Positions 1 to 64,000 of a stretch of 64,000 bases of DNA are shown here, one piece after another. How positions within the stretch are numbered: the stretch's first letter is position 1; each line of letters opens with the position of its first letter. The translations under genes were made by a program, and so were the position numbers. The notes under the pieces are model-generated. The model did no database searches, was not told the origin of the DNA, and saw nothing but the letters and a program-made list of their open reading frames with translations. The stretch lies in the IMG/VR virus record IMGVR_UViG_3300032236_002285, positions 62,001 to 126,000 of that record; one strand, given 5' to 3'.

Positions 1-114
1 ACGTTACTGCGATTATGGAAAGATTCAAAAACATCTAATCTATAAAAAATCCACACTTACGAAAATCAAGTAAATAAAGGGTTATATATAGATCATAAAA
101 AAAAATAAAAAATT

Positions 115-1809
115 ATGTCACACATTAGAATAGACAAAACAAAAGCAGTTAAGAAATGGGCTCCTGTATTGGAGAACATGGGCGTTGCTGCTGATAGAGT
201 TGAATGGATGTCAGAAATGGCTGAGTATCACTCAATCAATGAAAACGCATATGTAAATGCTTCTAACGTAGCAGGTATGGGTAGTGTATTGAATCCAGTT
301 GTTGGTTCATTAGCTGGTAACCCAGGTAACTACACAAATGCTTACGGTAACGTAGCAGGTTCTGGCGACGTAGGTCAAAACTTACTTCCAGTAGCTATGA
401 AAATCGCGGGTCAAACTATCGGTTTAGACTTAGTAGCTGTTAAACCAACTCCTGGTCCAAAAATCGATTTGTTATATATCGACTTCCAATATGACGATAT
501 TAACACATCATCAAATGAAAGACCACAAGTTTTCAAATTGACTTGTGATAACGTAGCAGCTATCGAAGCAGCTATTACTTCTGATCTTTCTGGTTATTCA
601 ATTAATCAAAGTCAAGGTGGTTTACAAGGTGGTAGAGTATTCTACGGTATTACTGCATCTAGCGTTTATAAAACAACAACTGAACCAGGTACTAAAACAA
701 ACATCGTTGAGTTCTTAGGTTTCTCTCGTGTTGATGGTTTACCAATGTTCAGAGCTTACAGACAAAATAACTCTACAGCAGTAGGTGCTTATAATAACAC
801 TTTTGACGCAACTAAAAACACTTTTGACCAAACTAGTCCAATAGTTTCTCAAATTTTAAGTATCTCTGGTGTAACTCCAACAGCTAACTCTAATAAAGCA
901 GTTCAATTAGTATCTGCTCTTGAAGATCATCTTCCTGGTTTCTCTGCAAACTGGACATCTTCTACAGGTGCTGCTTCTGGTAACTACCCAATGGGTCGTC
1001 AAGCAGATGATGACAGCTATGCTGGTGTTATCGGTCCAAAAATTTCTTCTAAAACTGTTGCAGTTGGTACTATTGAAGTATCTTCAGCTCTTAGAAGAAC
1101 TGAAATTGAAGATATCAAAGCTAATACAGGTATGGATATCGTTCAAAAAATGGAATCAATCCTTGTTAACGAACTTTCTCAAACAATCTCTAAACAAATT
1201 GTTGCTAAAGTATTCGAAATGGGTGATTTGAACAGAACAGGCGCTCCTGCTTCTTCTGCAACTGCTAACCCTAACTCACTTTCAGGTTGGACAATTTTTG
1301 ACTTGGATACTGCATACGCATCTAACCAAGTTGGTGGTGAAACAACTCACGCTGTTCAACGTAAGTTGATCACTAAGATTGCTCACGCTTCTAACTATAT
1401 CGCAACTGAAGGTCGTGTTGGTCCTGCTCAATACCTTATCACAAACGGAGGTCTTGCTGCCGCTTTACAAGATATCGCTGGTTATACAATTAACCCAGTT
1501 AAATCTAAATTAAACGGTCAAGGTCAACTTTATCCAGTTGGTTCAATCGGAGATATCTCTATCTATGTAGATCCATATCAAAGATACAACGATAATAGAA
1601 TCGTTCTTGGTAGAAAAAACAACCCAGATCAACCAGGTATCATTTTCGTACCTTACTTGATGGCTCAGTCTATCTCAGTTATCTCTGAAGCTACATTCGC
1701 TCCACGTATGTTACTTCGTTCAAGATACGCTGTAACTGAAGTTGGTTGGTACCCACACAAGCAATACATGACTATTAAAGTTAATGATGCTGCTCAATTA
1801 CTTAACTAA
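115..1809 (+). CDS. gp23: Major capsid protein, T4 gp23-like
   Basis: KWAPVLE N-terminus, IGLDLVAVKP, YVDPY, PGIIFVPY and FAPRMLLRSRY motifs; strongly biased codon usage; terminator downstream. Confidence 0.95.
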   Translation: MSHIRIDKTKAVKKWAPVLENMGVAADRVEWMSEMAEYHSINENAYVNASNVAGMGSVLNPVVGSLAGNPGNYTNAYGNVAGSGDVGQNLLPVAMKIAGQTIGLDLVAVKPTPGPKIDLLYIDFQYDDINTSSNERPQVFKLTCDNVAAIEAAITSDLSGYSINQSQGGLQGGRVFYGITASSVYKTTTEPGTKTNIVEFLGFSRVDGLPMFRAYRQNNSTAVGAYNNTFDATKNTFDQTSPIVSQILSISGVTPTANSNKAVQLVSALEDHLPGFSANWTSSTGAASGNYPMGRQADDDSYAGVIGPKISSKTVAVGTIEVSSALRRTEIEDIKANTGMDIVQKMESILVNELSQTISKQIVAKVFEMGDLNRTGAPASSATANPNSLSGWTIFDLDTAYASNQVGGETTHAVQRKLITKIAHASNYIATEGRVGPAQYLITNGGLAAALQDIAGYTINPVKSKLNGQGQLYPVGSIGDISIYVDPYQRYNDNRIVLGRKNNPDQPGIIFVPYLMAQSISVISEATFAPRMLLRSRYAVTEVGWYPHKQYMTIKVNDAAQLLN

Positions 1810-1828
1810 TTTGAGTTACCAAATATTG

Positions 1829-1855
1829 AAAAAAGACCCTTTATGGGTCTTTTTT
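1829..1855. terminator. Intrinsic terminator after the capsid gene
   Basis: aaaaaagaccc-ttta-tgggtctttttt hairpin with flanking A and T tracts. Confidence 0.85.
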
Positions 1856-1889
1856 CTTTTTAAACAATTTTGAATTTAATATATACTTT

Positions 1890-2576
1890 ATGAAAAAATA
1901 CTTACTTATTGAGGTAAATTCTGATGATGATATCATTGTTAAGTACTTTGATGATTTAACTGATGTACATTCTTATGTTTGTCATGAGTTAATGTACGAG
2001 GACTTAGATATAGAAGATTTTAAAAATGACCCATATGGTAGTGTTGAAGAAAGAATTGAAGAACATGAGTCAAGTTTTTACTTATTTGAAGATGAAAAAG
2101 AATTATTTCATTTGATAATAGGTGATATAAAACAAGGTGATTGGGATAAATTTACAGATTTATGTTTAAAAACTATGAAAGAAAGTAAAATTATGAACTT
2201 TAAATTGTTCACAGAGGGTAAAAAAGACAAATTTCCTAATATTCAAAAAGTTGATATTGATGGATTTGTTGTTTATGTTGGTAAAGATGCTAAATCTAAT
2301 GACCACTTAACATTTAATGTTGCTGATAAAGAAGATATATGGATGCATGTTAAAGGTGTTCCTGGCTCACACGTTGTTATTCGTGTTAGAGAAAATCTAC
2401 CTGCTGAAAATGTTATAAAAGCAGCAGCACAATTGGCTAAAAAGAATAGTAAAGCTTCTAAAGATGATAGTGCTACTGTTGTTTATTGTCAAAGAAGATT
2501 TGTTAAGAAAGAACCTGGTATGAATGATGGTCAAGTTAAAGTTGATTATACAAATTCATATCAAATTGTAGTTTAA
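1890..2576 (+). CDS. NFACT-R (DUF814) RNA-binding domain protein with an acidic N-terminal extension
   Basis: VYVGKDAKSNDHLTF, DIWMHVKGVPGSHVVI, AAQLA and VVYCQRRFVKK match NFACT-R. Confidence 0.8.
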   Translation: MKKYLLIEVNSDDDIIVKYFDDLTDVHSYVCHELMYEDLDIEDFKNDPYGSVEERIEEHESSFYLFEDEKELFHLIIGDIKQGDWDKFTDLCLKTMKESKIMNFKLFTEGKKDKFPNIQKVDIDGFVVYVGKDAKSNDHLTFNVADKEDIWMHVKGVPGSHVVIRVRENLPAENVIKAAAQLAKKNSKASKDDSATVVYCQRRFVKKEPGMNDGQVKVDYTNSYQIVV

Positions 2577-2611
2577 TAATTAATATATACACTAATAAAA
2601 TAAATTAAGAA

Positions 2612-3967
2612 ATGGCTGATAAAAAATCTACACGAGTTAAATTTTCTGAAGAATTACATGATTTACTAAGAATCCTTGAGGATGATGGTAGTTATGTTGC
2701 TTTTGAATTACTTTGGTTAAATGAACCAGATTCAAAATATCATAATGGATTAGATGTTGAAGATGTTGATATATCCAAAACAAGATCTTGCTTAGATGTT
2801 AATATTAGAGGTAGAGTTCATCCTATGAAAATAGAAAACTTTATTAAATATTTTTTCAAAAATTATTTCCAATCAGATGTTGTTTTAGATTTTATTGAAC
2901 AATATAACATATTAGCTGGTGGTGGCGGTGAGTTACAAGATACAAGAACTAAAATTATACCAGAACCTTTTAAATATAATCCTAAAGACGTTAGAAGTAC
3001 ATTTATTTCATTAGTTACTAAAACATATCCACACGGACATGAAGAAGAAGTTATGCAGTTTATGCCTAAATTGGATAAAGATTCTGTGGGTAACTATTAT
3101 AAAATTATTGGTGAGAATCCAACAACTATGTTTACATCTCACTTAGATACTGCTGATAGAAAACAAGGAATCACTAAACTTCTTTCAATGAAAGACGAGA
3201 ATGGTGATGAAATTATCTATACTGATGGTTCTACTATCTTAGGTTCGGATGATAAAGCCGGTGTTGCTGTTATGTTATATATGATGGCTCATAATATACC
3301 GGGTCTTTATTATTTCTTTATGGGTGAAGAAAGAGGTGGTATCGGTTCAGGTTTACTTTCTTCTGTGTATGATGAAACTCCTTATCTTAAAAATATTAAA
3401 AGGTGCGTTTCATTTGATAGAAGAGATGTTAAATCGGTTATTACTTCTCAATTAGGTAGAACTTGTTGTTCTGATACATTTGGTACTGCTTTATGTAAAG
3501 AATACAATGCTCATGGTCTTAAATTATCTTTAGATCCTACGGGTATATACACAGATTCTGCTTCATTTATTGACCAGATTCCTGAGTGTACTAACATTTC
3601 TGTTGGTTATTATAATGAGCATACTGGTAAAGAAAGACAAAACATTAACTATTTAGAGAGATTAGCTAAAGCAAGTGTTTTGGTTAATTGGAATTCTCTA
3701 CCAACTGCTAGAAAGATAGGAATTGATGAGGAAGTTATCAGAAAATATGGTAGATTCATTAATGAGCTAAAGGCTACTCCAATGGGAATTGATATCAAAG
3801 TTATGGCTGAAGAAGGTGGTGGTACTGTAATTGCTTGTGATATGGAAGAGGGTTATATTGATGCAACGTATGAGTCACTGACAATGTTACAATTCTTATT
3901 AAATAAACATAAAATCAATCAAACAGTATATTTTGATGGTGATTATATAAAAATAGATTTATCATAA
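2612..3967 (+). CDS. M20/M28-family Zn peptidase-like protein (paralog 1)
   Basis: FTSHLDT, LGSDDKAG, GEERGGIGS, SFDRR, TDS and HT metal-ligand motifs. Confidence 0.8.
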   Translation: MADKKSTRVKFSEELHDLLRILEDDGSYVAFELLWLNEPDSKYHNGLDVEDVDISKTRSCLDVNIRGRVHPMKIENFIKYFFKNYFQSDVVLDFIEQYNILAGGGGELQDTRTKIIPEPFKYNPKDVRSTFISLVTKTYPHGHEEEVMQFMPKLDKDSVGNYYKIIGENPTTMFTSHLDTADRKQGITKLLSMKDENGDEIIYTDGSTILGSDDKAGVAVMLYMMAHNIPGLYYFFMGEERGGIGSGLLSSVYDETPYLKNIKRCVSFDRRDVKSVITSQLGRTCCSDTFGTALCKEYNAHGLKLSLDPTGIYTDSASFIDQIPECTNISVGYYNEHTGKERQNINYLERLAKASVLVNWNSLPTARKIGIDEEVIRKYGRFINELKATPMGIDIKVMAEEGGGTVIACDMEEGYIDATYESLTMLQFLLNKHKINQTVYFDGDYIKIDLS

Positions 3968-4404
3968 TGAAACTTAAAAAATTCAACCAGTTATTTGAAC
4001 GTGAAGGATTTGATGATATAGACCAACCTTTTGACGAAGAAGACGAATATTCAATTCCTGAAGAAGATGATTATGATCCAAGTAGTGATGATGATATGGA
4101 ACATCTTTGTTACTTATTAAGACAAATGTTTAATAATAGCAATATTGATGTTAGTGTTGAGAATAGCGGACTGGATGTATCTATAACTGCTCAGTTTGAT
4201 AGAAAAGAATCATTAAAAGATGTTATAAGACTATTTGAGATTGTTAAAAAGATTAAAAAAGATATTCTTGCTCAGTATGATTCTTCATATGAGATGTGGG
4301 AAACAAGATCTGGTAATCCTATGATTACTTTTGATTTTAATTTAGATGAAGATTCTGATAAAGATGGTGTTACTACTGGTGATAAAGATGATTATCCTTG
4401 GTAA
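3967..4404 (+). CDS. Hypothetical acidic protein with CTS-like N-terminus
   Basis: ORF overlapping the upstream stop; starts MKLKKFNQLFERE. Confidence 0.7.
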   Translation: MKLKKFNQLFEREGFDDIDQPFDEEDEYSIPEEDDYDPSSDDDMEHLCYLLRQMFNNSNIDVSVENSGLDVSITAQFDRKESLKDVIRLFEIVKKIKKDILAQYDSSYEMWETRSGNPMITFDFNLDEDSDKDGVTTGDKDDYPW

Positions 4405-4450
4405 TATTTAAATAAATTTCAAACTTTTTTCTATTTTGAAATATTATATA

Positions 4451-4458
4451 TATCTTTG
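4451..4458 (+). promoter_or_regulatory. Bacteroidota-type -7 element upstream of tmRNA
   Basis: TATCTTTG ends 18 nt before the tmRNA 5' end; no canonically spaced -33 TTTG. Confidence 0.55.
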
Positions 4459-4476
4459 TAAGATAATAACACACTT

Positions 4477-4855
4477 GGGGATGTTTTAGAATTGATTTGC
4501 GGATTAGTGGTAGTTATGCAGGTATCGGATGGTTAAGTACCCGATTAATAAATTAAGTGATAAATTTGTAAACGGCAACGTTAATGAAGTAGCAAGCAAT
4601 GAAGACTTAGTATTTGCTCTACAAAACAACATGCTCTTGGTAGAAGAGCCAGCAACTGTCTAACAGCAGTTCCTGTAGAAAAATTCTCCACCTTGTATCA
4701 CACAAGAATAAAATGGTGAAATGGGTTTTTGTTACTTATTAGAGTTTATCAAAAAAAGTAAATAGTTTGTGAGTTTAGAAAAATTTAACAAGCCTGTAAA
4801 TGAATAATTATTAATAACTGAAAAAGACACGATGGGCAGTACATCGTCATCTCCA
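4477..4855 (+). ncRNA. ssrA: tmRNA; tag ORF ~4574-4663 encodes GNVNEVASNEDLVFALQNNMLLVEEPATV
   Basis: 5' GGGGATG pairs with 3' CATCTCC including G3-U; discriminator A; T-arm cgatg-GGCAGTA-catcg; internal open tag frame; 379 nt. Confidence 0.9.
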
Positions 4856-4860
4856 CAAGT

Positions 4861-4910
4861 CCGATAGTAATATCGGTTTTTTAGACCTCACTTCCTGTGA
4901 GGTCTTTTTT
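4861..4910 (+). terminator. Two tandem terminator hairpins after the tmRNA
   Basis: ccgata-gtaa-tatcgg-tttttt and agacctcac-ttcct-gtgaggtct-ttttt. Confidence 0.8.
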
Positions 4911-5001
4911 ATTTTATGAAAATTTGAAAAAATTATATATATTTGTGTTATGAAAAATTTAAGAGATAGAGTAGATATGTAAGTAAAAATAAACTTACAT
5001 T

Positions 5002-5325
5002 ATGTCTAAACACAATAATAAATACTGGTTGAGAGAAAAGCAATACCGTTCTTTACTAAGAGAGCGTGAATCTATATGGGATGAAACCACTTGGAGATAC
5101 GGTCTTAGATCTCAACATAAAAGACTTCAAGAGATATATGAAATCTTAAAGCAAAGATTCTACGATGAAGAATATGGCTGGTATCAAACTGCGCCTAAAC
5201 ATTATCGTAAAACCTTGAACCGTATCCAAAGAGCTAAACAAAAACAAGTAATGCACAAAATTATCTCTGGTGAAGAAAACTTTGTTTTTGAGGATAGTTA
5301 TAAAGATGCTCCTTGGTACTGGTAA
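5002..5325 (+). CDS. Hypothetical basic protein ending PWYW
   Basis: 107-aa ORF; TATATTTG at 4938-4945 upstream. Confidence 0.7.
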   Translation: MSKHNNKYWLREKQYRSLLRERESIWDETTWRYGLRSQHKRLQEIYEILKQRFYDEEYGWYQTAPKHYRKTLNRIQRAKQKQVMHKIISGEENFVFEDSYKDAPWYW

Positions 5326-5354
5326 ACTTTATCCTATTCATTAATATAATAATT

Positions 5355-5873
5355 ATGATTGATAAATTTGAAGGTCGTTGGAGATTTCTTTCTAATTTCT
5401 ATGCTTGTCGTATAGAACACCAAGGTATTACATATCCTTCGGTTGAACACTTCTATGTAGCGATGAAAGTAAATGACCAACAACTAATTGATGGTAGATA
5501 TTACACACCTGGTGATTTCAGAGAAATGATTGCTAGGATTTCTAATCCAGGTTCGGTTAAAAGAATTGGCTCTAAAGTTAAGCTAAGAAGTAACTGGGAT
5601 GAAAAGAAATTAGATATTATGAATTGGGCCGTTCGTCAAAAATTCAAAGATGAATCTTTAGCTCAAATGTTATTATCTACTGATGGTCAGGAATTAATTG
5701 AAGGTACTTACTGGCATGATAAATTCTGGGGTATATGTACCTGTGCAAAGTGTTCTAATAAGGGTGAAAACCACTTAGGTAAGATTCTTATGCAAGTAAG
5801 AGAAGAATTAAAATTAGCACATCAAAAACCTTCAATAGAAGATATAATAAAAGATAAAAATAAATTAAATTAA
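5355..5873 (+). CDS. NADAR (YbiA/DUF1768) family protein
   Basis: FLSNFY, YPSVEHFYVAMK, LRSNWDE, RQKF, LIEG-YWHDKFWG and GENHLGKILMQVR; start revised from TTG 5313 to ATG 5355. Confidence 0.9.
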   Translation: MIDKFEGRWRFLSNFYACRIEHQGITYPSVEHFYVAMKVNDQQLIDGRYYTPGDFREMIARISNPGSVKRIGSKVKLRSNWDEKKLDIMNWAVRQKFKDESLAQMLLSTDGQELIEGTYWHDKFWGICTCAKCSNKGENHLGKILMQVREELKLAHQKPSIEDIIKDKNKLN

Positions 5874-5883
5874 TTTATTTTTT

Positions 5884-5913
5884 GATAGTAGGTTAAATTA
5901 CTTCGGAGGGAAA
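5884..5913 (+). pseudogene. Remnant copy of the methyltransferase 5' end (SRLNYFGGK)
   Basis: tac ttc gga ggg aaa (YFGGK) mirrors tat ttt ggt ggc aag at 6775-6789; no start codon in frame. Confidence 0.6.
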
Positions 5914-5936
5914 TGGTATTTTTTTATATATAGTAT

Positions 5937-6758
5937 ATGAGAAAATTAAAAGACCTATCTGATATTGAAAAATCAGAAATTTTAAATCAAAGAAAACTTG
6001 GAACTACAGAAAAAGAAATATCATCTAAATTTGATATTTCTTTAAGGCAATATTATAACTTATTGAAGCTAAATAACGTTGAAAGAAAAAACAAAGTAGT
6101 TAGGTATAATTTTGATGAAGATTATTTTGAATCTATAGACACTGAAGATAAAGCTTACTTTTTGGGATTTATTGTTGCTGATGGTTGTATTAGTGATAAG
6201 ACAAATACTATTAAGATAATACAGAAGGAAATTGATATATTATATGAATTTAAAAAGTATATTAATTCAGACGGTGGTATATTTACATCAAAAAATAGAA
6301 ATATTTCAAGCTTTAGTGTATCATCTGCTAAGACTAAAGATGATCTTGAAAAGTTGGGAATACATTCAAATAAAACAATGGTTGTTAAATATCCAAGTAT
6401 TCCTGATAATTTACAAAATCACTTCATGAGAGGTGTCTTTGATGGAGATGGTTGTATTACATTGAGAACAGATAAAAGAGACAATCAACAAAGAGGACAA
6501 GTAAATATATGTTCAGGTAGTTATGATTTTATAAAAGAATATTATGATAAATTAGTATTATTTGCTAATTTATCAGGTAGGAATAAAATAAGATGCCCTA
6601 AAGGAACATATCATGTGGTTGACTGGGGTGGTTTATCAGATGTTGAGAATATTTATAATTTTTTATATAAAGACTCAACTATATACCTCAAACGAAAAAA
6701 AGAAACTTTCGAAAAAGTAATTAGTATAACTAAAGATAAAAATAAATATAGAAAATAA
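5937..6758 (+). mobile_element. Free-standing double-motif LAGLIDADG homing endonuclease with N-terminal HTH
   Basis: YFLGFIVADGCI and HFMRGVFDGDGCI motifs; C-terminal YLKRK; own TTATATATA motif upstream. Confidence 0.9.
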
Positions 6759-6759
6759 T

Positions 6760-7746
6760 ATGGCATGTATAAGTTATTTTGGTGGCAAGAGTTCATCAGT
6801 ATTCCAAGAGTTTATTAACTCAAAAATCCCTAAAGATGGTACTATTAAAACGTATTTAGAACCATTTTCTGGCTCAATGGGAACGTATATGGACGACCCA
6901 AAACTAAAGTTTGATGTAGTTATCTATAATGATAAAAATCGTCACCAGGTGAACTTATATAAGTGTTGTGCTCAACCTGAAATCTTTGCTCAGCATTTAG
7001 AGAATCTTAAAAATACTTTACTTCATACAACTGAAACTGATCCGTTAAAAAAGTGGGATTTTTACAAAGCTATTTACAAAGAGTATATTAAGAATGATTT
7101 CTTAGATGACATGAACTTTGAGATTGGTGATTACGAAAAAGCGGCTATCTATGCTTTCTTAATTACTTCAGCTCACAATTCAGTTTATCCTCGTGGTGCT
7201 GGTTTTAATGGTTATAAAAAAGATAAAGACCGTTTGAAATTAGAAGTTCTTATTAAGAAGTTAAAAAAGAATGATTATACAGATAAGTTAAAATCTATTA
7301 CAGAATATCTTAATATTGACTTTGAAGAGTTGATTAATAAATACGACGCAGAAGATACTTATATGTATTTAGATCCACCATATGCTCGTTTTGATGAGGC
7401 TAAAGGTGAAGATGATGCTAAAAGATTGTTCTGGTATGGTGCAGATAAAGATGGTATGTTTGGACCAGCTTCTCATAGAAGATTATTAGAACTAATTAAA
7501 AAATCCAAATCTCGTTGGTCATTATCTTATTACTATTTTCCTTTGTTAGAAGAATTGTTACCAAGAGACCAATATATCTGGACTGAAAAAGAAGTATTTA
7601 GAAGTTCAGCTCAAGGTGGTAATAACTCAGATGGTAAAGGTGAACAAGCTAAAGGTGTTGAGTTGTTGATTATGAACTACGATCCAGCTACTGGTAAAAA
7701 ATTAAACATTCAAGATGGTGTATCCGTTACCGAGACAAAGATATAA
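6760..7746 (+). CDS. Dam-like DNA adenine methyltransferase
   Basis: SYFGGK, YLEPFSGS (motif I), YLDPPY (motif IV), ELLIMNY. Confidence 0.9.
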   Translation: MACISYFGGKSSSVFQEFINSKIPKDGTIKTYLEPFSGSMGTYMDDPKLKFDVVIYNDKNRHQVNLYKCCAQPEIFAQHLENLKNTLLHTTETDPLKKWDFYKAIYKEYIKNDFLDDMNFEIGDYEKAAIYAFLITSAHNSVYPRGAGFNGYKKDKDRLKLEVLIKKLKKNDYTDKLKSITEYLNIDFEELINKYDAEDTYMYLDPPYARFDEAKGEDDAKRLFWYGADKDGMFGPASHRRLLELIKKSKSRWSLSYYYFPLLEELLPRDQYIWTEKEVFRSSAQGGNNSDGKGEQAKGVELLIMNYDPATGKKLNIQDGVSVTETKI

Positions 7747-7915
7747 GCATTATAAAGGTGGTACTTATGAAGTAATTACTTTAGCCACTCATACAGAAAC
7801 AGGGGAAAAGTTAGTAGTCTATAAGTCTATTAACTTTGGCTCTATTTATGTTAGACCTTTGGATATCTGGAATTCAACATCAGAAGATGGACAAAAAAGA
7901 TTTGAACTTATATGA
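7715..7915 (+). CDS. DUF1653-family protein
   Basis: RYKHYKGGTYEVITLATHTETGEKLVVYKS...YVRP...RFE. Confidence 0.85.
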   Translation: MVYPLPRQRYKHYKGGTYEVITLATHTETGEKLVVYKSINFGSIYVRPLDIWNSTSEDGQKRFELI

Positions 7916-8661
7916 GTAATATAGTTGATTTATTTAATAATAACTCTAAAGAGTTTATTGTCACCCAGCGTTGGATGGTTGAAAATAAAAACCTTACCAA
8001 CTTTGAGACTAGGAAGTTCTCAGTTCCGGTTTTAACATCAGAAATGAAAAATGAATATCTTAACATGGATATGACACCTCATCTAATTAGTGTTATTAAA
8101 AAAGAAATTAGTCAAGATGTAAATAACTTATTTAATAAAAAATTATTTACTACTAATAAGTTTGATTATTTAGATTTAAGACCTGATGGTTCTTTAATGA
8201 CAGGTAGATTATATCTTGAGAAATTGGTGAGTTTGATACTTAGTAATAATTACAAGAATTTAATTACTACTATACTTATATCTTCAGAGTTACAAGATAG
8301 TGCTTTTTTTTCGTCTTATATGACAACACATGACTTAAAGACTAGTGGTTTGCTTGAGTGTTATGGTAAATTGGGTAGTGTTGAAGTTTATGTCGACCCA
8401 TATATGAGGTATAATGATGGAAGAATATGTTTATTCAATGAAGTTGAGTTCAATATAGGCGAAATGAAGGCTTATGAGACTACACAAATTGGCTCCTTGG
8501 TTCCTAGAATTATTATAGAATATGATATTGATTATAATGTGGGAGATTCAAAATTAATCTTTGTTATTGAGAATGAAAAATCTGAGGCATATATGCAGTA
8601 TAAATCTCTACAAAGAGATATAAAAATTGACAACATTTTAGATGGCGGCACTACTTCCTAA
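7912..8661 (+). CDS. Degenerate major-capsid-derived protein
   Basis: GKLGSVEVYVDPYMRYNDGRICL vs capsid GSIGDISIYVDPYQRYNDNRIVL; ends RDIKIDNILD. Confidence 0.75.
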   Translation: MSNIVDLFNNNSKEFIVTQRWMVENKNLTNFETRKFSVPVLTSEMKNEYLNMDMTPHLISVIKKEISQDVNNLFNKKLFTTNKFDYLDLRPDGSLMTGRLYLEKLVSLILSNNYKNLITTILISSELQDSAFFSSYMTTHDLKTSGLLECYGKLGSVEVYVDPYMRYNDGRICLFNEVEFNIGEMKAYETTQIGSLVPRIIIEYDIDYNVGDSKLIFVIENEKSEAYMQYKSLQRDIKIDNILDGGTTS

Positions 8662-8863
8662 TACATTTCAAGTTACTAATCCAGGAGGATCAAACGCAAT
8701 GACTGTTGATCCGGATGGTAATACAGTTATAAATAAACTGGTTCTTTTAGATGAGAAAACTGGTAATAAATGGCAAGTTAAAATATCAGATGGTGAATTG
8801 GTCGTAGAACCACTAGAATTAGAAGATAAAAGAGAATTTAAATTAAATGAAATACTAAAATGA
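8642..8863 (+). CDS. Hypothetical protein with C-terminal REFKLNEIL motif
   Basis: ORF overlapping both neighbours. Confidence 0.65.
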   Translation: MAALLPNTFQVTNPGGSNAMTVDPDGNTVINKLVLLDEKTGNKWQVKISDGELVVEPLELEDKREFKLNEILK

Positions 8864-9408
8864 AAAAGTACAAAGTTTCTATATATGGATATGGAGCAGA
8901 AGTAACAATTGGCTCTGTAACTGAAGAACAAAAATTACTACTAACTAATCCTGATAAAGAATTGGTTGATTGTGTTCTTGAAGATTTAGAAGATTGGGGT
9001 GGATGGTATGAGATTGATAATCAGTACCATCGTTGGGGAGCCGCTGGTAATTTTACTATTCTTATTGAAGATGAAGAAGGTAAGATTTTGTATAAAATTG
9101 ATTCTGAGAATATTCATCAATTTGATACAGATGATTTTGAATTAGTTGACTATGAGTGTATTGAAGTTGATGAATCTCAAGACTTATTAATGTGTGTTGC
9201 TTATGAAAAAGGTTCTTTCTTTGAAGGTGATATTGAAACTGATGATTTTAATATTTCTAAATTGAGAATTAGAATTGACGGTGAGATTGGAATTGATGAG
9301 TGTTACTATGGTGATATGGTTCGTGGTGTTTACTATGATGATGAAGAAGTAGATAACTATGGTGGTAGCACCGATGGTAAATCATTTGAAGTTTATAAGA
9401 ACTTTTAA
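8860..9408 (+). CDS. Hypothetical acidic protein
   Basis: ATGA overlap with upstream gene; followed by terminator. Confidence 0.7.
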   Translation: MKKYKVSIYGYGAEVTIGSVTEEQKLLLTNPDKELVDCVLEDLEDWGGWYEIDNQYHRWGAAGNFTILIEDEEGKILYKIDSENIHQFDTDDFELVDYECIEVDESQDLLMCVAYEKGSFFEGDIETDDFNISKLRIRIDGEIGIDECYYGDMVRGVYYDDEEVDNYGGSTDGKSFEVYKNF

Positions 9409-9412
9409 AAAG

Positions 9413-9442
9413 AAAAAACCTCAGAGAAATCTGAGGTTTTTT
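9413..9442. terminator. Bidirectional terminator
   Basis: aaaaaacctcaga-gaaa-tctgaggtttttt between convergent genes. Confidence 0.85.
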
Positions 9443-9456
9443 AATTTATTAATATT

Positions 9457-9897
9457 TTACATCCAACCACCTTGTTGATTACCATGTGGATTTATTTCTT
9501 GACCATCCACCATTAAGTGAATTTCACCACCAATATTTTTTAGAGCGTTTTGTATAGCTTTAACAGCATATCCTTTTACAAGACCTTCTCCCTCAATTGA
9601 GATGTTACAAATACCTGGTGAGCCACCAAATTCTTCGTTAGTACCTTCTAACTCTTCAATTGCGTCAATTTTATCTTCAATCTCAGCTGGACTTAAATCG
9701 TCCATTTTATGAGTTACTTTATTGTACTTATATCTTGAATTAGCAAAATTCTTTTGATGCTCATCAGAATTTGGCTTGTTTTGTCTGTCCATTTTCTTCA
9801 ATTCTTCTTTTTCAGCATTAGGATTAGCCAAGAAGTCCTTGAAGTTAACCACTTTTCTATTTACATTGAAAGTTGGTTGGTTATCTTTATAGGTCAT
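9457..9897 (-). CDS. Hypothetical protein
   Basis: 146-aa ORF; TAATATATA upstream on the minus strand. Confidence 0.7.
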   Translation of the reverse strand: MTYKDNQPTFNVNRKVVNFKDFLANPNAEKEELKKMDRQNKPNSDEHQKNFANSRYKYNKVTHKMDDLSPAEIEDKIDAIEELEGTNEEFGGSPGICNISIEGEGLVKGYAVKAIQNALKNIGGEIHLMVDGQEINPHGNQQGGWM

Positions 9898-9979
9898 TTT
9901 ATAGAATTACTTTTTTGTATATATTAATTATCAAATCTCATTTATTTTATTTCAGAGACTCGGTTTTTTATATATAACT

Positions 9980-11347
9980 ATGATAGAAAACAAAAATCAA
10001 AAAATAGTGTATAATAAAGACATGAGTAAATTAGTAACATTAAACGGAAATAATGACCAAGAACTATTAAGTTCAATTTTCGACAATGAAATTGTTGTAT
10101 TTGAAGATATTCAAGGGTCAAAGATATGGGTAAATTGGAACGGTAAGGAATTTATTATTAAGCCAAAATCTACAAATAATGACCCAATTAATCTTATTGA
10201 TATGGCTATTCAAAATTATTACAATCCGGGTATTAAATACTTAGAGTCTTTAGATACAAGAGTTAAGTCATTATTGAATAAAAAATGGTGGTTTTGTTTT
10301 GAGTACTTTCCAGATGAGCAACCAGCTAATATTGAATATTCAAAAGTTCCTAAGAATCATTTAGTTTTAACAGCTATTAATAAAGGTGGTAAATACGACT
10401 TTAGTATTGAAGAGTTGGATGAGTATGCTAGATTGTTTGATGTTGATATGTTACCTATAGTTTTTCAAGGTAAGTTAAATGAAAGAATGATTGAAGCTAT
10501 TAAGTACTTTATTAATACAAGTGAAGATGATTTAGAGTATGTATTTGGTGAAAAGTCATTTTCTTTTTTCTTCTATAAGATATTAAATCCAAGTTCTACA
10601 AATTCTTTTTTAATGGATGATGAGAATTATCAGTCAAATTTAGAAAAGTTAATTGTTAGAACTAAAAAAGGTGATATTTCATTTGAAATATTAAATCCTT
10701 TATATAAAAGATTGAGTGATAATAACTCAACTGATTTTGTTGAAATTTATACATTGATATTAGTTAACTTCTTAAATTTCTGTCAGTCATTTAACTTAGA
10801 TGAGATTAAGTTAAAAGGTGAAAAAAGAGACGAGGTTTATATTTACCTAATGTCTAAGTTATTCAATGTTTATGTATCTGAAGTAAAACAAGATTTATTG
10901 GATTTTGACTTTGTGGTTCCTGAATTTTTTGATAAAGAAAAATTCAAAATCAATACAGAATTAATTCCTAATAAATTAACTAAAGACTACATTAAAGAGT
11001 CTGACAAGTTAGAATATATTTTTAAAGTTGTTCTTGGTTCATTTAACAAGAAAAGAAAAAAAGCCATTGGTGTATTTACTGATAATACCGTTATTTTATT
11101 TAATACGTTTGTTAATGATATTAACACTTATATTGAAAAGTATTTAAATAAAGTTCATGAGGTTGAGCTAACAAGAGCAGGTCTTTTAGATTTTGGTGAT
11201 TTCTTTGAAATTCAATATGACCAAGATTCAGAAGGTGATGTTTATCCAGATGTTTATTCTGAATTTGAAAAAGGCGCACCAGAGCAAAAGAAAAAAGGTA
11301 AAGGCGGTAAAGGCTTGCCTGTACCAGAAAGTCCATCTAAAAAGTAA
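9980..11347 (+). CDS. RNA-ligase (Rnl2)-like fold protein, catalytic Lys apparently replaced
   Basis: VFEDIQGSKI at the KxDGS motif-I position; FCFEY; LPIVFQG. Confidence 0.45.
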   Translation: MIENKNQKIVYNKDMSKLVTLNGNNDQELLSSIFDNEIVVFEDIQGSKIWVNWNGKEFIIKPKSTNNDPINLIDMAIQNYYNPGIKYLESLDTRVKSLLNKKWWFCFEYFPDEQPANIEYSKVPKNHLVLTAINKGGKYDFSIEELDEYARLFDVDMLPIVFQGKLNERMIEAIKYFINTSEDDLEYVFGEKSFSFFFYKILNPSSTNSFLMDDENYQSNLEKLIVRTKKGDISFEILNPLYKRLSDNNSTDFVEIYTLILVNFLNFCQSFNLDEIKLKGEKRDEVYIYLMSKLFNVYVSEVKQDLLDFDFVVPEFFDKEKFKINTELIPNKLTKDYIKESDKLEYIFKVVLGSFNKKRKKAIGVFTDNTVILFNTFVNDINTYIEKYLNKVHEVELTRAGLLDFGDFFEIQYDQDSEGDVYPDVYSEFEKGAPEQKKKGKGGKGLPVPESPSKK

Positions 11348-11547
11348 TGAAGTCTATTGATCTTAATATAAACTCTGTTGAAGTTAAAACCAGTGTAAAA
11401 TCTATTAAATCTACTTGGACTCAACAGCTAGCTTTTGATTTAGAATCATTCCATGGTGTTGATATGAATGAGTTTGAAAGAGTTTTTATTAGGGAAAAAA
11501 GAAAAAATGATAGAAAAAAATCTATCAATAAAATCTTCCAAAATTAA
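11347..11547 (+). CDS. Mini-protein derived from a gp23 spine-helix segment
   Basis: VKTSVKSIKSTWTQQLAFDLESFHGVD resembles the T4-type gp23 segment AKSRxLKAxW/YxxELAQDLxAxHGxD. Confidence 0.65.
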   Translation: MKSIDLNINSVEVKTSVKSIKSTWTQQLAFDLESFHGVDMNEFERVFIREKRKNDRKKSINKIFQN

Positions 11548-11548
11548 G

Positions 11549-11574
11549 AAACATACACTTTAATTTTCATATAA
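11549..11574 (+). promoter_or_regulatory. AAAC-N16-ATATAA candidate promoter
   Basis: Same motif and spacing at 15094(-), 19229, 20061, 25283 and 28487. Confidence 0.55.
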
Positions 11575-11579
11575 TTTGT

Positions 11580-12815
11580 ATGACGGTTTCAAGTGTAATT
11601 AAGTTAAGTGATATAGAATCATATTCATCAATCAAGAAGAATTTAGAAGGTAAAAAGTGTAGTTTACAATTTCTTCCAATTTCGTTAGAAACAATTTCCA
11701 AACAAAAGAATTTTACTTATAAAGGCCAAAAGCTGAAGTCAGCTTATTTAATTGATATTATTCATAATTTAATACTAAAGTATTATTTTAAGAAGGATAA
11801 TAAATTTCACTTAATGTCTCCTATTCTAAAGGAGAAGTATGGCTACTTATATAACTATTATATGGACTTCCTTATAGATAATGGCGTTCTTGTTTTATTA
11901 TCAAAGCATCAAAAAGGCAAAAGCTCAAGAGTATATGCTATTAGTGAATATATTCTAAGAGGAAGTATTATACGATTCAATAATAGTGATAAAGTCTTAT
12001 TAAAGAAATATAAGGCAAAAGTATCTCAGATTGAAGAAGATAAAATGGAAAATTCCTTAATAGATAATGATATCAAGATTAAATTAGTTAATGACTTATT
12101 TAAGGTCCAAGTTCAATTTGACCGTTCTATATTTTACTTAGATTCATTAAAAGGTGATGATGTTGATATCTATAATAGAAATAGATATTCAGTAGAATGT
12201 ATTAACGACAAACACATATTTTATCACTTTGATAGTTATGGTCGTATGCACACTAACTTTACCATCTTAAAATCATTTATTAGAAAGAATTGTTTATTGA
12301 TTAATGGTGAAGAAACCGCAGAAATTGATATTAAAAACTCTCAACCACTTTTCTTAACTAAGTTAATACAAGATTCTGGGTCTAAATGGGTTCATAAAGA
12401 CGAGTTTGAGTTGTTCAAAAGTCTTACAATAAATGGTACTTATTATAATTACATAATGGATCATCTTGGTACAAAAGATAGAGGTATGGTAAAAGAATTA
12501 ACTTATAAAGTTCTTTTTGGTAGAAATGGTGTTAATAGTAAAGCTGATAAGATTTTTAGTAGTTTATTTCCTACAATACATTATTTTATTAAACTTTATA
12601 AGAAAGAACATGGTGATTATAAAGTGCTAGCTTATGAGTTACAAAAGTCTGAAAGCAATCTTGTTTTCAATAAAATAATTAGACAAGTAATGACACTTTA
12701 TCCAGAAATAAATTTAGTTACCGTTCATGATAGTATAATCATGCAAAAGTCTTACAGGGATTCGGTTTGGGCTATATTTCAGACTAAACTTTATGAAGAA
12801 TTTGGGCTTATTTAA
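11580..12815 (+). CDS. Family-A polymerase-like palm protein without exonuclease domain
   Basis: YGRMHT, EIDIKNSQP (motif A), RGMVKELTYKVLFG (motif B), LQKSES, TVHDSI (motif C). Confidence 0.6.
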   Translation: MTVSSVIKLSDIESYSSIKKNLEGKKCSLQFLPISLETISKQKNFTYKGQKLKSAYLIDIIHNLILKYYFKKDNKFHLMSPILKEKYGYLYNYYMDFLIDNGVLVLLSKHQKGKSSRVYAISEYILRGSIIRFNNSDKVLLKKYKAKVSQIEEDKMENSLIDNDIKIKLVNDLFKVQVQFDRSIFYLDSLKGDDVDIYNRNRYSVECINDKHIFYHFDSYGRMHTNFTILKSFIRKNCLLINGEETAEIDIKNSQPLFLTKLIQDSGSKWVHKDEFELFKSLTINGTYYNYIMDHLGTKDRGMVKELTYKVLFGRNGVNSKADKIFSSLFPTIHYFIKLYKKEHGDYKVLAYELQKSESNLVFNKIIRQVMTLYPEINLVTVHDSIIMQKSYRDSVWAIFQTKLYEEFGLI

Positions 12816-12840
12816 GTATTAAAAAATTATATATAGTTAT

Positions 12841-13002
12841 ATGGAATTCAAACAATATCATTTAAAATCTAAATCAGCAAAAGAAACATTTGCTAAATAT
12901 ATGGCATCTAGTTTAGAAAGTGCTATTGAATATTTCTCAAGATTAAAAAGATTGCCTGTCCAGGATTTACTTGAAATCTATATTGTTACAGATCAAGTAT
13001 AA
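12841..13002 (+). CDS. Small hypothetical protein (53 aa, not in the ORF track)
   Basis: MEFKQYHLKS...IVTDQV; TTATATATA just upstream; fills the intergenic gap. Confidence 0.6.
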   Translation: MEFKQYHLKSKSAKETFAKYMASSLESAIEYFSRLKRLPVQDLLEIYIVTDQV

Positions 13003-13020
13003 TATTTTAATATATACTTT

Positions 13021-13560
13021 ATGATCGGATTAGAACACAAAGATGCTTCTTTTATTTTACTTTCTTCCACAAGGCTTGAAGATATGATTTCAATTCTTTA
13101 TGCTAAAGAATATCAAATTATCCCTATAAAGGGTTATTATAAAGGTCAATACGAGGATTCTGTTATGGGTTATGGTCGTGTTGATAATGATACTCTAAGA
13201 AATGATGTTCTTTTCCTATTAAACCACTTTCATGAAGAGTGCGCTATCATTAAATATAATGGTGAAACTAACGCTAAAAAGATATTCAGAGATGGCTCTG
13301 AAAAACCAATGGGTATTGTGATGTATAATACAGATGCTGATAACATGTCTTATTTATATAATGGTACATCATTTTCTTTTGTTGAGTCAAAAAGATATTG
13401 GAAACCAACTAAGAAAGAAGATTTCAGAGTTGGTATGTTAGTTGAGTATTTTAATAATAATAAGTGGTATGAAAAGCTTGTTGAAAATCCTAGTGATGAA
13501 TATGAAAAGCTTTATAAGTTACTTATAAAGTATGATAAAGTTAGAGTAGCTTCTAGATAA
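13021..13560 (+). CDS. Hypothetical protein
   Basis: TAATATATA-cttt-ATG start. Confidence 0.7.
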   Translation: MIGLEHKDASFILLSSTRLEDMISILYAKEYQIIPIKGYYKGQYEDSVMGYGRVDNDTLRNDVLFLLNHFHEECAIIKYNGETNAKKIFRDGSEKPMGIVMYNTDADNMSYLYNGTSFSFVESKRYWKPTKKEDFRVGMLVEYFNNNKWYEKLVENPSDEYEKLYKLLIKYDKVRVASR

Positions 13561-14329
13561 TTTCAAACCAATTTATACACTTTTCAAAATTTGGTGTTTC
13601 TTTTAAGAAATATCTCATGTCATTTGGACAATTTATTACATTTAATCCATTATCAGTTTTCTGAACATTTCTCATCATAATAATCTTATTTGATTTAATA
13701 TAAGGAGAAGGTATAACATTCATACCGTTAATATTTCCAGTTACAACACCGTCATTACTAGAAACCATCATTACATAAGACATAAGAAGATATTTATAAG
13801 CATCTAAACCAACTATAATAGTATTAGCTAACCCCATTCTACTTGTAGAAGCTATTAAATTACTAATCATTGATATTCTTGTCATAATTCTTTTAGATTT
13901 AGACATTTCATTTTCATAATCAGTTAGATTTCCATCTTTTATATAACTAATATTTAGATTTTGTGGAATATTCATAGGATTTGATGTTAATAATTCTAAA
14001 GTATTCATAACATCTGTATAAATATCTGTTAAATCTAAATATGTTTTACCTTGTACATTAATAGAATTAACCTTAGGTGATATAGTTGACATATATCCTT
14101 CATTGTCTAATGAGTTTAAAAACGGTTCTCTATTCTTAAACTCTTCTACTTTACCATCTACAATAGCATCAATAGCAAGTTCTCTATTCTTTCTTTTTAA
14201 CTCTCTTTGATACTCTTCATTTGGAGTTTCTTCAAAATCAATATACATCATCAATGTTTGAGGTTGTGATGGTTTTGTAGATTCTACATAGTTACAGATT
14301 TTTTCTAAATCTTTAGATGAAATTATCAT
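13553..14329 (-). CDS. Degenerate major-capsid-derived protein
   Basis: KRIMTRISMISNLIASTSRMGLANTIIV vs capsid RKLITKIAHASNYIATEGRVGPAQYLIT; GNINGMNVIPSPY vs GSIGDISIYVDPY. Confidence 0.7.
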   Translation of the reverse strand: MIISSKDLEKICNYVESTKPSQPQTLMMYIDFEETPNEEYQRELKRKNRELAIDAIVDGKVEEFKNREPFLNSLDNEGYMSTISPKVNSINVQGKTYLDLTDIYTDVMNTLELLTSNPMNIPQNLNISYIKDGNLTDYENEMSKSKRIMTRISMISNLIASTSRMGLANTIIVGLDAYKYLLMSYVMMVSSNDGVVTGNINGMNVIPSPYIKSNKIIMMRNVQKTDNGLNVINCPNDMRYFLKETPNFEKCINWFEII

Positions 14330-15074
14330 ACTTATTCTTCATTCCAATTTTTGGCAATTGGTTAAGAATAACCTTTTGTAATTGTGATTTGTCCATATTG
14401 GCAGTTGTGTTTAGTATTTGTAAGTTTCTTTGATACCATCTTGTATCTGGTTGAACTTTTTCATGATAAAGATGAAAACAACGAGCTTGTAATTCTGTCC
14501 AGGTTAAAAAGTTTTTTACTTTTAATGTTTGAAAATCATCTTCTCCACCCCAACCAATAAAGTCTTCATTCCAGCCTGCAATTCTCGTAATAGCATCTCT
14601 TCTAAACATAGCAATACCACCTGAGATATTAATTTTTTGATTATCATTTTCACCTCGACCAGGTCTGTTGATTTGAATCATTTGCTCAAATGGTAAAGTG
14701 CTTTCTTGTTGTGTTAAATCAACAACTGAGTGATAAGGGCTAACCATTTCATATTGGTTTAATTCATTCAAGCCTGTGATAAATTGATTTGGTTCCATGA
14801 TTAAGTCAGAGTCACCAAATACAATGATATTTGAATTAGCATTTTTTATAGCCACATTGAATGCCCAAGAACGATTGTAAGGCATATTTGATCTTGTGAA
14901 TATTTGTTTGGCTTTAAGATTTAGATGAGATATTTTAGAGTGTTTATCTTGTTCTATAAGAAGAACTTCAACATTCGCAAACCCATTAATCCAATCGAGA
15001 ACCCTTCTTAGATTTTGTAATCTTTCGGGATTGTGTCGATAACCTATAACATAGGTGAAGGAGTAATTTGACAT
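14313..15074 (-). CDS. Glycosyltransferase (GT2/GT7 C-terminal type)
   Basis: YNRSWAFNVA, FGDSD, GGIAMF, GWNEDFIGWGGEDDF. Confidence 0.85.
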   Translation of the reverse strand: MSNYSFTYVIGYRHNPERLQNLRRVLDWINGFANVEVLLIEQDKHSKISHLNLKAKQIFTRSNMPYNRSWAFNVAIKNANSNIIVFGDSDLIMEPNQFITGLNELNQYEMVSPYHSVVDLTQQESTLPFEQMIQINRPGRGENDNQKINISGGIAMFRRDAITRIAGWNEDFIGWGGEDDFQTLKVKNFLTWTELQARCFHLYHEKVQPDTRWYQRNLQILNTTANMDKSQLQKVILNQLPKIGMKNKYDNFI

Positions 15075-15188
15075 TATGAATATTATTTTTTATTTATATC
15101 AAATACTCTTCTTTTGTTTACTATCAATTTTTATTGATTTGGTAACTTTTTTATTTTTTTAATATACAATTAACATTAAATGTAATTA

Positions 15189-15590
15189 ATGGATAAAAAA
15201 GTAGGAAGAACTGAAAGTATTTCTTTTCCAGAACTAAATATAAAAAGCGTTAATGCTAAGATTGACACGGGTGCTTATGGTGTTGTAATGCATGTGGATA
15301 ATGTGGAATTAATTGATGATAAGTTGCACTTTTCAATTAATTCTAATACATTTGTATATGATAAATTTAAAACCATATCTGTTAAAAACTCTTTTGGTAA
15401 AGTTCAAAATAGATTTTCAATTTTGACTAAAATAGTAATTGGTGATTCAATATATAATTTTTATGTATCTTTAACCAATAGAAAAAAGATGAGATATCCT
15501 GTTTTAATAGGTCGAAGATTTCTTTATAAATTCAACTATTTAGTTGATGTAACAAAAAAGAATATAAATGATAGAAGTAAAGAGGTGTAA
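15189..15590 (+). CDS. Retropepsin-like protease (RimK-associated / Zn_protease family)
   Basis: AKIDTGA, VSLTNRKKMRYPVLIGRRFL. Confidence 0.85.
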   Translation: MDKKVGRTESISFPELNIKSVNAKIDTGAYGVVMHVDNVELIDDKLHFSINSNTFVYDKFKTISVKNSFGKVQNRFSILTKIVIGDSIYNFYVSLTNRKKMRYPVLIGRRFLYKFNYLVDVTKKNINDRSKEV

Positions 15591-16083
15591 TTATATAACT
15601 GGTAATCCTTCAGATGTTTCTTATGCAGTCAAAAAAATAGTTGACTTTTTAGAAATTGAAGGTAGAAACCCTCTTTTGCTTTATAAACCCTCTGAATCCA
15701 ATATCAAGTACTTCTTGTCTACAAAAATAGAATTTAATAATCTTAACCAGTTTATAGAAGTTATACATGATAAAAGTAAGCTTTTCAGAGTAGATTTACT
15801 TATTTTTGATTTCTGGCATTTAAGTGTTTCATCTATTATTGAGTATAAGTCACACATAGACAATTTAGGTATTGACTATATAATACTCGCTAAAGAATAT
15901 CATTATAAATCATCTGATGATGTTAATGATTTTCATGTTAAGTCTGAAAGAAAAGAAAGTTTTTCTAATGAATATTGGATAACTGATAAAATATCTGGAT
16001 GGACCTCTGATCTTTCTGGTCTTACAAAATCCTACATTCGTAATAAAAAAATTGATGATATCTTTAATAAAGATTCTGAATAA
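15568..16083 (+). CDS. Hypothetical protein with C-terminal RNKKIDDIF motif
   Basis: ORF in operon. Confidence 0.7.
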   Translation: MIEVKRCNYITGNPSDVSYAVKKIVDFLEIEGRNPLLLYKPSESNIKYFLSTKIEFNNLNQFIEVIHDKSKLFRVDLLIFDFWHLSVSSIIEYKSHIDNLGIDYIILAKEYHYKSSDDVNDFHVKSERKESFSNEYWITDKISGWTSDLSGLTKSYIRNKKIDDIFNKDSE

Positions 16084-16115
16084 TTTGTATATTGTTAATA
16101 AATTATTTATATTTG
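16084..16115 (+). promoter_or_regulatory. Bacteroidota sigma-70-type promoter
   Basis: TTTG-N20-TATATTTG. Confidence 0.7.
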
Positions 16116-16142
16116 TATAAATAGTAATATAATAGCAATATA

Positions 16143-17237
16143 ATGAGAATTAGACGCAAGTTTTTACAACTTACAAGATATACTTATCCTTATGGTACAG
16201 AAGGATTTCTAAAGTCATATCTACCCGAAGGTACTAAAAAAGATGCCTATGGTAACTACTATCACCTGGTAGGAGAAAATCCAACAACTATGTTTACTTG
16301 TCACTTAGATACCGCTTGTTCAAAGCAGGTTAAAGTGAATCATGTCTTAGTAGGAAATACAATTAAAACTGATGGTAAAAGCATTTTAGGTGCTGATGAT
16401 AAAGCCGGTATGGTTGTTGTTCTTAACATGATTGAAAATAAAGTTCCAGGGCTTTACTATTTCTTTATAGGTGAAGAAGTTGGTTGTATTGGCTCTGGTA
16501 AATTAGCAGAGAATTGGGCTAATATTAAATTTAGTAATACTATTTCCAAAGTTGTTTCTTTTGACAGACGAAGTGATTGTTCTGTTATTACACATCAATT
16601 TTATGGTCGTTGTTGCTCTGATGAATTTGCTGAAGAGCTTTCTTTTAGATTAAATTCAACTGGTCAAAGATTAAATTTAGAACCAGATGATACAGGCGTT
16701 TTAACTGACTCGGCTCAGTTTATGGAGATTGTACCAGAGTGTACAAATATTTCTGTTGGTTATATGTATGAGCATACTACAAATGAGTGCCAAGATATTG
16801 ATTATCTTCAAAGATTATGTAAGGCTGTTTGTTTAATTGACTGGGAATCTTTACCAGTTGAAAGAGATCATACAGAAGAAGAATATGATTATGATTACTA
16901 TGATGAAGATGATTATGAATATGAGGAGGTTAAGTTTGTTGAGGATTTCTACTCATATTTTTTGGTGAATGGTAAAACTAAAAAGATGTATATATCAAGT
17001 GATGTGATTGCAAAAGAACATGATATAATTTTTAATTGGTTACAAGCTTATGGCTATTCTGAATTAGAAAGTATTGACTGGAATGGTAACTCGTTACATG
17101 TTAAAACTAGTAATGGTGCTCAAGAGTTTGTTGGAAATAGAGTTGAACTTATGGAGATGATTTCTGAACTAAGTTCAGTTCCTATGAGTAAGATTAAAGA
17201 GAATTTAAATAATGATAAGTCGGAATTAGTACTTTAA
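16143..17237 (+). CDS. M20/M28-family Zn peptidase-like protein (paralog 2)
   Basis: FTCHLDT, LGADDKAG, GEEVGCIGS, SFDRR, TDS, HT. Confidence 0.8.
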   Translation: MRIRRKFLQLTRYTYPYGTEGFLKSYLPEGTKKDAYGNYYHLVGENPTTMFTCHLDTACSKQVKVNHVLVGNTIKTDGKSILGADDKAGMVVVLNMIENKVPGLYYFFIGEEVGCIGSGKLAENWANIKFSNTISKVVSFDRRSDCSVITHQFYGRCCSDEFAEELSFRLNSTGQRLNLEPDDTGVLTDSAQFMEIVPECTNISVGYMYEHTTNECQDIDYLQRLCKAVCLIDWESLPVERDHTEEEYDYDYYDEDDYEYEEVKFVEDFYSYFLVNGKTKKMYISSDVIAKEHDIIFNWLQAYGYSELESIDWNGNSLHVKTSNGAQEFVGNRVELMEMISELSSVPMSKIKENLNNDKSELVL

Positions 17238-17238
17238 T

Positions 17239-17268
17239 AAAAAAGAGGACTTTAAGTCCTCTTTTTTT
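17239..17268. terminator. Bidirectional terminator
   Basis: aaaaaagaggact-tta-agtcctctttttt. Confidence 0.85.
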
Positions 17269-17455
17269 ATCCTAATATCAAACCAGGTGTTTTATATTGT
17301 TTTTGAGATACAATTTCTAACATTTGGTTAGTTGATAATTCTTTTGGATTCCAACCTTTACTTTTAGAGTATTCGTTTAAGAATTTTTCTCTTAGTAAAT
17401 TTAGTTCTTGTTGTGATAAACTTGAATTTTTGATTAATTCTGAATCGTTGTTCAT
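17267..17455 (-). CDS. Small hypothetical protein
   Basis: 62-aa ORF ending at a terminator. Confidence 0.65.
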   Translation of the reverse strand: MNNDSELIKNSSLSQQELNLLREKFLNEYSKSKGWNPKELSTNQMLEIVSQKQYKTPGLILG

Positions 17456-17472
17456 AAAAATTTATTTATTTT

Positions 17473-17901
17473 TTATAATAGGAATAGGTATATAAAAACT
17501 TGAGCTAGTATACCAACTGACATAGCCAAAGTTCTTTTTTTATAAGATGTTAATGGCGTAAATGGTGGAAAAGTTTTGGACTCATCTGTCCATCTTTTTG
17601 GATAAGACCTTCCGTCTAATTTATTTCTTGTGTAATAGTAAGTTCCGTTATGAAAAAAGCTAAACATAAACACCATTGAGGCTACACTGAGTATTGAAAT
17701 AATACCTAAGCTTAAAAATAAAAAACCTCCCATTGTTAATAAAACTAAAGCTCTTTGTAGATTAAATATTGGATTGATGTCAAAGTCACATACTCTTCTG
17801 CTATTATTTTCATAATGCCAGTAAAAACCTTCTCGTACACCTTCTGTTAGTGCATATCCAACCCAAATTAAATTTGATAATATAAGTGTAGTTAATATCA
17901 T
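17473..17901 (-). CDS. Hypothetical membrane protein
   Basis: Several hydrophobic segments. Confidence 0.7.
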   Translation of the reverse strand: MILTTLILSNLIWVGYALTEGVREGFYWHYENNSRRVCDFDINPIFNLQRALVLLTMGGFLFLSLGIISILSVASMVFMFSFFHNGTYYYTRNKLDGRSYPKRWTDESKTFPPFTPLTSYKKRTLAMSVGILAQVFIYLFLL

Positions 17902-17951
17902 ATTCTTGATTATTTATTGTATATATAAAATTTTATTTGTATCTTTGTATC

Positions 17952-18425
17952 ATGTTAGAAATGAAAGGCATATTAGAATTTGACCCAGTTAACGTCACCA
18001 AGAAGCACTTAGCTCAGTCTTCTTGGAAGAGAACTGCTATGGTTCGTTTTGATTGTGACCTTTGGGAATACTATGCTTGGTTTCTTCAAAAAAGATTCAA
18101 CTTAAAGTTAAATAAGCCTTTAAGAGGAACCCACTTAACTATCATTAACGATAGATTTGAATCTGATGAATTATATGCTCAAGCTCGTCAATTATTTCAT
18201 GGTAAAGAAATTACCGTGCAATATGACCCTTCTAAAATAAGAGCAAATAATAAAGGTCACTGGTGGATAAATGCTGATAGTGCAGATGCTAGAAATATTA
18301 GAAGTGTAATAGGATTAGATCCTAATCCTTACTTTGGTTTCCACATCACTATTGGTTTGGCTACTCACTTGCAATTAGAACACTCTAAATATATCTTAGA
18401 TCAATGTATAAGATTCAACCTGTAA
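17952..18425 (+). CDS. 2H phosphoesterase-family protein
   Basis: Two HxT motifs (GTHLTII, GFHITIG); TATCTTTG at 17940-17947 upstream. Confidence 0.65.
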   Translation: MLEMKGILEFDPVNVTKKHLAQSSWKRTAMVRFDCDLWEYYAWFLQKRFNLKLNKPLRGTHLTIINDRFESDELYAQARQLFHGKEITVQYDPSKIRANNKGHWWINADSADARNIRSVIGLDPNPYFGFHITIGLATHLQLEHSKYILDQCIRFNL

Positions 18426-18892
18426 TAGATCATATTCAGAAAGCATATGGATTTGAAATTGTCCCTTGTTCAATACCAAGGGACAATTTTCAATATTTTA
18501 AAATGTTTGTTTATTTATTTATACTTGATAAAGTAAGCAAGAGGTTGTTCTTCTTTTTAAGAGATAAAGTTTCACCTATTAGATATTTAGATGAAAGACC
18601 AAATAAAGAACTTTGGTTTTGTAAAAAAAATTCAAATGGTAAAGTTTTAATGGAAGTTGAGATAAAGCCTATTCTAGTTTCAGCGTGTATTTATACAACA
18701 GATTATAAGAATATATTTAAACCAACCTGTGGAAATTATAAAGTAAAGTTATATTTACAAGGTCAAGGTGAAATAATGACTTTTCCTCTAAATCATATTA
18801 GAGGTATTGAAAATATAGATGCTCATTTTAGTGATGTTCTGGAGTTGAAAGAGATATTAAGAGATTATAAATTAAAAAATATTCTAAACTAA
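18404..18892 (+). CDS. Hypothetical protein with C-terminal RDYKLKNIL motif
   Basis: ORF in operon. Confidence 0.65.
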   Translation: MYKIQPVIDHIQKAYGFEIVPCSIPRDNFQYFKMFVYLFILDKVSKRLFFFLRDKVSPIRYLDERPNKELWFCKKNSNGKVLMEVEIKPILVSACIYTTDYKNIFKPTCGNYKVKLYLQGQGEIMTFPLNHIRGIENIDAHFSDVLELKEILRDYKLKNILN

Positions 18893-19242
18893 TGGATGAC
18901 TTCTTTGATAGTTTTAAGGGTAAACCAAAACACGATCATAAAGTCAGAGTAGTTCACTTTAAGAAAGAACCTTTTGATATTTATATTGGTCGTCTTCCAA
19001 ATGGTAAATATAACAAATGGGCCTACCCAAAAGAACTGCGTGAAAGCTTTCCAGAAGGTACTCCTCGAAAAGTTATTGTAGATGCTTATGAACAATATCT
19101 TCTTTCTAATGAAGAACTAATGAATGATTTACATGAACTAAAAGATAAAGTTCTTGGTTGTTGGTGTAAAAATGAAGGTGGTGGTGGTAAATCTTGCCAC
19201 GGTGACATACTTGTTAAATGGGTTAAGAAAACTTGTAACTAA
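18892..19242 (+). CDS. DUF4326-family protein
   Basis: VVHFKKEPFDIYIGR, LKDKVLGCWCK, CHGDIL. Confidence 0.85.
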   Translation: MDDFFDSFKGKPKHDHKVRVVHFKKEPFDIYIGRLPNGKYNKWAYPKELRESFPEGTPRKVIVDAYEQYLLSNEELMNDLHELKDKVLGCWCKNEGGGGKSCHGDILVKWVKKTCN

Positions 19243-19275
19243 AATTTGATATAATCAATATCAAATTTATATCAG

Positions 19276-20061
19276 ATGCCAGAACTAGCAGAAATCAAAA
19301 TAATGTCCGATTATATTAATCATCATAGTAAGGACAGAACATTCAAAAAAATATATCACGTTGAAAAGGGTAACATACCCGTTGACTCAAATCTAATTGA
19401 AAACTTCAAAGTAGAAGCTGTTTCTAATGGTAAAGAGTTAGTTCTAAGGGTCTATCATGATGATGCCGATCTTAAATTCTCAATATTTATGGGTATGTCT
19501 GGTAATTGGCTATTTACGCCAACTGAAAGTTGGTCTGATAGAAAGTTCACCAGAATGAGATTAGATACAACTGATGGTAACTCACTTTTACTTTATGGTC
19601 TTTATATGGGTCCTAAATATCGTTTAGGTGGCTTTACTGGTGTTAAGAGAGGCTTTGATCCAACTAAAGAATTTGATAGCTTCAAAAAAGAAGTTATTTC
19701 TAATTTAGATAAAAAGGTATTTGACAAACCTATCTGTGAGGCTTTATTAGACCAAAAATACTTCAATGGCATCGGTAACTATTTAAGAAGTACAATACTT
19801 TATTACTTAGATGTTAATCCATTTGAACAAGCAAGAAAAGTTATCAAGGATTTTCCTAATGTTTTAGACTTATGTAAGGATATTCCATTAATGGCTTATA
19901 AATTAAATGGTGGTCAGTTAGCTGATTGGAAGAATCCTTTTGATAGTGACTTTGAAGAGTTCAAAAAGTGGGTATTTTATCAAAAAGGCATTTCTTGTAA
20001 GGATAAAACAGGTAGAACTTTTTGGTATAATGAAAAGTGGAAAGATGATTGTCCATACTAA
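19276..20061 (+). CDS. Fpg/Nei-family DNA glycosylase (zinc-finger-less)
   Basis: N-terminal MPE; GKEL; MGMSG; H2TH LLDQKYFNGIGNYLRSTILY. Confidence 0.9.
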   Translation: MPELAEIKIMSDYINHHSKDRTFKKIYHVEKGNIPVDSNLIENFKVEAVSNGKELVLRVYHDDADLKFSIFMGMSGNWLFTPTESWSDRKFTRMRLDTTDGNSLLLYGLYMGPKYRLGGFTGVKRGFDPTKEFDSFKKEVISNLDKKVFDKPICEALLDQKYFNGIGNYLRSTILYYLDVNPFEQARKVIKDFPNVLDLCKDIPLMAYKLNGGQLADWKNPFDSDFEEFKKWVFYQKGISCKDKTGRTFWYNEKWKDDCPY

Positions 20062-20089
20062 AACATATTTACAATAATTAATATAATAA

Positions 20090-20572
20090 TTGATGTTTGA
20101 TAAAAATTTCAATATTATACATGGTGATAGAGTGTCTGGTAGAACTCAGTTTATACTCACTATATCTAGAATTTTCAATGAGTCAGGTGTTAAACTTTTC
20201 TTTTTAGCTTGTGCTGGTGATAATATTGATAGTTCTCCTTTTGACGATTATAGAATAATAAACACATTTGATGAGGTTAATAATCAAAAAGTTATAGAGG
20301 TTATTAAAGAACTAACAGATAAAAAGAAATATAATTTCCTAATTATAGATGATATTGACTATTTACCAAAATCTTGTTTAGATTTATTATCGAATATAGA
20401 TGTAATTAAAATAGCAACTTGTCTAACAGATAATTGTAAAAAATTACCAGAAGAATCAAACTTTTATAATATTAATGATGTTAGTGACTTATCTGATATC
20501 AATGATTTTATAAAGGGTATAATTAGAAATCAAAAAATAAATTCAGTATTAAAAGATGATAAAAGCAGATAA
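20090..20572 (+). CDS. Degenerate P-loop-like protein with C-terminal RNQKINSVL motif
   Basis: GDRVSGRT and FLIIDDID resemble Walker A and B. Confidence 0.5.
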   Translation: MMFDKNFNIIHGDRVSGRTQFILTISRIFNESGVKLFFLACAGDNIDSSPFDDYRIINTFDEVNNQKVIEVIKELTDKKKYNFLIIDDIDYLPKSCLDLLSNIDVIKIATCLTDNCKKLPEESNFYNINDVSDLSDINDFIKGIIRNQKINSVLKDDKSR

Positions 20573-21395
20573 GTATTACATTGACAATCTTAAAAGAATT
20601 GTCTATGGAGATGGTGATGGTACTTGGGATGAAAATCCAAGACCAAAATATGCCGATGGTCAACCTGGTCATAGTAAATTTATAACCCAAGTTTTTGAAG
20701 AATATGATATTTCAAAAGGTGAGTTTCCAATTACTACATTAAGAAACACCGCAATTAAAACCGGTATTAGAGAAGTGCTTTGGATTTATCAAAAACAATC
20801 TAACTCATTAGAAGTTGCTAGAGAAATGGGTATCAATTGGTGGGATGAATGGAATGTTGGTGATGAAACAATTGGTCAAAGATATGGAGCAACGGTTCAA
20901 AGATATGACCTAATGAATAAGTTATTAAAATCGTTAAAGGATGATCCTTTTTCAAGAAGACATATTATGAATATGTATCAAGAGTCAGATATGGCTGAAA
21001 CTAAAGGTTTACATCCTTGTGCTTATGAAACTATGTGGTCTGTTAGAAGAGTTGATGGTGATTTTTATTTAGATTTAACATTAAACCAAAGAAGTAACGA
21101 CTACATTATGGCTGGATATATAAACAAAATTCAGTATGTGGCTTTACAAATGATGGTAGCTTCTCACTTATGTTATAAAGTAGGTAAGTTCTGTCATTTT
21201 GTTCAGAACCTACATGTTTATGATAGACACTTTGAAGCAGCATCTGAGTTGTTAAATAGAACACCATTAGATAAACAACCTATGATTGAATTAACTTCTA
21301 ATAAGTCATTTTATGATTTTATGGTAGATGATTTTAGAATTATAGATACTGATGGTATTAAAAAAATAGAAAGTAAGTTAGAAATAGCTATATAA
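20556..21395 (+). CDS. thyA: Thymidylate synthase
   Basis: PFSRRHI, LHPCAY, NQRSND, NLHVYDRH. Confidence 0.95.
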   Translation: MIKADKYYIDNLKRIVYGDGDGTWDENPRPKYADGQPGHSKFITQVFEEYDISKGEFPITTLRNTAIKTGIREVLWIYQKQSNSLEVAREMGINWWDEWNVGDETIGQRYGATVQRYDLMNKLLKSLKDDPFSRRHIMNMYQESDMAETKGLHPCAYETMWSVRRVDGDFYLDLTLNQRSNDYIMAGYINKIQYVALQMMVASHLCYKVGKFCHFVQNLHVYDRHFEAASELLNRTPLDKQPMIELTSNKSFYDFMVDDFRIIDTDGIKKIESKLEIAI

Positions 21396-21409
21396 AAATA
21401 TTTATAAAA

Positions 21410-21883
21410 ATGGGAAGATATGATAATTTAGTTAGTCAGATTCAAAGTATAGAAGTTGAACAGATTAAAGACTGGGATTCTAATACTGATCCGGCTATGA
21501 AAATAGTAGAAGAACAAAAAGTCTATATTTGGATGAGGCTTTATCTAAAAGAAGAATCTAATGTTGAAATTGGTGATGATATTATGATGACTTATACACC
21601 AAGTGGTGAGAAGTTGGAAACTAAGTTTATTTGTTACGGTAAAACTGATATGGGTAAGGATCATGATGATGAGATTATTAACTATAATCCAGAAGATGAT
21701 AAAAAAGTTCTTTGTTTAATGGTGGATCAAGAAAAGATTAATAAAGGAACTGATATACCATTTATTAGAACTTTATTTAAGAATTGCGCACACTATCAAG
21801 AACAATTATTTAAAAGAAGTGAATTACTATTCATGAATAACAGAACTGGTGAGAGTTTAGAATATTTTGATTGTGATTATTAA
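21410..21883 (+). CDS. Hypothetical protein
   Basis: 157-aa ORF. Confidence 0.7.
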   Translation: MGRYDNLVSQIQSIEVEQIKDWDSNTDPAMKIVEEQKVYIWMRLYLKEESNVEIGDDIMMTYTPSGEKLETKFICYGKTDMGKDHDDEIINYNPEDDKKVLCLMVDQEKINKGTDIPFIRTLFKNCAHYQEQLFKRSELLFMNNRTGESLEYFDCDY

Positions 21884-21943
21884 AAAGTAAAAAAGTGATT
21901 TTTATAATATAATATATACATTATAAAAATTAACAGATCTAAT

Positions 21944-22465
21944 ATGAGATATTTAAAAACTTATGAATCATTTCAAGTAAATGAAGAATTGTTTGGTGGT
22001 GCTAAATTACCTTCAAGAGAAGAATTGAAAAAACTAATGGATGAGGCTAGAAATAAACCAGAGTATAAACAAGCTTTTGCTAATTTAGATTCTGAGTTGA
22101 GTAAACTATCACCTGAAGCTAAGGCTGATTTAAAAGAACTTTCAACTAAAAGTCCTGAAGAAATTAAACAAGAACTTCCTGATTCAGTAGAAAAAGAAAT
22201 GACAAACGAAAGTCTTATTCTTGAAGAAATAGATTGGAAAAATATTGCTTCTAAATTCTTTAAGGGTTTAGGTATCTTAACCGTATCTAGTGGATTGATA
22301 TCATCTATAATCGCTGTAATTAAAATGAGTATTACAGGTTCTGGTTATTCTGAATTATTTGGATCACAAGCAGGTCACGTTGCTGGTATGGGAATGGTTA
22401 CTATGTTATGTGCCCTTATTCCAATGGCAATCTCTATCTTATTAGAACCTAAAGAAGCACGTTAA
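21944..22465 (+). CDS. CTS-like N-terminus plus two transmembrane segments
   Basis: MRYLKTYESFQVNEE; hydrophobic C-terminal helices; TAATATATA upstream. Confidence 0.7.
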   Translation: MRYLKTYESFQVNEELFGGAKLPSREELKKLMDEARNKPEYKQAFANLDSELSKLSPEAKADLKELSTKSPEEIKQELPDSVEKEMTNESLILEEIDWKNIASKFFKGLGILTVSSGLISSIIAVIKMSITGSGYSELFGSQAGHVAGMGMVTMLCALIPMAISILLEPKEAR

Positions 22466-22486
22466 TTTTAATTAATTTAATATAAT

Positions 22487-22519
22487 AAAAAAGAGTGAGA
22501 ATTAATTCTCACTCTTTTC
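22487..22519. terminator. Bidirectional terminator
   Basis: aaaagagtgagaa-tta-attctcactctttt. Confidence 0.85.
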
Positions 22520-22732
22520 TTTTTGTTCTTTGTAGTATTGCTTAGCTAATTCATCTAATCCACTCATTTTTAATGAGAAATTAGAAGTAAAGTAAGCAAT
22601 TACTAAAGCAAAGATATCAAATAAAGGATTTGCCATATCAGCTTTAAATCCAGCTAATAAAAAAATACCAAAAGTTATTGCGATTCCACAGATGTGAAAC
22701 ATTGCTTTGTAGTTGTTGAAGAAAAATTTCAT
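22502..22732 (-). CDS. Small membrane protein
   Basis: Two hydrophobic segments; host-type promoter upstream. Confidence 0.7.
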   Translation of the reverse strand: MKFFFNNYKAMFHICGIAITFGIFLLAGFKADMANPLFDIFALVIAYFTSNFSLKMSGLDELAKQYYKEQKEKSEN

Positions 22733-22767
22733 AATTGTAGTGATTATTTTGTTTATTTATTACTCAA

Positions 22768-22798
22768 CAAAGATATGACATTTTATTTAAAATACAAA
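22768..22798 (-). promoter_or_regulatory. Bacteroidota sigma-70-type promoter
   Basis: Minus strand TTTG-N19-TATCTTTG. Confidence 0.7.
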
Positions 22799-22858
22799 AT
22801 AAAATAACTTTTTTATAAAAATATTCTATAATTAGAGTAAAAATATAAAAATGATGAA

Positions 22859-24385
22859 ATGTTAATTGAAACACAATATTTAACAAATAGTAAGAAATTA
22901 GTAGTTAGTTACGTTGATAAAAGTGGTGATATAAAGCTTAAATATTATAATTGGGACAATCCAATGAAATATGTTGCTTGTGAAGACAGCGATCCACTTA
23001 GACACCCTGAGTTTAAATCTTGGGATGGTAAACACGTTAAGCAAGTAGAAGTAAATCAACCTGATAGATATGCTATCTATGAATTTTTAGATGGCTTGCC
23101 TGAATCAGAAAAAAATGAAATCTTTGAATTTAATCTTCCTAAGATTTACTTTATAGATATTGAAACTGAAATCGTTGATGGTTTCCCTGAAGCAGCTGAT
23201 GTTAAAGATGTTAATGGTAATGTAACTAAAGAAGGTGCTTCAACACAAGTTCTTTCTATCTCTATTGTTTATGATGATAAAATCATTCTTCTTGGTTTGA
23301 AAGAAATGCCAGAGGAAATGCAAGATAGAATTATCACTAATACTAATAAATACTTTGAAAAGTTTGGCACTGAGTATAAATTCAAATATATCAAATATGA
23401 TGATGAATTTGATATGTTGTATGCTTTCTTTTATAAGATGATTCCTAAGATGCCTATCTTAACTGGTTGGAACTTCTTAAAATATGACTGGTTATATTTA
23501 GTAAATCGTTCAAGAAAAATTTCAAAATGGGCTAATGGTAAAGAATATAAAATTGACCCAGCTGTTTCTTCTTTAACAAAAAGAATGAACAAGATTTGGT
23601 CAACTGAATTTGAAGTACCGGCACATCGAATGATTTTTGACTATATGCAGTTGTATGAAATCTGTGATACTTCTATTAAAGTAAAAGAATCATCATCATT
23701 AGACTTCGTTGCTAATAAACTGGTGGGTGTTGAAAAGATTAAGTATAATGGATCTTTACAGAAATTATATGAAGATGACTTTGAAACATTTATGTACTAT
23801 AACGCTGTCGATAGTGTACTTGTTCAAAAAATACATGATGCTCGTAACTATATCTCAATCATTTACGCGATTTCATCATTAGCTCAAATCAGAATTATTG
23901 ACGTTGTTTCTCAGATGAATAATGCGTTAGGTTCTTTGGCTATTACAGAAGGTGTTTTAAGAAATAGATTCCGTAAGATGGATAACATTGTTCTTTTCCG
24001 AGATGAGAAAGGAGATGCTGAATCTACAATTGCTGGTGGTTGGGTTAAGGATCCTGTAGTTGGTATGAATCAGTGGTGTGTGACCTATGACTTTGCGTCA
24101 CTTTATCCAACAACTCAAAGACAATTTTACATTGCACCAGAAACATTTGTTGGTCTTCAAGATGAAAAAGATAAATCTAAGTGTACAAATGGTAGACCAA
24201 TTGATTTAACTAAGCACGTTCTTTGTGTGAATGGTGTTGTATTTGAAAAGAGAAAATCGCCTACTTTGCTTATGCTCGAAGATGTTTATGCTGATAGAAA
24301 GAAAGCTAAGAAAGTGATGATGGATAAGAAAGAAGATTTGAAAAAAATAATGGATGAGATTAAACAATTAGAAGCAGAAATATAA
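22859..24385 (+). CDS. DNA polymerase family B, N-terminal subunit (exonuclease plus motif A); split gene
   Basis: FIDIETE, GWNFLKYD, YNAVDS exonuclease motifs; GGWV and YDFASLYP; ends in the fingers with no KxxxNSxYG or YxDTDS. Confidence 0.9.
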   Translation: MLIETQYLTNSKKLVVSYVDKSGDIKLKYYNWDNPMKYVACEDSDPLRHPEFKSWDGKHVKQVEVNQPDRYAIYEFLDGLPESEKNEIFEFNLPKIYFIDIETEIVDGFPEAADVKDVNGNVTKEGASTQVLSISIVYDDKIILLGLKEMPEEMQDRIITNTNKYFEKFGTEYKFKYIKYDDEFDMLYAFFYKMIPKMPILTGWNFLKYDWLYLVNRSRKISKWANGKEYKIDPAVSSLTKRMNKIWSTEFEVPAHRMIFDYMQLYEICDTSIKVKESSSLDFVANKLVGVEKIKYNGSLQKLYEDDFETFMYYNAVDSVLVQKIHDARNYISIIYAISSLAQIRIIDVVSQMNNALGSLAITEGVLRNRFRKMDNIVLFRDEKGDAESTIAGGWVKDPVVGMNQWCVTYDFASLYPTTQRQFYIAPETFVGLQDEKDKSKCTNGRPIDLTKHVLCVNGVVFEKRKSPTLLMLEDVYADRKKAKKVMMDKKEDLKKIMDEIKQLEAEI

Positions 24386-24396
24386 TTTCTGCTTTT

Positions 24397-25053
24397 TTAT
24401 TTTACTCTAATAGTTGTAAAATCCAAGTTAGGTAGTTTTTCCTTAACTACTTTAGTAGCTTTTTTGATATATTTAGCGTTGTCATCGTAAAATATAGCTT
24501 TAGTAAACCCTGTTTCATTTATTAACTCAACTATCTTTTCGCCTTTCCAAGTTCCTAGGTTTTTAGCACCGGTTGGGGCCATATGTAAACCGTACTTTGG
24601 AAGTTTTAGACCAAGTTGTTCTAATCTACTAACAATTTTGTTTCTGATAGATTCATCTCTAGCTGTAATTATACATTTGTTTTCAACTGATTTGTATAAA
24701 TCAGATATTTCTGTTTTAAGAGATTTTGGTAAACTAATATCAGCTGTGTGAAAAGAATTTGGTGAGAATAGATATAATCTATCACCTTTTCTAATCCAAT
24801 TAGCATATTCTTTATATTTGTGTTCTGGATCTAAAATATAGATTTTACCATCTTGCCATTTTAAATCTTTTAATGAGACACCTATTCTATTAACTGATTG
24901 ATTTAATAAATCTTTGATTGTTATATCTTCTTTTAAATATTCTATTGCTAAATCTTCAAAGCTTGGGGAATTTACAAGCGTGTCATCAAAGTCAAAAATG
25001 TAAAATACATTCTCACTTGTAAAATCATTGTAGTTTTTAATCTTCATATTCAA
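24397..25053 (-). CDS. HAD-superfamily hydrolase with CTS-like N-terminus
   Basis: FDFDDTLV, IITAR, FYDD. Confidence 0.75.
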   Translation of the reverse strand: MNMKIKNYNDFTSENVFYIFDFDDTLVNSPSFEDLAIEYLKEDITIKDLLNQSVNRIGVSLKDLKWQDGKIYILDPEHKYKEYANWIRKGDRLYLFSPNSFHTADISLPKSLKTEISDLYKSVENKCIITARDESIRNKIVSRLEQLGLKLPKYGLHMAPTGAKNLGTWKGEKIVELINETGFTKAIFYDDNAKYIKKATKVVKEKLPNLDFTTIRVK

Positions 25054-25222
25054 AAAATATATCTATAATATCTTTAAACTCTTCACCAAAGTGTTTAAGA
25101 CATAGACTATATATTTCTTCCTTCAACTCATATCCTTGTAAAAGTAGTTGCCCTACATAATTTTCTACATCATCCGTAGATGTGTATATGTTGAATTCGT
25201 CATAGTCTGGTATCATTAGCAT
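25037..25222 (-). CDS. Small acidic hypothetical protein
   Basis: TAATATATA upstream; overlaps the next gene. Confidence 0.6.
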   Translation of the reverse strand: MLMIPDYDEFNIYTSTDDVENYVGQLLLQGYELKEEIYSLCLKHFGEEFKDIIDIFFEYED

Positions 25223-25333
25223 AAAAAGAGAATATATTTTAGTGTATATATTACCAAAAACCTTTGAAAAATTGATTTTTTCAAACTATTTTTGAAAAAT
25301 TAATATAATTTTTACAAAAAAGATCTAAGAAGT

Positions 25334-27001
25334 ATGTCGTTGAAGAAAGACCTTGCTAAATACAAGCCCAGAACAGAACAAAGAGAAGCGTTAAATTTTA
25401 TTGAATCAGAATATCAAAAGAATAAATTAAATAAATTTTTCTTATTAAATCTTCCAGTTGGTTCTGGAAAAAGCCATTTAGCATTAATGATTGCTGATTG
25501 GTATAAAAAGAATGTTAATAAATTAGCTAAAGTTGACATTATTACAAATAGCAAGATTTTACAGGATCAGTACTCTGGTACTTATGAATCTATTTCCGAT
25601 CTTAAAGGTAAAGAAAACTATGAGTGTGAATCTTATGCTTGTTCTTGTGCTCAAGGGTCTGAATTTAATCGTTTGAATAAAACATCTTGTGAATCTTGTC
25701 CTTATACTTTTGCTAAAGAGTCTTTTATTAGTGGTAATATATCATTAACCAATTTTTACTTATACATACTTTATGCCATCTATAATCCTAAGTTATTAGA
25801 AAGTAGAGATTCAAGAGTTCTTATTGTTGATGAGGCTCATGAGTTTGATGATGTTATGTCTGACTTTATAACTATTAAAATAACTGAAAACATAATTAAA
25901 AGATTCAAGTTTGGTGGTGAATATGATATATTAAAAAAACTTAAAGATGTCACCACAATTAATCAATATGTTGAGTTTTTAAGATATTTAAATGGTGAAG
26001 TTGTTCAAACTCTTGACTCTATGGAAAAAGGAATGTCAAAGACACCAAGAAATGTAAAGCAAGATAAAAGAGATTTAAAAATCAATAAACTTATTGGTGG
26101 TAAAAACTCTGATGTTAAGATGATGCAATTGGCAACTGATTTAAGACAACTTCAATTAAAAATTGAAATTTTCTTAAAAGAGTATAAAGAAAATCCTAAC
26201 AATTGGGTTTTAGAAACATACTATAATGAAAAAGTAAAGCAAAAAGAATTATCACTTGAACCAATTTGGGCATATGATTACTTAGATAAGTATGTTTTTA
26301 GTAACTATGATATGGTTATTTTAATGTCAGGTACTATTCTTGATAAGAATCTATTTTGTCAATTAAATGGCTTGGATGTAACTAAAGCTGTTTATTATTC
26401 AATTCGTTCACCTTTCTCGGTTAAGAATAGACCGATTTATTATATGCCTTTAGGTAAGATGTCTTATAAATCTAAAGAAGAAACTTTTAAGAAGTATGTT
26501 CCTTATATTAAGAAGTTACTTGAGAAGTATAAGAATAAAAAAGGCATTATACATACTAACTCTTTTGAATTGGCTAAATGGATTGAACAATCAATTCAAG
26601 ATCCAAGATTGATATTTCATGATTCTTCTAACAAAGATGAGATGTTAAGGCTTCATAAAGAATCAGAAGAGCCAACGGTTATTGTTAGTCCTTCTATGGA
26701 TACTGGCGTTTCTTTTGACAATGATGATGCTCGTTTTCAAATTATTGCTAAAGTTCCTTATCCATCTTTAGGTTCTCAAAAGAATAAGTTAAGACAATCA
26801 AATAATCCTGATTGGTACTCATGGAAAACGGTTGCTGGTTTAGTTCAGATGACTGGTAGACCGGTTCGTTCAGAGATTGATTATGCTGACACTATCATAT
26901 TAGATGGTTCATTTGGTGATGTTATTAAACATAGTTCACACTTTATACCTGATTGGATTCAAGAGGCTATAAAAAAGATTAATATTAATACTACTGCATA
27001 A
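25334..27001 (+). CDS. DinG/XPD-like SF2 helicase
   Basis: PVGSGKS, DEAH, MSGT, SPSMDTGVSF, QMTGRPVR; Cys cluster CESYACSC...CESCPY. Confidence 0.85.
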   Translation: MSLKKDLAKYKPRTEQREALNFIESEYQKNKLNKFFLLNLPVGSGKSHLALMIADWYKKNVNKLAKVDIITNSKILQDQYSGTYESISDLKGKENYECESYACSCAQGSEFNRLNKTSCESCPYTFAKESFISGNISLTNFYLYILYAIYNPKLLESRDSRVLIVDEAHEFDDVMSDFITIKITENIIKRFKFGGEYDILKKLKDVTTINQYVEFLRYLNGEVVQTLDSMEKGMSKTPRNVKQDKRDLKINKLIGGKNSDVKMMQLATDLRQLQLKIEIFLKEYKENPNNWVLETYYNEKVKQKELSLEPIWAYDYLDKYVFSNYDMVILMSGTILDKNLFCQLNGLDVTKAVYYSIRSPFSVKNRPIYYMPLGKMSYKSKEETFKKYVPYIKKLLEKYKNKKGIIHTNSFELAKWIEQSIQDPRLIFHDSSNKDEMLRLHKESEEPTVIVSPSMDTGVSFDNDDARFQIIAKVPYPSLGSQKNKLRQSNNPDWYSWKTVAGLVQMTGRPVRSEIDYADTIILDGSFGDVIKHSSHFIPDWIQEAIKKININTTA

Positions 27002-27028
27002 AAAAACCCACCAAATTGGTGGGTTTTT
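27001..27028. terminator. Bidirectional terminator
   Basis: aaaaaacccacc-aaatt-ggtgggttttt. Confidence 0.85.
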
Positions 27029-27046
27029 ATTTTATATTAATTTTAA

Positions 27047-27562
27047 TTATTTCTTTTTCTTTGCTTCAATTGCTTTTCTTAAACCTTCTGGTAATTTCTT
27101 TTGTGCTGCAGTTAAACCTTTTCCTTTAGATTCTTCTTTTTTGCCTTCTTTTTCTTTAGCTTCTTTAGCTGCTTTTTTCATAGGCTCTTTTTTATCACCA
27201 TCTTTGTCTAAATCTAAGAAGTCAGGTTTAGCTTTTTTGCCACCTTTTTCTTCTTTCTTTTTTCCAGCTTTTTTATCTAAGTAAGCTTGAAAACCAGCGT
27301 TGATTTTTTTCTTCTCAACTACTTCGTCACCCCAAACTTTACCTTTTTCTTCTTCTCTTTCTTCTTCGTAAGTTTCATCTTCATGACCTTCTTCTTCGTC
27401 ATCATCTTCTTCGTGATGATGTTTGTATTCATCTTCTTGCATGTCTTCATCCTCGTCAAACGCTTGTTCGTTTTCTTCAGGGCTAATCATAGACATTTTA
27501 TTTTCTTCTTCATCAGAGAATCTACCAAGGTCGAAGTTTTCGAATTTTTTTAAGTATTTCAT
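27047..27562 (-). CDS. Highly charged CTS-like protein (possible prohead core/internal protein)
   Basis: Start revised to MKYLKKFENF; acidic then basic halves; KPDFLDLDKDGDKKEPMKKAA. Confidence 0.7.
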   Translation of the reverse strand: MKYLKKFENFDLGRFSDEEENKMSMISPEENEQAFDEDEDMQEDEYKHHHEEDDDEEEGHEDETYEEEREEEKGKVWGDEVVEKKKINAGFQAYLDKKAGKKKEEKGGKKAKPDFLDLDKDGDKKEPMKKAAKEAKEKEGKKEESKGKGLTAAQKKLPEGLRKAIEAKKKK

Positions 27563-27691
27563 TTTAGCACAATAATTTTTTATAACATATATATTAATTG
27601 TAAAAGTCGGAATCTTATATTTTTTAGTTGTTTTGAAAAATATTTTTAATATTAATAAAAATGATAGTTTATAAAATAATATATACCTAAT

Positions 27692-28477
27692 ATGAATATT
27701 CAAAGATTTAGTGATTATAATTTACAATATGAAATGGCTGATGAATTCTTAAAATCATTTGATAGAATGGTTAAAGAATCTGAAGGTGGTTCATTTAAAA
27801 GAGTCGCTAAAAAAGTATTGTCTGACTTAAAACTTAATACTAGCCTTGTTTTAACTTTTGGTGCTGGTATTGGTGCTTGTTATCCAGTTGTTGAGAGTTT
27901 AATGAAAAATATGGGAATCGATTCTTTTAATTTATCTGAAGAATCTATAGTTCTTTTAACTATTTGTGCCCTTACTATAATTTATTTAGAAGAAAAGAAG
28001 TTCAAATCCTCTAAAGAAGAAGTACAATTAACTAAAGATTCTAAATCTATGTTAGAAGAATTAAAATTGAGAGGTTTTGGAAATGGGATTGTTAAAAAAC
28101 TTATTCAAGGTTTAAAATCAATCAAAAACATATTTTCAATAATTGGAAAACATCTTGGTGCTGTTGTTGGAGGTGTTATTGATATGTTTGCTTATACATC
28201 ACTTTTAATACCTATATTAAATGGTGTTATGGCTGTTATACATAAATATAATTTGAATATGGAAAGCCTGCCTCAAAATTTCTTAGGTTTAGCAACCGGT
28301 GTTGGTACAATTATAGCTAAGCACGGAATTGTTGAAATTATTAGCAGACTTAAAAGTAAATTTACTATCAATCAAAAAGAAGTTTTAGACGAAATAGAAA
28401 CGCCAGTTATTCAGAAATTTGCAACATTTGGTGATTCTGAGAAGAAACAATCAGGGGATTTAATCAAGGAGCAGTAA
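27692..28477 (+). CDS. Hypothetical membrane protein with CTS-like N-terminus
   Basis: MNIQRFSDY; several hydrophobic segments. Confidence 0.7.
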   Translation: MNIQRFSDYNLQYEMADEFLKSFDRMVKESEGGSFKRVAKKVLSDLKLNTSLVLTFGAGIGACYPVVESLMKNMGIDSFNLSEESIVLLTICALTIIYLEEKKFKSSKEEVQLTKDSKSMLEELKLRGFGNGIVKKLIQGLKSIKNIFSIIGKHLGAVVGGVIDMFAYTSLLIPILNGVMAVIHKYNLNMESLPQNFLGLATGVGTIIAKHGIVEIISRLKSKFTINQKEVLDEIETPVIQKFATFGDSEKKQSGDLIKEQ

Positions 28478-28533
28478 GTTAATTTTAAACTTAGTTCTAT
28501 CATTTGATATAATATAAAAATGAAAATGGTTAA

Positions 28534-29868
28534 ATGACTCCACAACTAGAAAAGGTATTTTTTAATTTTATACTCAAGAACAAGAAGTACTTTGATATTG
28601 TAAAGCCTTACTTTTTTAGAAACTCTGAAATCCAATTTGTATATGGTGTTATTCGTGAGTACATGATTAAAGGTAACGATACTCAAACTCCGACACCCCG
28701 TCAGATTTTGGATATGGTTTCTTTAGAAGATAAAGAAGGCATTATTACAAAGGAGATACTTAAATCTATTTTACAGATTGATCTTAAAGAATATGATGAG
28801 AAAAACTTTATCGAACCTAAGTTTAATGCTTGGGTGCTTTCTAATAGATTAAAAACTGGTACCGTAGATATTATAGATGAAACAAGAAATCTTGACTCTA
28901 TATCTGATTTTGAAAAGGCTATTGAAGCCGCTGATAGAATTAGAAGTATAGTTGATGAGATGTCATCTACCAATTTCGTACAAGATGATGATATGGGTTC
29001 TGACTTTGATGACCCAGAAAATCACGTTCAAGACTCCTCTAAATTTAAAGTAAAATGTGGATTTGAATCTATTGACCATATGTTAGGTGGTGGATGGGAT
29101 ATTTCAACTCTTAATGTTGTAATGGCTGAAACTAATAATGGTAAGTCATTATGGATGCAGAATTTTGCTTTTAAGGCGGCTGATATGGGTAATAACGTTC
29201 TTTATATAACACTTGAAATGAGTGAAAGAAAAGTTATGAAAAGGATTGGTGCTATGCGTTTGAGAATTCCTATTAATGATTATGATGTCATGTCAAAAGA
29301 CACTGAAATGATTAAGAAGAAAATTCAAGGTCTTAGTAAACCAGATGGTGGTGGTACTGACTTATTTGAAAGAAAAGTTGGTAAAATCTACACTAAGTTT
29401 TGGGCGGCTGGTACAGCAACGGTAAATGATTTTGATAATTATATCCAAAAGCTAAAAGAAAAAAAGGATATTAAAATCGATTTAGTTATTGTTGACTATA
29501 TCACTCTTGTAACAGCTGGTAAAGTTGCTGCCGCTGATAACCTTTACACAAAAGGTAAATTTTTAGCAGAAGCTCTAAGAGCTTTGGGTGCTAAATATAA
29601 AGTTCCGGTCATTACCGGTGTTCAAGTAGCTAAGGATGCTTGGAACTCAGCTGATATTACATTAGAAAGTGTTCCAGAATCTAAAGCAATAGCTGAAACT
29701 GCTGACACATTTTTTGCTATAATAAGAACAGAGGAAATGAAAAGACAAAATATTTATAGATTCAAACTATTAAAACAAAGAGATGGTGACTTCTTAAAAT
29801 CACAAATCAGATTAAGTTTGAATCCTATTTATTTGACTCTTGAAAATGACCAGTTTATAGACCAATAA
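28534..29868 (+). CDS. gp41: DnaB-like replicative helicase (T4 gp41-like)
   Basis: MAETNNGKS, YITLEMSE, VIVDYI, ESKAIAETAD, KQR. Confidence 0.9.
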   Translation: MTPQLEKVFFNFILKNKKYFDIVKPYFFRNSEIQFVYGVIREYMIKGNDTQTPTPRQILDMVSLEDKEGIITKEILKSILQIDLKEYDEKNFIEPKFNAWVLSNRLKTGTVDIIDETRNLDSISDFEKAIEAADRIRSIVDEMSSTNFVQDDDMGSDFDDPENHVQDSSKFKVKCGFESIDHMLGGGWDISTLNVVMAETNNGKSLWMQNFAFKAADMGNNVLYITLEMSERKVMKRIGAMRLRIPINDYDVMSKDTEMIKKKIQGLSKPDGGGTDLFERKVGKIYTKFWAAGTATVNDFDNYIQKLKEKKDIKIDLVIVDYITLVTAGKVAAADNLYTKGKFLAEALRALGAKYKVPVITGVQVAKDAWNSADITLESVPESKAIAETADTFFAIIRTEEMKRQNIYRFKLLKQRDGDFLKSQIRLSLNPIYLTLENDQFIDQ

Positions 29869-29897
29869 TCGGTCTAAAAAAAATTAACAAAAACTCT

Positions 29898-30872
29898 ATG
29901 GCTAAAAAAGTTAGAGATGAAGAGGAATTTGATGATCTAGAAAATGATGATGAAATTGAATCAAGTGAGGAAGTTTTAGAAGAAGATCAGAAAGATGAAT
30001 CTGAAGATACTGATTTAGAAGGTGAAATAAGTATTAATGATGATGATGATGATGACATCGACCTTGTTATTGAAATAGACGAGGATGATCTTGATATTAC
30101 TGAACCTGATACTGAGGTGAAGACAGAAGAAACCACAGATGCTGAAGATGTTGTGCTTTCTAAACATAAAATTGAGGGTAAGCACTCATTAAAATATGAC
30201 TCTATCTTCAAAGGTAAAAAAGAAGATCCTTTAGATGAAGAAGATGGTAGTGGTTCTTTTGATTTATATCAAAAAGATACAATTGAAGTAGATAGATCGT
30301 CTAACTATTATTTTGAATCTATTGATAATGAAAAATATATTAGAGCTAAATTAGTTAAAGAAAAAGTATATGAAGTACTTGCTGAAAATACTACAATTAA
30401 TTTCTTAAATAATCGTAGAAAGCCTTCTAGAGCTGATTTTAATCAATATTATAATATTTTGAAAAACAATCTTCAAAGTGAAAGCTTCACTAATGTTGAG
30501 TTGTTTAATGAATTAGCTGTTTATTTCTCAGATAATTTATTTAATATGTTCAAATTGTTAGATAAAAAATGGAGAAATCTTATAATAACTGAATTACAAG
30601 ATCATATTGGCAGAACTACCAACTCCAAAGAAATTACTAATAGAAATATTTATGAAGGTACTGAGATTGAGTTTCAATGGCTTGATGAATTCTCAAATCA
30701 CTACATAACAATCACTGGTGATGTTGTTGAAGTTGATTATGAAAATTCAAAGTTTAAAGTTAATTCTTATGAAAGAATTTATGATGTAAATCTTGACATG
30801 ATTAGTAAGATCCTTAACAACACTAAGTTTAAACACAATCTAAATAAACTTAATAATATTGATTTTTTATAA
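29898..30872 (+). CDS. Hypothetical protein with very acidic N-terminus
   Basis: 324-aa ORF. Confidence 0.75.
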   Translation: MAKKVRDEEEFDDLENDDEIESSEEVLEEDQKDESEDTDLEGEISINDDDDDDIDLVIEIDEDDLDITEPDTEVKTEETTDAEDVVLSKHKIEGKHSLKYDSIFKGKKEDPLDEEDGSGSFDLYQKDTIEVDRSSNYYFESIDNEKYIRAKLVKEKVYEVLAENTTINFLNNRRKPSRADFNQYYNILKNNLQSESFTNVELFNELAVYFSDNLFNMFKLLDKKWRNLIITELQDHIGRTTNSKEITNRNIYEGTEIEFQWLDEFSNHYITITGDVVEVDYENSKFKVNSYERIYDVNLDMISKILNNTKFKHNLNKLNNIDFL

Positions 30873-30970
30873 TTTTTTAGGGTGTATAAAAAACCTCAAA
30901 AAAACAAAATTATAGAATTTTTAGTAAAAAAACGAACCAATATATAAAAGACAAAAAAAATTAATAAAGT

Positions 30971-33517
30971 ATGAACATAAAAGTAGTAAAAAGAAATGGG
31001 AAGAAAGAACCGGTAATGTTGGATAAAATCTTAGATAGAATTACACAGCAGACATATGGTTTAGATAAGTTGATTATCCCTTTTGAGGTAGCTCAAAAAG
31101 TAATTGAAGGTATCACTCCGGATATTAAAACATCGACATTAGACCAATTAGCAATGGAAACTGCTGCGGCTTTGGCAACAAAACATCCAGATTACTCAAT
31201 CTTAGCGGCAAGATTAGCAATCACAAACCTACACAAAGAAACTAAAAAGAGTTTTTCTGAAACGGTTACTGATTTGTATAAGTATATTGATCCAAAAACT
31301 GGTAAGCACTCACCAATAGTTTCTGAAGACTTCTATAACATCGTTAAGAAAAACGCAGATGATATTGATTCAGCTATTGTTCACTCAAGAGATCATAACT
31401 TTGATTACTTTGGTTTTAAAACATTAGAAAAATCATATCTTTTGAAACTGGATGGTAAAGTTGCAGAACGTCCTCAATATATGTATATGAGAACAGCTAT
31501 TCAAGTATGGGGTGAGAACTTAGAAAAAGTGATAGAGACTTATAATACACTATCAGAAGGCTACTATACGCATGCAACACCAACTTTATTCAACTCTGGT
31601 ACAACAAGACCACAATTATCATCTTGTTTCTTATTAGATTTAGAATCAGATTCAATTGAAGGTATCTTTAATACTCTTAAAGAATCGGCTCAAATCTCTA
31701 AAAACGCTGGTGGTATTGGTATTGCTTTCACTAAAGTAAGAGCTAAAGGAACTTACATCGCTGGTACTAACGGTACTTCAAACGGTATTATTCCTTTCTT
31801 GAAAATTTATAATGAAACTGCAAGAGCCGTTGACCAAGGTGGTGGAAAACGTAAAGGTTCAATTGCTATCTATATGGAACCTTGGCACTCAGATATTATG
31901 GAGTTCTTAGACCTTCGTAAAAACCAAGGTAAAGATGAAGTTCGTGCTCGTGACTTATTCTTGGCTATGTGGATGAATGATTTGTTTATGGAAAGAGTTG
32001 AACTTGATGAAGATTGGACTTTAATGTGTCCTCATGAGTGTTCTGGCTTAACAGAAACTTATGGTCAAGAGTTTAGAGACCTTTATATTAAATATGAAGG
32101 TATGGGTAAAGGTAAAAAAACTCTTAAAGCAAGAGAAGTTTGGAATAAAATTCTTGAATCTCAAATTGAAACAGGAACTCCTTACATTCTTTACAAAGAC
32201 TCTATCAATGAGAAATCAAACCAAGCTAACATCGGTGTGGTTAGAAGCTCTAACCTTTGTGCTGAAATTGTTGAGGCTACAGGTATTACAAAGACTCAAG
32301 GTGATATTTTGAAAAACAAAGAATTACTTACTAAATTAGGATTAGGTGAGTTTTATGGTCAAGAATCGGTAAATGAAACAGCTGTTTGTAATTTAGCTTC
32401 TATTGCACTTCCTAAGTTTGTTAATAAAAACAAAACTTATAATTTCAATAAATTGTATGAAGTTGCTTATGCTGCTACAATCAACTTAAACAATGTAATT
32501 GATGTGAACTTCTACCCATCACCTGCTGCTAAGTTTTCTAACTTATTACACAGACCAATTGGATTAGGTGTTCAAGGTTTAGCTGATGTATTCTTTATGT
32601 TAGGTTTGCCTTATGAGTCAGACGAAGCTAAAGTATTAAATAAAGAAATCTTTGAAACTATTTATTATGCTTCTATTAAAGCTTCTTGTGACTTAGCTAA
32701 AACAGAAGGCGCTTATGCTACTTATGAAGGATCACCTATCTCTCAAGGTAAATTACAATTCGACTTATGGGGTGTTACTCCAACTAAGAGATGGGATTGG
32801 GATAAATTAAGAGAAGATATTAGTAAGTATGGTGTTAGAAACTCGTTAACAACTTGCATCATGCCTACAGCTTCTACAGCATCTATTTTAGGTAATGAAG
32901 CATCTTGTGAAGCTCAAACTTCAAATATGTACACTCGTTCAGTTCTTTCTGGTACTTTTATCTTAGTTAATAAATATTTAGTTAAAGAATTGATTAAATT
33001 GAACTTATGGGGTGATTCTTTAAGAAAGAAAATTATTGCTGAAAATGGTTCTGTTCAGAATATTCCTGAAATACCAACAAATATTAAAGAAGTATTCAAA
33101 ACCGTTTATGAAATTAAACAAAGGGATGTTATTGATATGGCGGCTGATAGAGGTGCTTTTATCGACCAAACACAATCAATGAATATCTTTATGGATTCTC
33201 CAAACTTTGCGAAATTAACTTCAATGCACTTCTATGGTTGGGGTAGAAGAAACTTCATCTTAAATGCTGATGGTACTCCAAACATTCCTCAAGGTGATAC
33301 AATTGAAATCATTTATGATAAAGATGGTAAACCAAGATGTTATCGTGATAAGAAATCAAATCTTAAAACTGGTATCTATTACTTGAGAAACAAAGGTGCT
33401 ACTGATGCTGTTAAGTTCACAATTCAAGAAGAACAAAAGAAATCAGTTGAAGAACAAATGTCTGAAATCAGTTGTTCACTTGATAATCCAGATGATTGTT
33501 TAGCTTGTGGTGCTTAA
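30971..33517 (+). CDS. nrdA: Class Ia ribonucleotide reductase alpha subunit with ATP cone
   Basis: VVKRNG ATP cone, ATPTLFN, QLSSCF, SNLCAEI, MPTAS, KTGIYYLR, C-terminal CLAC. Confidence 0.97.
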   Translation: MNIKVVKRNGKKEPVMLDKILDRITQQTYGLDKLIIPFEVAQKVIEGITPDIKTSTLDQLAMETAAALATKHPDYSILAARLAITNLHKETKKSFSETVTDLYKYIDPKTGKHSPIVSEDFYNIVKKNADDIDSAIVHSRDHNFDYFGFKTLEKSYLLKLDGKVAERPQYMYMRTAIQVWGENLEKVIETYNTLSEGYYTHATPTLFNSGTTRPQLSSCFLLDLESDSIEGIFNTLKESAQISKNAGGIGIAFTKVRAKGTYIAGTNGTSNGIIPFLKIYNETARAVDQGGGKRKGSIAIYMEPWHSDIMEFLDLRKNQGKDEVRARDLFLAMWMNDLFMERVELDEDWTLMCPHECSGLTETYGQEFRDLYIKYEGMGKGKKTLKAREVWNKILESQIETGTPYILYKDSINEKSNQANIGVVRSSNLCAEIVEATGITKTQGDILKNKELLTKLGLGEFYGQESVNETAVCNLASIALPKFVNKNKTYNFNKLYEVAYAATINLNNVIDVNFYPSPAAKFSNLLHRPIGLGVQGLADVFFMLGLPYESDEAKVLNKEIFETIYYASIKASCDLAKTEGAYATYEGSPISQGKLQFDLWGVTPTKRWDWDKLREDISKYGVRNSLTTCIMPTASTASILGNEASCEAQTSNMYTRSVLSGTFILVNKYLVKELIKLNLWGDSLRKKIIAENGSVQNIPEIPTNIKEVFKTVYEIKQRDVIDMAADRGAFIDQTQSMNIFMDSPNFAKLTSMHFYGWGRRNFILNADGTPNIPQGDTIEIIYDKDGKPRCYRDKKSNLKTGIYYLRNKGATDAVKFTIQEEQKKSVEEQMSEISCSLDNPDDCLACGA

Positions 33518-33536
33518 TCATTAATAATTAATATTG

Positions 33537-33566
33537 AAAGAGATTGTAACAACAATCTCTTTTTTT
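33537..33566 (+). terminator. Terminator after nrdA
   Basis: aaagagattgt-aaca-acaatctcttttttt. Confidence 0.8.
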
Positions 33567-33594
33567 ATTATATAAAATAAAAAGAATAATTTTT

Positions 33595-34239
33595 ATGAAT
33601 AAAATTGAAATAGATGGTAAGTTAGATAAAAGCTGGGTCATTGAATTGATGGCTAATGGTTATAACACTTATGATATAGCTACAAACTATGAACTACCAG
33701 AAGAAACTATTTTAGAATGTGCCGATCTTTTAGATAAAGAAGTTCTTTTACAAGGTTTGAACTTTTCAGAGAGTTTTATAGTTAAAGCTATAAAGTCTGA
33801 GTTCTTTTCTACTGAAGATATTGGTGAATTAAATATGACAACTTATTCTAATTTATCAAAAGAGTTTATATCTAAGTATGAAAATTATATTAATTGGAAT
33901 AGAATGATTCTTTATATTTCTACTCAATCAGATTCATTTGATAAATATACTGATATTATTGATAGTAAAGGCTTGTGGAGAGTTATAAGTGTTAATGACT
34001 TACCAATTGATTTTATTAGACAATGGAAAGATAAATTAGATTGGTCTTATTTATCAATGGTTAAATATTTTAGCGAAGATGAAAAGCTAGAATTTGCTGA
34101 TTATATAATGACACCTGTTCAGAAAGATTTGGGTAGTGAAAGCCTTATTAATACTGATGATTTGAAGTTTACTGATAAGATGTCTGATGAAGAATTGGAA
34201 AATTTAATTTACGAAATTTCTAAACATATTGATAAATAA
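33595..34239 (+). CDS. Hypothetical helical-repeat protein (INW/LDW repeats)
   Basis: YINWNRM and KLDWSYLS repeats. Confidence 0.7.
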   Translation: MNKIEIDGKLDKSWVIELMANGYNTYDIATNYELPEETILECADLLDKEVLLQGLNFSESFIVKAIKSEFFSTEDIGELNMTTYSNLSKEFISKYENYINWNRMILYISTQSDSFDKYTDIIDSKGLWRVISVNDLPIDFIRQWKDKLDWSYLSMVKYFSEDEKLEFADYIMTPVQKDLGSESLINTDDLKFTDKMSDEELENLIYEISKHIDK

Positions 34240-34389
34240 AACATATAACTTGTCTGTAAATAATCCACCTTTGAAAAAATTGAAATTTTAGAGGTTGATA
34301 TATACTAAACAAAATAAAAATTGAATTTTTTTTTGAAGATTTAAAACTTTTTGAATCTTCTTATATAAAAGAAAGACAATTAAATTATT

Positions 34390-34454
34390 CCAGTAGTGAA
34401 TTGAAGTGTTACTTCGCTAGGATTGAAAAAACACACTTTGATAACTTACTCTGG
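34390..34454 (+). ncRNA. Short Y-like RNA (Ro-binding stem only)
   Basis: ccag-UAGUGA-auugaagu..UACUUCG..acuuugau-AAC-UUACU-cugg; same architecture as 34470-34756; upstream of Ro60. Confidence 0.7.
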
Positions 34455-34469
34455 TCAACATAATTAAAA

Positions 34470-34756
34470 CGCAAGCATAGCGATAGTTTGAGATACTTCG
34501 ATACAAATATCAATTACTATGACAGCCAAAGTGCCGAGCCGACAGCAAAGCTACCACCGACAAGTGTCACACTTGTAGGTTCAATCTCTAACGAGTTTGG
34601 TAAAATGGTGAAAAGTCCGAAAAGCAACCACGTTAAAGGTCTAAGGAATTCAGAAACTTCCTTTAAATAAAGAACTGAGTGAGATAGTCACTATAACCAT
34701 CGGCAAAGTTTCGGGAGAATTCTTTGTAACGCTTAGGCTAAATTTACTTGTTTGCG
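34470..34756 (+). ncRNA. Long Y-like RNA (287 nt) with a large internal domain
   Basis: cgcaagca/uguuugcg terminal stem; UAGCGA/UUACU; 9-bp uaguuugag/cuuaggcua stem; UACUUCG; T-loop-like UUCAAUC hairpin; GC-enriched relative to flanks. Confidence 0.75.
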
Positions 34757-34764
34757 ATAATTAT

Positions 34765-34807
34765 AAAAGACCAGATTAACAGAAATGTTATCTGGTCTTT
34801 TTTTTTT
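34765..34807 (+). terminator. Terminator between the Y-like RNAs and Ro60
   Basis: aaaagaccagat(t)aaca-gaaa-tgttatctggtcttttttttt. Confidence 0.85.
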
Positions 34808-34841
34808 GTAAAAAAATTAATAAAAATTAAAAATATAGATT

Positions 34842-36293
34842 ATGTCAAAATTTAACACAACAATGCCAAAGGCAAAGACTTTAACTGAAAACTTAGCAGG
34901 TGGACAAGCTTATTCACAATCTGATGAATTGGCTTTGGTATCACTATTATTAACATCATTTGTTAATGACCAGTTTTATAGAAATGCTCAAACATCATTA
35001 GATGAGTTGAGAAGACTTTCTGCTAAAGTGAAAGATAAAGAGTTTGTTGCTAAGGCGGCTATCTTTGCTCGTGACCGTTTCGGTATGAGAAGTATTACTC
35101 ATGCTCTTGCTGGTGAATTAACTTCACAACTATCGGGTGCTGAGTGGGGTAAAAACTTCTACGACAAAGTAGTTGTTCGTGTTGATGATATGACTGAAAT
35201 CATGTCATACTACTTAGCTTATAAGACTTCTAAAGATAGTCCTAAGTTTCCAAACGCCTTGAAGAAAGGTTTTGCTAAGGCTTTTGATAAGTTTGATGGT
35301 TACCAATTAGCTAAGTACAAAGGTGACAACAAAGAAGTGAAACTTGTTGACTTGGTTAACATTGTTCACCCAGTTCCTACCTTTAGAAACAAAGCGGCTC
35401 TTGAGTCACTTGTTAAAGGTGAGTTGAAAAACACACAAACTTGGGAATCTATGTTGTCTCAAGCTGGTCAAGTAGCTGAGTCTGAAGAAGACTTGACTAA
35501 ATTGAAGTCTGATGCTTGGTCTGAATTGATTTCTACTAAGAAGATTGGTTACTTTGCGCTTCTTAGAAACTTGAGAAACATTATCACTCAAGCCCCAACA
35601 GCTGTTAAATCAGCTTGTGAAATGTTAGTTGATGAAAAGTTGATTAAGAACTCAAGAGTTCTTCCATTCCGTTTCTCAACTGCTTATGAAGAAATCAGTA
35701 AGATTGGTTCTTCTAAAGAAGTAAGAGATGTTCTTATGGCAATTAACCAAGCGCTTGATATTTCTGTTGCTAACGTACCAGTATTTGACGGTGAAACACT
35801 TGTTGTTATGGACGTCTCTGGTTCTATGAGTGGTAGACCATCTGAGATTGCGTCATTGTTTGGTGCTATCTTGGCTAAAGTTAATAACTGTGATGTTATG
35901 ACTTTCTCTACTGATGCTAAGTATATGTCTTATAATCCAATGGATTCTGTAATGACTATTAGAAATAGCTTCAGATTCTCTGGTGGTGGAACAAACTTCC
36001 GTTCTATCTTCCAGAAGGCTAACAAGAAGTATGACAGAGTTATTATCTTGTCAGACATGCAAGGTTGGGTGGGTTATACTAGTCCATCTGCGGACTTTTC
36101 TCAGTATAAAAAGAAATACAGTGCTAACCCATTTGTATATTCTTGGGATCTTGCTGGTTACTCTACACTTCAATTCCCAGAACAAAATGTCTTTGCTTTG
36201 GCTGGATTCAGTGATAAGGTTTTTCAAATAATGTCTCTTCTTGAAGAAGATAAACAAGCATTATTGAATGAAGTCAGAAGCATAAAAATATAA
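34842..36293 (+). CDS. rsr: Ro60/TROVE-domain ribonucleoprotein
   Basis: NLAGGQAY, LAKYK, HP, TWE, ALLRNLRNI, VLPFRF; vWA MIDAS DVSGSM, GGT, IILSD. Confidence 0.95.
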   Translation: MSKFNTTMPKAKTLTENLAGGQAYSQSDELALVSLLLTSFVNDQFYRNAQTSLDELRRLSAKVKDKEFVAKAAIFARDRFGMRSITHALAGELTSQLSGAEWGKNFYDKVVVRVDDMTEIMSYYLAYKTSKDSPKFPNALKKGFAKAFDKFDGYQLAKYKGDNKEVKLVDLVNIVHPVPTFRNKAALESLVKGELKNTQTWESMLSQAGQVAESEEDLTKLKSDAWSELISTKKIGYFALLRNLRNIITQAPTAVKSACEMLVDEKLIKNSRVLPFRFSTAYEEISKIGSSKEVRDVLMAINQALDISVANVPVFDGETLVVMDVSGSMSGRPSEIASLFGAILAKVNNCDVMTFSTDAKYMSYNPMDSVMTIRNSFRFSGGGTNFRSIFQKANKKYDRVIILSDMQGWVGYTSPSADFSQYKKKYSANPFVYSWDLAGYSTLQFPEQNVFALAGFSDKVFQIMSLLEEDKQALLNEVRSIKI

Positions 36294-36758
36294 TTATGCT
36301 TCTGGTTTTCTAACCTCATTATTTTCATGTCTTTTTATCCAATTACAATTATGACATAATATTTGATAAGTGTTATCGGTATCCGATAACACTTTTTTGT
36401 AATATGAAAAAACAGATGAACGACTTTTAAGCTCTTTATAACCACCTCCATTTATATGATCTATACATAAAGCTCTCTTGTCTTCAAATCCACATCTTGA
36501 ACAAGAGTGTCCTAGTTTGTCAAATATTTTTTCTTTAATATCACCTAATTTGTCTTTAGACCATTCTTTTTGATATACTCTTCTATAATCCTTATTATTT
36601 TCCTTCCACTCTTTTTGTTTCTCTTTCTTTCTTAAAATTCTTTCAGGATTTTCCAATTTATCCTTTTCATATTTTTTTTTATTTAGAGCTTTAATTTTTT
36701 CTGGATTATTTTTTCTCCATTGTCTAATATATTCTCTTTTTTCTTCTATTGTTTTCAT
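36294..36758 (-). mobile_element. HNH-type (beta-beta-alpha-metal) endonuclease
   Basis: CSRC...IDHI...LCHNCN; basic helical N-terminus. Confidence 0.75.
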
Positions 36759-36899
36759 TTACTTATTATCATTTTTTATATCAATGTAGATATATCTACC
36801 TGATGGAAGTGTTTCTACTTTTATCCATCCTTTTTTAACCCAATTACTAAGAGTATTTCTTGTAATGTTGTATTTTTCCATTATTTCTTTTGCTTTCAT
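36759..36899 (-). CDS. MerR/IS607-type HTH mini-protein (46 aa, not in the ORF track)
   Basis: MKAKEIMEKYNITRNTLSNWVKKGWIKVETLPSGRYIY; TAAATG coupling to the HNH gene. Confidence 0.65.
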   Translation of the reverse strand: MKAKEIMEKYNITRNTLSNWVKKGWIKVETLPSGRYIYIDIKNDNK

Positions 36900-36996
36900 A
36901 ATTTATATATTAAATCAGAAAAATCATTTTTGTATATTTTTGTATATTTAATAACAAGGTCTTAATAAAATAATATATAAAGAAAATAAAAATGAC

Positions 36997-37284
36997 ATGA
37001 AAATAGATAAATTTAATGAATTTGTTAGCTCTGAAATATACACTCTTATAGAAAAATCTGAATCCACGCCATTGTCTGATCCAATAGCTATTTCACAAAG
37101 AGATTCCTACAAAAAGTTACTATCTATGGGTGATAAAGTACTACCATATATTTTAGAAAGAAAATCATACATATGGAATATAGCTCTTAAAGAGTTAACC
37201 GGTGTTGAACCTATTGGTGATAAGAGTAGTGAGATAATGGAATTTTGGGAAAAATGGTCAATTGAAAATGGTTATAAGAAGTGA
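36997..37284 (+). CDS. Hypothetical protein with CTS-like N-terminus
   Basis: MKIDKFNEF; TAATATATA upstream. Confidence 0.7.
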   Translation: MKIDKFNEFVSSEIYTLIEKSESTPLSDPIAISQRDSYKKLLSMGDKVLPYILERKSYIWNIALKELTGVEPIGDKSSEIMEFWEKWSIENGYKK

Positions 37285-37696
37285 TATTGAATATTGGTTT
37301 CCTAATATAGTAGGTAAAAATTTTAAAATAATAAAATCTGAAGGTGATTTTAATTGTGTCTCATATACATTGGATATATATGATGGTTGGATGTGGACAA
37401 ATACTGAAATTTGGCCATATGATAAAATACCCAGAGATTCAGGAATTAATGGTTTTAAAAATTTATATAACTTATATGGATATTTTGAGTGTGAGAATGC
37501 AAATTTTGAGGAGGGATTTGAAAAAGTAGCATTTTATTCAAAAAATGGATATCCAACTCATGCTTCTAAACAATTTGGTAATATTTGGCGCAGTAAACTA
37601 GGTCCCTCTGTTATAATAGAGCACGAAAAAAGTAAACTAAAAACCCACTCAATTGAGTGGGCTTTTTTAATCTCTAAAAATATAATCATCGATTGA
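37262..37696 (+). CDS. Papain-like Cys-His protein, probably C-terminally truncated
   Basis: FNCVSY, THASKQ, WRSKLG; the last codons run through a terminator into the convergent gene. Confidence 0.5.
   Translation: MKMVIRSDIEYWFPNIVGKNFKIIKSEGDFNCVSYTLDIYDGWMWTNTEIWPYDKIPRDSGINGFKNLYNLYGYFECENANFEEGFEKVAFYSKNGYPTHASKQFGNIWRSKLGPSVIIEHEKSKLKTHSIEWAFLISKNIIID
37639..37668. terminator. Bidirectional terminator
   Basis: aaaaacccactc-aatt-gagtgggctttttt. Confidence 0.75.
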
Positions 37697-38386
37697 GTTG
37701 GTTATTTCAATTTCATCTATTGTGAATTGTTTAGTTGTTTTATTATATGATCCTACTCTGTATAAATCATCATTAACGAAAACACCAACTTGAATATAGT
37801 CTTCATCATCAACGGTATCCATATATCTATCAAAGTCTATATTATCCTCTTTATAAATATCTCTAAGTCTTTTTAATCCAGCTAAATATTCTTTATCTTG
37901 AAAATTAATATAATCTGTATAAGATTTTTTCAATTCTTCTGTACTTATTTCATTGCTAATAAAATATATTTCAAAAGTATGAACAACTCTTTCATGTCCG
38001 TTTGTTTTATCTATATTATATTCACTTTTTTCAAGTTTTAATCCTTCTTCTTCAACTCTATCTATCATTTCTTCTACAGAAATTTTAATAGTATTTAGAT
38101 TTTCAAGAACCTTATTGAAATTATTTTTACCTGGAACTAAACTGTATTGAATTTGACAAGTGTAAAGTAATCTATATTTTTCATTATCATCAACCTCAGT
38201 ATTAACAGCATGACCTTTTGAGTCAATTAGATATCTGTAGTTATTAACTCTAGCAAAGTCTTTGACATCAACTAAACTATCATTGAATATATCGGTTGAT
38301 ATAGCTTTAGATTTTATGAAATCCGAATATTCTTGAGATGTTCCAAAAGACTCTTTAATAAAGTCATTATACCTCTTTAATCTCAT
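37667..38386 (-). CDS. Hypothetical protein with CTS-like N-terminus
   Basis: MRLKRYNDFIKES. Confidence 0.7.
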   Translation of the reverse strand: MRLKRYNDFIKESFGTSQEYSDFIKSKAISTDIFNDSLVDVKDFARVNNYRYLIDSKGHAVNTEVDDNEKYRLLYTCQIQYSLVPGKNNFNKVLENLNTIKISVEEMIDRVEEEGLKLEKSEYNIDKTNGHERVVHTFEIYFISNEISTEELKKSYTDYINFQDKEYLAGLKRLRDIYKEDNIDFDRYMDTVDDEDYIQVGVFVNDDLYRVGSYNKTTKQFTIDEIEITNSIDDYIFRD

Positions 38387-39219
38387 TTGAATGATTGATT
38401 TTTTAATATCATTTTAACATGAGTCGAATGAGTTAAATCTACATTAAAGTCTCTTTTTACTTCTTTTTTCAAATAAGGTAACACAAAATCATCTTCATAT
38501 TGAATTGAATAGTCAGATGGTATTTTAGACTTTAGTGTTTCTAATGTTATTGGTAAATAGTTTTCATTTACTTCTCTTTGCCAGTTGTCAGTATATTTAT
38601 ACTTTAGTAAGAAATGTATAAAGTTTCTATAATCTGAGTTTATACTACCCCATATGTTTTCAAAAGAAAGAAGATAGTTTTTGTCAGCTTTTCTTCTTAC
38701 CTTTTTAGCGTCCTCTTTGAAGTTATTAATCTCATTTCTTGTTAATTGTACAGATGGCATCATATCTCTTATTGTGATATATTTAAAATTACCACCAAAA
38801 ACTTGACTATTCCAAAACTTATTAACCGTTAAACTATTTGAATATGAATAAACCTCATGTATAACAGAACTTAAATTTAGCAAAGGATGTTTTAATCCTG
38901 ATAACTCTTTGATTACAATTTGCCAATCGTTAGTTAATATTGCATTCTTTGGTAATTTACCAGAAGCTTTATCTAACATTGTTTGGTCTAAATCATACCC
39001 AATGATTTTAACATTTGGTCTCATCTTAGATACACTTTGTAAAAAAGAACCATCGGCGCAACCAAAGTCAACAATAACATCAAATTTTACCTCTTCTAGA
39101 AAGAATAACTTATCAGACATGGTTGTATTCATGTCGATGATATACTTATCATAGTTAGATATAGGTTTTTCACCTACTAATTCTTCTAAAAATAATTGCC
39201 AAGATAAAATTCTATTCAT
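38383..39219 (-). CDS. Class I SAM-dependent methyltransferase with CTS-like N-terminus
   Basis: IVDFGCADG, IIGYDLD, LSSVIHE, IRD. Confidence 0.8.
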   Translation of the reverse strand: MNRILSWQLFLEELVGEKPISNYDKYIIDMNTTMSDKLFFLEEVKFDVIVDFGCADGSFLQSVSKMRPNVKIIGYDLDQTMLDKASGKLPKNAILTNDWQIVIKELSGLKHPLLNLSSVIHEVYSYSNSLTVNKFWNSQVFGGNFKYITIRDMMPSVQLTRNEINNFKEDAKKVRRKADKNYLLSFENIWGSINSDYRNFIHFLLKYKYTDNWQREVNENYLPITLETLKSKIPSDYSIQYEDDFVLPYLKKEVKRDFNVDLTHSTHVKMILKNQSFK

Positions 39220-39234
39220 AGTGTATATATTAAA

Positions 39235-40005
39235 TTATTTCCAAATTTTTTCCAGGTCTATCTTTGAGTTTATATCAATTACTTTATTACCTTTCTTTAA
39301 TGAGTACTTTTGAATAGGTTGGAACATTTTAATTATTTTCTTAACTTTTTTAGCATCAGAATCATCTATATCATAATTAAATATCTGAATTAGATTTTCT
39401 ATCTCATTAAAATTAATACTTTTCTTATTACCTAAAAAGTATATAAAATCATAGTTATACTTATTATATCTAACTGCATCTGGCTCATCTGATTTACTTA
39501 TAAGGTAATTAGTTAAACAATTCTCAACACCAATTGATGGTAGACTAAATTTAAAATCTTCAATGATAAACTCTTTTGATTCAGCATTGTAGCTTTTCAT
39601 TACATCTTTATCAATCTTGAAGTAATTAAAATAATTTGATGAAAACTCAATATCAGTTTCTTGTCCTTTGTCATCATCAAAATATTTTAGACTTATAGCT
39701 TTTCCTTTTGTAAATCTTACTATTTCTAAGAATAAGAATACTATGTCAATGCTTTTTAGGTCGTTAAATGAGTAGCCATTTAGGAATATGGCATTTTTTT
39801 CTACAATTTTTTTAAGTTTAGTTATTACTAAACCCAAATCATCTTTGATGTAATTGTACTCGTATTCAATAATGTCCTCAATGTCGGCTTTTTTAATCAC
39901 AACTTCAAAGTCATTATTGTAGAATAAACCTTGAGAAGGAAGTGATTTAGTATCTACTTTCTTTTGAAGATTTAATAACCCCTTTAATAGATTAGATAGA
40001 TTCAT
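39235..40005 (-). CDS. Baseplate hub protein, T4 gp26-like
   Basis: LPSQGLFY and DIVFLFLEIV with a second LPSIG repeat. Confidence 0.6.
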   Translation of the reverse strand: MNLSNLLKGLLNLQKKVDTKSLPSQGLFYNNDFEVVIKKADIEDIIEYEYNYIKDDLGLVITKLKKIVEKNAIFLNGYSFNDLKSIDIVFLFLEIVRFTKGKAISLKYFDDDKGQETDIEFSSNYFNYFKIDKDVMKSYNAESKEFIIEDFKFSLPSIGVENCLTNYLISKSDEPDAVRYNKYNYDFIYFLGNKKSINFNEIENLIQIFNYDIDDSDAKKVKKIIKMFQPIQKYSLKKGNKVIDINSKIDLEKIWK

Positions 40006-40068
40006 ATTTTACTGGTTATTTTTTATTATATATTATTTTTATGAAGGTCATGTTGTCGAATATATACT

Positions 40069-40788
40069 TTGATGATTTTACAAGGTGATTGTTTTGAATT
40101 AATAAAAAATGTTGAAAGTAAGTCTGTGGATTTGATTTTAGTCGATCCACCTTATTTAATTTCAAGAGATTCAAACTTCAAAAGTTATTCAGATGATGCT
40201 TCAAAAGAACTAATAACTAAGTATGGTAAAGTATCAATAGACTTTGGTGACTGGGATAAAGGTGAGTTAGATTGGGATTTTTTATTCAAAGAATACAATC
40301 GTATTTTAAAAGACGGTGGTACTTTAATTATCTTTTATGATGTTTGGAAATCAACCGAGATTAAGGCTATGGCTGATAAATACAAATTCAAACAACCAAG
40401 AGTTTGTCAATGGCAGAAATCAAATCCAGTTCCTATTAATTCTAAATTGAATTACTTATCAAATGCTATTGAATTCTTTTTCACTTTTGTAAAAGGAAAG
40501 AAACCTACTTTTCATTCAGTTTATGATAATGGTGTTTATAAATATCCAATTTGTCACGGTAAAGAAAGATATGAACATCCAACTCAAAAGCCATTACAAC
40601 TGATATCAGACATTATAAACAAACATTCAAATCCGGGTGATGTGGTGCTTGATAATTTTGCTGGTACTGGTACAACAGCACATGCTTGTATATTAAATGA
40701 TAGAAGATATATAGTTATTGAAAGAGATGAGAAGTATTTTGAAATAATAAAATCAAGAATTGATGGTTTAGTAGAACCAATAAAATAA
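40069..40788 (+). CDS. DNA N4/N6 methyltransferase (beta class)
   Basis: DPPY precedes HPTQKP and VVLDNFAGTGTT. Confidence 0.9.
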   Translation: MMILQGDCFELIKNVESKSVDLILVDPPYLISRDSNFKSYSDDASKELITKYGKVSIDFGDWDKGELDWDFLFKEYNRILKDGGTLIIFYDVWKSTEIKAMADKYKFKQPRVCQWQKSNPVPINSKLNYLSNAIEFFFTFVKGKKPTFHSVYDNGVYKYPICHGKERYEHPTQKPLQLISDIINKHSNPGDVVLDNFAGTGTTAHACILNDRRYIVIERDEKYFEIIKSRIDGLVEPIK

Positions 40789-40799
40789 AATATAAAATT

Positions 40800-41195
40800 A
40801 TGTCTATTGTAGTAAGAAACTCAGATTTAAATGAAGAAACGTTAGCCGCTTTAAATAAATTGGTTGATGTTGATATTAATGCCTCGGTTGCTTTTAAGTT
40901 AATGAGAATTATTAAAGAAATTACATCTATTGTTGATGATAAAACTAAAATGGAACAACGCCTTATTAATAAACACGCCGAAAAAGATGAAGATGGTAAT
41001 GTTATTAGAGTTCAAGATGATAATGGTAATCCAGTTGGTGTTAATATTAAAAATATGGATGCTTACTCAGCTGATATGGCTAATCTAATGGAGATTGAAA
41101 ATGAAATAGGTTATGAAAAGATTAACTTTGAAGACTTAAATCTAAAGACAGCAAGAGTAAAGGATTTAATAAGATTAGAATTTCTTTTTAATTAA
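40800..41195 (+). CDS. Hypothetical helical protein
   Basis: 131-aa ORF. Confidence 0.7.
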   Translation: MSIVVRNSDLNEETLAALNKLVDVDINASVAFKLMRIIKEITSIVDDKTKMEQRLINKHAEKDEDGNVIRVQDDNGNPVGVNIKNMDAYSADMANLMEIENEIGYEKINFEDLNLKTARVKDLIRLEFLFN

Positions 41196-41247
41196 TCCAA
41201 TAAATAGTCTTGTCTTTTTAATATATACAAAAAAAGATTACGACTAA

Positions 41248-42843
41248 ATGCCAGCTACATATAGTATAAATGTTGGAACTCCAACAGAAGCTTTAAGAAA
41301 GCAAGATATTAATAGTGTACTATTAGATTTACCTGATAATACTCAAAAACTAATATCCCCTAAAGATGTTAGAGATGCTTTTCTATCAGCTTGGGCTACG
41401 TCAGCTTTTAAACAAACAATTGGTCAGGCAAGTATAGAATATCTTGGTATTGATTCAGGTAATCCTGATAATAGAGATATTAAAGAAAAGATTTTCATTG
41501 GTAAGAGAAGTTATACTGGATTGGATATAATGAACAATTCTCTTCTTGGTGATAGTAACAACGATATTTATATTTATAATACTAAGCCGGACTCGGCTAC
41601 TCAGAGTACTAAAATTGTTATTTTAGCTGGCACTAACTCATCATTACATGTTAATGCTCCTTATATTCAATCAAGCTCTGTAAATTCTAGCACAGCACTT
41701 GATTTAAATTTAGTTAACCCTTCTTTATTTTCAGGTCCTATTAACATTTATAGTAATACTGGTAGAGTGGCTATCAATGGTATAACTTTTCCAACCGTTG
41801 CTGAAACATCAGCATCAGCATCAAATGGTAAAATTTTAAAGTATTATGGTTCTTATCCAAATGGTGTTCTTAAATGGGCTGATCCATCTGTAAGTATAGC
41901 TTCTATTGGTACGCCTGGTTCACCAACAAACATTTATGGTAGTCCAAGTAATGTAAATGGTCACTCATTAGAGTTTGTTGATAATACAATAGTTCCTTTA
42001 AGTGTTGGTGGTGTTCAACAAGGAAGTTCTTTTTCAGCTGGTTCTTATCAAGGTCAGAATTGGCCTTTATCAGAGGTTATTAGAAAGCTATTATACCCTT
42101 ATGTTCCACCAACCTTGTCTTGTAGTGTGACAAATACACAAAATAGTACAAATTATTTTTCAACCGGATTAACATATTCTTCAGGTTATCCAGGTGCTTT
42201 ATTTAGATATTCAATTACCAGATATTCAAGTGATATTAGTAGTTATAATATAAGTGGTACAACATATTCAGGCTTATCATTTTCAGGAAATGTAGGTAGT
42301 CAATTAGTTGCTACTTTTAGTTCTGCTATTTATAGTAATACTGCTGGTACTCAAAGTTATGTTTTAAATGTTAGAGATAACAATGTACTTATGACATTTT
42401 CATATAGTGCTACTGCTTCCGCTGTATTTGTTCATCCTTCTTTTTATAGCTTTAACTCAACCTATATTGACTTTTTTGGAGGAATACCATCAACTGTTTC
42501 TGCTCAAGTTGGTGCTTTAATGAATTCTTCAACTAGATTGGCTTTTCCTTATATAGCATCGAATTCTATATTTCATAGACAAGATATATCTCTGAACTAT
42601 GTAGGTAGTGGTTACATATATTTTGTAATTCCATCTTCGTATCAATTATCACAGATTAAGGATCCTAATGGATTTATAGTACATGACTATACAAGAGTAG
42701 GTTCATCGGCGTTTACTTATTCAAATCCTATTACTCCAACGGGTGGTAATAATTTACCAACTCCACCTACAACATGGGTGGTGTATAGAACAATAGCAAC
42801 TTGTAGTTATACAGGTGGTGGTAATTTTGAATTTATATTTTAA
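41248..42843 (+). CDS. Putative tail/virion structural protein (paralog A)
   Basis: S/T/G/N-rich beta-type sequence; late motif upstream; paralog of 42847. Confidence 0.65.
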   Translation: MPATYSINVGTPTEALRKQDINSVLLDLPDNTQKLISPKDVRDAFLSAWATSAFKQTIGQASIEYLGIDSGNPDNRDIKEKIFIGKRSYTGLDIMNNSLLGDSNNDIYIYNTKPDSATQSTKIVILAGTNSSLHVNAPYIQSSSVNSSTALDLNLVNPSLFSGPINIYSNTGRVAINGITFPTVAETSASASNGKILKYYGSYPNGVLKWADPSVSIASIGTPGSPTNIYGSPSNVNGHSLEFVDNTIVPLSVGGVQQGSSFSAGSYQGQNWPLSEVIRKLLYPYVPPTLSCSVTNTQNSTNYFSTGLTYSSGYPGALFRYSITRYSSDISSYNISGTTYSGLSFSGNVGSQLVATFSSAIYSNTAGTQSYVLNVRDNNVLMTFSYSATASAVFVHPSFYSFNSTYIDFFGGIPSTVSAQVGALMNSSTRLAFPYIASNSIFHRQDISLNYVGSGYIYFVIPSSYQLSQIKDPNGFIVHDYTRVGSSAFTYSNPITPTGGNNLPTPPTTWVVYRTIATCSYTGGGNFEFIF

Positions 42844-42846
42844 GAT

Positions 42847-44346
42847 ATGATGACATTTAGTATTAATATAGGAACTTCTACCGAAGCATCAAACTACAAC
42901 ATAATTGGTGCTACAGCTGTTGATTTATCACCGGTGCTAAATGTTCTATATGATAACACAGATAAAGAGATAAATCCAAAAGATATAAGAGATGCTGTTT
43001 TGACCTCTTGGTCAAGCTCATCATTTAAGCAAACATTAGCAACACAATCCTCAATAAGCTATATTGGTATTGATAATGATAATACTGACTATTCAAATAA
43101 AGATGTTAAAAGTAAATTTTTAATAGGTAAAAGGTCTTATTTAAATACCGACATAATGTCACCTTCTTTATTAAATTCTGATGGTGATATATTTTTGTAT
43201 AATACTAAAAAAGATACCGTTTCTAATAGTAAAACAAGAATTTCTATTTTATCTGGTACTAACTCTTCTTTATATTCATACTCCCCTTATATACAATCAC
43301 AAATAATTACGGTTGGTACTTATTCATCCTTATCTTTGGATATAGTAAACCCTACTTTAACTGGTGGAACTGCGACAACTATTAACTTAAATAGTAGTTA
43401 TGGTACTGTTTCAATTAATAATATATCATTCCCTACTAATCAAGAATCTGGTCTATCTGCTTCTGATGGTAGAGTTTTAGCTTGGAATAACGGCAAATTA
43501 ACTTGGAGTGATATTACTTTTTCGGGTAGTAATTATATTGGTACTACTGGTAGTGCTATAAATATCTACGGTACTCCTGTTAGTGTAAATGGTCATCCGT
43601 TTGAGTTTACTTCTACTGATCCTTGTACAGTGGCAATCGGTGATATTAATTTAGGAGAAACTTTTAATTCAGTTTCAATTGTTGATATGTTGAGAAGAAT
43701 TGTTTATCCTTATTTACCACCTTTGTGTAGTTTATCAATTTTACCACCATACTCTTCGGGGTATGTTGAAGTTGGTTCGGCTCCTATAGTAAGTTTGTCA
43801 TATACTATTAACAAAAGAAGTTTACCTACATTAACAACTTCATTATCTTATATGATACCAAGTAGCTATCCACCTATAAGTAGCTCAGGTCAATCTACTA
43901 TTTCAGGTACGGCTAATGGTGTTGTTATAACTCCGGTTACCTCAGCAACTTCATCTTTTACTATAACAGTTACTGATGGTACACAATCAAACTCTTCAAC
44001 TGCTACTCTTACTGGTGTTTATCCTTATTTTTATGGATTTAGTTCGTTACCAACAATGACAACAGCTGGTTTGGCTTCTTTAACAAAGATTATTGAACCA
44101 AAAAGTGATAAATCTGTAGATATTTATGGAAGTGGTAATTTATATTTTATTTATGATAGTAGTTACCCTGCGTTGAGTAATATTTACGATGAACATAATA
44201 ATGTAATTTCAAGTTCTTTTTCATCAAGTTTGTTGACTTTATCATCACCGACAGGTCTTTGGGCTTCAAAACAATTTAGAGTTTATCAGTGGAATGGAGT
44301 TCCTTTAATTGGACCACCATCGGTAATTTACCAATTCAAATATTAA
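42847..44346 (+). CDS. Putative tail/virion structural protein (paralog B)
   Basis: SINIGTSTEA, NPKDIRDAVLTSW and LRRIVYPYLPP align with paralog A. Confidence 0.65.
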   Translation: MMTFSINIGTSTEASNYNIIGATAVDLSPVLNVLYDNTDKEINPKDIRDAVLTSWSSSSFKQTLATQSSISYIGIDNDNTDYSNKDVKSKFLIGKRSYLNTDIMSPSLLNSDGDIFLYNTKKDTVSNSKTRISILSGTNSSLYSYSPYIQSQIITVGTYSSLSLDIVNPTLTGGTATTINLNSSYGTVSINNISFPTNQESGLSASDGRVLAWNNGKLTWSDITFSGSNYIGTTGSAINIYGTPVSVNGHPFEFTSTDPCTVAIGDINLGETFNSVSIVDMLRRIVYPYLPPLCSLSILPPYSSGYVEVGSAPIVSLSYTINKRSLPTLTTSLSYMIPSSYPPISSSGQSTISGTANGVVITPVTSATSSFTITVTDGTQSNSSTATLTGVYPYFYGFSSLPTMTTAGLASLTKIIEPKSDKSVDIYGSGNLYFIYDSSYPALSNIYDEHNNVISSSFSSSLLTLSSPTGLWASKQFRVYQWNGVPLIGPPSVIYQFKY

Positions 44347-44364
44347 AAAATTTATATATACACT

Positions 44365-45504
44365 ATGTCAATACAAATTATAGATGGTTTTCAAGTAAAT
44401 ACAGCCTTACCAATAGATAATAGAATCGTAGCTTCTGGTTCAGTGGCTAGAAATGCTATACCTTATAAATATGAGGGTTTAAGAGTATTTGATACTTTTG
44501 ATGGTATTCCTTATGTTTGGTTAAATGGTGCTTGGGTTGGTGAAAATGCTTCAGGTGTTGCAGGTGCTGGTTCAGCAAGTCATATTCCTTTGTACACCTC
44601 GTCTAATGTTATTGGTAATAGTTTATTATATCAATCAGGTTATAACATTCTTACTGTTGACGCGGGTGGTGGTGCTAATAAAATCTCAATGAATGCAAAT
44701 AACGGTTTAATCATTGCTGCTTTTAGTGGTAATGGTGCCCAAGTTACTAATATTGATGCTGGTAATATATCAAGTGGTCAATTGAGTCTTAGTAGATTAA
44801 CTAACGGTTCTACTAATTATATTCTAACAGGTGGTTCAGGTGCTCCAGTATATACAGATCCAAGTCAAGTTACGGTTGGTACTGCTTCGGTTGCTGTTGT
44901 TGCTAATGTTGCAACCAGTGCTAATGTTTTGAATAATGTGTCAAATACTACAAACTATTTAACTTTTGTTTCTGGTACTTCATCTCAAAATATTAAAATA
45001 AATTCTTCTGGCTTATCATATAATCCATCGACTGGTGTTTTAAATACTAATGGTGGTGATATTTATTTATCAGCATCTGCTAATGGATATGTTATAAATA
45101 GTTGTCGTAATTATTCAGCTAGTGGTATAGGTTATGTATCTGGAAACATAATGATAGCTAGTGTTGTTGTTCCTTCTCTTGCTTCTATAACTGTTGAAGT
45201 AACATTTACTGGTAATATCAAAGAATATTCTGGATTCTCAATTGTTGGTTCTCAATATAGAAGTGCTAAATTTGTTGCAGCTTATAGCACAAGTAATACT
45301 GGTGTTATAACACAATCTGGATCAACAAATACAATTTTGGATGTTGCTTCTTTGGGTTCTGGTTCCGCAACTTTAAGTACCGGTACAATAAATATATCAA
45401 CTGCTGGTGTAATAAAGTTCTATCAAGGTTATACAGGTCCTTCTACTAGTGGACATACAGGTGCTGTGAATCTTACGGTTGATTACAAAATAACTATTAG
45501 TTAA
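44365..45504 (+). CDS. Putative tail fibre protein
   Basis: GFQVNTALPIDNR...YEGLRV N-terminus; TNYLTFV and YNPSTG fibre-type motifs. Confidence 0.65.
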   Translation: MSIQIIDGFQVNTALPIDNRIVASGSVARNAIPYKYEGLRVFDTFDGIPYVWLNGAWVGENASGVAGAGSASHIPLYTSSNVIGNSLLYQSGYNILTVDAGGGANKISMNANNGLIIAAFSGNGAQVTNIDAGNISSGQLSLSRLTNGSTNYILTGGSGAPVYTDPSQVTVGTASVAVVANVATSANVLNNVSNTTNYLTFVSGTSSQNIKINSSGLSYNPSTGVLNTNGGDIYLSASANGYVINSCRNYSASGIGYVSGNIMIASVVVPSLASITVEVTFTGNIKEYSGFSIVGSQYRSAKFVAAYSTSNTGVITQSGSTNTILDVASLGSGSATLSTGTINISTAGVIKFYQGYTGPSTSGHTGAVNLTVDYKITIS

Positions 45505-46190
45505 TCTTCTATTTTCTCAAACCACCAATTAAAGTAGATATAATTGTCACCGACTAGATTATAATAATCTGTTTCGTATTTAACAATTATTTTATTATCA
45601 TGTGCTCTAACTACTTCAATTTCGATTCCTTTTTCCATTTTTAATTGTTTACCAGTTTCTGTTGAATAACAATATAGTTCATCGTTTAGTAGTTTATACA
45701 TACCTGGTTCAGGTTTTAACCAAGTTTTTATTGTTTTAATAACAAGACCTTTTATTTTAATAACCCATTCTTTACTTTGATGTAGGTCAAAGTCTTTAAA
45801 AACTTCTGATGTAAATTCAGGATTAGCACTCATAATATTTTCAACAACGCCCCAATACTCTTCACCATCAATGATAAAAGTAATATAAACATCATAAAAA
45901 ATACTATTTGATTTAACTATTCTAAGAATTTTCATCTTTTGGATATCTTGATGCTCTAGTGCTAGTTTGCTTCTTAAATTTCTATAAGCATTTGTACCAG
46001 AAAGGTTATAAAGAATGTCATTAATTCTTGACATTGCTTGTCTAATACCATCAGCATATCTATCAAACGCGTTTGTAGACAAAGTAGGATCATTTACCTG
46101 ACCACCAATTGCACCAGCTGCTGAGTCCGGATTCATTCTTTGTAAATTAAATTCTGTGAATTCTAAGATAAGTTTATTCCTGCGTTTCAT
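45501..46190 (-). CDS. Hypothetical protein
   Basis: 229-aa ORF; divergent TATATATA region upstream. Confidence 0.7.
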   Translation of the reverse strand: MKRRNKLILEFTEFNLQRMNPDSAAGAIGGQVNDPTLSTNAFDRYADGIRQAMSRINDILYNLSGTNAYRNLRSKLALEHQDIQKMKILRIVKSNSIFYDVYITFIIDGEEYWGVVENIMSANPEFTSEVFKDFDLHQSKEWVIKIKGLVIKTIKTWLKPEPGMYKLLNDELYCYSTETGKQLKMEKGIEIEVVRAHDNKIIVKYETDYYNLVGDNYIYFNWWFEKIED

Positions 46191-46226
46191 AATTAAATAT
46201 ATATATTAAAATATCAAACTATTATT

Positions 46227-46544
46227 ATGAAAATTAGAAGATTTAATGAAGATGAACAAGTAGATATCTCATCTGAAAGAATTAGTGAAATAAATGACCA
46301 ATTAAAAGATTTTGCTGCTACTATGTTAGATAAGTCAAAATATGTTGAATCTCTTCTAAACGAACTTAATAACTATAAGAGTGATTCTACAAAGGGCAAT
46401 GACCAGATAGATGATTCTATTGCTGCTTTACAAGTTATTAAAAAAGACGTAGATGATTGTAATGATAAGATTGATACTGTTATTAATAATCTAACTGATT
46501 ATAATGATGGTGGAAGAAAATATATGTACACTGAAAACAAGTAG
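46227..46544 (+). CDS. Coiled-coil protein with CTS-like N-terminus
   Basis: MKIRRFNEDE; heptad pattern. Confidence 0.7.
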   Translation: MKIRRFNEDEQVDISSERISEINDQLKDFAATMLDKSKYVESLLNELNNYKSDSTKGNDQIDDSIAALQVIKKDVDDCNDKIDTVINNLTDYNDGGRKYMYTENK

Positions 46545-46565
46545 TTAGATTTTTAATATAAATTT

Positions 46566-46730
46566 ATGGCTATTTGGGAAAATATTCCTTTGATTAAAAG
46601 AGAATCTATAAAAAAATCTTTATATAGATTTGATAGAATACAAAGCAGGAAAAAGAAAATTATCAATTTGTTATGTCATTTGCAAGAGGTTGGGGTAAAG
46701 ACGGCTGGAAACACAGACAAGAAGATTTAA
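46566..46730 (+). CDS. Small protein (54 aa, not in the ORF track) with RKKKIINLL
   Basis: MAIWENIPLIK...TDKKI; TAATG coupling to the next small ORF. Confidence 0.5.
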   Translation: MAIWENIPLIKRESIKKSLYRFDRIQSRKKKIINLLCHLQEVGVKTAGNTDKKI

Positions 46731-46831
46731 TGAAGGAATCTTGGGAGATTTTCAGAATAACAAATAGAAAAAGAATAAGAAAATCTAAAATTAATAACAT
46801 ATTTAATGAAGTTAGGAAAGAAGTCAAGTGA
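46730..46831 (+). CDS. Small protein (33 aa) with RKSKINNIF
   Basis: MKESWEIFRITNRKRIRKSKINNIFNEVRKEVK. Confidence 0.45.
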   Translation: MKESWEIFRITNRKRIRKSKINNIFNEVRKEVK

Positions 46832-47066
46832 TTTAGAACCAGGTTATGTTTATGTTCCTTATATTCCAATAACAACATCACAAGTTATAGTTGGTTATGG
46901 TTCTAAAAACATAAATAGAAAAAGAAAGATTAATAAAATATTTGATTTAGGTTTAGATATTAAAGATGAATTCTCACCAAGTAAATCAATTATGAGTAGA
47001 TACTCAACAAAGAATATAAATAGTAAATATTACGGAACTATAGAAATAAAAAATCCCACTTTATAA
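46806..47066 (+). CDS. Mini-protein derived from the capsid C-terminal segment
   Basis: PGYVYVPY...FSPSKSIMSRYS...YYGTIEI vs capsid PGIIFVPY...FAPRMLLRSRYA...YMTIKV. Confidence 0.75.
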   Translation: MKLGKKSSDLEPGYVYVPYIPITTSQVIVGYGSKNINRKRKINKIFDLGLDIKDEFSPSKSIMSRYSTKNINSKYYGTIEIKNPTL

Positions 47067-47076
47067 GTGGGATTTT
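47048..47076. terminator. Bidirectional terminator
   Basis: aaaatcccact-ttata-agtgggatttt. Confidence 0.8.
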
Positions 47077-47078
47077 AG

Positions 47079-47978
47079 TTAAATTTCATCCATGAATAAT
47101 GAATCTAAGTAGTCAATTGTTTCTTTATAACCACCATTTAATTCCCAATTGTCTTCTAAGTAACCAGCAATTTCTGTTGATTTTTCCTCAACTGATAAAT
47201 TATCATCATTTGCTACTTCCATGAATTTATTGTAAAGGTCTTCTTTACCATCATATAATTCAAAATCTTTTTCATTTAACCAATCTTGAAATTTATTCCA
47301 ATGTGATTCGTATCCATTTGAATCAAACTCTTCATTAAATCTTTTAAGATTCTTTAATTTCTTACTTTCACCAATTGACCAGATTTCTCTACCTTGTTCA
47401 TCTTCACCTTTTTTCTTCATCTTTAATTGATTCATTTTATCTAATGCTGCATCAATTTCTTCTTCTGATAAACCACCGGCAATTGCATTTAACTCTTCTT
47501 CTGAGAAAGTGGCCATTAATTCCATTGCTTGTTTGATTTGAATTATTTGATCATAATCTTCTTGAGTTAAAAGATTTTCACCACACTCAGGACAAGGTTT
47601 ATTAATTGACTTTTCATAGTCACTAAATGGAACTGACATATCACTCCAATTGCAATTAGGATTATCACACTTCAATCCGTGTACATCTAAACCTTCTGGT
47701 AAATCATGATTCTCAGATAGGAATTTTTCACCATCTAAATTTTTATTAGAAGGTTTGTTAGGTTTTCTTAAATTAACTTTAGGGTCAGCTAAGAATTTCT
47801 CACCATCTAATTTTTTATTAGAAGGCTTAGATGTTTTCATTGAAACATCCGCATCACTTAAAGATTTATCTGCATCTAATTTTTTATTAGATTGTGGTTT
47901 AACATGATCTTGTTTTTTCATATCCTTTGATAAATTTGATAATTTATCATTAACTGGATGTTTCTTAATGTGCTTCAT
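47079..47978 (-). CDS. Hypothetical protein with three KPSNKKLDGEKFL-type repeats and a CxxxxC/CxxC zinc ribbon
   Basis: Repeats visible in the translation; CDNPNC...CPEC. Confidence 0.7.
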   Translation of the reverse strand: MKHIKKHPVNDKLSNLSKDMKKQDHVKPQSNKKLDADKSLSDADVSMKTSKPSNKKLDGEKFLADPKVNLRKPNKPSNKNLDGEKFLSENHDLPEGLDVHGLKCDNPNCNWSDMSVPFSDYEKSINKPCPECGENLLTQEDYDQIIQIKQAMELMATFSEEELNAIAGGLSEEEIDAALDKMNQLKMKKKGEDEQGREIWSIGESKKLKNLKRFNEEFDSNGYESHWNKFQDWLNEKDFELYDGKEDLYNKFMEVANDDNLSVEEKSTEIAGYLEDNWELNGGYKETIDYLDSLFMDEI

Positions 47979-47979
47979 A

Positions 47980-48546
47980 TTATTTATTGTAGGTTAATTT
48001 GTAGATAGTTCTATATAACAAGGCTACTACCTCGTCTACTAAATTATGTAGATGTGTATCTTTCTCATCAAAGCATTTTCTTTCTGCTCTTATCCATTCA
48101 ACAACTTCTTTGAAGTAGTCTAATTTATCTTTAGATTTAGTATCTGTTGTATCAATTTCGTCATATCCTTCAAGTAGACCATATTGACCTTGATAAACCT
48201 CAACAATTTCATCAATATGTTCAATTACGCCTTCATAGTAAGCTTCTAAAGCTAGGTGAGCAGCGTGTGAACCCATATCACCTTTAACTGTCCAGTGATA
48301 AACTTGAGCCATTTCTCTTGATTGTAATAATTTAGACATGAATTTAACAACGGTTACATCACCTGTTGTTTCTGTTTTTTCTTCTTCGGCCTCATCTTTA
48401 TTATCTTCGGCTTCTTTAGTCTTAGATTGACCAGCCATTAACTTAATCAATTCTTCTTTTGACATATCTTCATAGTTTTCAGGAAGATTAGCTTCTGATT
48501 CGAATATCTTCTTTTTAACTGGTTTAAAATCTGAAAATTTTTTCAT
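47980..48546 (-). CDS. Ferritin/Dps-like four-helix protein with CTS-like N-terminus
   Basis: YHWTVKG, HLALEAYYE, IDEIVEVYQG, YKLT. Confidence 0.7.
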   Translation of the reverse strand: MKKFSDFKPVKKKIFESEANLPENYEDMSKEELIKLMAGQSKTKEAEDNKDEAEEEKTETTGDVTVVKFMSKLLQSREMAQVYHWTVKGDMGSHAAHLALEAYYEGVIEHIDEIVEVYQGQYGLLEGYDEIDTTDTKSKDKLDYFKEVVEWIRAERKCFDEKDTHLHNLVDEVVALLYRTIYKLTYNK

Positions 48547-48582
48547 TTTTAATTTTTAATTTTTATAAAGTATATATTACTT

Positions 48583-48795
48583 TTATAAATCCGATATTCT
48601 TTCATCGGTTTGTTCAATATTATCTATTGTATAGTTAGAACCGTTTTCAATTGATGACAAAGCTGAATCTGCTAAGTATCCTGCTTCACCTTCATTTTCG
48701 GCTGGTATGATTAACTCAACTTGAGCAATTACTTTGTAGTATTTCTGATTTGAGTTATTTTCTAGTATTTTACTGAATTTCTTCATTTTTATCAT
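48583..48795 (-). CDS. Small hypothetical protein with CTS-like N-terminus
   Basis: MKKFSKILEN. Confidence 0.65.
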   Translation of the reverse strand: MIKMKKFSKILENNSNQKYYKVIAQVELIIPAENEGEAGYLADSALSSIENGSNYTIDNIEQTDERISDL

Positions 48796-49891
48796 TTATT
48801 ATTTTTGATATTTTCTTTTTAATGTTGTCACCATTTTTATTGAACTGTCTACCCCAATACTCAATAAACTGTTTACAACTCATTTTTCTGAAAGTATCTA
48901 AAGGTATAATTGGTTTTGCATTTTGGTCTTTTACTTCTTTTTCATAAACTTCAACCCACATTTGTTTTAACTTATCAGCAACTTCTTTTTCATCTTTACA
49001 ACCAGCTAGAAGCTCATTACTCGTATCTTTCCAATTGTAGTGAGCCGATATTTCATTAATTAGATATACATAAAACATATCAGCATCAAATTTTTGCATC
49101 TTATCAAATGTTTGCCAAATTTTAAATTCTTTAACATCCTTCTCAGGATATTTTGTAATAAAGTATTTAATTTCTTGAACATTGGCGTTCATCTCGTGTG
49201 ATTCACTCATATAAATATACTTTAGAAATTCACTATTCCATTTTTGCCAAATAGCTTTAGGGAATTTCCATTTGTTATTTTCAGCGTATGTAAGAGATGT
49301 GTTAAAGCTTCTATCATAAATAGGTCTATACTCACCTCTTTTTGTTCCTTTTTTAGTTCTTTTATAGTGTTCGTAACAGTGATTTAACTCATGATATAAA
49401 GTAGAAGCTATCCCATCTATTATAGATTCTTTATGTTCTGGTTTATTTATATCAAAATTAATTTTATCAATATCAATACCAACAGATAATTGAATAATAA
49501 GTCCGTGATCTGTAACTTGTTTTACTGGTTTAACAATTTTAGAATAATTTTTCCAGTTTTTATTACCAAATCCTGAGGCATAACCACCTATGGCTGTGTA
49601 ATTTGCATAACCATATAAAGAATTAAATTTTAAAGGCATCATTTTTTTGAAATCTAATATTAGTTCAAATCCAACTACTGGGAAGTCAGCATATAATTGT
49701 TTATCCTTTATATAAGGAACTAATGTTCTGTATTTTATCTCAACTCTTTCGTCTAATTTTGTTTCTTTTGAATTTAAAAAATCTATAAAACTATAGTATG
49801 TTTTATTCTCAAGAACATCAACAAACATTAAACTTGATTCGGAAACACCATGTCTTTCTAGTAGAAACTGTTTAAAATTAAAAATCCCCAT
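48770..49891 (-). CDS. HExxH (zincin-like) protein with CTS-like N-terminus
   Basis: LYHELNH plus downstream ESHEMNA. Confidence 0.55.
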   Translation of the reverse strand: MGIFNFKQFLLERHGVSESSLMFVDVLENKTYYSFIDFLNSKETKLDERVEIKYRTLVPYIKDKQLYADFPVVGFELILDFKKMMPLKFNSLYGYANYTAIGGYASGFGNKNWKNYSKIVKPVKQVTDHGLIIQLSVGIDIDKINFDINKPEHKESIIDGIASTLYHELNHCYEHYKRTKKGTKRGEYRPIYDRSFNTSLTYAENNKWKFPKAIWQKWNSEFLKYIYMSESHEMNANVQEIKYFITKYPEKDVKEFKIWQTFDKMQKFDADMFYVYLINEISAHYNWKDTSNELLAGCKDEKEVADKLKQMWVEVYEKEVKDQNAKPIIPLDTFRKMSCKQFIEYWGRQFNKNGDNIKKKISKIINDKNEEIQ

Positions 49892-49922
49892 AAGTCTATA
49901 TATTAAAAACCTATGGGGATTT
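49882..49922 (-). promoter_or_regulatory. Hairpin with a late-type promoter in its loop and the start codon in its 3' arm
   Basis: 11-bp perfect inverted repeat aaatccccata/tatggggattt; loop contains TAATATATA on the minus strand. Confidence 0.65.
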
Positions 49923-49937
49923 ATTTAATTTATTAAA

Positions 49938-50375
49938 TTAGTTTTTACTATCTAATACGTCACTGAGTTGTTTGTTTCTTAAAGATTGAATATCAATATC
50001 AGTTTCAACATACTCAAAGAAATCTAATTCTACCATTTCTCTGTATTTTTTTGATTCTTCTTCATTGGCCATGTTGTGTAGTCTATTTTCAACTGACTCC
50101 CATTTATTTTTAGCCTCTGGTTTACCATATTTTTTATTGAGAGATTCATTGAATTTTTCATATTCTTCGATGCTGACTCTTAGGATATCTTCCATTTCAT
50201 ATGTGTACTCACTAATAGAACACTCCTTAAACTCTTTAGTGTTCAGTTCATCAACTTTTTGTTGAGCTTCTTCTTTTGAAAAAACTATTAGATTTGGATT
50301 CCCACCTTCTGTTGGGTTGTAAATGTTATCATCATATTCAAATCCTTTTCTTAAAATTACATACGCTTTTTTCAT
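49938..50375 (-). CDS. Hypothetical protein with C-terminal RNKQLSDVL motif
   Basis: 145-aa ORF. Confidence 0.7.
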   Translation of the reverse strand: MKKAYVILRKGFEYDDNIYNPTEGGNPNLIVFSKEEAQQKVDELNTKEFKECSISEYTYEMEDILRVSIEEYEKFNESLNKKYGKPEAKNKWESVENRLHNMANEEESKKYREMVELDFFEYVETDIDIQSLRNKQLSDVLDSKN

Positions 50376-50376
50376 A

Positions 50377-50862
50377 TTACTTTATTTCTATATTAGTTAA
50401 CCATTTATTTACTTGATGTTCCGCCATATCACAAATTTGTTCCTTTGTGAAGCCCATATTTGTCATTATATCAAATATCATTATTAAACAATCGGTTGAT
50501 TCTAATAAGATATTTTCTTTTATTTTTTCTTTACTTTCGTTACTTCTTTTATACTCAATTAGTTTAAGGATTTCTGCTGATAACTCACCATACTCTTCTC
50601 CTAATTTTAAACCTCTTTCTAAAAGACCGTGTTTTTCATACTTAGAAGCATTTGTAACTAAGTCATATACATAGTCTATCAGTGGTTCTGTTGTTATATC
50701 TTCTTTTGTTGGGTTTCCTTTTCTTTCAAATTCTTCCATTAGAATTTCTAAAATTTCAACATTGTTGGATTCTTCTTCGTTTAGCTCACTATGGAAGATT
50801 GATTCTAAGTATTTCTGAGCTTGATTGTAATCGTATAGTGTTCTAATTGGTTTTATTTTCAT
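50377..50862 (-). CDS. HigA-like N-terminal domain fused to a MazG-like NTP pyrophosphohydrolase
   Basis: MKIKPIRTLYDYNQA..LESIF..EILEILMEEFE; KLGEEYGEL...ESTD. Confidence 0.65.
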   Translation of the reverse strand: MKIKPIRTLYDYNQAQKYLESIFHSELNEEESNNVEILEILMEEFERKGNPTKEDITTEPLIDYVYDLVTNASKYEKHGLLERGLKLGEEYGELSAEILKLIEYKRSNESKEKIKENILLESTDCLIMIFDIMTNMGFTKEQICDMAEHQVNKWLTNIEIK

Positions 50863-50921
50863 AAAAAGTTAATTTCTTGAGTGTGAAAAATAATATATAC
50901 TACAAATATAATTGTTTATAC

Positions 50922-51167
50922 ATGAAATTAATAAAAAAGTTTGAAGAATTTGTTTACGGTGCTGGTTCACCTGCTCCTTCTACAAATCCTACTACAGCAC
51001 CTACAAAGCCTGCTACAAGACCTTCTACAAAGCCTGGTAAACCTAGTCCAATTAGAAGAGATAAGCCAGCTGTTGAACCAGCTCCTAAAGCTGAGAAGAA
51101 ATTAAAAACAGCTACAATGGAAGAGGTAATTCATAAGTTTGCGGACTTAACAAATCAAAAATACTAA
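50922..51167 (+). CDS. Pro/Thr-rich protein with CTS-like N-terminus
   Basis: Start revised to MKLIKKFEEF; PAPSTNPTTAPTKP. Confidence 0.7.
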   Translation: MKLIKKFEEFVYGAGSPAPSTNPTTAPTKPATRPSTKPGKPSPIRRDKPAVEPAPKAEKKLKTATMEEVIHKFADLTNQKY

Positions 51168-51168
51168 T

Positions 51169-52686
51169 ATGAAAGATTTTAAAAAATTCTTAGAAGAAGT
51201 AACTATAAAAGGCAACCCTGGTGTTCCAAACGAAGGTGATAAAAGACCTGGTGATAAAGACTATCTTAAAGATACTGAAGCAAGAGCTAAGGCTCGTTTA
51301 GGTTTATCTGGTCGTGAACACCCTATGCAAATTGGCCCTAGATTAATGCAGTTGGTTGATCAATCTCAACAAGCAACTCGTGGACACGAAGAAGAGTTAG
51401 AAAACTTAGCTAAGGAAATTATTACACAAAATTATGGTGAGATTCTTGATGGTGTTGAACTTGATATTAAATTATTAAGATCTGGTTCTCAAATTGCTCA
51501 ATTTATGCAAGACTGTGAAGAAGAACAAGATGAAGAAAAAGAAGCTCCAAAGTTTAGACAAATTCAAGATCCTGCTACAATTAATAAAATACACAAGGCT
51601 AAATTAGGTAATAATATTATTCAAGGTGAAGCTAAAAACACTAAACATATTATTGCTACTGAAGAAGTTAAGAATGGTTTGATTGATATTTTTGGACCAA
51701 AAGCTGATCAGATTTTAAATATGTGGAAAGAAATTAGTAATCTAGCTGATAAAATGGATTGGATTATTCCTATTGAAGTTAAGGCTGATATGATGGAAAG
51801 AGCTCCACAAGGTATGGCTGGTGCTGTTTCTGTTGATTGGAAACCTAAACAAAAAGAAGAAGAGGAAGAAAAAGAAGAAAGTGATGAAGACTTTGCTACT
51901 AGAATTCTTAATGACTTAGCAAATAGTGAAGAACCAAATGAAGAGGATAAAGAAGAATTTGGTGAAGAAGTTCAAGGTGCTACTCCAAGAATTAGAGCTC
52001 GTGGTATTGACTTTCCAATGTTGATTCATGAAACTGTTAAAGGTATTTATGAATTGATTGCTTCAATTCAATTTCCAGCTGAAGGTTCTTCAGAAGAAGA
52101 AGTTAAAATGGCACAAACTGTTAAATTAAATGTTTCTTCATTTGAAGATGAAGCTGAGGATTTCAGAACAGGTCCAGAGATTGCTGCTGACTTTAGAGAT
52201 TTTATCAATGAGAATCCAAATGTTGAACATCCAAATATGAGAGCATTTATTTTTGGTAAATTAATGGATTCAAATTACATTTCTGATGCTGACTTCTTAA
52301 AATTATTTAGAGGTATCTTAAATAAAACTCCAGAGGCTCGTAGAAAAATCGATGAGATGATTGATGAGATTAATCAAGAGTTAAATAGATATGAATTGGG
52401 TCAAGTTCTTGATGTTGAAGAACCATATGAACAAGAGCATGAAGAAGATGATGATACTATGATGCCAGGTAAAGCTGAGCAAGAGGTTCCTCAAAAAGCG
52501 GCTGAAGTAGATTATTCTGAATTGACTCAAAGAGAATTACAAGAATTAATTGATGATGCTTTGGATGAAGGTGATTATGATAAAGTTAGAATGTTATCTC
52601 AATATATGAAAGAAGGTAAAGAAATTTATCTAAAAGAATTAGAAAGAATTAATGAAGGTCATAACTTTCATACAAGAAGAAAATAA
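51169..52686 (+). CDS. Large acidic putative virion protein with CTS-like N-terminus
   Basis: MKDFKKFLEE; FPMLIHETVKGIYE. Confidence 0.7.
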   Translation: MKDFKKFLEEVTIKGNPGVPNEGDKRPGDKDYLKDTEARAKARLGLSGREHPMQIGPRLMQLVDQSQQATRGHEEELENLAKEIITQNYGEILDGVELDIKLLRSGSQIAQFMQDCEEEQDEEKEAPKFRQIQDPATINKIHKAKLGNNIIQGEAKNTKHIIATEEVKNGLIDIFGPKADQILNMWKEISNLADKMDWIIPIEVKADMMERAPQGMAGAVSVDWKPKQKEEEEEKEESDEDFATRILNDLANSEEPNEEDKEEFGEEVQGATPRIRARGIDFPMLIHETVKGIYELIASIQFPAEGSSEEEVKMAQTVKLNVSSFEDEAEDFRTGPEIAADFRDFINENPNVEHPNMRAFIFGKLMDSNYISDADFLKLFRGILNKTPEARRKIDEMIDEINQELNRYELGQVLDVEEPYEQEHEEDDDTMMPGKAEQEVPQKAAEVDYSELTQRELQELIDDALDEGDYDKVRMLSQYMKEGKEIYLKELERINEGHNFHTRRK

Positions 52687-52695
52687 TTATAAAAA

Positions 52696-54651
52696 ATGAA
52701 ATTATTTAAGTATAACCAATTTTTAGGTGATAAGCCATTAAATGAGAATCTAGACAAAGCTAAAAAGTTCTTGAAAGATAGATTTTTATTAAAGACTGCT
52801 GCTACTGATCTTGGATTTGTTCAAGGTGAGTTAAAAGCTCAGTTAGATCATAAAGAAAAAAGAAGCTTAGTTTTAGGTGATTTTACACCAGAACAACAAG
52901 AAGAGATAAAAGGTAAACTAAGAACTCTTAAATTAAAAGATGATGAAGTAAGAACTATTGAGAGAGATCCTGAGTTCTTAAAAATCAGAGAAGCTTTAGG
53001 TCAGCAATATATTGGTTGGACTTATCCTTTTACTTATTTCTACTTTGTTGAGATGGTTTCTATGGATGAACTATTCACAAATGAAGGAAGTATATTCAAT
53101 AAACTTATTGAGTATAAAGGTTTGTTAGATAAACTACCTAAGAAATTTGACCAAAACTTTATTGACACAAATATTCCTAACAATGCTGAGGTTTTAATTG
53201 ATGGATTAGATTCTTTAGAAGATTATAGAAAGATTAAGAAGGTAATTGATAAGTTAACACCGGTTCTTAAAAAAGACTATATGGATTCACCAGAAGTTAT
53301 TAAAGGACAATTTGCCGATGTTTGTAGAGGTTTTGACCAATTAGGTGGTGAAGATGAAGTTAAAAAAGAAAAACTATGGAAGTCATTCTTTGGTGAAGTT
53401 AGAACTATTGATACTGACCAAGTTATTCACGGTAAAGCTTATAAGAAAGGTGATAAAAGATATTTTGGACCACTTAACAGATATACTAACATTAGAGAGT
53501 TTATTAAAGCGGCTCAAAATTATTTAAAATCATCTGAGAATGAAACGGTTCTTGCTTTCTATGATAAGATTAATGCTTGTAACGAAAAATATGGTACACA
53601 AGGCGCTGATACAGTATTTGAAGAAAATGGTATTTTAATTATTGAAGTTAAATCTTTCCAAGCTAATCAATTCTTAAATGGTCACACAAGACACTGTATT
53701 AAAGATTACTCTTCACAATGGGAAAACTATGTGGCTTCACATAACAATAAACAATATTATATTTATAACTTTAATATTCCTCAATATGATAACCTCTCAA
53801 CTATTGGTATCACAATTGAACCTGGTCAAAAAATTAGAGCTTGTCACCTTAAAGATGATGCTGGATATTCGAGTAGTATTAAATCTACTTTGTCTAAATG
53901 GCAAAAAGAATATGATATTAAAGAAGACCTTTTTGCTCAACTTAAACCTATGACTGAAGAAGAAATTAGAAGAAGAGAAAGAGCTAAACTTGCTGAAAGA
54001 GAAATTATTAAGAAAGGTTTATCAATTGAACAAATTAAACAATATGTTAGAGAAGATGGTGCTAATATCAATAAAGATAATTGTGTAGCTCTTTTACATG
54101 CTGTTGAAGAAAACAACCACGAGAAAGCTAAAGTTATTTTAGAATTAGGTGGTTCTCCAAACTTGAGAAGTAAAGCAGATGCTATTATTAATAAGGCACA
54201 AGACTTAGATATGATTAAACTACTTGTTGCTAATGGTTCTGAATTAACAGGTGAGGTATTTAATAACATTTGTAATGACCTTGAGGCAGTTGAATATTGC
54301 TTAAAACAAGGATTAGATCCAAACTTTGATAACTCACTTCCAATCAGAAGATGTTGTAAAGGTGGTTGGAAATCTAAAGATGATATTGGTGAAGGTTATT
54401 TTGATGTATTCCAGTTACTTGTTAAATATGGTGCTAGATTAGCAGACGAGGGTGGTAGAAATATGGCTATCAAATGGGCGGCTGAATATGGTAGATTAAA
54501 CTTTATTGATTATATGATTAGTAAAGGTGTTAAAACAGGTTTCAAAGCAGCTTTATCTTGGTTAAATCATAGTAGAAAAACACCAGATAATGTTAAGAAA
54601 ACAACGGTTGCTTATCTTGAAGATAAAATTAAACAATACGGTGATGTATAA
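52696..54651 (+). CDS. Ankyrin-repeat-containing protein with CTS-like N-terminus
   Basis: ALLHAVEENNHEKAKVILELGGSPN, IKLLVANGS, AIKWAAEYGRLNFIDYMISKG. Confidence 0.7.
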   Translation: MKLFKYNQFLGDKPLNENLDKAKKFLKDRFLLKTAATDLGFVQGELKAQLDHKEKRSLVLGDFTPEQQEEIKGKLRTLKLKDDEVRTIERDPEFLKIREALGQQYIGWTYPFTYFYFVEMVSMDELFTNEGSIFNKLIEYKGLLDKLPKKFDQNFIDTNIPNNAEVLIDGLDSLEDYRKIKKVIDKLTPVLKKDYMDSPEVIKGQFADVCRGFDQLGGEDEVKKEKLWKSFFGEVRTIDTDQVIHGKAYKKGDKRYFGPLNRYTNIREFIKAAQNYLKSSENETVLAFYDKINACNEKYGTQGADTVFEENGILIIEVKSFQANQFLNGHTRHCIKDYSSQWENYVASHNNKQYYIYNFNIPQYDNLSTIGITIEPGQKIRACHLKDDAGYSSSIKSTLSKWQKEYDIKEDLFAQLKPMTEEEIRRRERAKLAEREIIKKGLSIEQIKQYVREDGANINKDNCVALLHAVEENNHEKAKVILELGGSPNLRSKADAIINKAQDLDMIKLLVANGSELTGEVFNNICNDLEAVEYCLKQGLDPNFDNSLPIRRCCKGGWKSKDDIGEGYFDVFQLLVKYGARLADEGGRNMAIKWAAEYGRLNFIDYMISKGVKTGFKAALSWLNHSRKTPDNVKKTTVAYLEDKIKQYGDV

Positions 54652-54652
54652 T

Positions 54653-54681
54653 AAAAAACCCACTTAATTAAGTGGGTTTTT
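54653..54681. terminator. Bidirectional terminator
   Basis: aaaaaacccactt-aa-ttaagtgggttttt. Confidence 0.85.
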
Positions 54682-54735
54682 AATTTTAAATACTTGAGAA
54701 TATTTATTTCTGAATACAAATATACGGAATATTTT

Positions 54736-55473
54736 TTATCTCTCCCTATTCCCTTTGAGGATTTGATATAAAAGCCACCCATCATTTATATCTTCATATG
54801 GTTTAGGTATTGTTGAAACAGCCATAAGTTCATCTTTTATAGATTTACAATGCTTAGACCAGAAGTCATTTATTTTATCATTTTCAATTATTGAAAGGGC
54901 CATGTCATTTTTGGTAAATTTACCACCAGGTATGCCTAACTTATTTCTATATTCTTCAACTATCTTAATCTTTTTGATACCAGTTTCTTTTCTAATTGGT
55001 TCATATGCCAGCTTACAAGCTTCTAATTTAAGAGTTGATGGAGACATAACTAAAATGTCTTCAGACACCTGGTCAAACAATTTTTTTCTCAAAAGTGTTG
55101 AGAAAGTTACTAAGTCAATAAGGTCACCTACTTGAGCACCAAAGTTATAACCTTCAATGCCTATTTTAGTTTCTTTATTAGGGTCAATATTTGCTAAGAT
55201 ATCTTCAATTATTTGATCAGTTATTGCATCATAATCTTTTAACTTAGTTAATTCACCTTCTGAATAATCCTCAAATTCTCTATACTCAATGAACTTATAA
55301 GTTACATATTGTTCAGCGGATTTGAACCATTTAGTGATTCCTTTTTTACCAAATACTTTAGATTCTCTACAATAGTTGTAGATTTTAAAACTATCACCAG
55401 AACTTACTACAAGTGCGGTTGATATTAATGAAGGGTCAATTGCTACTATATTCATAATTCTATATAGTAACAA
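54736..55473 (-). CDS. RuvC-like Holliday junction resolvase
   Basis: IVAIDPS, IGIEGY, PSTLK, DINDG acidic triad. Confidence 0.75.
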   Translation of the reverse strand: MLLYRIMNIVAIDPSLISTALVVSSGDSFKIYNYCRESKVFGKKGITKWFKSAEQYVTYKFIEYREFEDYSEGELTKLKDYDAITDQIIEDILANIDPNKETKIGIEGYNFGAQVGDLIDLVTFSTLLRKKLFDQVSEDILVMSPSTLKLEACKLAYEPIRKETGIKKIKIVEEYRNKLGIPGGKFTKNDMALSIIENDKINDFWSKHCKSIKDELMAVSTIPKPYEDINDGWLLYQILKGNRER

Positions 55474-55480
55474 TTCATGT

Positions 55481-55882
55481 CTACCACTCTCTTTCTTTAT
55501 CTTTTGGTTTGTGTCCTATTTTAGATATTACTAATTCATAGTAGGCATCAGTTTGACCAAAATCTGAAGAATACACATATAAATTAAACTCTTTTAGATG
55601 TTCATTTACATCATTAATTAGTTCAAATATCTTTGGTTCAACATAATGTAAAACAGATAAATCAATCATAGATTCATATCCGGACTCATTAAATACAATA
55701 ATAAAACAATTATCATCTTTTTCAATTAAAGATGATTGTAAAGAATCTTCTACATAGTATTCTAATTTAGGGAACTCATCAGTTATATGATAAAGTATCT
55801 CACTTAAATCTTGATATGATATATCAAAATCATTTTGTAGTGAAAATCTTTCTGTTATAAATTGATTGTATTTCTTTATCAT
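55481..55882 (-). CDS. Hypothetical protein with CTS-like N-terminus
   Basis: MIKKYNQFITE. Confidence 0.7.
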   Translation of the reverse strand: MIKKYNQFITERFSLQNDFDISYQDLSEILYHITDEFPKLEYYVEDSLQSSLIEKDDNCFIIVFNESGYESMIDLSVLHYVEPKIFELINDVNEHLKEFNLYVYSSDFGQTDAYYELVISKIGHKPKDKEREW

Positions 55883-55884
55883 AA

Positions 55885-56358
55885 TTAAACTAAGCTAAGG
55901 ACTATAGTTCTCAAATCTTTCATCCCTACGTTCATTTTTGTTTTTTCTTTGTATTCACCTTTAAGATACTGTTCAAGTTCTTCCCAGGATAAGAGTTTAT
56001 CACTTAGTCCACCAAATGATTTTTCAATATAGTATAACATTTTTACTCCTGATATTTCTTTTTCAGATATAAGATATTTTATTCTAGGTGTTACGAAGTC
56101 AATAAACTTATCATATTTTGACTTTATTTCATCTATATTATACTCATCTTTTAAACGTCTTCTATTATACTCTTCTGAATCATGATATATCTTGTCAATT
56201 AAAGCAAATACTATTGATGGTCCACGATCACTAAAGTTTTTAGAATAGTAGCAAACAGGAATACCAAAGTATTCATTGATATCCTCAATAAGGTCAACAA
56301 CTAATATTTCTAAATCATCTTTAGATTCGTTTAGAAATTGATTATATTTCTTTATCAT
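55885..56358 (-). CDS. Hypothetical protein with CTS-like N-terminus
   Basis: MIKKYNQFLNE; TAATATATA-cttt-ATG. Confidence 0.7.
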   Translation of the reverse strand: MIKKYNQFLNESKDDLEILVVDLIEDINEYFGIPVCYYSKNFSDRGPSIVFALIDKIYHDSEEYNRRRLKDEYNIDEIKSKYDKFIDFVTPRIKYLISEKEISGVKMLYYIEKSFGGLSDKLLSWEELEQYLKGEYKEKTKMNVGMKDLRTIVLSLV

Positions 56359-56373
56359 AAAGTATATATTAAT

Positions 56374-56404
56374 TTTGACAATTCAAGTATTTTCTTTATC
56401 TTTG
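56374..56404 (+). promoter_or_regulatory. Bacteroidota sigma-70-type promoter
   Basis: TTTG-N19-TATCTTTG. Confidence 0.7.
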
Positions 56405-56422
56405 TATTATAAATCACTACAA

Positions 56423-56875
56423 ATGCAAGGTCGTAAGTTAAAAAATTCAGATGCTCTTAAATTTATGTTTGCTGGTAAATCTATTGTTACTTTTTTGAAT
56501 ACCAAAACCGGCAATCGTTTTACTTTTAAGATAAAAGCCGCTAAAGACTCTAATATGTTTTTTGTTAGTATTTTGAATGGTCCTGAAAACTTTACTTATA
56601 TTGGAACTTGCATTGAAGGTAAGTTTAGACACGGTAGCAAATCTAATATATCAGCTGATGCTCAGTCTGTAAAAGTATTTGATTTTGTTTTAACTAAGCT
56701 TGTATTAGGAACTTTACCAGAGTTTGTTGAAGTTTGGCACGAGGGTCATTGTGGTAAATGTGGTAAAAGATTAACAGTTCCTTCTTCTATTAAAAATGGC
56801 TTAGGACCGGAGTGTATTAAAACTCTTACTAAGATGGAAAAAAGAGATAAATTTTTACAATTGATACTATCATGA
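56423..56875 (+). CDS. DUF6011-type zinc-ribbon protein
   Basis: CGKCGKRLTVPSSIKNGLGPEC; start revised to ATG 56423. Confidence 0.8.
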   Translation: MQGRKLKNSDALKFMFAGKSIVTFLNTKTGNRFTFKIKAAKDSNMFFVSILNGPENFTYIGTCIEGKFRHGSKSNISADAQSVKVFDFVLTKLVLGTLPEFVEVWHEGHCGKCGKRLTVPSSIKNGLGPECIKTLTKMEKRDKFLQLILS

Positions 56876-57351
56876 TTGTAGCTTTAATGCCTTTTATTTT
56901 TATTGCTTATTATATTTTTCTAATTAAAAAAAGAAAGAGTATTTCATATGATCTTAAACATGGTTTAAGATGCTTTTCTTGTAAAGAAGAAATAGAAATG
57001 AGTGATATTGATAAATATAATCTACTATCTGATATACTTAATAAGTTAAAAAATAATGAAGATGCAAAGAAATTTACCATTTGTAAATCCTGTGAGCGAA
57101 ATCAAAAATTAGATGATTTAGTTACACACAAAGGAGTATCAAGAATTAATAAATTAAAAATATTTCTTATATCTGAAAAATCAAATAAATTAAATTTATG
57201 GTTAATATTTGGCTTAGTTTTATTTCTGTTAATAGATGTCTTTTTTAGGATATTTTTTAAAATTAACTTTTTCAGCTATATTTATAATATCTATCTGTGC
57301 TTTTACTGGTGTATTATGATATACAAACAAAAAATTACTTCAATAAAATAA
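56872..57351 (+). CDS. Membrane protein with CxxC/CxxC zinc finger
   Basis: CFSC...CKSC; N- and C-terminal hydrophobic segments. Confidence 0.65.
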   Translation: MIVALMPFIFIAYYIFLIKKRKSISYDLKHGLRCFSCKEEIEMSDIDKYNLLSDILNKLKNNEDAKKFTICKSCERNQKLDDLVTHKGVSRINKLKIFLISEKSNKLNLWLIFGLVLFLLIDVFFRIFFKINFFSYIYNIYLCFYWCIMIYKQKITSIK

Positions 57352-57386
57352 AAAAAACCTCTGAAAATTAATTCAGAGGTTTTTTT
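57350..57386. terminator. Bidirectional terminator
   Basis: aaaaaaacctctgaa-aatta-attcagaggttttttt. Confidence 0.85.
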
Positions 57387-57423
57387 AGGGCCGACTGGAT
57401 TTGACTCCCTTCCGCATCCACCA
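57387..57423. other. 37-bp tRNA/tmRNA end-like remnant
   Basis: agggccgactggatttgactcccttccgcatccacca; GC-rich; ends CCACCA on +; reads AAATCCAGTCGGCCCT on -. Confidence 0.45.
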
Positions 57424-57425
57424 CC

Positions 57426-57644
57426 TTATTTTTCTAAACAAGGAAACTTATTCGTTTCGATATAACTAATTATACCTCTTATGAATAATTCTTTTATCAC
57501 AGACTCACAAGTGTATGTTTTATCTGAATAAAATTCAATGTTATTTCTAACATTATCCATTCCAATCTTATATAGGACATCATCTGGAAAGTTTTTAGTT
57601 TCCACATTTCTTTCTAATAATAATTGTCTTATCATCTGTTTCAT
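57426..57644 (-). CDS. Small hypothetical protein
   Basis: 72-aa ORF in operon. Confidence 0.6.
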   Translation of the reverse strand: MKQMIRQLLLERNVETKNFPDDVLYKIGMDNVRNNIEFYSDKTYTCESVIKELFIRGIISYIETNKFPCLEK

Positions 57645-57660
57645 TGGAATGTTATTTTTT

Positions 57661-57831
57661 TTACTTTTTACCTTCTTCAGTAGATGCTGCTCTGTAAGGA
57701 GTAACTAATTTCTTAATTTCACCTAAAGCTTTTCTTGCTCTTGAATCAGACACTTTGCTAGTAGCATTGTGATTTTTTTCAAATTCATCCCAAAGTTGTT
57801 TCAATTGATCAAAAATTTCTTACTTTGTCAT
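57661..57831 (-). pseudogene. Histone H1-like Hc1-type protein with an in-frame TAA at codon 4
   Basis: MTK*EIFDQLKQLWDEFEKNHNATSKVSDSRARKALGEIKKLVTPYRAASTEEGKK. Confidence 0.65.
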
Positions 57832-57879
57832 TTTATTTTATTTTATTTTTGTAATCCCTTAGTATTAAAGGGATTTAGT

Positions 57880-59106
57880 TTATCCGAAAATATCGTCAGC
57901 GTCAGATGAGTCAGTGAAACCATTTGAATCATCTTCTTCGCCTATCATTTCATTAAATTGACTCTCTACTTTATCCATCTCATCAATTGACTTAAATCTA
58001 AAGTAATCGTTTACAATCGGAGCCATTTTTTGTAAAACTTCTGGTGTGAAAACATCAGAGTTAAATAATTGTTTAGTTGTTACTGTTTTATCTAAATGAG
58101 AAACATACCAACGATTTCCACCAGGAACAAATGTCATTTCACCTGTTTTTTTATCAACATCCATTTTACCTTGCGCAATACCAATTTGATTAAAGTATTC
58201 AGGACGACAAAAAGCATCTAAACCAGTATATGGATTAAGACCATTTAAGAAAGAGATATCAAATCTAATTTTCTTAGGTTTAGCTAAACGATTCTTTTGA
58301 GTTTTGAAAAGAACTGAAATACCTGATTGACCTAAGTCCATATCATCTTCTTCTCCAGTTTTTAATTTAGATTTAGAAAGAAATCCTAAAACTGATGCTG
58401 AGTAAACAAGACCCATACCACCTTTAGAAATCTCTTTTGGAAATAAATCCTGTGTTAAATAAGTGTGGTTACAACAAACCATTGGAATATCAAGATAACC
58501 TAAGTCAGAACTAATACTTCTGAAAAGAGCATTTAATTGTTTAGCTCTTGTCATATCTTGTTTGATATCACCTTTTAATAAGTCAGCTTTTTCTTTGTTA
58601 GATGACATCATACCAATAGAGTCAAGTACTACTAAGATTTTTGGAATTTCAAATCCACCCATTTTAGCTTCTTTTAATTCATCTAATAGTTGAGTTAAAG
58701 AGATATTAATATCTTCAACTTTGTTAGATCTAATTAATCTAAATTTGTTTGTATCATTGTCAATACCCATTTTAGTAATACCTTCTAAGTCAATAGAGTT
58801 TTCTGTGTCAATATAGATAACTGAGTAGCCATCTTTTTGAGCTGATTTACATATTGAGTAGGCAATAAATGATTTACCTGCTCCTGATTCACCTAATAGA
58901 CCGAAAATACGACCTGCTAAGATACCACCACCTACTAGTTTAGCTGATAGAGCGGCATCTAATAAATAAACACCTGTAGAGATGTAACTTCTTTCTTTAA
59001 TTTCTTTTTCAATTTGAATTGGAACTGACTTTGCTATGTTGTCCAAAATAGTCCCTACTTTACTGAATTCAAACTTCTTCGTTTCTTTTCCTGTTGCTTT
59101 TGCCAT
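57880..59106 (-). CDS. uvsX: RecA-like recombinase UvsX
   Basis: ISTG, GESGAGKS, YIDTENS, VVLDSIG, NHTY, GG.G..YSAS. Confidence 0.92.
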   Translation of the reverse strand: MAKATGKETKKFEFSKVGTILDNIAKSVPIQIEKEIKERSYISTGVYLLDAALSAKLVGGGILAGRIFGLLGESGAGKSFIAYSICKSAQKDGYSVIYIDTENSIDLEGITKMGIDNDTNKFRLIRSNKVEDINISLTQLLDELKEAKMGGFEIPKILVVLDSIGMMSSNKEKADLLKGDIKQDMTRAKQLNALFRSISSDLGYLDIPMVCCNHTYLTQDLFPKEISKGGMGLVYSASVLGFLSKSKLKTGEEDDMDLGQSGISVLFKTQKNRLAKPKKIRFDISFLNGLNPYTGLDAFCRPEYFNQIGIAQGKMDVDKKTGEMTFVPGGNRWYVSHLDKTVTTKQLFNSDVFTPEVLQKMAPIVNDYFRFKSIDEMDKVESQFNEMIGEEDDSNGFTDSSDADDIFG

Positions 59107-59212
59107 TTTAATAATTTTTATTTTATAATTTATATATTAAGAAACTTACTCCCCCTTTCAAAAAAAATTAAAATAATTTTGAAAGGGGGTTAGGATTTTT
59201 TATATATACTTT

Positions 59213-59896
59213 ATGACAAGATTTGAATTCTTAGAAAAAGCAAGAAATATACACGCTTATAAATACAATTATTTAGATTTGTCGTTTAAGATAACCTTAA
59301 ATGACAAGATTAATATTGAGTATAAAGGTGAAGTATATACTCAAACTGTTTCTAAACATTTAATGGGTAGATGTCCAGAAAAAGCAACTAAAAGAAAAAC
59401 AACACAAGAATTTATTTCAGAAGCCAAGAATATATGGGGTGATAAATATGACTATTCAATTACTGAATATACCGGTGCTTTGAATGATATTAAAGTTATT
59501 TATAATGGCATTGTTTATGAACAAAGAGCCAGTTCTCACTTATTAGGTCTTGCTCCTGAATTTAGAAATAATGAAGATAGTTTATTAAGAGATAAAGTAA
59601 ATCAATCAGATAAAGAAGGAATTAATGATATTAAAGAGTTCTTAAAAAAGTATCAGATTGAATACGAAGTGAATAAAAGCCTATATAATAATATATTTCA
59701 GTTTTATTTACCAAATAGAAGAACTGTAATAGAATACCTAAGTAAAGAACATTATCTAATTAAAGAATTAGATAAAAAGAAAGAAGACTACTGTGAGGAT
59801 AACTATATTGATTTAATTAAAATTAACTACAACCAGTTTGATGATATTTATAGAATACTTTGGGATAACCTAATTAAAACAAAAAAGACTAGTTAA
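59213..59896 (+). mobile_element. Degenerate homing-endonuclease-like protein (two DUF723-like repeats plus decayed nuclease)
   Basis: FLEKARNIHAYKYNY and FISEAKNIWGDKYDYS repeats; FQFYLP..IEY where DFYLP..IEYDG is expected. Confidence 0.6.
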
Positions 59897-59909
59897 AACT
59901 AGTCTTTTT
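59881..59909. terminator. Bidirectional terminator
   Basis: aaaaagactagtt-aa-aactagtcttttt. Confidence 0.85.
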
Positions 59910-59911
59910 AA

Positions 59912-60298
59912 TTAAATATAATCATCATCATCAAAGTCATGAAATGTTTTTAGATTAATGAAGTATTTTTTACCATCTTCAGTTTCTATATTAAGCAGAT
60001 GACTAATACTTTCATCATCATCTTCGATAGTTACATACATATCAGTAACATCTTTTTTATTTTCGTTTAATAAAGATTCTTCAACCTTTCCAGGTATTTC
60101 TAAATATTGATCCAATACTTCTTTAGTTTGATGATCAGTTTCATCAAATTTAACCTCATTATCATAAAGGCTAACTTTCTTATCAGCAATCAACTTTTGT
60201 AAAAGCGGCTCGCTTGTAAATAAACTCACTTCTTCTGGAGTAAGTTTTACTGATTTTGAGTGTGATTCCTTAATGAAATCTGCGTATTTCTTTATCAT
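59912..60298 (-). CDS. Hypothetical protein with CTS-like N-terminus
   Basis: MIKKYADFIKES. Confidence 0.7.
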   Translation of the reverse strand: MIKKYADFIKESHSKSVKLTPEEVSLFTSEPLLQKLIADKKVSLYDNEVKFDETDHQTKEVLDQYLEIPGKVEESLLNENKKDVTDMYVTIEDDDESISHLLNIETEDGKKYFINLKTFHDFDDDDYI

Positions 60299-61049
60299 TG
60301 TTTTCTGTTTGAGGTTTTATTTTATAAAATAATATAACTGCTAATATTAAAATATTAGTAGCGTAATTTAATAGTAATGGTAAATCTAATTTATCATAAA
60401 CATATGCTAAAGCAAAGATTTCACCGAATGCCCAAAGAAGAACAAACCCCCAAGAAATTCCGTGAGAATGTTTATCTTTGATTGATTGCCAAGCTTGTGG
60501 AATTCCACAAATAGCTAAACATATAGAACCTAACCAACCAAGAATTTCAAATAGTGACATTCCTTTTGTTTGTTCTGATATACCAGCCGCTGAAATTTCA
60601 TCCAAATTTTTTGGTTCAATCTTATAATCGTATTTATTTTCAATATGTGATGATAGCTTACTAAATAATTCTTTGAACTTTTCTTGATCATTATTTTTTA
60701 TATTAGATTTAATTTCATCTAATAAAGCAGATAATTCAGCGTCTTTAGAAATATCTTCTTTTTTTCTTATATCAGAAATTTCTTGAGCTTTATTCTTAAA
60801 AACAATAACACCATCTTTTTCAGCAGTAATAGTTGTTGGTATTATATCTTTACTTTGAGACATAGCCGGAGTTGATGTTAGAAGTGACCCAGCTAATGAA
60901 GCTCCTATTAAACCTTTCTTCAAATCTAATTCTTCTTTCACCTTGGTTACTTTAACTTTAGGATCTGGCATCCAACCATATGTCTTTTTAGATGGTTTAG
61001 GATTGAAATTTGATTTCAAAAATTGTTGATATGTTTTTACCTTTTTCAC
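60270..61049 (-). CDS. CTS-like and signal-like N-terminus fused to a PQ-loop/SemiSWEET domain
   Basis: GWLGSICLAICGIPQAWQSIKDKHSHGISWGF...LLLNYATN; GTG start. Confidence 0.8.
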   Translation of the reverse strand: MKKVKTYQQFLKSNFNPKPSKKTYGWMPDPKVKVTKVKEELDLKKGLIGASLAGSLLTSTPAMSQSKDIIPTTITAEKDGVIVFKNKAQEISDIRKKEDISKDAELSALLDEIKSNIKNNDQEKFKELFSKLSSHIENKYDYKIEPKNLDEISAAGISEQTKGMSLFEILGWLGSICLAICGIPQAWQSIKDKHSHGISWGFVLLWAFGEIFALAYVYDKLDLPLLLNYATNILILAVILFYKIKPQTENNDKEIRRFH

Positions 61050-61060
61050 TTAGTTATATA

Positions 61061-61582
61061 TTAATTTTCATTATCATTTTCATCTTCAATTAAGTCAGCT
61101 GCTTTATTCATATTGATTTTAATATGATCAATTCTTTTGGCTTCTTTATCATTCTCATATACTGATTTGACCAATTCAACTAATTCTTTAAGTATTTTTG
61201 GATTAGCTTTACAATTTTCAGGTTCTCCTTCACAAATAATATTTAACTTATAGAATTCTTTATTATTATATTTTGAAATTTTTTTACTTGCTAAAAATTC
61301 CTGACTTTGTAAGTCAAAACCACCAGATTTGAAAGAAATAACAGCCCAGAGCTTAATTGGTGTATCTTCAAAATCAACTGTCCATTTATCAACTTTATGA
61401 CTTGTTTGTCCATGAATCGCATAGCCACCATCGTTTTGCGTACTAGTAAATTCAATCTTGTATGGTGAAATATCTTTAACTTTCTTTAAACGAGCTATAT
61501 ACTCTAAAGCGATTTTATCATCTTCAGTTGGTTGACTCTTAAAGAAGTCAAAGAAACCTTCATATGTTTTTAGATTCTTCAT
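61061..61582 (-). CDS. Hypothetical protein with CTS-like N-terminus (paralog of the N-terminal part of 63085)
   Basis: MKNLKTYEGFFDFFK..DDKIALE..RLKKVK; AADLI. Confidence 0.7.
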   Translation of the reverse strand: MKNLKTYEGFFDFFKSQPTEDDKIALEYIARLKKVKDISPYKIEFTSTQNDGGYAIHGQTSHKVDKWTVDFEDTPIKLWAVISFKSGGFDLQSQEFLASKKISKYNNKEFYKLNIICEGEPENCKANPKILKELVELVKSVYENDKEAKRIDHIKINMNKAADLIEDENDNEN

Positions 61583-61600
61583 TAAAGTGTATATATTAAT

Positions 61601-61631
61601 TTTGATTTTATCAAAAAATGTAGTATATTTG
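61601..61631 (+). promoter_or_regulatory. Bacteroidota sigma-70-type promoter
   Basis: TTTG-N19-TATATTTG. Confidence 0.7.
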
Positions 61632-61635
61632 AAGT

Positions 61636-62151
61636 ATGAGAACTGTATTATTTATCATCTTAATGATTATTAACTCAATTGGTTTTGCTCAAACTAAGCT
61701 TGATAGTTTAGTTTTTGTTAAAGTAAATGAGTATAGAGTTTCTTTAGGTCTTAATAAAGTAGAATTTGATACCGCTTGTTATAAAGCTGCTGATTGTCAA
61801 GCTACTTATCAAATGGCTAATAATGTTTGTGGCCATACTCAAAAATCACCTGGATTTGAAACCTTAGATAAGAGATTGAAATACTTTGGTAGAAAGAATT
61901 ATATGTTTGCTGGTGAAGTTTGTGCCGCAGTTCCTGTTAATGGTCGAGTTACTGATACTACTGTTTATGATAGATTAGCTACTGCTATAGTTGAAGGTTG
62001 GAAACACTCACCAAGTCACAATGAAGTTTTAATGGATCCAAAATATAAATACGCAGGTGTTAGTTGTAAGTTACAAATTACATCAAGTGGATTTAAGAAC
62101 ATCTTACACTACTTCTCTTTTGATAGTATGGAGTTTTTTGATAAAAAATAA
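61636..62151 (+). CDS. CAP/SCP-domain exported protein
   Basis: Signal peptide; VNEYRVSLGL, GHT, GWKHSPSHNEVL. Confidence 0.85.
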   Translation: MRTVLFIILMIINSIGFAQTKLDSLVFVKVNEYRVSLGLNKVEFDTACYKAADCQATYQMANNVCGHTQKSPGFETLDKRLKYFGRKNYMFAGEVCAAVPVNGRVTDTTVYDRLATAIVEGWKHSPSHNEVLMDPKYKYAGVSCKLQITSSGFKNILHYFSFDSMEFFDKK

Positions 62152-62175
62152 AACCTCTCAATTGAGAGGTTTTTT
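62150..62175. terminator. Bidirectional terminator
   Basis: aaaacctctc-aatt-gagaggtttttt. Confidence 0.85.
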
Positions 62176-62176
62176 A

Positions 62177-63073
62177 TTAAAATCCAAAACACTTTGATAT
62201 ATTCTTATAATGCTTAACTTTTCCGTGATGATGGAATAGTTTAATATGTGGGAATTTAATTTTAATTCTGTGATATTCTTGAGATTTAACATCCTTACTT
62301 AAATAGTAAGTTTTTGATTCTTCCGGTGATATTTTTTTAATAGTATTAGATTTAATTACTACATCATTCTCTAAGTAAATAATTTTTACAGTTACAAATC
62401 TTGCTGATGGATCTTGTTTTCCTTGTCCCATTTCAAAAAGATGTGCAGTATCAATTAAGCTATCATCAATACCTTCATTCTCAATGATGTATTTTGAAAT
62501 AGATTCACATCTTGCTTTAGCTAAACCTTTATTATTTGGTTCGTAACCTTTTGCTTTAAGTTCGTTTTGTAGTTTTATTGACAAACCTTGTTTATCAGTT
62601 GATGATTGAATTTGAATACCAATGATTGTATGGTTACTTGATTCAATATTATTAATTACTTGTGAAACACTATCAGCCATTTCAGGTGAAATAGTATAAA
62701 CGCCAGAAGCAAAATATTGATTATCGCCAAAAATAATCTTTTCACCTTTTATAACTGTTTCAGGTGCTGTTTCTGTCAATTCTTTAAAAAGTGTATCAAC
62801 AACTGTTGAGTCTAAGTTATAACCTTTTTTTTGTAATCTTTCTAATGATTTTTCATCAGTTACTTTTTTATGTAAAGTTTTTGTAACTTCTTTACCAGGC
62901 CACTTAACCTCGATGCCACTTTTGTTTACTTTTATAGGTCCAGGTCCACTTGGTGATGCCTTCATTTGACCGGGTAATAATGAACCAGCAGCTATAGCAG
63001 TACCTAAAAGAGCATCTTTCCAACCCTCTTCCTCATTGATTTGAAATTCATCAAATTTTTTAATATTCTTCAT
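62177..63073 (-). CDS. OmpA-like C-terminal domain protein with CTS-like and signal-like N-terminus
   Basis: YFASGVYTI, SSTDK, NKGLAKARCESISKYI, RFVTV. Confidence 0.65.
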   Translation of the reverse strand: MKNIKKFDEFQINEEEGWKDALLGTAIAAGSLLPGQMKASPSGPGPIKVNKSGIEVKWPGKEVTKTLHKKVTDEKSLERLQKKGYNLDSTVVDTLFKELTETAPETVIKGEKIIFGDNQYFASGVYTISPEMADSVSQVINNIESSNHTIIGIQIQSSTDKQGLSIKLQNELKAKGYEPNNKGLAKARCESISKYIIENEGIDDSLIDTAHLFEMGQGKQDPSARFVTVKIIYLENDVVIKSNTIKKISPEESKTYYLSKDVKSQEYHRIKIKFPHIKLFHHHGKVKHYKNISKCFGF

Positions 63074-63084
63074 AAGTGTATATA

Positions 63085-63888
63085 TTATTTAAATTTATTT
63101 GGGAATATATGTCTCCACTCGTGACCTTGTGGAACATCTGAGACTTTAACACCAAATATCTTTTTTTCTGGACAAGTGTCCTTACCATCCATTAAGAAGT
63201 TATTATTACAAGCCCAAACTTCTACATTTCTTTGTAGTAATTGACCTACTGAAAAAGGAAATCTAATTCCTGTTTCATTTTCAATACCAGTGATTCTACC
63301 ATCTGGTGATTTAGTAACAACTATTTCTAATCTTGGGTTTCTTTTATTAGTGAATTTAACTTCTCTTTCGTGTATAGACTCATCAATTAAATCAGCCGCT
63401 GGATTGATTTCAGTTTGAATTCTATCCATTCTTTTTCTTTCGTTATCTTCTTTATAGATTTTATCTATTAGTTTGAATAATTTAATTCTATAAGATTCTT
63501 TAGATCTAATTCTTTCACATAAACCGGAATTATTACCAATAAATAGTTTCCATTTATTTACACACTTTTCTTCTCTTGCTGGAAGTCCAGTATCTGTGTA
63601 TACTAGAGTATGTCTATCATTTGATATAATTAAATCAACATCATCAAATCTAACAACATATATAACGCTATAATATTCTGATTTAACTCCATTTTCAACA
63701 CTATCTGCTGCTTTAGACATCCAAGCAGGTAACCTCATTTCTTCACTCTGTATATCATGAATTTCATATGGATTATTGTCTTTGACTTTTTCAAGACGAT
63801 GTATCATATCCAATGTGATTTTATCATCATTGGTATCTTTCTTAAAGTAATCTAAGAACCCTTCATTATAAGATTTTAAGTGTTTCAT
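63085..63888 (-). CDS. Hypothetical protein with CTS-like N-terminus
   Basis: MKHLKSYNEGF; paralog of 61061 plus an extra C-terminal domain. Confidence 0.7.
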   Translation of the reverse strand: MKHLKSYNEGFLDYFKKDTNDDKITLDMIHRLEKVKDNNPYEIHDIQSEEMRLPAWMSKAADSVENGVKSEYYSVIYVVRFDDVDLIISNDRHTLVYTDTGLPAREEKCVNKWKLFIGNNSGLCERIRSKESYRIKLFKLIDKIYKEDNERKRMDRIQTEINPAADLIDESIHEREVKFTNKRNPRLEIVVTKSPDGRITGIENETGIRFPFSVGQLLQRNVEVWACNNNFLMDGKDTCPEKKIFGVKVSDVPQGHEWRHIFPNKFK

Positions 63889-63906
63889 TAACACTATATA
63901 TTATTT

Positions 63907-63999
63907 TTAGAAACAAGAAAGATATTTTTCTCCTCTATCACATAATATAGTAATGATATTACCTTCCATATCTGGGTATTTTTCTAACAATCTTTCTGA
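63907..63999 (-). CDS. C-terminal end of a probable cysteine synthase (PLP-dependent); partial
   Basis: ..EGNIITILCDRGEKYLSCF* resembles the CysK/CysM IVxILxDxGERYLS end; runs off the window. Confidence 0.55.
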   Translation of the reverse strand, partial: SERLLEKYPDMEGNIITILCDRGEKYLSCF

Positions 64000-64000
64000 T

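Follow-up and report, generated by a model that had tools for sequence, protein, structure and literature searches.

An uncultured phage genome (476,236 bp; 649 ORFs; 30% G+C) was found to encode a short motif, R-[D/E]-x-K-[I/L]-x-x-[I/L]-L, at the C-terminus of roughly one in six of its proteins (about 13-17% of ORFs and about 10% of coding capacity). The motif is a module attached to ~100 otherwise unrelated proteins; purifying selection on the peptide maintains it, and only one clade of phages has it. We consider that it probably serves as a clade-specific C-terminal docking or addressing helix for a shared predicted partner. No description of such a motif was found in the literature.

The strict form of the pattern occurred within seven residues of the end of 57 proteins genome-wide against 0.2-0.4 expected, with one match in reversed proteins and none at N-termini. 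A semi-strict pattern identified 87 C-terminal bearers among 649 ORFs (0.85 expected), placing 87 of its 109 genome-wide occurrences within eight residues of the protein end, and a relaxed pattern identified 112 (6.8 expected), giving a range of 87-112 of 649 ORFs for an expectation of 0.85-6.8. Within the window, the whole 64,000-nucleotide stretch of DNA analysed, 8 of 86 ORFs carried the motif six or fewer residues from the C-terminus, where shuffling the last 20 residues of each ORF predicts 0.8. The enrichment over background and genome-wide C-terminal bias that the initial annotation asked for were both found, supporting a genuine short linear motif. K/I/N/L-rich C-termini are expected at 30% G+C and every consensus codon is A+T-rich; however, this reading as chance or composition was refuted by the shuffling controls (0.37 strict and 0.85 semi-strict matches versus 57 and 87 observed) and by the relatives, since related phages at about 35% G+C lack bearers and Flavobacterium-type genomes match at noise level only, leaving it with essentially no probability.

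Every peptide quoted in the initial annotation is present in the sequence, its position numbers being ORF starts and not motif positions. Eight of the window cases are indeed C-terminal. The first, RDIKIDNIL (8614-8640, + strand), leaves six residues in a 249-aa protein of no family (ORF 7912-8661); a downstream ATG at 8642 begins 1 nt past the motif, and the orthologue in LR745206.1 carries RDIKIDTLL. REFKLNEIL (8831-8857, +) is followed by K and the stop in ORF 8642-8863 (73 aa), whose stop codon is overlapped by the next ATG (AAATGA) and whose orthologue in the related genome G001 has REYKLNKIF. The F-type RKKSINKIF (11512-11538, +) precedes a QN tail in ORF 11347-11547 (66 aa); residues 2-42 of this protein align to an interior section of the Pfam Gp23 capsid profile, and its G001 orthologue has an identical motif with 36% identity outside it. 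RNKKIDDIF (16039-16065, +) ends ORF 15568-16083 (171 aa) with the tail NKDSE, uses CGT for its arginine and lies 77 nt upstream of the next gene start; orthologues read RDKKINDIF and RDIKINKLF. RDYKLKNIL (18860-18886, +; ORF 18404-18892, 162 aa; tail N) has a probable LR745206.1 counterpart, RELKLNTLL, paired by gene order and not by alignment. RNQKINSVL (20525-20551, +; ORF 20090-20572, 160 aa) is followed by KDDKSR, with a downstream ATG 4 nt past the motif and within the tail, and its G001 orthologue, 36% identical overall, carries RDQKIKSVL. RNKQLSDVL (49953-49979, - strand; ORF 49938-50375, 145 aa; tail DSKN) has no adjacent downstream start (61 nt). Finally, the variant RDKFLQLIL (56843-56869, +), with F at position 4 and a single S before the stop, ends ORF 56375-56875 (166 aa; DUF6011 / phrog_20259), and the orthologue in genome G003 reads RDNFLKLIL.

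The remaining window copies are internal. The initial count of about 14 ORFs rests on real peptides but includes several that probably fall outside the system, whose genome total is ~100. Internal matches numbered 16 genome-wide against 4.6 expected, and some of them may be due to chance. The weak match RELAIDAIV (14159-14185, -; residue 49 of 258, ORF 13553-14329) is probably a chance one, given this background. RDLKINKLI (26069-26095, +) lies at residue 246 of a 555-aa helicase (ORF 25334-27001) and recurs in LR745206.1 as RDLKLNKLF; whether it belongs to the motif system is uncertain, as it is for RNQKLDDLV (57097-57123, +; residue 76 of 159, ORF 56872-57351), which directly follows a CxxC. 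Three basic internal copies, RKKKIINLL, RKSKINNIF and RKRKINKIF (46647-46943, +), occupy three small ORFs in three different frames and may represent tandem copies from the F-type subfamily that have decayed.

Information in the motif is limited to nine residues, R-[DE]-x-K-[IL]-[NKD]-x-[IL]-[L/F/I], with L-G-I-COOH as an alternative, interchangeable ending; within one orthologue family, L-G-I and I-L-[E/D] endings interchange and the arginine is nearly invariant. When position 1 was left free in the search, Arg was found there in 57 of 62 cases. The motif is followed by a variable junk tail of 0-8 residues, indicating that a free carboxylate is not read. The sequence upstream is E/K/L-rich and appears helix-like, and the one fold that was made (overall pLDDT 53) places a helix over the motif at residues 61-71, where an otherwise poor model scores best, consistent with the amphipathic helix first proposed.

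Selection on the motif clearly acts at the protein level and not on DNA. Codon use at each motif position equals genome-wide usage (for R, AGA 42, CGT 10, CGA 4), and a nucleotide matrix built from the instances gave 46 of 53 matches in frame at an ORF end and zero in the other two frames of genes. Across orthologue pairs the residue was kept at 195 of 248 key positions, 80 of these via a different codon, and orthologues in G001 and G003 retained the C-terminal motif in 49 of 53 cases at ~50% identity elsewhere.

These data bear on two further readings. In the first, the motif RNA or nascent peptide would promote termination-reinitiation in a host without Shine-Dalgarno initiation: of 96 same-strand cases, 68 have a downstream ATG starting -1 to +8 nt after the final codon of the motif, regardless of where the stop codon lies, and 58% of bearers overlap the next gene versus 23% of small non-bearers. 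However, codon usage reveals no RNA-level constraint, the ATG spacing is spread over 9 nt and two frames, 34% of bearers lack a neighbouring downstream start (16 with the next gene on the opposite strand; 22 with gaps >10 nt), about two thirds of overlapping junctions (roughly 121/186) have no motif, and motif-negative relatives manage without such a signal. Genome compaction would itself yield tight spacing if the last motif residue is the last constrained one, and we judge a translational role highly unlikely. The second, that the 27-nt coding stretch provides microhomology for cassette shuffling with the peptide as by-product, would suit the tandem arrays of bearers and the 68 of 112 that lack a homologue in G001 or G003, but is extremely improbable: third codon positions are free, synteny breaks fall on the 3′ (motif) side in 25/44 cases versus 23/39 on the 5′ side, and break rates for bearers are just slightly above those of small non-bearers (45-47%).

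The pattern (regex) search identified 33 bearers among 465 ORFs in G001 and 32 among 417 in G003, and none in two related phages of similar size (G004, 0/531; G005, 0/443). Profile searches gave 79 matches in LR745206.1, 64 in LR756502.1, four in LR756504.1, two in LR756500.1 and none in LR756501.1, where arrayed small ORFs terminate in R-T-x-L-I-D-x-M-L. Six matches, a noise level, came from five Flavobacterium-type genomes (12 Mb).

The bearers are mostly small, soluble, fast-evolving or rapidly turning-over proteins. They were described initially as otherwise unrelated, and 55 of 57 were singletons by BLASTP once the motif was removed; recognisable families are scattered (DUF2158, DUF6011, DUF1660, Cse60, TacA-like, ACP), and in the DUF2158 bearer the motif sits in an extra C-terminal stretch of about 25 residues. 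Of the original notion of a docking tag, a short linear motif that is strongly biased to C-termini, amphipathic, selected as a peptide and attached to unrelated proteins is borne out, as a common docking or addressing tag should be, and the partner is a proposal. One alternative dispenses with a common partner: the helix would let small proteins dimerise, co-assemble or be capped. It is self-complementary, with both charges (R/K, D/E) and a hydrophobic stripe, the E/K/L-rich sequence upstream appears helix-like, no host protein uses it (Flavobacterium-type genome search), and gene-content comparison gave no hub. Nevertheless, a stable oligomer needs more than nine residues, a promiscuous shared helix would cross-link ~100 different proteins, and a near-invariant Arg over ~100 unrelated folds with lineage-wide conservation argues for one fixed reader, making self-association unlikely.

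Where a unit has a host-type TTG-N19-TAnnTTTG promoter, 68 of 204 genes are bearers, compared with 12 of 168 where it has the phage-specific TTTAATATATA motif (Fisher p = 2e-10); a further 31 bearers sit in units without a recognised promoter. Because they lie mainly in host-type (Bacteroidota) promoter units, they are probably early genes, as judged from promoter-like motifs. The phage-specific promoter is found ahead of large genes presumed to encode virion proteins, the head protease among them. This distribution (7% versus 33%) weighs against a capsid-loading or ejection signal, in which the tag would bind the capsid interior or scaffold so that small effectors are packed and injected with the DNA, and no protease-site pattern was found beside the motif. 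The idea draws on the translocated-effector signature of 13-17% of ORFs being small, diverse and fast-evolving with one terminal signal, on two bearers being fragments of a Gp23-like capsid protein, on several window bearers lying just downstream of head genes, and on the resemblance of R-x-x-K on a C-terminal helix to R293/K296 of the P22 scaffolding protein, which contact coat. The T4 capsid-targeting sequence, the P22 scaffolding C-terminal coat-binding helix and encapsulin cargo-loading peptides are likewise short terminal amphipathic peptides, which load unrelated cargo into an HK97-fold shell. However, the T4 signal is N-terminal and cleaved off, the encapsulin consensus is of the G-S-L-K type, and the phage bearers are mostly in early-type units with a hypothetical capsid contact; we hold this reading to be quite unlikely.

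Other terminal signals resemble the motif in part. Clamp-binding peptides (PIP box QxxLxxFF, bacterial QL[SD]LF, T4 gp45-binding C-terminal tails) share its C-terminal position and hydrophobic spacing (i, i+3, i+4), and many clients bind one hub, as proposed for the motif, but conservation in the phage motif is strongest at Arg and Lys and not at Gln or aromatics, and a beta-clamp Pfam profile had no match in the phage genome. Oomycete RxLR, Plasmodium PEXEL and type IV secretion C-terminal signals also mark small, unrelated, fast-evolving proteins with one motif, and such effector motifs sit on hundreds of proteins, a large share of the proteome; those belong to eukaryotic or bacterial secretion systems, whereas the carrier here is a phage, in which a transport machine would be hypothetical. 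The membrane-targeting helices of MinD and FtsA are short, C-terminal and amphipathic with Lys/Arg, but poorly conserved in sequence and without acidic residues, whereas in the phage motif position 2 (D/E) and position 6 (N/D) are conserved and only three residues are hydrophobic.

In the docking model that we favour, the motif would make up the final two and a half turns of an amphipathic helix, whose conserved Arg/Lys and three hydrophobic side chains on one face would bind one shared partner, giving many different early proteins the same fate in location, timing or stability. The leading candidate, put forward with low confidence, is a protease that the phage itself encodes, made up of ClpP and a two-ring, ClpC-like ATPase; the tag could be a degron limiting the lifetime of early proteins or, alternatively, an SspB-like tether by which small adaptor proteins deliver targets. 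The ClpP gene (E = 1.6e-54) lies in an early unit among bearers, and the 710-aa ATPase combines a UVR M-domain with a ClpP-docking VGF loop (556-558). It is exactly in the motif-bearing clade that this ATPase has lost the usual Clp_N adaptor/substrate domain and carries in its place a short conserved amphipathic, poly-acidic N-terminal peptide. This peptide type forms one clade (SH-aLRT 99) that includes 10 of 10 motif-positive genomes tested and excludes all seven motif-negative ones, a match that rests on a single tree branch and hence on one evolutionary event, not independent replication. Weighing against the candidate, relatives whose ATPase lacks the peptide or has a full Clp_N get by with no such motif. 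The LR756501.1 ATPase possesses a complete Clp_N but lacks the VGF loop, and ClpP was not found in that genome; if its R-T-x-L-I-D-x-M-L array is part of the same system, the Clp link fails. Among 106 non-bearer proteins specific to motif-positive genomes, gene-content comparison revealed no obvious peptide-binding hub.

Known Clp tethers and degrons include the SspB C-terminal XB motif (LRVVK), the MuA C-terminal RRKKAI and the ssrA tag. As with these, short C-terminal basic-hydrophobic peptides would send unrelated proteins to one AAA+ machine, here a ClpC-like ATPase and ClpP encoded by the phage, but the phage motif differs in sequence and is predicted to be helical. Recognition of the ssrA tag requires a free C-terminal carboxylate, whereas the phage motif tolerates 0-8 extra residues after it. 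We know of no precedent for about 100 bearers in one genome. Gp53 of phage SPO1, which modulates ClpCP in an adaptor-like way (PMC6873191), is a precedent for a small early phage protein acting on ClpCP.

The proteins of the whole phage record (G000; a single IMG/VR virus record of 476,236 bp, 29.9% G+C, rated 97% complete by CheckV, of which the window covers bases 62,001-126,000) were searched using a simple, non-overlapping ORF set with 94-95% coverage, comprising 86 ORFs in the window and 649 in the genome. The strict pattern R..[KQS][IL]..[ILV][LF] was found no more than seven residues from the C-terminus in 57 proteins, whereas 0.2 were expected from whole-protein shuffles and 0.37 from shuffles of the last 20 residues. 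A semi-strict pattern admitting all endings gave 87 C-terminal cases (0.85 expected), and a relaxed pattern gave 112 (6.8 expected), of which the window alone contributed eight (0.8 expected). The strict pattern occurred once in reversed proteins and at no N-terminus, and no protein of G000 carries the motif within seven residues of its N-terminus. The initial annotation had proposed, from about 14 otherwise unrelated ORFs with mostly C-terminal copies, an amphipathic docking helix directed to one partner. All of the peptides it quoted were found in the window, and both enrichment above background and a genome-wide C-terminal bias are borne out; its account of position holds for eight peptides, which lie one to six residues from an ORF end, while the remaining ones are internal. 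We consider an origin by chance or composition to be practically excluded.

In the position table of the 57 strict cases, where R is fixed by the search pattern, K is found in 49, followed by I/L, I/L/V and L/F; when position 1 was left free, R was present in 57 of 62. Freeing one position at a time also showed that 21 genes have a second type of ending, R-[DE]-x-K-L-x-x-L-G-I-COOH, that some copies close with I-I and that position 4 accepts substitutions. Outside the nine motif residues the information content is below 1 bit per column, apart from a slight bias towards hydrophobic residues at position -4. In the 57 strict cases the motif is followed by an unconserved tail of 0-7 residues, most often a single K or N, and in 10 of them the ORF ends exactly at the motif. 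De novo searches found nothing comparable, either as a second C-terminal motif among proteins lacking this one or at the C-termini of G004, a related phage of similar size. An AlphaFold2 model of a 75-aa bearer family was poor (pLDDT 53), with moderate confidence for the C-terminal helix only. That the motif is a self-association or stabilising helix seems to us unlikely. Three small ORFs at window 46566-47066, in three different frames and each with a basic internal copy, resemble tandem copies from the F-type subfamily that have decayed or been frameshifted.

The proteins bearing the motif are indeed otherwise unrelated. With the motif removed, 55 of the 57 are BLASTP singletons, and Pfam and PHROGs give no common family: the 112 bearers matched 8 Pfam and 16 PHROG families with one or two members each, the rest having no match. 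Those matched include DUF2158, DUF6011, DUF1660, Cse60, a TacA-like antitoxin, an acyl carrier protein and two Gp23-like capsid fragments. The singletons, the lack of a common family and the low information outside the nine residues speak against a single paralogous family. The DUF2158 protein carries its copy on an additional C-terminal segment of about 25 residues. Bearers tend to be short, with a median length of 110 aa compared with 184 for other proteins, and show no excess of membrane segments (7%) or zinc ribbons. Sequence comparison indicates that they turn over quickly, with 68 of the 112 having no homologue in either G001 or G003, two motif-positive relatives. An internal segment of the Gp23 Pfam profile is matched by ORFs at window 11347-11547 (66 aa) and G000 297490-297717 (75 aa); both end in an F-type tag, R-x-x-S-I-N-K-I-F, and the former is conserved in LR745206.1 and G001. 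Unusual cargo comprises an RNase P protein component (G000 440376-440675 (-)), a tyrosinase-domain protein (447214-448671 (-)), an NAD-dependent ligase with BRCT (205698-207527 (+)) and a DUF2201 metallopeptidase/VWA protein (364935-366518 (+)).

Several observations indicate that selection acts on the peptide. Codon usage at each motif position equals the genome-wide usage, the sole preference being ATA for Ile at position 8; the Arg codons, for example, are AGA 42, CGT 10 and CGA 4 versus 43.9, 6.6 and 1.9 expected. A 27-nt weight matrix made from the motif instances gave 53 sites above threshold: 46 in frame at the end of an ORF, four in frame but internal, two intergenic and one antisense. 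The two remaining reading frames of genes held none. Between orthologue pairs the amino acid is kept at 195 of 248 key positions, in 80 cases with a different codon. Genome-like codons, matrix sites in frame at ORF ends and residues kept despite codon changes together argue for selection on the peptide.

Conservation extends across a phage clade. The motif remains at the C-terminus in 49 of 53 orthologues from two complete relatives, with a mean identity of 50% outside it, and LR745206.1 counterparts of neighbouring genes keep it as well. Among 34 metagenomic orthologues of the 75-aa bearer, R is nearly invariant and L-G-I and I-L-[E/D] endings interchange. A profile search gave 79 matches in LR745206.1, 64 in LR756502.1, 29 in G001, 17 in G002, 21 in G003, 2-17 in G011-G014, four in LR756504.1 and two in LR756500.1, versus none in LR756501.1 or G004, one in G005 (a second related phage of similar size) and 0-2 in G015-G019. 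Pattern-defined bearers numbered 33 of 465 ORFs in G001 and 32 of 417 in G003, versus 0 of 531 in G004 and 0 of 443 in G005. Five Flavobacterium-type genomes (12 Mb together) gave six matches, in open frames of 31-92 aa. These counts identify a motif of one phage clade that is neither a product of A+T-richness nor used by host proteins; with no real matches in the five Flavobacterium-type genomes, host mimicry was rejected. In the 735-kb relative LR756501.1, about ten small tandem ORFs (positions 34100-38530 (-) of the segment LR756501.1 240001-290000) end in E-F-K-N-[FWY]-x-R-T-x-L-I-D-x-[MI]-[L/T/C], an array that may represent either a form of the tag particular to this lineage or one family of paralogues.

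The motif frequently adjoins the next gene. In 68 of 96 same-strand cases the downstream ATG lies -1 to +8 nt from the last motif codon, and this spacing holds even where the upstream frame continues for two to six more codons. This spacing implies that the tail is read-through of the next gene's start, the motif's final residue being the last one constrained. Such tight placement could have reflected a translational coupling signal at the junction, but no downstream start adjoins a third of the bearers, the motif is missing from about two thirds of overlapping junctions, constraint at the RNA level is absent and motif-negative relatives manage without it, leaving coupling very improbable. Still less credible is a recombination linker, as synteny breaks are equally common 5′ and 3′ of bearers.

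Bearers are grouped in arrays of genes that share one direction, most of all at 340-476 kb of G000, where 59 of the 112 are found among 231 genes. Two promoter-like motifs divide the transcription units. The first, TTTAATATATA, was found in 83 of 248 intergenic segments of G000, always oriented as the downstream gene and at one of two fixed distances from the ATG, 10-15 or 25-35 nt. It is found ahead of the head protease, of UvsX and of many genes encoding more than 1000 aa, examples in the window lying upstream of 1890, 2612, 9897(-), 21944, 36997, 41248 and 59106(-), and is probably a phage-specific middle or late promoter. The second, TTG-N19-TAnnTTTG, is the Bacteroidota sigma-A promoter consensus; it stands upstream of many operons across G000, often as TATCTTTGTA, and its TAnnTTTG form mainly upstream of small-gene arrays. 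In the window it precedes 5002, 16143, 25334, 36997, 59213 and 61636. In many cases just 4 nt separate the end of the promoter from the ATG, implying early mRNAs with little or no leader. Of the genes in units with the host-type promoter, 33% are bearers, versus 7% in TTTAATATATA units (p = 2e-10), and the promoter motifs thus suggest that bearers are mainly early proteins.

Taken together, the evidence establishes a genuine C-terminal linear motif, under strong selection and specific to one clade, on about 100 unrelated proteins that are mostly encoded in early-type units. It probably serves as a docking tag or address recognised by a single common partner, whichever that may be. Several known C-terminal and targeting signals differ from it. 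Sliding-clamp motifs (QxxLxxFF, QLxLF) have a conserved Gln and aromatic/Leu residues, whereas the tag has neither Gln nor paired aromatics; the beta clamp profile PF00712 had no match in G000 although ten control genomes were positive, and gp45 (PF02916) had none in G000 or in any control genome. Degrons of the ssrA type occupy the extreme C-terminus, where an unfoldase reads the free carboxylate, whereas the unconserved residues that follow the tag displace it from this position in most cases. The T4-type capsid-targeting sequence is N-terminal and followed by a prohead-protease site, whereas the tag is C-terminal. Encapsulin cargo-loading peptides are C-terminal with a consensus of the L-x-I-G-S-L-K type, which R-[DE]-x-K-[IL]-x-x-[IL]-L does not match. 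A comparison of the motif profile with PDB chains gave nothing at E up to 10. Gene content present in G001 and G003 and absent from G004 and G005 yielded 106 non-bearer candidates, among which no peptide-binding hub was evident; the ten best-conserved early ones are ligases, a methylase, NUDIX, M28 and DUF2201 peptidases, or unknowns.

G000 does encode the two components that a ClpC-ClpP system requires, an AAA+ unfoldase with a docking loop and ClpP. The ClpP (252 aa, E = 1.6e-54; G000 440754-441512 (-)) lies in an early-type unit among bearers. The ClpC/ClpA-like ATPase (284643-286775 (+)) is a two-ring protein of 710 aa with AAA, AAA_lid_9, a short UVR M-domain, AAA_2 and ClpB_D2-small, without Clp_N, and has VGF at 556-558, where the ClpP-docking loop lies. 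It has 566 viral homologues in IMG/VR; among 76 viral homologues the N-terminus takes three forms: a full Clp_N, nothing, or a peptide of about 25 residues of the type Y-x-x-x-P-D-I-K-A-A-L-E-D-D-D-D-D. Homologues with the peptide group in a single clade (SH-aLRT 99), with 10 of 10 tested motif-positive genomes inside and 7 of 7 motif-negative ones outside. This co-occurrence is suggestive of a link between tag and N-terminal peptide, but amounts to a single evolutionary event, and the link is weakened by LR756501.1, in which the ATPase lacks a VGF loop but possesses the full Clp_N, and in which ClpP was not found. As the common partner, the phage Clp machine is a possible candidate of minority weight, and loading into the capsid a clearly weaker one.

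In the literature searched, no description was found of the motif or of such tags at the C-termini of huge- or jumbo-phage proteins. Closest to it are the ideas that a small early phage protein can serve as an adaptor of ClpCP, as for SPO1 Gp53 (PMC6873191), and that the ClpP and Clp ATPases of jumbo phages may target host proteins or work as translocases (PMC7824862). A proteome-wide addressing code, which we regard as speculative and rather unlikely, would have the nine-residue C-terminal helix mark about 100 early effectors for the phage ClpC-like/ClpP machine, whose ATPase would carry a matching acidic peptide receptor in place of its normal N-domain. Tagged proteins would then be cleared on schedule, or would form an adaptor library feeding chosen host proteins to the phage protease; the adaptor option would amount to a viral targeted-degradation arsenal in bacteria. 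Should the partner be the Clp machine encoded by the phage, tag and protease would form the first such phage-encoded system with a large client set; should it be the capsid, a tailed phage would possess a cargo-loading code at protein C-termini comparable to that of encapsulins. With either, the tag could serve to send foreign proteins where the bearers go. In huge phages most genes are small orphans without a handle, and a peptide on about one sixth of the proteome supplies one: it defines a functional class, probably early and probably in host takeover, is recognisable from sequence alone in related metagenomic phages, and offers a simple bait for the partner.

The nearest GenBank relatives of G000 are the 'uncultured phage' records LR745206.1 and LR756501-4 (634-735 kb), whose counterparts of a 455-aa protein adjoining the head genes are 47-77% identical; megablast of window 7000-21000 found no close relative among GenBank phages. 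The closest matches to the phage ClpP come from Flavobacterium and Flavobacteriaceae (48-51% identity), and this likeness and the Bacteroidota-form promoters point to a putative Flavobacteriaceae-like host. The window encodes a T4-like major head protein, prohead peptidase, DNA polymerase, helicases, ribonucleotide reductase and a UvsX-like recombinase, and has no tRNAs. The polymerase ORF (window 22859-24385, 508 aa) spans only about 109-505 of the 856-position polymerase profile, and the gene may be split or truncated. Three window proteins (3967-4404, 5002-5325 and 19276-20061) have D-D-x-P-[W/Y]-like ends (DDYPW, DAPWYW and DDCPY), an ending without genome-wide enrichment; these may correspond to the CTS-bearing set of the initial annotation. 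The UvsX-like recombinase (window 57880-59106 (-)) has an acidic C-terminal tail, ...DSSDADDIFG, which resembles the D-D-D-I-P-F tail of bacterial SSB.

What the first reader, a model, noticed from the sequence alone, without database searches (positions are those of the whole stretch)
7912..47066. Dispersed family of capsid-protein fragments that together cover the gp23 C-terminal half
Seen: four ORFs far from the capsid gene each resemble a different gp23 segment: 11347-11547 (near capsid aa ~310-350), 7912-8661 (~310-360 and ~480-500), 13553-14329 (~415-510) and 46806-47066 (~505-560). None is full length, all are intact ORFs, and each carries the R-x-x-K-I-x-x-I type motif that the real capsid lacks. 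Known: capsid-sensing defences exist (e.g. CapRel, Lit), and satellites or PICIs use capsid-interfering proteins. Inference: the fragments may be domesticated decoys, assembly modulators or competitor-exclusion factors rather than random debris.
Basis: partly seen in the sequence, partly recalled or inferred. Interest (0 to 1): 0.75.

Follow-up and report, generated by a model that had tools for sequence, protein, structure and literature searches.

The report
Mini capsid paralogs and tagged mimics
A 476-kb freshwater phage keeps, besides its T4-type capsid gene, two compact whole-fold capsid paralogs and several conserved micro-proteins that each copy one capsid segment; all carry a short helical tag found on about a tenth of its genes, and this arrangement has not been described before as far as I could find.

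Summary

- **The ORFs are real.** All four are intact and resemble the resident gp23-type capsid protein (115-1809) at about the stated segments.
- **Two are not fragments.** 7912-8661 and 13553-14329 (minus strand) model as complete, compact HK97 cores. They lack the insertion domain and the N-terminal region. Their best structural matches are T4 gp23 and gp24 (Z 12-18). Each belongs to a conserved family of over 100 clusters.
- **Two are true micro-proteins.** 11347-11547 and 46806-47066 each consist of one capsid segment plus the motif. They are intact in every relative examined. One holds its position even in a 642-kb phage where the paralogs are only about 35% identical.
- **At least three more lie outside the window.**
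- **The motif is a genome-wide tag.** R-x-x-K-I-x-x-I-L/F is conserved at protein level and sits mostly at the C-terminus. It occurs in about 60-80 of about 660 genes.
- **Other tagged micro-ORFs copy other phage proteins.** These include the terminase Walker A motif, polymerase B motif B and a tail-fibre N-terminus.

Random debris is excluded. The function is inferred only. My best guess is tag-addressed capsid-interface proteins acting in head assembly; an immune-decoy role is the main rival.

The parts
115..1809 (+). Major capsid protein, T4 gp23 type (564 aa): the parent of the family. It lacks the tag.
   Evidence: Pfam Gp23 E 4.5e-27. It sits after the portal and a protease-scaffold fusion in the genome. 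It did not score with the tag HMM.
7912..8661 (+). Compact whole HK97-fold paralog (249 aa) with a C-terminal tag helix. gp24-like by fold and by position.
   Evidence: BLASTP to MCP 441-498, E 7e-11. AF2 model pLDDT 84.8, pTM 0.81. 222 or more PDB hits at E<=0.001, all capsid or encapsulin shell proteins among the 50 listed. VIA Z 12.6 to T4 gp23 residues 105-521 and Z 11.5 to gp24 residues 2-422, over model residues 1-222. Family of 103 clusters.
8614..8640 (+). Tag in 7912-8661 (R235-L243, RDIKIDNIL), in a helix added after the HK97 core.
   Evidence: R235, D236, K238 and I239 are invariant in 30 homologs down to 34% identity. Helix 225-243 lies outside the VIA-aligned core of 1-222.
11347..11547 (+). 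Micro-protein (66 aa): copy of the capsid E-loop strand and spine helix (MCP 310-368) plus a C-terminal tag.
   Evidence: Pfam Gp23 1.1e-4; PHROG 138 at 1.4e-3. 22 further clusters of 66-70 aa, most with a PF07068 hit. Open in 9 IMG/VR relatives and in LR756502 at the same position. Its start overlaps the stop of the upstream gene.
11512..11538 (+). Tag in 11347-11547 (RKKSINKIF).
   Evidence: R56, K57, S59, I60, N61, K62, I63 and F64 are invariant in 22 sequences, while the rest is about 50% identical.
13553..14329 (-). Compact whole HK97-fold paralog (258 aa). The tag helix sits at the E-loop tip, where T4 gp23/gp24 carry the insertion domain. Candidate vertex or minor shell protein.
   Evidence: Pfam Gp23 4.3e-6, above the cut-off. 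AF2 pLDDT 89.8, pTM 0.81. VIA Z 17.8 to T4 gp23 residues 106-519 and Z 15.3 to gp24; the next unrelated HK97 folds score 12.8 or less. BFVD hit to a T4-like head vertex protein, TMq 0.54. 289 clusters and 114 representatives at 50% identity, nearly all full-length ones 220-280 aa. dN/dS 0.21. Syntenic in all relatives that cover the position.
14159..14185 (-). Tag in 13553-14329 (R49-V57, RELAIDAIV), internal.
   Evidence: R49 is one of only two invariant columns in 53 homologs. It lies in helix 38-57, between E-loop strands 24-35 and 82-96. hhalign pairs this strand-plus-helix module with the C-terminal module of the 7912-8661 family, E 6e-5.
46806..47066 (+). Micro-protein (86 aa): copy of the capsid C-terminal strands (MCP 498-558) with the tag inserted in a loop.
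   Evidence: BLASTP 3e-4; z 5.7. Open in 8 relatives at 74-87% identity. dN/dS 0.39 against 0.10-0.16 for its neighbours.
46917..46943 (+). Tag in 46806-47066 (RKRKINKIF), internal.
   Evidence: RKRKIN[KN]IF is kept in all 8 relatives.
46673..46831 (+). Tagged micro-ORF (52 aa, RKSKINNIF) overlapping the start of 46806-47066. Its parent protein was not identified.
   Evidence: Tag hits. tblastn relatives in L012-L014. No Pfam or PHROG match.
15568..16083 (+). Unrelated 171-aa protein with the same C-terminal tag (RNKKIDDIF). It shows the tag is not limited to capsid relatives.
   Evidence: Tag HMM score 18.2, 4 residues from the C-end. A 182-aa ORF ending in the same tag lies at the same place in LR756502; its homology was not tested.
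9980..11347 (+). Conserved 455-aa gene translationally coupled to the micro-ORF at 11347. RNA-ligase-like by language-model features only.
   Evidence: About 80-92% identical in relatives; dN/dS 0.07. Atlas feature neighbours are RNA_ligase / T4_Rnl2_C clusters at 0.94, which is a lead and not a test.

Best explanation
**Shown.** This huge phage has a T4-type head gene set: portal, protease-scaffold fusion and gp23-type capsid protein. From the capsid gene it has derived two kinds of extra protein.
1. Two compact proteins (258 and 249 aa) keep the whole HK97 core but have lost the insertion domain and the N-terminal region.
2. A set of 50-150-aa micro-proteins each keep one conserved capsid segment: N-arm, E-loop strand plus spine helix, A-domain helix, or C-terminal strands.

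All carry a 9-10-residue amphipathic helix with consensus R-[DEKN]-x-K-I-[NKD]-x-I-[LIF]. It sits at the C-terminus or in a surface loop. The same helix ends about 60-80 otherwise unrelated small proteins, roughly 10% of the genes.

**Inferred.**
- The helix is a portable address peptide that docks its carriers on one common partner.
- For the capsid-derived carriers I think the destination is the assembling head. The two compact paralogs would be minor shell proteins, with 13553-14329 the best vertex (gp24-like) candidate. The micro-proteins would be interface mimics that cap or bridge capsid-protein contact surfaces.
- The tag would then act like the C-terminal shell-binding peptides of scaffolding proteins and encapsulin cargo.
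For: **Whole-fold paralogs.**
- AF2 models have pLDDT 85 and 90.
- Among the listed PDB and BFVD rows, all named matches are capsid or encapsulin shell proteins or prohead protease-capsid fusions. T4 gp23 and gp24 stand on top, at Z 17.8/15.3 and 12.6/11.5 over the full core.

**Constraint.**
- The families are large and of constant length.
- dN/dS is 0.21-0.45.
- The ORFs are open in all relatives.
- The order Dam - paralog - ... - 455-aa gene - micro-ORF - 411-aa gene - 179-aa gene - paralog(-) - glycosyltransferase(-) is kept in LR756502, where the paralogs are about 35% identical.

**The tag is real and acts at protein level.**
- 43 regex hits against 4.2 in shuffles.
- 62 genes against 1 in the reversed control, with 50 within 8 residues of the C-end.
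- Synonymous codons vary freely for R, I, L, K and D.
- Tag residues are the invariant columns of each family.
- It is also frequent in LR756502 (9 ORFs in 40 kb) and absent from 40 kb of LR756500.

**Head link.**
- 7 Gp23-profile places in the genome come from one parent gene that is about 0.4% of the genome.
- The micro-protein at genome 165774-166214 copies the capsid N-terminal region (KKWAPVLE..., z 9.3). In T4 that region contacts the core and is cut off (my knowledge).
- The order capsid gene ... paralog ... RNA-ligase-like gene echoes T4's 23-24-rnlB (plus my knowledge of the T4 map).
- C-terminal shell-binding peptides are a general device in the HK97 lineage: P22 and phi29 scaffolds, HK97 protease, encapsulin cargo (my knowledge).
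Against: - No experiment and no virion proteome exists. No cultured relative is in GenBank; only two uncultured huge phages hold homologs.
- The immediate neighbours look like nucleic-acid enzymes (RNA-ligase-like, polymerase-palm-like, Dam, glycosyltransferase), not head genes.
- The protease-scaffold fusion does not end in the tag.
- Tagged micro-ORFs that copy the terminase Walker A motif, polymerase B motif B and a tail-fibre N-terminus are not explained by head assembly.
- The micro-proteins evolve 4-10 times faster than their neighbours at non-synonymous sites. That looks more like conflict than like a core assembly factor.
- 7912-8661 has no detectable homolog in the loci fetched from six of the nine relatives, and is found in only one.
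- Most tagged proteins are small and unannotated. They cluster in blocks of short genes that look like accessory regions.
Confidence: 0.35

Rival explanations
1. Immune decoys. The compact HK97 cores and the micro-proteins imitate the conserved parts of hallmark phage proteins (capsid, terminase, polymerase, tail fibre, sheath) that bacterial sensors recognise. They would soak up or mislead those sensors. The tag would give them a common fate, such as oligomerisation, delivery or turnover.
For: - Tagged micro-ORFs copy several different hallmark proteins, not only the capsid. The terminase-like one keeps RQTGKS and the polymerase-like one keeps K-x-I-x-NS-x-YG in orthologs at 56-75% identity. 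The tail-fibre-like one scores Pfam 3.6e-4 and PHROG 1.1e-4.
- The copies keep family-consensus residues rather than close identity to the resident capsid protein. 11347-11547 scores 1e-4 against the Pfam profile but has no BLASTP hit to its own capsid protein.
- Non-synonymous rates are raised: dN/dS 0.45-0.94 for 11347-11547 against 0.07 for its neighbours.
- Avs-type receptors are reported to sense capsid, terminase, portal, tail proteins and polymerases through conserved cores, leaving variable extensions unbound (PMC13581612). The compact paralogs have lost exactly the variable insertion domain.
Against: - Those receptors use extended interfaces on folded targets. Pieces of 40-60 residues are unlikely to present such surfaces.
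- A faithful mimic would be expected to trigger a sensor rather than block it.
- Positional conservation over deep divergence is unusual for counter-defence genes.
- My searches found no published case of fragment decoys.
Confidence: 0.25
2. The tag has nothing to do with the head. It could be a degron or adaptor-binding tail that times the removal of small proteins. It could be a weak MinD-like membrane-targeting helix. Or it could be a handle for a hub such as a clamp or the polymerase. The capsid-like carriers would then be only a few of many clients, and their own function stays open.
For: - Most carriers are small unannotated proteins, including zinc ribbons, with no capsid link.
- The basic version (R-K-E-K-I-K-R-L-F-G) looks like the E. 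coli MinD tail KKGFLKRLFGG. The R-x-K-K-I start looks like the MuA RRKKAI signal for ClpX (both from my knowledge).
- The position is overwhelmingly C-terminal.
Against: - R, K, I and I are fixed at set spacing. Membrane helices usually conserve only amphipathicity.
- Only three hydrophobic residues are present.
- The tag also works from internal loops in 13553-14329 and 46806-47066, which a free-C-terminus degron would not allow.
Confidence: 0.2
3. Competitor exclusion. The mimics are dominant-negative pieces that poison head assembly, packaging or replication of co-infecting T4-like phages, while the resident proteins are insensitive.
For: The copies resemble the T4-family consensus more than the resident protein. 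They evolve fast. Capsid-redirecting proteins of satellites set a precedent for interference with assembly (my knowledge).
Against: The resident capsid protein keeps the same consensus in the copied regions (alignment), so self-poisoning would be expected. A lone polymerase motif-B helix or Walker A loop is an unlikely poison. There is no satellite-like context.
Confidence: 0.1
4. Neutral leftovers of capsid-gene duplications that happen to remain open.
For: The pieces are small and similarity to the parent is weak. dN/dS of the micro-ORFs is higher than for their neighbours.
Against: - They are open in every relative, in a genome where I estimate about 8% of random codons are stops. That estimate is mine, from base composition, not from a tool.
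- Tag residues are invariant while the rest diverges.
- One keeps its position in a very distant genome.
- dN/dS is below 1.
- The two larger ones model confidently as whole folds.
Confidence: 0.03

Closest known systems
T4 gp24 head vertex protein (paralog of gp23; Pfam PF07068)
   Same: A second HK97-fold protein derived from the major capsid protein in a T4-type head gene set. 13553-14329 passes the Pfam cut-off. Both compact paralogs match gp24 and gp23 best. A T4-like vertex protein of about 300 aa is among the BFVD matches.
   Different: There are two paralogs instead of one. Both lack the insertion domain and any N-terminal propeptide. Both carry the tag helix. They lie 6 and 12 kb from the capsid gene among unrelated genes. 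Pentamer formation and a place in the shell are untested.
Capsid-targeting and cargo-loading peptides (encapsulin C-terminal cargo peptides; T4 N-terminal capsid targeting sequence; C-terminal shell-binding ends of P22/phi29 scaffolds and HK97 protease)
   Same: A short conserved terminal peptide is shared by otherwise unrelated proteins, in a system built on an HK97-fold shell.
   Different: About 60-80 carriers are spread over the whole genome. The sequence is unrelated to the known peptides. It is also used inside loops of HK97-fold proteins themselves. Binding to any shell or scaffold is not shown, and the resident scaffold-protease lacks the tag.
Short capsid epitopes and hallmark proteins as immune triggers (T4 Gol peptide with Lit; CapRel; Avs families)
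   Same: The copied parts are conserved segments of capsid, terminase, polymerase and tail proteins. These are the protein classes reported as triggers (PMC13581612). The micro-protein at genome 165774-166214 covers the region equivalent to the Gol segment (my knowledge of T4 gp23).
   Different: These are phage-encoded extra copies, not the triggers themselves. No link to any defence system is shown.
Capsid-remodelling proteins of satellites (P4 Sid, PLE TcaP, SaPI CpmB)
   Same: Small proteins that act on HK97 capsid assembly.
   Different: Those are not capsid-derived and sit on satellites. Here the proteins derive from the capsid gene and belong to the phage's own conserved gene order.
MinD/FtsA-type C-terminal membrane-targeting helix
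   Same: A C-terminal, basic, amphipathic stretch of about 10 residues. The K-I-K-R-L-F-G version is close to the MinD tail (my knowledge).
   Different: Specific residues and spacing are fixed, there are fewer hydrophobic positions, and the tag is also used internally.

Membership tests
T4 Gp23/Gp24 capsid family (PF07068) | Profile match above the curated cut-off (24.4 bits) | tested here: inconclusive
   Met by 13553-14329 (26.8 bits). Below the cut-off for 11347-11547 (22.2) and 46806-47066 (15.4). No hit for 7912-8661, which instead matches the resident capsid protein by BLASTP at 7e-11.
T4 Gp23/Gp24 capsid family (PF07068) | Complete HK97 core (E-loop, spine helix, P and A domains) | tested here: met
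   Met for 7912-8661 and 13553-14329. Models align to T4 gp23 residues ~105-521 and gp24 ~2-422 with 198-205 residues, Z 11.5-17.8. The two micro-proteins cover only 40-60 residues and cannot form the fold.
T4 Gp23/Gp24 capsid family (PF07068) | Insertion domain in the E-loop and a cleavable N-terminal region | tested here: not met
   Both compact paralogs start near the equivalent of gp23 residue ~105. Each has about 200 core residues aligned, against 370-520 in the T4 chains. In 13553-14329 the tag helix 38-57 occupies the insertion site.
T4 gp24 vertex protein | Forms pentamers at capsid vertices next to gp23 hexamers | not testable with these tools
   One co-folding job of capsid protein with 13553-14329 gave no answer. 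It needs cryo-EM or virion proteomics.
T4 gp24 vertex protein | Gene next to gene 23, followed by rnlB | tested here: inconclusive
   7912-8661 lies 6 kb after the capsid gene and 1.3 kb before an RNA-ligase-like gene (Atlas lead only). Inserted genes separate them. It was not detected in the loci of six relatives.
Terminal targeting peptide (encapsulin cargo peptide / capsid targeting sequence type) | Short conserved terminal peptide shared by unrelated proteins | tested here: met
   62 genes at HMM score 5 or more, 50 of them within 8 residues of the C-end, against 1 in the control. The carriers have unrelated N-terminal parts.
Terminal targeting peptide (encapsulin cargo peptide / capsid targeting sequence type) | Peptide binds the shell or scaffold and carriers are found inside particles | not testable with these tools
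   No proteome and no cultured relative exist.
Free-C-terminus degron (ClpX C-motif 2, MuA type) | Signal must sit at the extreme C-terminus | tested here: not met
   The distance to the C-end varies from 0 to 8 residues. The tag is internal in 13553-14329 (residues 49-57 of 258) and in 46806-47066 (38-46 of 86), and is conserved there.
Immune-trigger decoy | Binds or blocks a host sensor of the parent protein | not testable with these tools
   Only the resemblance to conserved segments of hallmark proteins is shown.

The most novel reading that the evidence does not exclude
The tag is the address label of a phage-encoded bait-and-tag system. About a tenth of the proteome carries one portable helix. 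A dedicated subset of micro-proteins presents conserved epitopes of hallmark phage proteins (capsid, terminase, polymerase, tail fibre, sheath), and the two insertion-less HK97 cores present the bare capsid fold. Together they would intercept host pattern-recognition receptors or competing phages, and the tag would decide what happens to whatever they catch.
Probability: 0.2. Interest if true: 0.9.

Novelty: new variant of a known kind. Interest (0 to 1): 0.72.

Why it matters
- **Head architecture.** If the compact paralogs are shell proteins, they show how very large T4-type heads diversify their capsid protein. One phage would hold three HK97 proteins, two of them stripped to the core.
- **Protein sorting.** If the tag is an address peptide, it would be a phage-wide sorting signal covering about 10% of the genes. 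Nothing like that is known for phages. It would give a direct handle (a tag-peptide pull-down) on the biology of uncultured huge phages.
- **Micro-proteins.** Micro-proteins that copy single conserved segments of hallmark proteins and stay under selection are a class that gene callers and annotators currently discard. If they turn out to be decoys or interface caps, that would add a new kind of player in phage assembly or phage-host conflict.

Tried and rejected
- **Other genetic code.** Not needed. Standard-code ORFs of at least 100 aa sum to 90.5% of the genome length and TAA dominates the stops.
- **DNA-level motif (promoter, terminator or repeat read as protein).** Rejected. Codons for R, I, L, K, D and F vary synonymously between copies.
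- **The tag as merely the end of the HK97 spine helix.** Partly rejected. In 11347-11547 it continues that helix, and the capsid protein has a weak cognate at 358-368. But genome 297490-297717 has both a spine-helix end and a separate tag, and most carriers have no capsid part.
- **Co-folding of capsid protein with 13553-14329.** No answer, neither for nor against.
- **BLASTP of tag-masked micro-ORFs against all large ORFs.** Found only the N-terminal capsid copy; too insensitive.
- **Pfam on 20 tagged proteins.**
  - The 10 C-terminally tagged proteins gave nothing useful.
  - The tag-like matches inside large enzymes such as topoisomerase are probably chance.
- **PHROGs on further micro-ORFs.** Only the tail-fibre lead.
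- **Second half of the family B polymerase.** Not found by Pfam six-frame search or motif patterns. 48770-49891 looked possible but is not a polymerase.
- **Transcription.** Lake metatranscriptome contigs from 80-90% identical relatives touch the 455-aa gene and 13553-14329. They cannot prove transcription, and 11347-11547 is too diverged to place.
- **Literature.** No description of such a tag or of fragment mimics was found.
- **Late-promoter test.** A TATATATA-like motif lies upstream of the capsid, portal, protease, terminase and 455-aa genes, but also upstream of ribonucleotide reductase. It gave no timing information.

Full report
**Setting.** The window is bases 62001-126000 of a single 476,236-bp record with 29.9% G+C. 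The standard code fits: ORFs of at least 100 aa sum to 90.5% of the genome length, and 313 of 374 long ORFs end in TAA. No other code was used. The only related records in GenBank phages are uncultured huge phages of 634, 642 and 462 kb. DNA runs that hold the sequence are lake and freshwater metagenomes. The head genes are of T4 type. In genome coordinates they are:
- portal at 54435-56162 (Pfam Portal_T4, 4e-60);
- a 720-aa protease-scaffold fusion at 59876-62038;
- the capsid gene at 62115-63809, which is window 115-1809 (Pfam Gp23, 4.5e-27).

**The observation.** All four ORFs exist and are open. 13553-14329 is on the minus strand. Their likeness to the capsid protein (MCP) is more than chance:

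| ORF | Evidence | MCP segment |
|---|---|---|
| 7912-8661 | BLASTP 7e-11, 41% identity; z 14.6 against shuffles | 441-498 |
| 11347-11547 | Pfam Gp23 1.1e-4; PHROG major head protein 1.4e-3; z 3.1; family profile E 0.0077 | 310-368 |
| 13553-14329 | Pfam Gp23 4.3e-6, above the curated cut-off; z 5.3 | 383-509 |
| 46806-47066 | BLASTP 3e-4; z 5.7 | 498-558 |

The exception is a first match of 7912-8661 near residue 310-360, which I did not find.

**Two are not fragments.** I built alignments of 30 and 53 homologs and modelled both larger proteins. The models have pLDDT 84.8 and 89.8, and pTM 0.81 for both.
- All solved-structure matches listed are capsid or encapsulin shell proteins.
- In the second-look alignment, 13553-14329 matches T4 gp23 residues 106-519 at Z 17.8 and gp24 at Z 15.3. 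Other HK97 folds start at 12.8.
- 7912-8661 matches gp23 residues 105-521 at Z 12.6 and gp24 residues 2-422 at Z 11.5, over model residues 1-222.

So both span the whole HK97 core. What they lack is the T4-type insertion domain and the N-terminal region. A T4-like head vertex protein of about 300 aa is among the viral-model matches. Both belong to large families of constant length. One has 103 clusters. The other has 289 clusters and 114 representatives at 50% identity, and nearly all its full-length members are 220-280 aa. No full-length capsid protein appears among them.

**Two are true micro-proteins, and they are maintained.**
- 11347-11547 has 22 further clusters of 66-70 aa, most with a precomputed Gp23 hit. 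It is open in nine related viral contigs.
- 46806-47066 is open in eight relatives at 74-87% identity.
- dN/dS is 0.45 for 11347-11547 (0.45-0.94 for pairs with the window) and 0.39 for 46806-47066. Adjacent genes give 0.07-0.16, 13553-14329 gives 0.21, and the capsid gene gives about 0.3. The micro-proteins are therefore constrained but fast.
- 11347-11547 is only 44-49% identical in genomes where both of its neighbours are mostly about 90% identical.
- Its position is nevertheless old. In the 642-kb phage LR756502 the paralogs are about 35% identical, yet the order is the same: Dam methylase, paralog, 446-aa gene, a 53-aa micro-ORF whose start overlaps the stop of that gene, 411-aa gene, 176-aa gene, second paralog and glycosyltransferase on the other strand, zinc protease, tagged protein, peptidase.

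**The family is larger than four.** A six-frame Gp23 search of the genome gives seven places. Outside the window, in genome coordinates, are:
- 165774-166214 (146 aa; MCP 8-107, z 9.3);
- 297490-297717 (75 aa; MCP 330-374; Pfam 6.9e-4);
- 338665-338835, minus strand (56 aa; MCP 414-454; Pfam 4.2e-5).

Together the pieces sample the N-arm, E-loop and spine helix, A-domain helix and C-terminal strands. That is the conserved core, not the variable insertion domain.

**The motif is a genome-wide tag.**
- The pattern R-x(3)-I-[DNEAK]-x-I-[FLIV] occurs 43 times in ORFs, against 4.2 +/- 2.0 in shuffled proteins.
- A profile built from it finds 62 of 661 greedily called genes at score 5 or more, against 1 in reversed sequences. 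Fifty of these lie within 8 residues of the C-end.
- A loose pattern is met in the last 18 residues of 84 genes, the first 18 of 4 and the middle 18 of 8.
- The consensus is R-[DEKN]-x-K-I-[NKD]-[KQN]-I-[LIF]-[KND]-end.
- Codons vary synonymously, so the constraint acts on the peptide.
- The tag residues are the invariant columns of all three families I aligned.
- The tag can be C-terminal (7912-8661, 11347-11547). It can sit at the E-loop tip, where T4 has the insertion domain (13553-14329, helix 38-57). Or it can sit in a loop (46806-47066).
- A profile comparison of the two paralog families finds their best match in a strand-plus-tag-helix module, not in the HK97 core.
- Carriers are mostly 70-170 aa and unannotated.
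- The tag is frequent in LR756502 and was not seen in 40 kb of LR756500.
- The capsid protein did not score with the tag profile.

**Other tagged micro-ORFs copy other hallmark proteins.** Coordinates are genome coordinates.
- 181969-182157 resembles the terminase region around Walker A, and its ortholog keeps RQTGKS.
- 127466-127636 carries a family B polymerase motif B, kept in two orthologs at 56-75% identity.
- 317295-317474 matches a tail-fibre N-terminal family (Pfam 3.6e-4, PHROG 1.1e-4).
- 166192-166392 begins like a sheath N-terminus; this rests on the motif alone.

These leads are weaker than the capsid ones but point the same way.

**What it most likely is.** The parts above are shown. 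The mechanism is inferred. The tag behaves like a portable address or docking helix. For the capsid-derived carriers I favour a role at the assembling head, for four reasons:
- They derive overwhelmingly from one head gene.
- One copies the capsid N-terminal region, which in T4 contacts the core.
- The two compact paralogs are gp24-like in fold.
- C-terminal shell-binding peptides are a recurrent device in the HK97 lineage (my knowledge).

I put this at about 0.35. The main rival, at 0.25, is that they are decoys for host sensors of hallmark proteins. That would also account for the terminase, polymerase and tail-fibre mimics and for the fast protein evolution. It fits the report that Avs receptors read conserved cores (PMC13581612). 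Against it, short pieces are poor mimics of folded surfaces, and the gene order is deeply conserved. A head-independent tag function (degron, membrane helix or hub handle) gets about 0.2, competitor exclusion 0.1 and neutral debris about 0.03.

**Limits.**
- There are no expression data worth the name, no proteome and no cultured relative.
- The single co-folding job gave no answer.
- The neighbours of the window ORFs look like nucleic-acid enzymes rather than head genes, which weakens the head reading.

**Novelty.** Extra HK97 paralogs are known (gp24). My searches found no description of three features:
- insertion-less compact paralogs carrying a shared tag;
- conserved micro-proteins that each copy one capsid segment;
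- a C-terminal tag on a tenth of a phage's genes.

Noticed in passing
window 22859-24385 (+): The family B DNA polymerase ORF (508 aa) has the exonuclease domain and motif A (DFASLYPT) but stops at profile position ~155 of 453, just before the finger helix with motif B. No large ORF with motif B or C was found anywhere in the genome. The only K-x(3)-NS-x-YG sits in a tagged 56-aa micro-ORF at genome 127466-127636. The polymerase is either split or a remnant.
   Followed up: partly
genome 59876-62038 (its last 38 bases are window 1-38): A prohead protease is fused to a 720-aa scaffold-like protein. It holds about 14 tandem copies of a 13-residue acidic repeat (YSEYLAENLDKNI) and then His/Glu/Asp-rich repeats. 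This could be a multivalent partner for a basic amphipathic tag. Not tested.
   Followed up: no
window 5937-6758 and 6760-7746 (+): A LAGLIDADG homing endonuclease and a Dam-type N6-adenine methyltransferase lie directly upstream of the compact paralog 7912-8661. LR756502 also has an ORF directly before its paralog whose C-terminus resembles the end of this methyltransferase.
   Followed up: partly
window 34842-36293 (+): A Ro60-like protein (TROVE domain 6.7e-18 plus vWA domain) is encoded by the phage. I did not look for a Y-RNA-like partner.
   Followed up: no
window 1890-2576 and 5313-5873 (+): An NFACT-R RNA-binding domain protein lies right after the capsid gene, and there is a NADAR domain protein. 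These are unusual companions for a head gene.
   Followed up: no
window 9980-11347 and 11580-12815 (+): Two very conserved genes (dN/dS 0.07) flank the micro-ORF. By language-model features only, they are RNA-ligase-like and polymerase A palm-like. The first ends in a Lys/Gly/Pro-rich tail, and its stop overlaps the micro-ORF start (TAATG).
   Followed up: partly
window 15189-15590, 15568-16083, 16143-17237 (+): A RimB-type zinc protease domain, a tagged 171-aa protein and an M28-like peptidase lie in a row. The same trio follows the second paralog in LR756502.
   Followed up: no
upstream of window 115, 9980, 46227 and of genome 54435, 59876, 38196: A TATATATA-like box lies 15-30 bases before the start of the capsid, portal, protease, terminase and some other genes. 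It resembles the T4 late promoter TATAAATA but is also seen before ribonucleotide reductase.
   Followed up: partly
genome 434186-434657 (-), 181803-182157 (+), 165774-166392 (+), window 46673-47066 (+): Tagged micro-ORFs tend to lie in tandem, two or three in a row, often overlapping by a few codons.
   Followed up: no
genome 421096-421608 (-): A 170-aa ORF has a Gly-rich stretch resembling capsid residues 52-131 (z 6.9). The match may be compositional.
   Followed up: no
whole record: IMG/VR classes this 476-kb, 97%-complete record as a provirus. I saw nothing host-like in the window, and no tRNA genes in the 64 kb.
   Followed up: no

What the first reader, a model, noticed from the sequence alone, without database searches (positions are those of the whole stretch)
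34390..36293. Phage Ro60 ribonucleoprotein locus with two Y-like RNAs of very different size
Seen: a complete TROVE+vWA gene preceded by two non-coding elements with the same skeleton: terminal stem, UAG(U/C)GA, second stem, UACUUCG, insert, second stem, AA(C/U)UUACU, terminal stem. Stem sequences differ but keep pairing (ccag/cugg vs cgcaagca/uguuugcg; auugaagu/acuuugau vs uaguuugag/cuuaggcua), which amounts to covariation between the copies. Known: bacterial Ro60 (Rsr) binds Y RNAs encoded next to it, and the Y RNA's second module recruits effectors such as PNPase in Deinococcus. Inference: the phage makes two RNPs, one with a minimal 65-nt RNA and one with a 287-nt RNA, possibly for RNA rescue or decay during infection.
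Basis: partly seen in the sequence, partly recalled or inferred. Interest (0 to 1): 0.85.

Follow-up and report, generated by a model that had tools for sequence, protein, structure and literature searches.

The report
Huge-phage Ro60 with two Y RNAs
A giant phage of Bacteroidota carries a Ro60 RNA-binding ring protein preceded by two conserved structured RNAs of the bacterial Y-RNA type; the usual pairing of one small and one large Y RNA is kept, but the large one carries a roughly 230-nt domain of unknown kind where relatives have a tRNA mimic.

Summary
Ro60 (TROVE+vWA) lies at 34842-36293. It is preceded on the same strand by a 65-nt RNA (34390-34454), a 287-nt RNA (34470-34756) and a strong intrinsic terminator.

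Both RNAs are conserved upstream of Ro60 in about 27 related huge-phage contigs. Base-pair covariation is abundant:
- Small RNA: 96% of cells paired, 10 of 19 pairs changed on both sides.
- Large RNA: 97% paired, 27 of 37 pairs.

A covariance model trained only on the large RNA retrieves the small RNAs in related loci, so the shared outer module is real. A model of the small RNA finds 75 hits next to Ro60 genes of Bacteroidota and other bacteria, all on the Ro60 strand. It also finds tandem copies in a crAss-like phage. In those relatives the same module often encloses a canonical tRNA-like YrlA domain.

The locus is therefore an ordinary rsr-yrl arrangement captured by a huge phage. One thing is unusual: the 220-295-nt RNA has a multi-hairpin insert with no tRNA features and no Rfam match, and it was found only in this phage clade. 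Binding to Ro60 and function are inferred, not shown.

The parts
34254..34307 (+). Conserved promoter-like block (CTGTAAATAATCCACC ... GGTTGATATATAC). It contains an 8-9 bp hairpin, CCACCUUU/AGAGGUUG.
   Evidence: The block is conserved upstream of element 1 in most related loci. The same bipartite motif, ATCCAC-N28-34-ATATAT, occurs only once more in the window, directly upstream of the major head protein gene at 49-89 (2 found, 0.11 expected). The hairpin folds with z = -3.35. It shows only modest covariation and is lost in L015/L018/L028. Promoter function is inferred.
34335..34372 (+). Inverted repeat (GAAGAUU...AAUCUUC) around a conserved AAACTTTTT, followed by TATATAAAA. This insert between the promoter-like block and element 1 is optional.
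   Evidence: It folds with z = -3.3. AAACTTTT-N9-14-ATAAAA occurs once in the window. The insert is present in most related loci but absent in L001 and L011, where the promoter-like block lies 17-29 nt from element 1. Function is unknown.
34390..34454 (+). Small Y-type RNA of 65 nt (YrlB-like). It consists of P1, a bulged U, the AG.GA/UU.CU bulged helix, P2, UUAC, a short V hairpin (UUCG...UGAA) and an A-rich stretch.
   Evidence: Alignment of 19 orthologues: 96.4% of cells paired, 10 of 19 pairs with changes on both sides, and P2 8 of 10; slid controls give 28-50% paired. Model R1 scores 80 bits here and hits nothing else in the 64-kb window.
34470..34756 (+). Large Y-type RNA of 287 nt. It has the same outer module: P1 34470-77/34749-56, UAGCGA, P2 34484-92/34732-40, AUACUUCG and AAUUUACU. 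The module encloses a multi-hairpin insert of about 230 nt: PV 34495-98/34529-32, P3 34533-34/34550-51, P4 34552-55/34607-10 with a variable hairpin, single-stranded GUGAAAAGUCCG, P5 34627-29/34638-40, P6 34643-48/34658-63, P7 34678-82/34688-92 and P8 34703-08/34722-27.
   Evidence: Orthologues are 216-295 nt long. RNAalifold was run per clade and I made my own pair counts. On the alignment fitted to model R2, 96.8% of cells are paired and 27 of 37 pairs changed on both sides; slid controls give at most 12. P5, P6, PV and the J pairs are not in that 37-pair model and rest on my own reading and counts. nhmmer and R2 find full-length copies only in the huge-phage clade. There is no Rfam hit and no tRNA.
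34765..34806 (+). Intrinsic terminator: a stem of about 12-16 bp, GACCAGAU.../...AUCUGGUC, followed by U10.
   Evidence: dG -18.3 kcal/mol, z -6.4. It is conserved in related loci with an invariant lower stem and a covarying upper stem.
34842..36293 (+). Ro60 (TROVE + vWA/MIDAS), 483 aa.
   Evidence: Pfam TROVE 6.7e-18; vWA_Ro60 5.3e-06 at 26.9 bits, just under the 27.7 cut-off. PHROG 850 'RNA-binding protein', 3.9e-43. The best solved relative is phiLo Ro60 (9KOP/9L5Y), E 1.2e-22 over the full length. The AF2 model has pLDDT 78.7, and the 13 best PDB matches are all Ro60 structures with TM 0.65-0.72. MIDAS residues D324, S326, S328, T384 and D405 are invariant in 9 relatives.

Best explanation
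This is the Ro60/Y-RNA module (rsr-yrl locus) of a huge phage. Its only close GenBank relative is a 634,780-bp uncultured phage, and its Ro60 is closest to those of Bacteroidota.

One transcription unit on the + strand probably runs from a phage promoter-like block through a 65-nt RNA and a 287-nt RNA to a strong terminator. Ro60 follows 36 nt later, probably expressed by read-through.

Both RNAs share the same outer module. A closing stem is followed by a bulged U. Next comes a short helix formed by 5'-AGYGA and 3'-UUACU with a central mismatch and a 2-3-nt bulge on the 3' side. A second stem follows, then (G/A)UAC-UUCG, which opens a small hairpin. By analogy with Xenopus, Deinococcus, Salmonella and phiLo Ro60, the ring protein binds this module on its outer face.

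The small RNA is the minimal partner, which stabilises Ro60 and gates its cavity. In the large RNA the module presents a roughly 230-nt multi-hairpin domain. That domain sits where relatives carry a tRNA-like YrlA domain, and it most likely tethers Ro60 to another factor: an exoribonuclease such as PNPase, or a phage or host protein not yet identified.

Shown here: gene identity and fold, RNA conservation, structure by covariation, the shared module, strand- and position-linked association with Ro60 across phages and bacteria, and restriction of the large insert to one phage clade.

Inferred: transcription, processing into discrete RNAs, Ro60 binding, and the tethering role.
For: Ro60 identity and fold.

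Phage context (major head protein, DNA polymerase, DnaB, RNR, HNH) and identity to a 476-kb IMG/VR contig. The closest GenBank record is LR745206.1, 634,780 bp. This is consistent with the 634-kb Mahaphage genome with a predicted Bacteroidetes host (PMC7162821).

Both RNAs lie upstream of Ro60 on the same strand in about 27 loci, always after the RNR large-subunit gene.

Covariation.

Shared module: R2, trained on element 2 alone, retrieves element-1 orthologues in related loci.

Family link:
- R1 gives 75 of 75 hits on the Ro60 strand, almost all upstream, in 79 bacterial loci.
- R1 gives 3 tandem hits beside the TROVE gene of crAss-like phage cr112_1.
- In L023, L026, L031 and the cultured Hymenobacter glacieicola (L086), the same UAGUGA/UUACUUC/UUAUCUC module encloses T-arm, closed acceptor-stem and D-arm elements typical of YrlA.
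- A T-loop motif lies upstream of Ro60 in 43 of 70 bacterial loci.

Literature:
- YUAY begins the V arm of YrlA.
- At least two Y RNAs per species, one of them a simple hairpin.
- Y RNAs are co-transcribed with rsr and then processed (PMC4201824).
- phiLo Ro60 binds two upstream Yrl RNAs and PNPase in vitro (PMC12135203).
Against: There is no expression or binding data of any kind.

The published 5' motif GNCGAAN0-1G is only partly present: AGCGAUAG in element 2 and AGUGAAUUG in element 1.

R1 does not detect the experimentally validated phiLo Yrl RNAs.

Only 3 of 8 basic residues shown to matter for RNA binding in phiLo Ro60 are identical here, from my mapping of the alignment onto the residues.

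Neither RNA has a tRNA-like domain, the hallmark of YrlA.

The folding energy of element 2 is not better than shuffles.

The alignment used was fitted to the model, which favours pairing.

A strong terminator between the RNAs and Ro60 leaves Ro60 expression unexplained.
Confidence: 0.77

Rival explanations
1. The two elements are cis-acting parts of the Ro60 mRNA leader, not stable trans-acting RNAs. Ro60 would bind Y-like decoys in its own 5' UTR and, together with the terminator, set its own expression by attenuation or autoregulation.
For: The RNAs, the terminator and the Ro60 start codon lie within 450 nt on one strand. Only 36 nt, with no recognisable promoter, separate the terminator from the ATG. 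Ro60 therefore probably depends on read-through of this unit.
Against: In Mycobacterium smegmatis the Y RNAs lie upstream of rsr, are processed from a common precursor and accumulate as Ro60-bound RNAs (PMC4201824). In crAss-like phage cr112_1 the same RNAs lie downstream of the TROVE gene, beyond an HNH gene, where they cannot be a leader. Relatives carry 2-5 tandem copies. The two readings are not exclusive.
Confidence: 0.12
2. The 230-nt insert of element 2 is an independent functional RNA: a new structured ncRNA, possibly catalytic or a mimic of another cellular RNA. It merely uses a Y-RNA stem as a protective clamp, and its function does not involve recruiting a partner to Ro60.
For: The insert has at least six covarying hairpins and invariant single-stranded blocks, including GUGAAAAAGUCCG and the P3 loop AGCGACAGC. 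It has no counterpart in bacterial relatives and no Rfam match.
Against: It always occurs inside the Ro module and next to Ro60; no free-standing copy exists in the window or in any locus. The known logic of Y RNAs is exactly a Ro-binding stem plus a second, effector-specific module (PMC4201824).
Confidence: 0.1
3. The similarity of the two elements is a chance resemblance in AT-rich intergenic DNA, or the region encodes a small protein (ORF 34488-34670, 60 aa, TTG start).
For: The ORF exists. The genome is 29% G+C, so short AT-rich motifs recur.
Against: The composite motif has zero expectation in shuffles. Orthologues differ in length by amounts that are not multiples of three (287, 259, 279, 273, 266, 264 nt). 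Substitutions are compensatory in helices. Hits are strand-specific, 75 of 75.
Confidence: 0.01

Closest known systems
YrlA / YrlB of Salmonella Typhimurium and Mycobacterium smegmatis, and the YrlA family found near Ro60 in 254 bacteria and 22 phages (Chen et al. 2014, PMC4201824)
   Same: The RNAs are encoded within a few hundred nt of Ro60 on the same strand. There are at least two per locus, one elaborate and one a simple hairpin. The 5' and 3' ends pair into a stem carrying a conserved 5'-strand motif. A YUAY (here UUAC/AUAC) opens the V hairpin. The RNAs are co-transcribed with rsr. Relatives found here (L023, L026, L031, L086) join the same module to a T-arm, closed acceptor stem and D-arm.
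   Different: Neither window RNA has a tRNA-like domain. The large RNA instead has a roughly 230-nt multi-hairpin insert and is about twice the usual YrlA size; R1 and R2 hits in relatives are mostly 60-150 nt. The 5' motif is UAG(U/C)GA rather than GNCGAA. Here the 3' strand (UUACU/UUAUCU) is conserved as well, whereas only the 5' strand is recognisable in Salmonella and Mycobacterium.
Thermus phage phiLo Ro60 with Yrl1 and Yrl2 (PMC12135203; PDB 9KOP, 9L5Y)
   Same: This is the closest solved protein (E 1.2e-22, full length; Foldseek TM about 0.7). It is a phage Ro60 with two Y-like RNAs encoded directly upstream. The RNAs have a stem-bulge-stem design with a (C/U)GA(A/U) core. The K141-K142 pair and K192/K193 are conserved.
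   Different: Identity is only about 24%. R1 does not detect the phiLo RNAs, and both of them are small. Five of the eight basic residues tested in phiLo are not conserved here. Binding is demonstrated for phiLo and not for this phage.
Deinococcus radiodurans Rsr-Yrn1-PNPase (RYPER) and Yrn2
   Same: The design is two-module: a Ro-binding bulged helix in which both strands are conserved, plus an effector module. A second, simpler Y RNA is also present. This is the mechanistic model adopted here.
   Different: No sequence relationship was detectable. The effector of the phage RNA is unknown. No PNPase or RtcB gene was identified among the roughly 30 window ORFs that were scanned.
Hymenobacter glacieicola rsr locus (L086, NZ_BMGS01000016.1), found here
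   Same: Ro60 is about 53% identical. Upstream of it lie two small Y-like RNAs and one larger one, then a terminator, then Ro60. The module is the same: UAGUAA ... GGUUACUUC ... UUAUCUC.
   Different: Its larger RNA, about 150 nt, is a canonical tRNA mimic with a GCGGGUUCGAAUCCCGC T-arm. The window's larger RNA is not.
Metazoan Y RNAs
   Same: Both have a terminal stem with a bulged nucleotide and an asymmetric internal loop as the Ro60 site, with a variable module beyond it.
   Different: The conserved sequence differs (GGUCCGA/UUGACU, from my own knowledge). Metazoan Y RNAs are separate Pol III genes and are not linked to the Ro60 gene.

Membership tests
Ro60 / TROVE protein | TROVE (HEAT-repeat) domain followed by a vWA domain | tested here: met
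   Pfam TROVE 6.7e-18. vWA_Ro60 5.3e-06, at 26.9 bits just below the curated 27.7 cut-off. VWA_CoxE 8.6e-06. PHROG 850, 3.9e-43.
Ro60 / TROVE protein | MIDAS motif DxSxS...T...D in the vWA domain | tested here: met
   D324, S326, S328, T384 and D405 are invariant across 9 relatives. DVSGSM aligns with DVSGSM of phiLo Ro60.
Ro60 / TROVE protein | Ring-shaped Ro60 fold | tested here: met
   AF2 model pLDDT 78.7, pTM 0.68. The 13 best PDB matches are all Ro60 structures (phiLo, human, Xenopus, Deinococcus), with TM 0.65-0.72 over roughly the full length. The next hit is at E 2e-3.
Ro60 / TROVE protein | Basic residues shown by mutagenesis to contact Y-like RNA in phiLo Ro60 (R137, K141, K142, R163, R169, R173, R178, K193) | tested here: inconclusive
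   I mapped the residues through the alignment, with a chain offset of 8. K141, K142 and K192 are conserved. P137, N163 (K164 adjacent), V169, N173 and V178 are not.
Bacterial Y RNA, YrlA type | Encoded within 4 kb of Ro60 on the same strand | tested here: met
   Both RNAs lie 86-452 nt upstream of the Ro60 start on the + strand. The arrangement is conserved in about 27 phage loci. Module hits are on the Ro60 strand in 75 of 75 cases in bacterial loci.
Bacterial Y RNA, YrlA type | GNCGAAN0-1G motif near the 5' end (proposed Ro60 contact) | tested here: inconclusive
   Element 2 has AGCGAUAG and element 1 has AGUGAAUUG. The (C/U)GA core is kept while the flanking G and A are not. The family-wide form here is UAG(U/C)(G/A)A.
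Bacterial Y RNA, YrlA type | YUAY opening a V stem-loop | tested here: met
   UUAC (element 1) or AUAC (element 2) is followed by UUCG, which pairs with a downstream (C/U)GAA or AAGU. It is invariant in 19 orthologues. The same UUACUUCG opens the V arm of the tRNA-like relatives.
Bacterial Y RNA, YrlA type | tRNA-like domain (T-arm, closed acceptor stem, D-arm) | tested here: not met
   There is no ARAGORN or Rfam tRNA hit in the window, and no conserved T-loop in the element 2 alignment. The window's GGUUCAAUC lies in a window-specific insertion. Relatives L023, L026, L031 and L086 do have the domain.
Bacterial Y RNA, simple-hairpin type (YrlB / Yrn2) | Long hairpin without a tRNA-like domain, encoded beside the larger Y RNA and Ro60 | tested here: met
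   Element 1 has 19 supported pairs and a 34-nt apical region with a 4-bp mini-hairpin. The published 'small pyrimidine-rich loop' is not reproduced; the loop here is A-rich.
Any Y RNA | Bound and stabilised by Ro60 in vivo | not testable with these tools
   No expression or binding data are available for this uncultured phage.
Rfam families (Y_RNA and all others) | Score at or above the gathering threshold of a curated covariance model | tested here: not met
   There were no hits at gathering threshold in the window. At E<=10 the only hits are terminator look-alikes and noise.

The most novel reading that the evidence does not exclude
In this huge-phage clade the tRNA-mimic domain of YrlA has been replaced by a new 160-230-nt RNA domain. 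That domain would redirect Ro60 to a partner other than the tRNA-recognising or PNPase machinery. Alternatively, the domain is itself an active RNA that uses Ro60 as a chaperone. Either way these very large phages would have a dedicated RNP for manipulating host or phage RNA during long infections.
Probability: 0.3. Interest if true: 0.7.

Novelty: new variant of a known kind. Interest (0 to 1): 0.45.

Why it matters
What bacterial and phage Ro60 RNPs do is still largely open. The second module of a Y RNA is thought to decide which effector Ro60 works with.

This locus offers a natural experiment. The Ro-binding module is the same as in Bacteroidota and crAss-like phages, but the tRNA mimic is exchanged for a different, well-conserved structured domain, in the largest known phages. 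Identifying what that domain binds would test the tether model outside Deinococcus and Salmonella. It could also reveal a new Ro60 partner.

A practical by-product is a covariance model of the module. It detects unannotated Y-type RNAs next to Ro60 in many Bacteroidota, in other phyla and in crAss-like phages, where no Rfam model reports them.

Tried and rejected
1. Rfam at gathering threshold and at E<=10, on the window and on an orthologue, gave nothing relevant. The tRNA-like relatives matched only the generic tRNA model.

2. ARAGORN found no tRNA or tmRNA in the window.

3. I asked whether the window's GGUUCAAUC is a T-loop. It lies in a 40-nt insertion unique to this phage and has no flanking stem.

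4. The invariant GUGAAAAAGUCCG recalled RNase P P4 and SRP sequences from memory. No Rfam support followed and no complementary site exists in the window, so I dropped it.

5. A possible nested 'mini Y' is formed by CAUAG and the conserved ACUAUGA block. R1 aligns it at only 8.4 bits and the block is absent in L008-L010 and L028, so it is not a second module.

6. The large RNA upstream of L032 Ro60 looked similar by eye, but R2 does not recognise it as full length. I leave it unconfirmed.

7. R1 on phiLo did not detect Yrl1 or Yrl2.

8. AAACTTTT-N-ATAAAA as a general phage promoter: it occurs only once in the window.

9. The automatic all-against-all helix search on a MAFFT alignment was too noisy. 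I replaced it with manual helices and the CM-fitted alignment.

10. No conserved protein partner is adjacent. Only the RNR large subunit upstream is syntenic. The 214-aa ORF is confined to the closest relatives, and the downstream HNH and other genes are unique to this phage.

11. The small ORF 34488-34670 is rejected as coding.
Full report
WHAT IS THERE

The window is phage DNA with standard genetic code and 29% G+C. It encodes a major head protein, DNA polymerase, DnaB-type helicase, RecA-like ATPase, ribonucleotide reductase, DNA methylases and HNH endonucleases. Around the finding it is identical to a 476-kb IMG/VR contig (L002).

Its only close GenBank relative is LR745206.1, an uncultured phage of 634,780 bp. 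That record is 76% identical in DNA across the locus and 82% identical in Ro60 protein. Its length fits the 634-kb Mahaphage genome of Al-Shayeb et al., predicted to infect Bacteroidetes (PMC7162821). That paper does not mention Ro60.

The features lie on the + strand in this order:
- RNR large subunit, 30971-33517.
- A 214-aa ORF of unknown function.
- A conserved promoter-like block, 34254-34307.
- An optional inverted repeat.
- Element 1, 34390-34454.
- A 15-nt spacer.
- Element 2, 34470-34756.
- A strong intrinsic terminator, 34765-34806 (dG -18.3, z -6.4).
- Ro60, 34842-36293, which starts 36 nt after the terminator.

THE PROTEIN

The 483-aa ORF is a complete Ro60:
- Pfam TROVE matches; the Ro60-type vWA domain scores just below its curated cut-off.
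- PHROG 850 matches.
- It aligns over its full length to Thermus phage phiLo Ro60, the best solved relative, at E 1.2e-22.
- The MIDAS residues are invariant.
- The AF2 model's 13 best PDB matches are all Ro60 rings, with TM 0.65-0.72.

Of eight basic residues shown to matter for RNA binding in phiLo, three are identical here by my mapping.

THE OBSERVATION

One refinement applies. UAGYGA and UUACU are not independent single-stranded motifs; they face each other. A-U and G-C pairs are followed by a Y.N mismatch, which pairs in only 12 of 19 small-RNA orthologues and never in the large RNA. G.U and A-U pairs then follow. One U is bulged on the 5' side and AA(C/U) on the 3' side. This is the stem-bulge-stem layout expected of a Ro60 site.

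COMPARATIVE SUPPORT

A scan of viral contigs with the protein gave 32 loci. In all loci of the close clade that have sequence upstream, both elements are present in the same order and on the same strand, after the RNR gene.

For element 1 (19 sequences):
- 96.4% of cells pair.
- 10 of 19 pairs show changes on both sides, and 8 of 10 in P2.
- Slid controls give 28-50% paired.

For element 2, orthologues range from 216 to 295 nt because hairpins are inserted, deleted or extended. These length differences are not multiples of three, which excludes coding. RNAalifold per clade and my own counts support P1, P2, P3, P4, P6, P7 and P8. I also read a closing helix of the V region (ACUU/AAGU) and a P5 hairpin by eye.

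A covariance model was built on 14 sequences (R2) and its hits were aligned. On that alignment 96.8% of cells pair and 27 of 37 pairs changed on both sides. Slid controls give at most 12. The caveat is that the alignment was fitted to the model.

Folding energy alone does not distinguish element 2 from shuffles.

ONE FAMILY, TWO SIZES

R2 contains no small-RNA sequence, yet it retrieves the element-1 orthologues in related phage loci by matching only its outer positions. The window's own element 1 did not pass that search's E-value cut-off.

R1, the small-RNA model, finds one copy in the 64-kb window. It also finds new copies upstream of more distant phage Ro60 genes: L001, L023 (3), L026 (3), L031 (2) and L032 (1).

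LINK TO KNOWN Y RNAs

In L023, L026 and L031 the same module encloses a V hairpin, a GGUUCGAAUCC T-arm, a closed acceptor-like stem and a UAGCUCA...GAGC D-arm. The module there reads P1, UAGUGA, P2, GUUACUUCG at the 5' side and AUUUUCUC, P1' at the 3' side. The enclosed elements follow the circularly permuted tRNA order described for YrlA (PMC4201824).

A genome scan gave 79 bacterial loci with Ro60 40-60% identical to the window's. They are mostly Bacteroidota MAGs, but include the isolates Hymenobacter glacieicola and Lewinella sp. W8.

R1 gives 75 hits in these loci, all on the Ro60 strand and almost all upstream. In 43 of 70 loci a T-loop motif also lies upstream.

In H. glacieicola the order is two small RNAs, one roughly 150-nt tRNA-like YrlA, a terminator, then Ro60. 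That layout matches the window's.

crAss-like phage cr112_1 has three tandem copies in an unannotated gap downstream of its TROVE and HNH genes.

The window locus is thus a member of a widespread Ro60-Y RNA system that the phage lineage shares with its probable host phylum.

WHAT IS UNUSUAL

Full-length relatives of element 2 are confined to the huge-phage clade: 27 loci by nhmmer, none in distant phage loci or in the 79 bacterial loci. The insert has no tRNA features and no Rfam match.

It keeps invariant single-stranded blocks, GUGAAAAAGUCCG and the P3 loop AGCGACAGC. These are candidates for protein contact.

Typical family members found here are mostly 60-150 nt, so this RNA is about twice the usual size. 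This phage clade has no tRNA-like Y RNA at the locus.

MECHANISM

By analogy with Deinococcus, Salmonella and phiLo (PMC4201824, PMC12135203), I take Ro60 to bind the shared module. The small RNA would be the minimal stabilising and gating partner. The large RNA would be a tether that brings a second factor to Ro60.

The promoter-like block is shared with the major head gene. This suggests, weakly, strong late expression.

Ro60 itself probably depends on read-through of the terminator. That leaves room for a cis-regulatory component (rival 1). None of these steps is demonstrated.

VERDICT

The finding is real and correctly interpreted in kind. The locus as such is ordinary: two Y RNAs beside Ro60 is the rule, and phage Ro60 genes are common, with 101 GenBank phage records. 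The large RNA's insert is a new variant worth an experiment.

Noticed in passing
window 37-92 and 34251-34307: The same bipartite block, CT(A/G)TAAA(A/T)AATCCAC ... about 29 nt with a small hairpin ... GGTT(G)ATATATA, precedes both the major head protein gene (ATG at 115) and the Y-RNA unit. It occurs nowhere else in the window. It is probably a phage-specific, possibly late, promoter class.
   Followed up: partly
window 34765-34806 versus 34447-34456; related loci: The lower terminator stem GACCAGA/UCUGGUC is invariant across loci that are only 70-80% identical, while its upper stem covaries. Its 3' arm repeats the conserved 3' end of element 1 (CUCUGGUC). Element 1's 3' end could therefore pair with the terminator's 5' arm. 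The meaning is unknown; processing signal or alternative pairing are possibilities.
   Followed up: partly
L028, L029, L030: 3001-5133: In three related contigs the Ro60 gene is split into 156-aa and 324-aa ORFs by a roughly 680-nt insertion. The insertion encodes a 224-aa protein with a weak NUMOD3 motif match (E 2.3e-4, no stretch significant on its own). This suggests a homing endonuclease, possibly within an intron, inside Ro60.
   Followed up: partly
L116 (crAss-like phage cr112_1, NC_055881.1) 3941-4194: Three tandem Y-type RNAs with the UAGUG...UUACUUC...UUCU module lie in an unannotated gap downstream of the TROVE and HNH genes. The record does not annotate them.
   Followed up: partly
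L086 (Hymenobacter glacieicola) 2636-2935; L023, L026, L031 upstream of Ro60: These loci carry arrays of 3-5 Y-type RNAs per locus, mixing simple hairpins with tRNA-like YrlA forms. L031 has two tRNA-like copies. One L023 copy has a T-arm and acceptor stem but no D-arm.
   Followed up: partly
window 34559-34600: A roughly 40-nt insertion in the P4 variable region of element 2 is unique to this phage. It includes a perfect 6-bp hairpin, ACAAGU/ACUUGU, and a T-loop-like GGUUCAAUC without a stem.
   Followed up: no
window 34514-34522 and orthologues: A conserved AACUAUGA block inside element 2 is complementary to CAUAG, at the P1/UAG junction or at the start of P2. It is absent in L008-L010 and L028. 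It may form an alternative pairing that competes with the Ro module.
   Followed up: partly
window 36294-36758 (- strand): An HNH / endonuclease VII-like gene abuts the Ro60 stop codon on the opposite strand and has no counterpart in any related locus. It looks like a recent mobile insertion. crAss-like phages also have an HNH gene next to TROVE.
   Followed up: partly
window 33595-34239: A 214-aa ORF (PHROG 3532, unknown function) sits between RNR and the Y RNAs only in the closest relatives (L003-L005, L020, L033). It is absent in the rest of the clade.
   Followed up: partly
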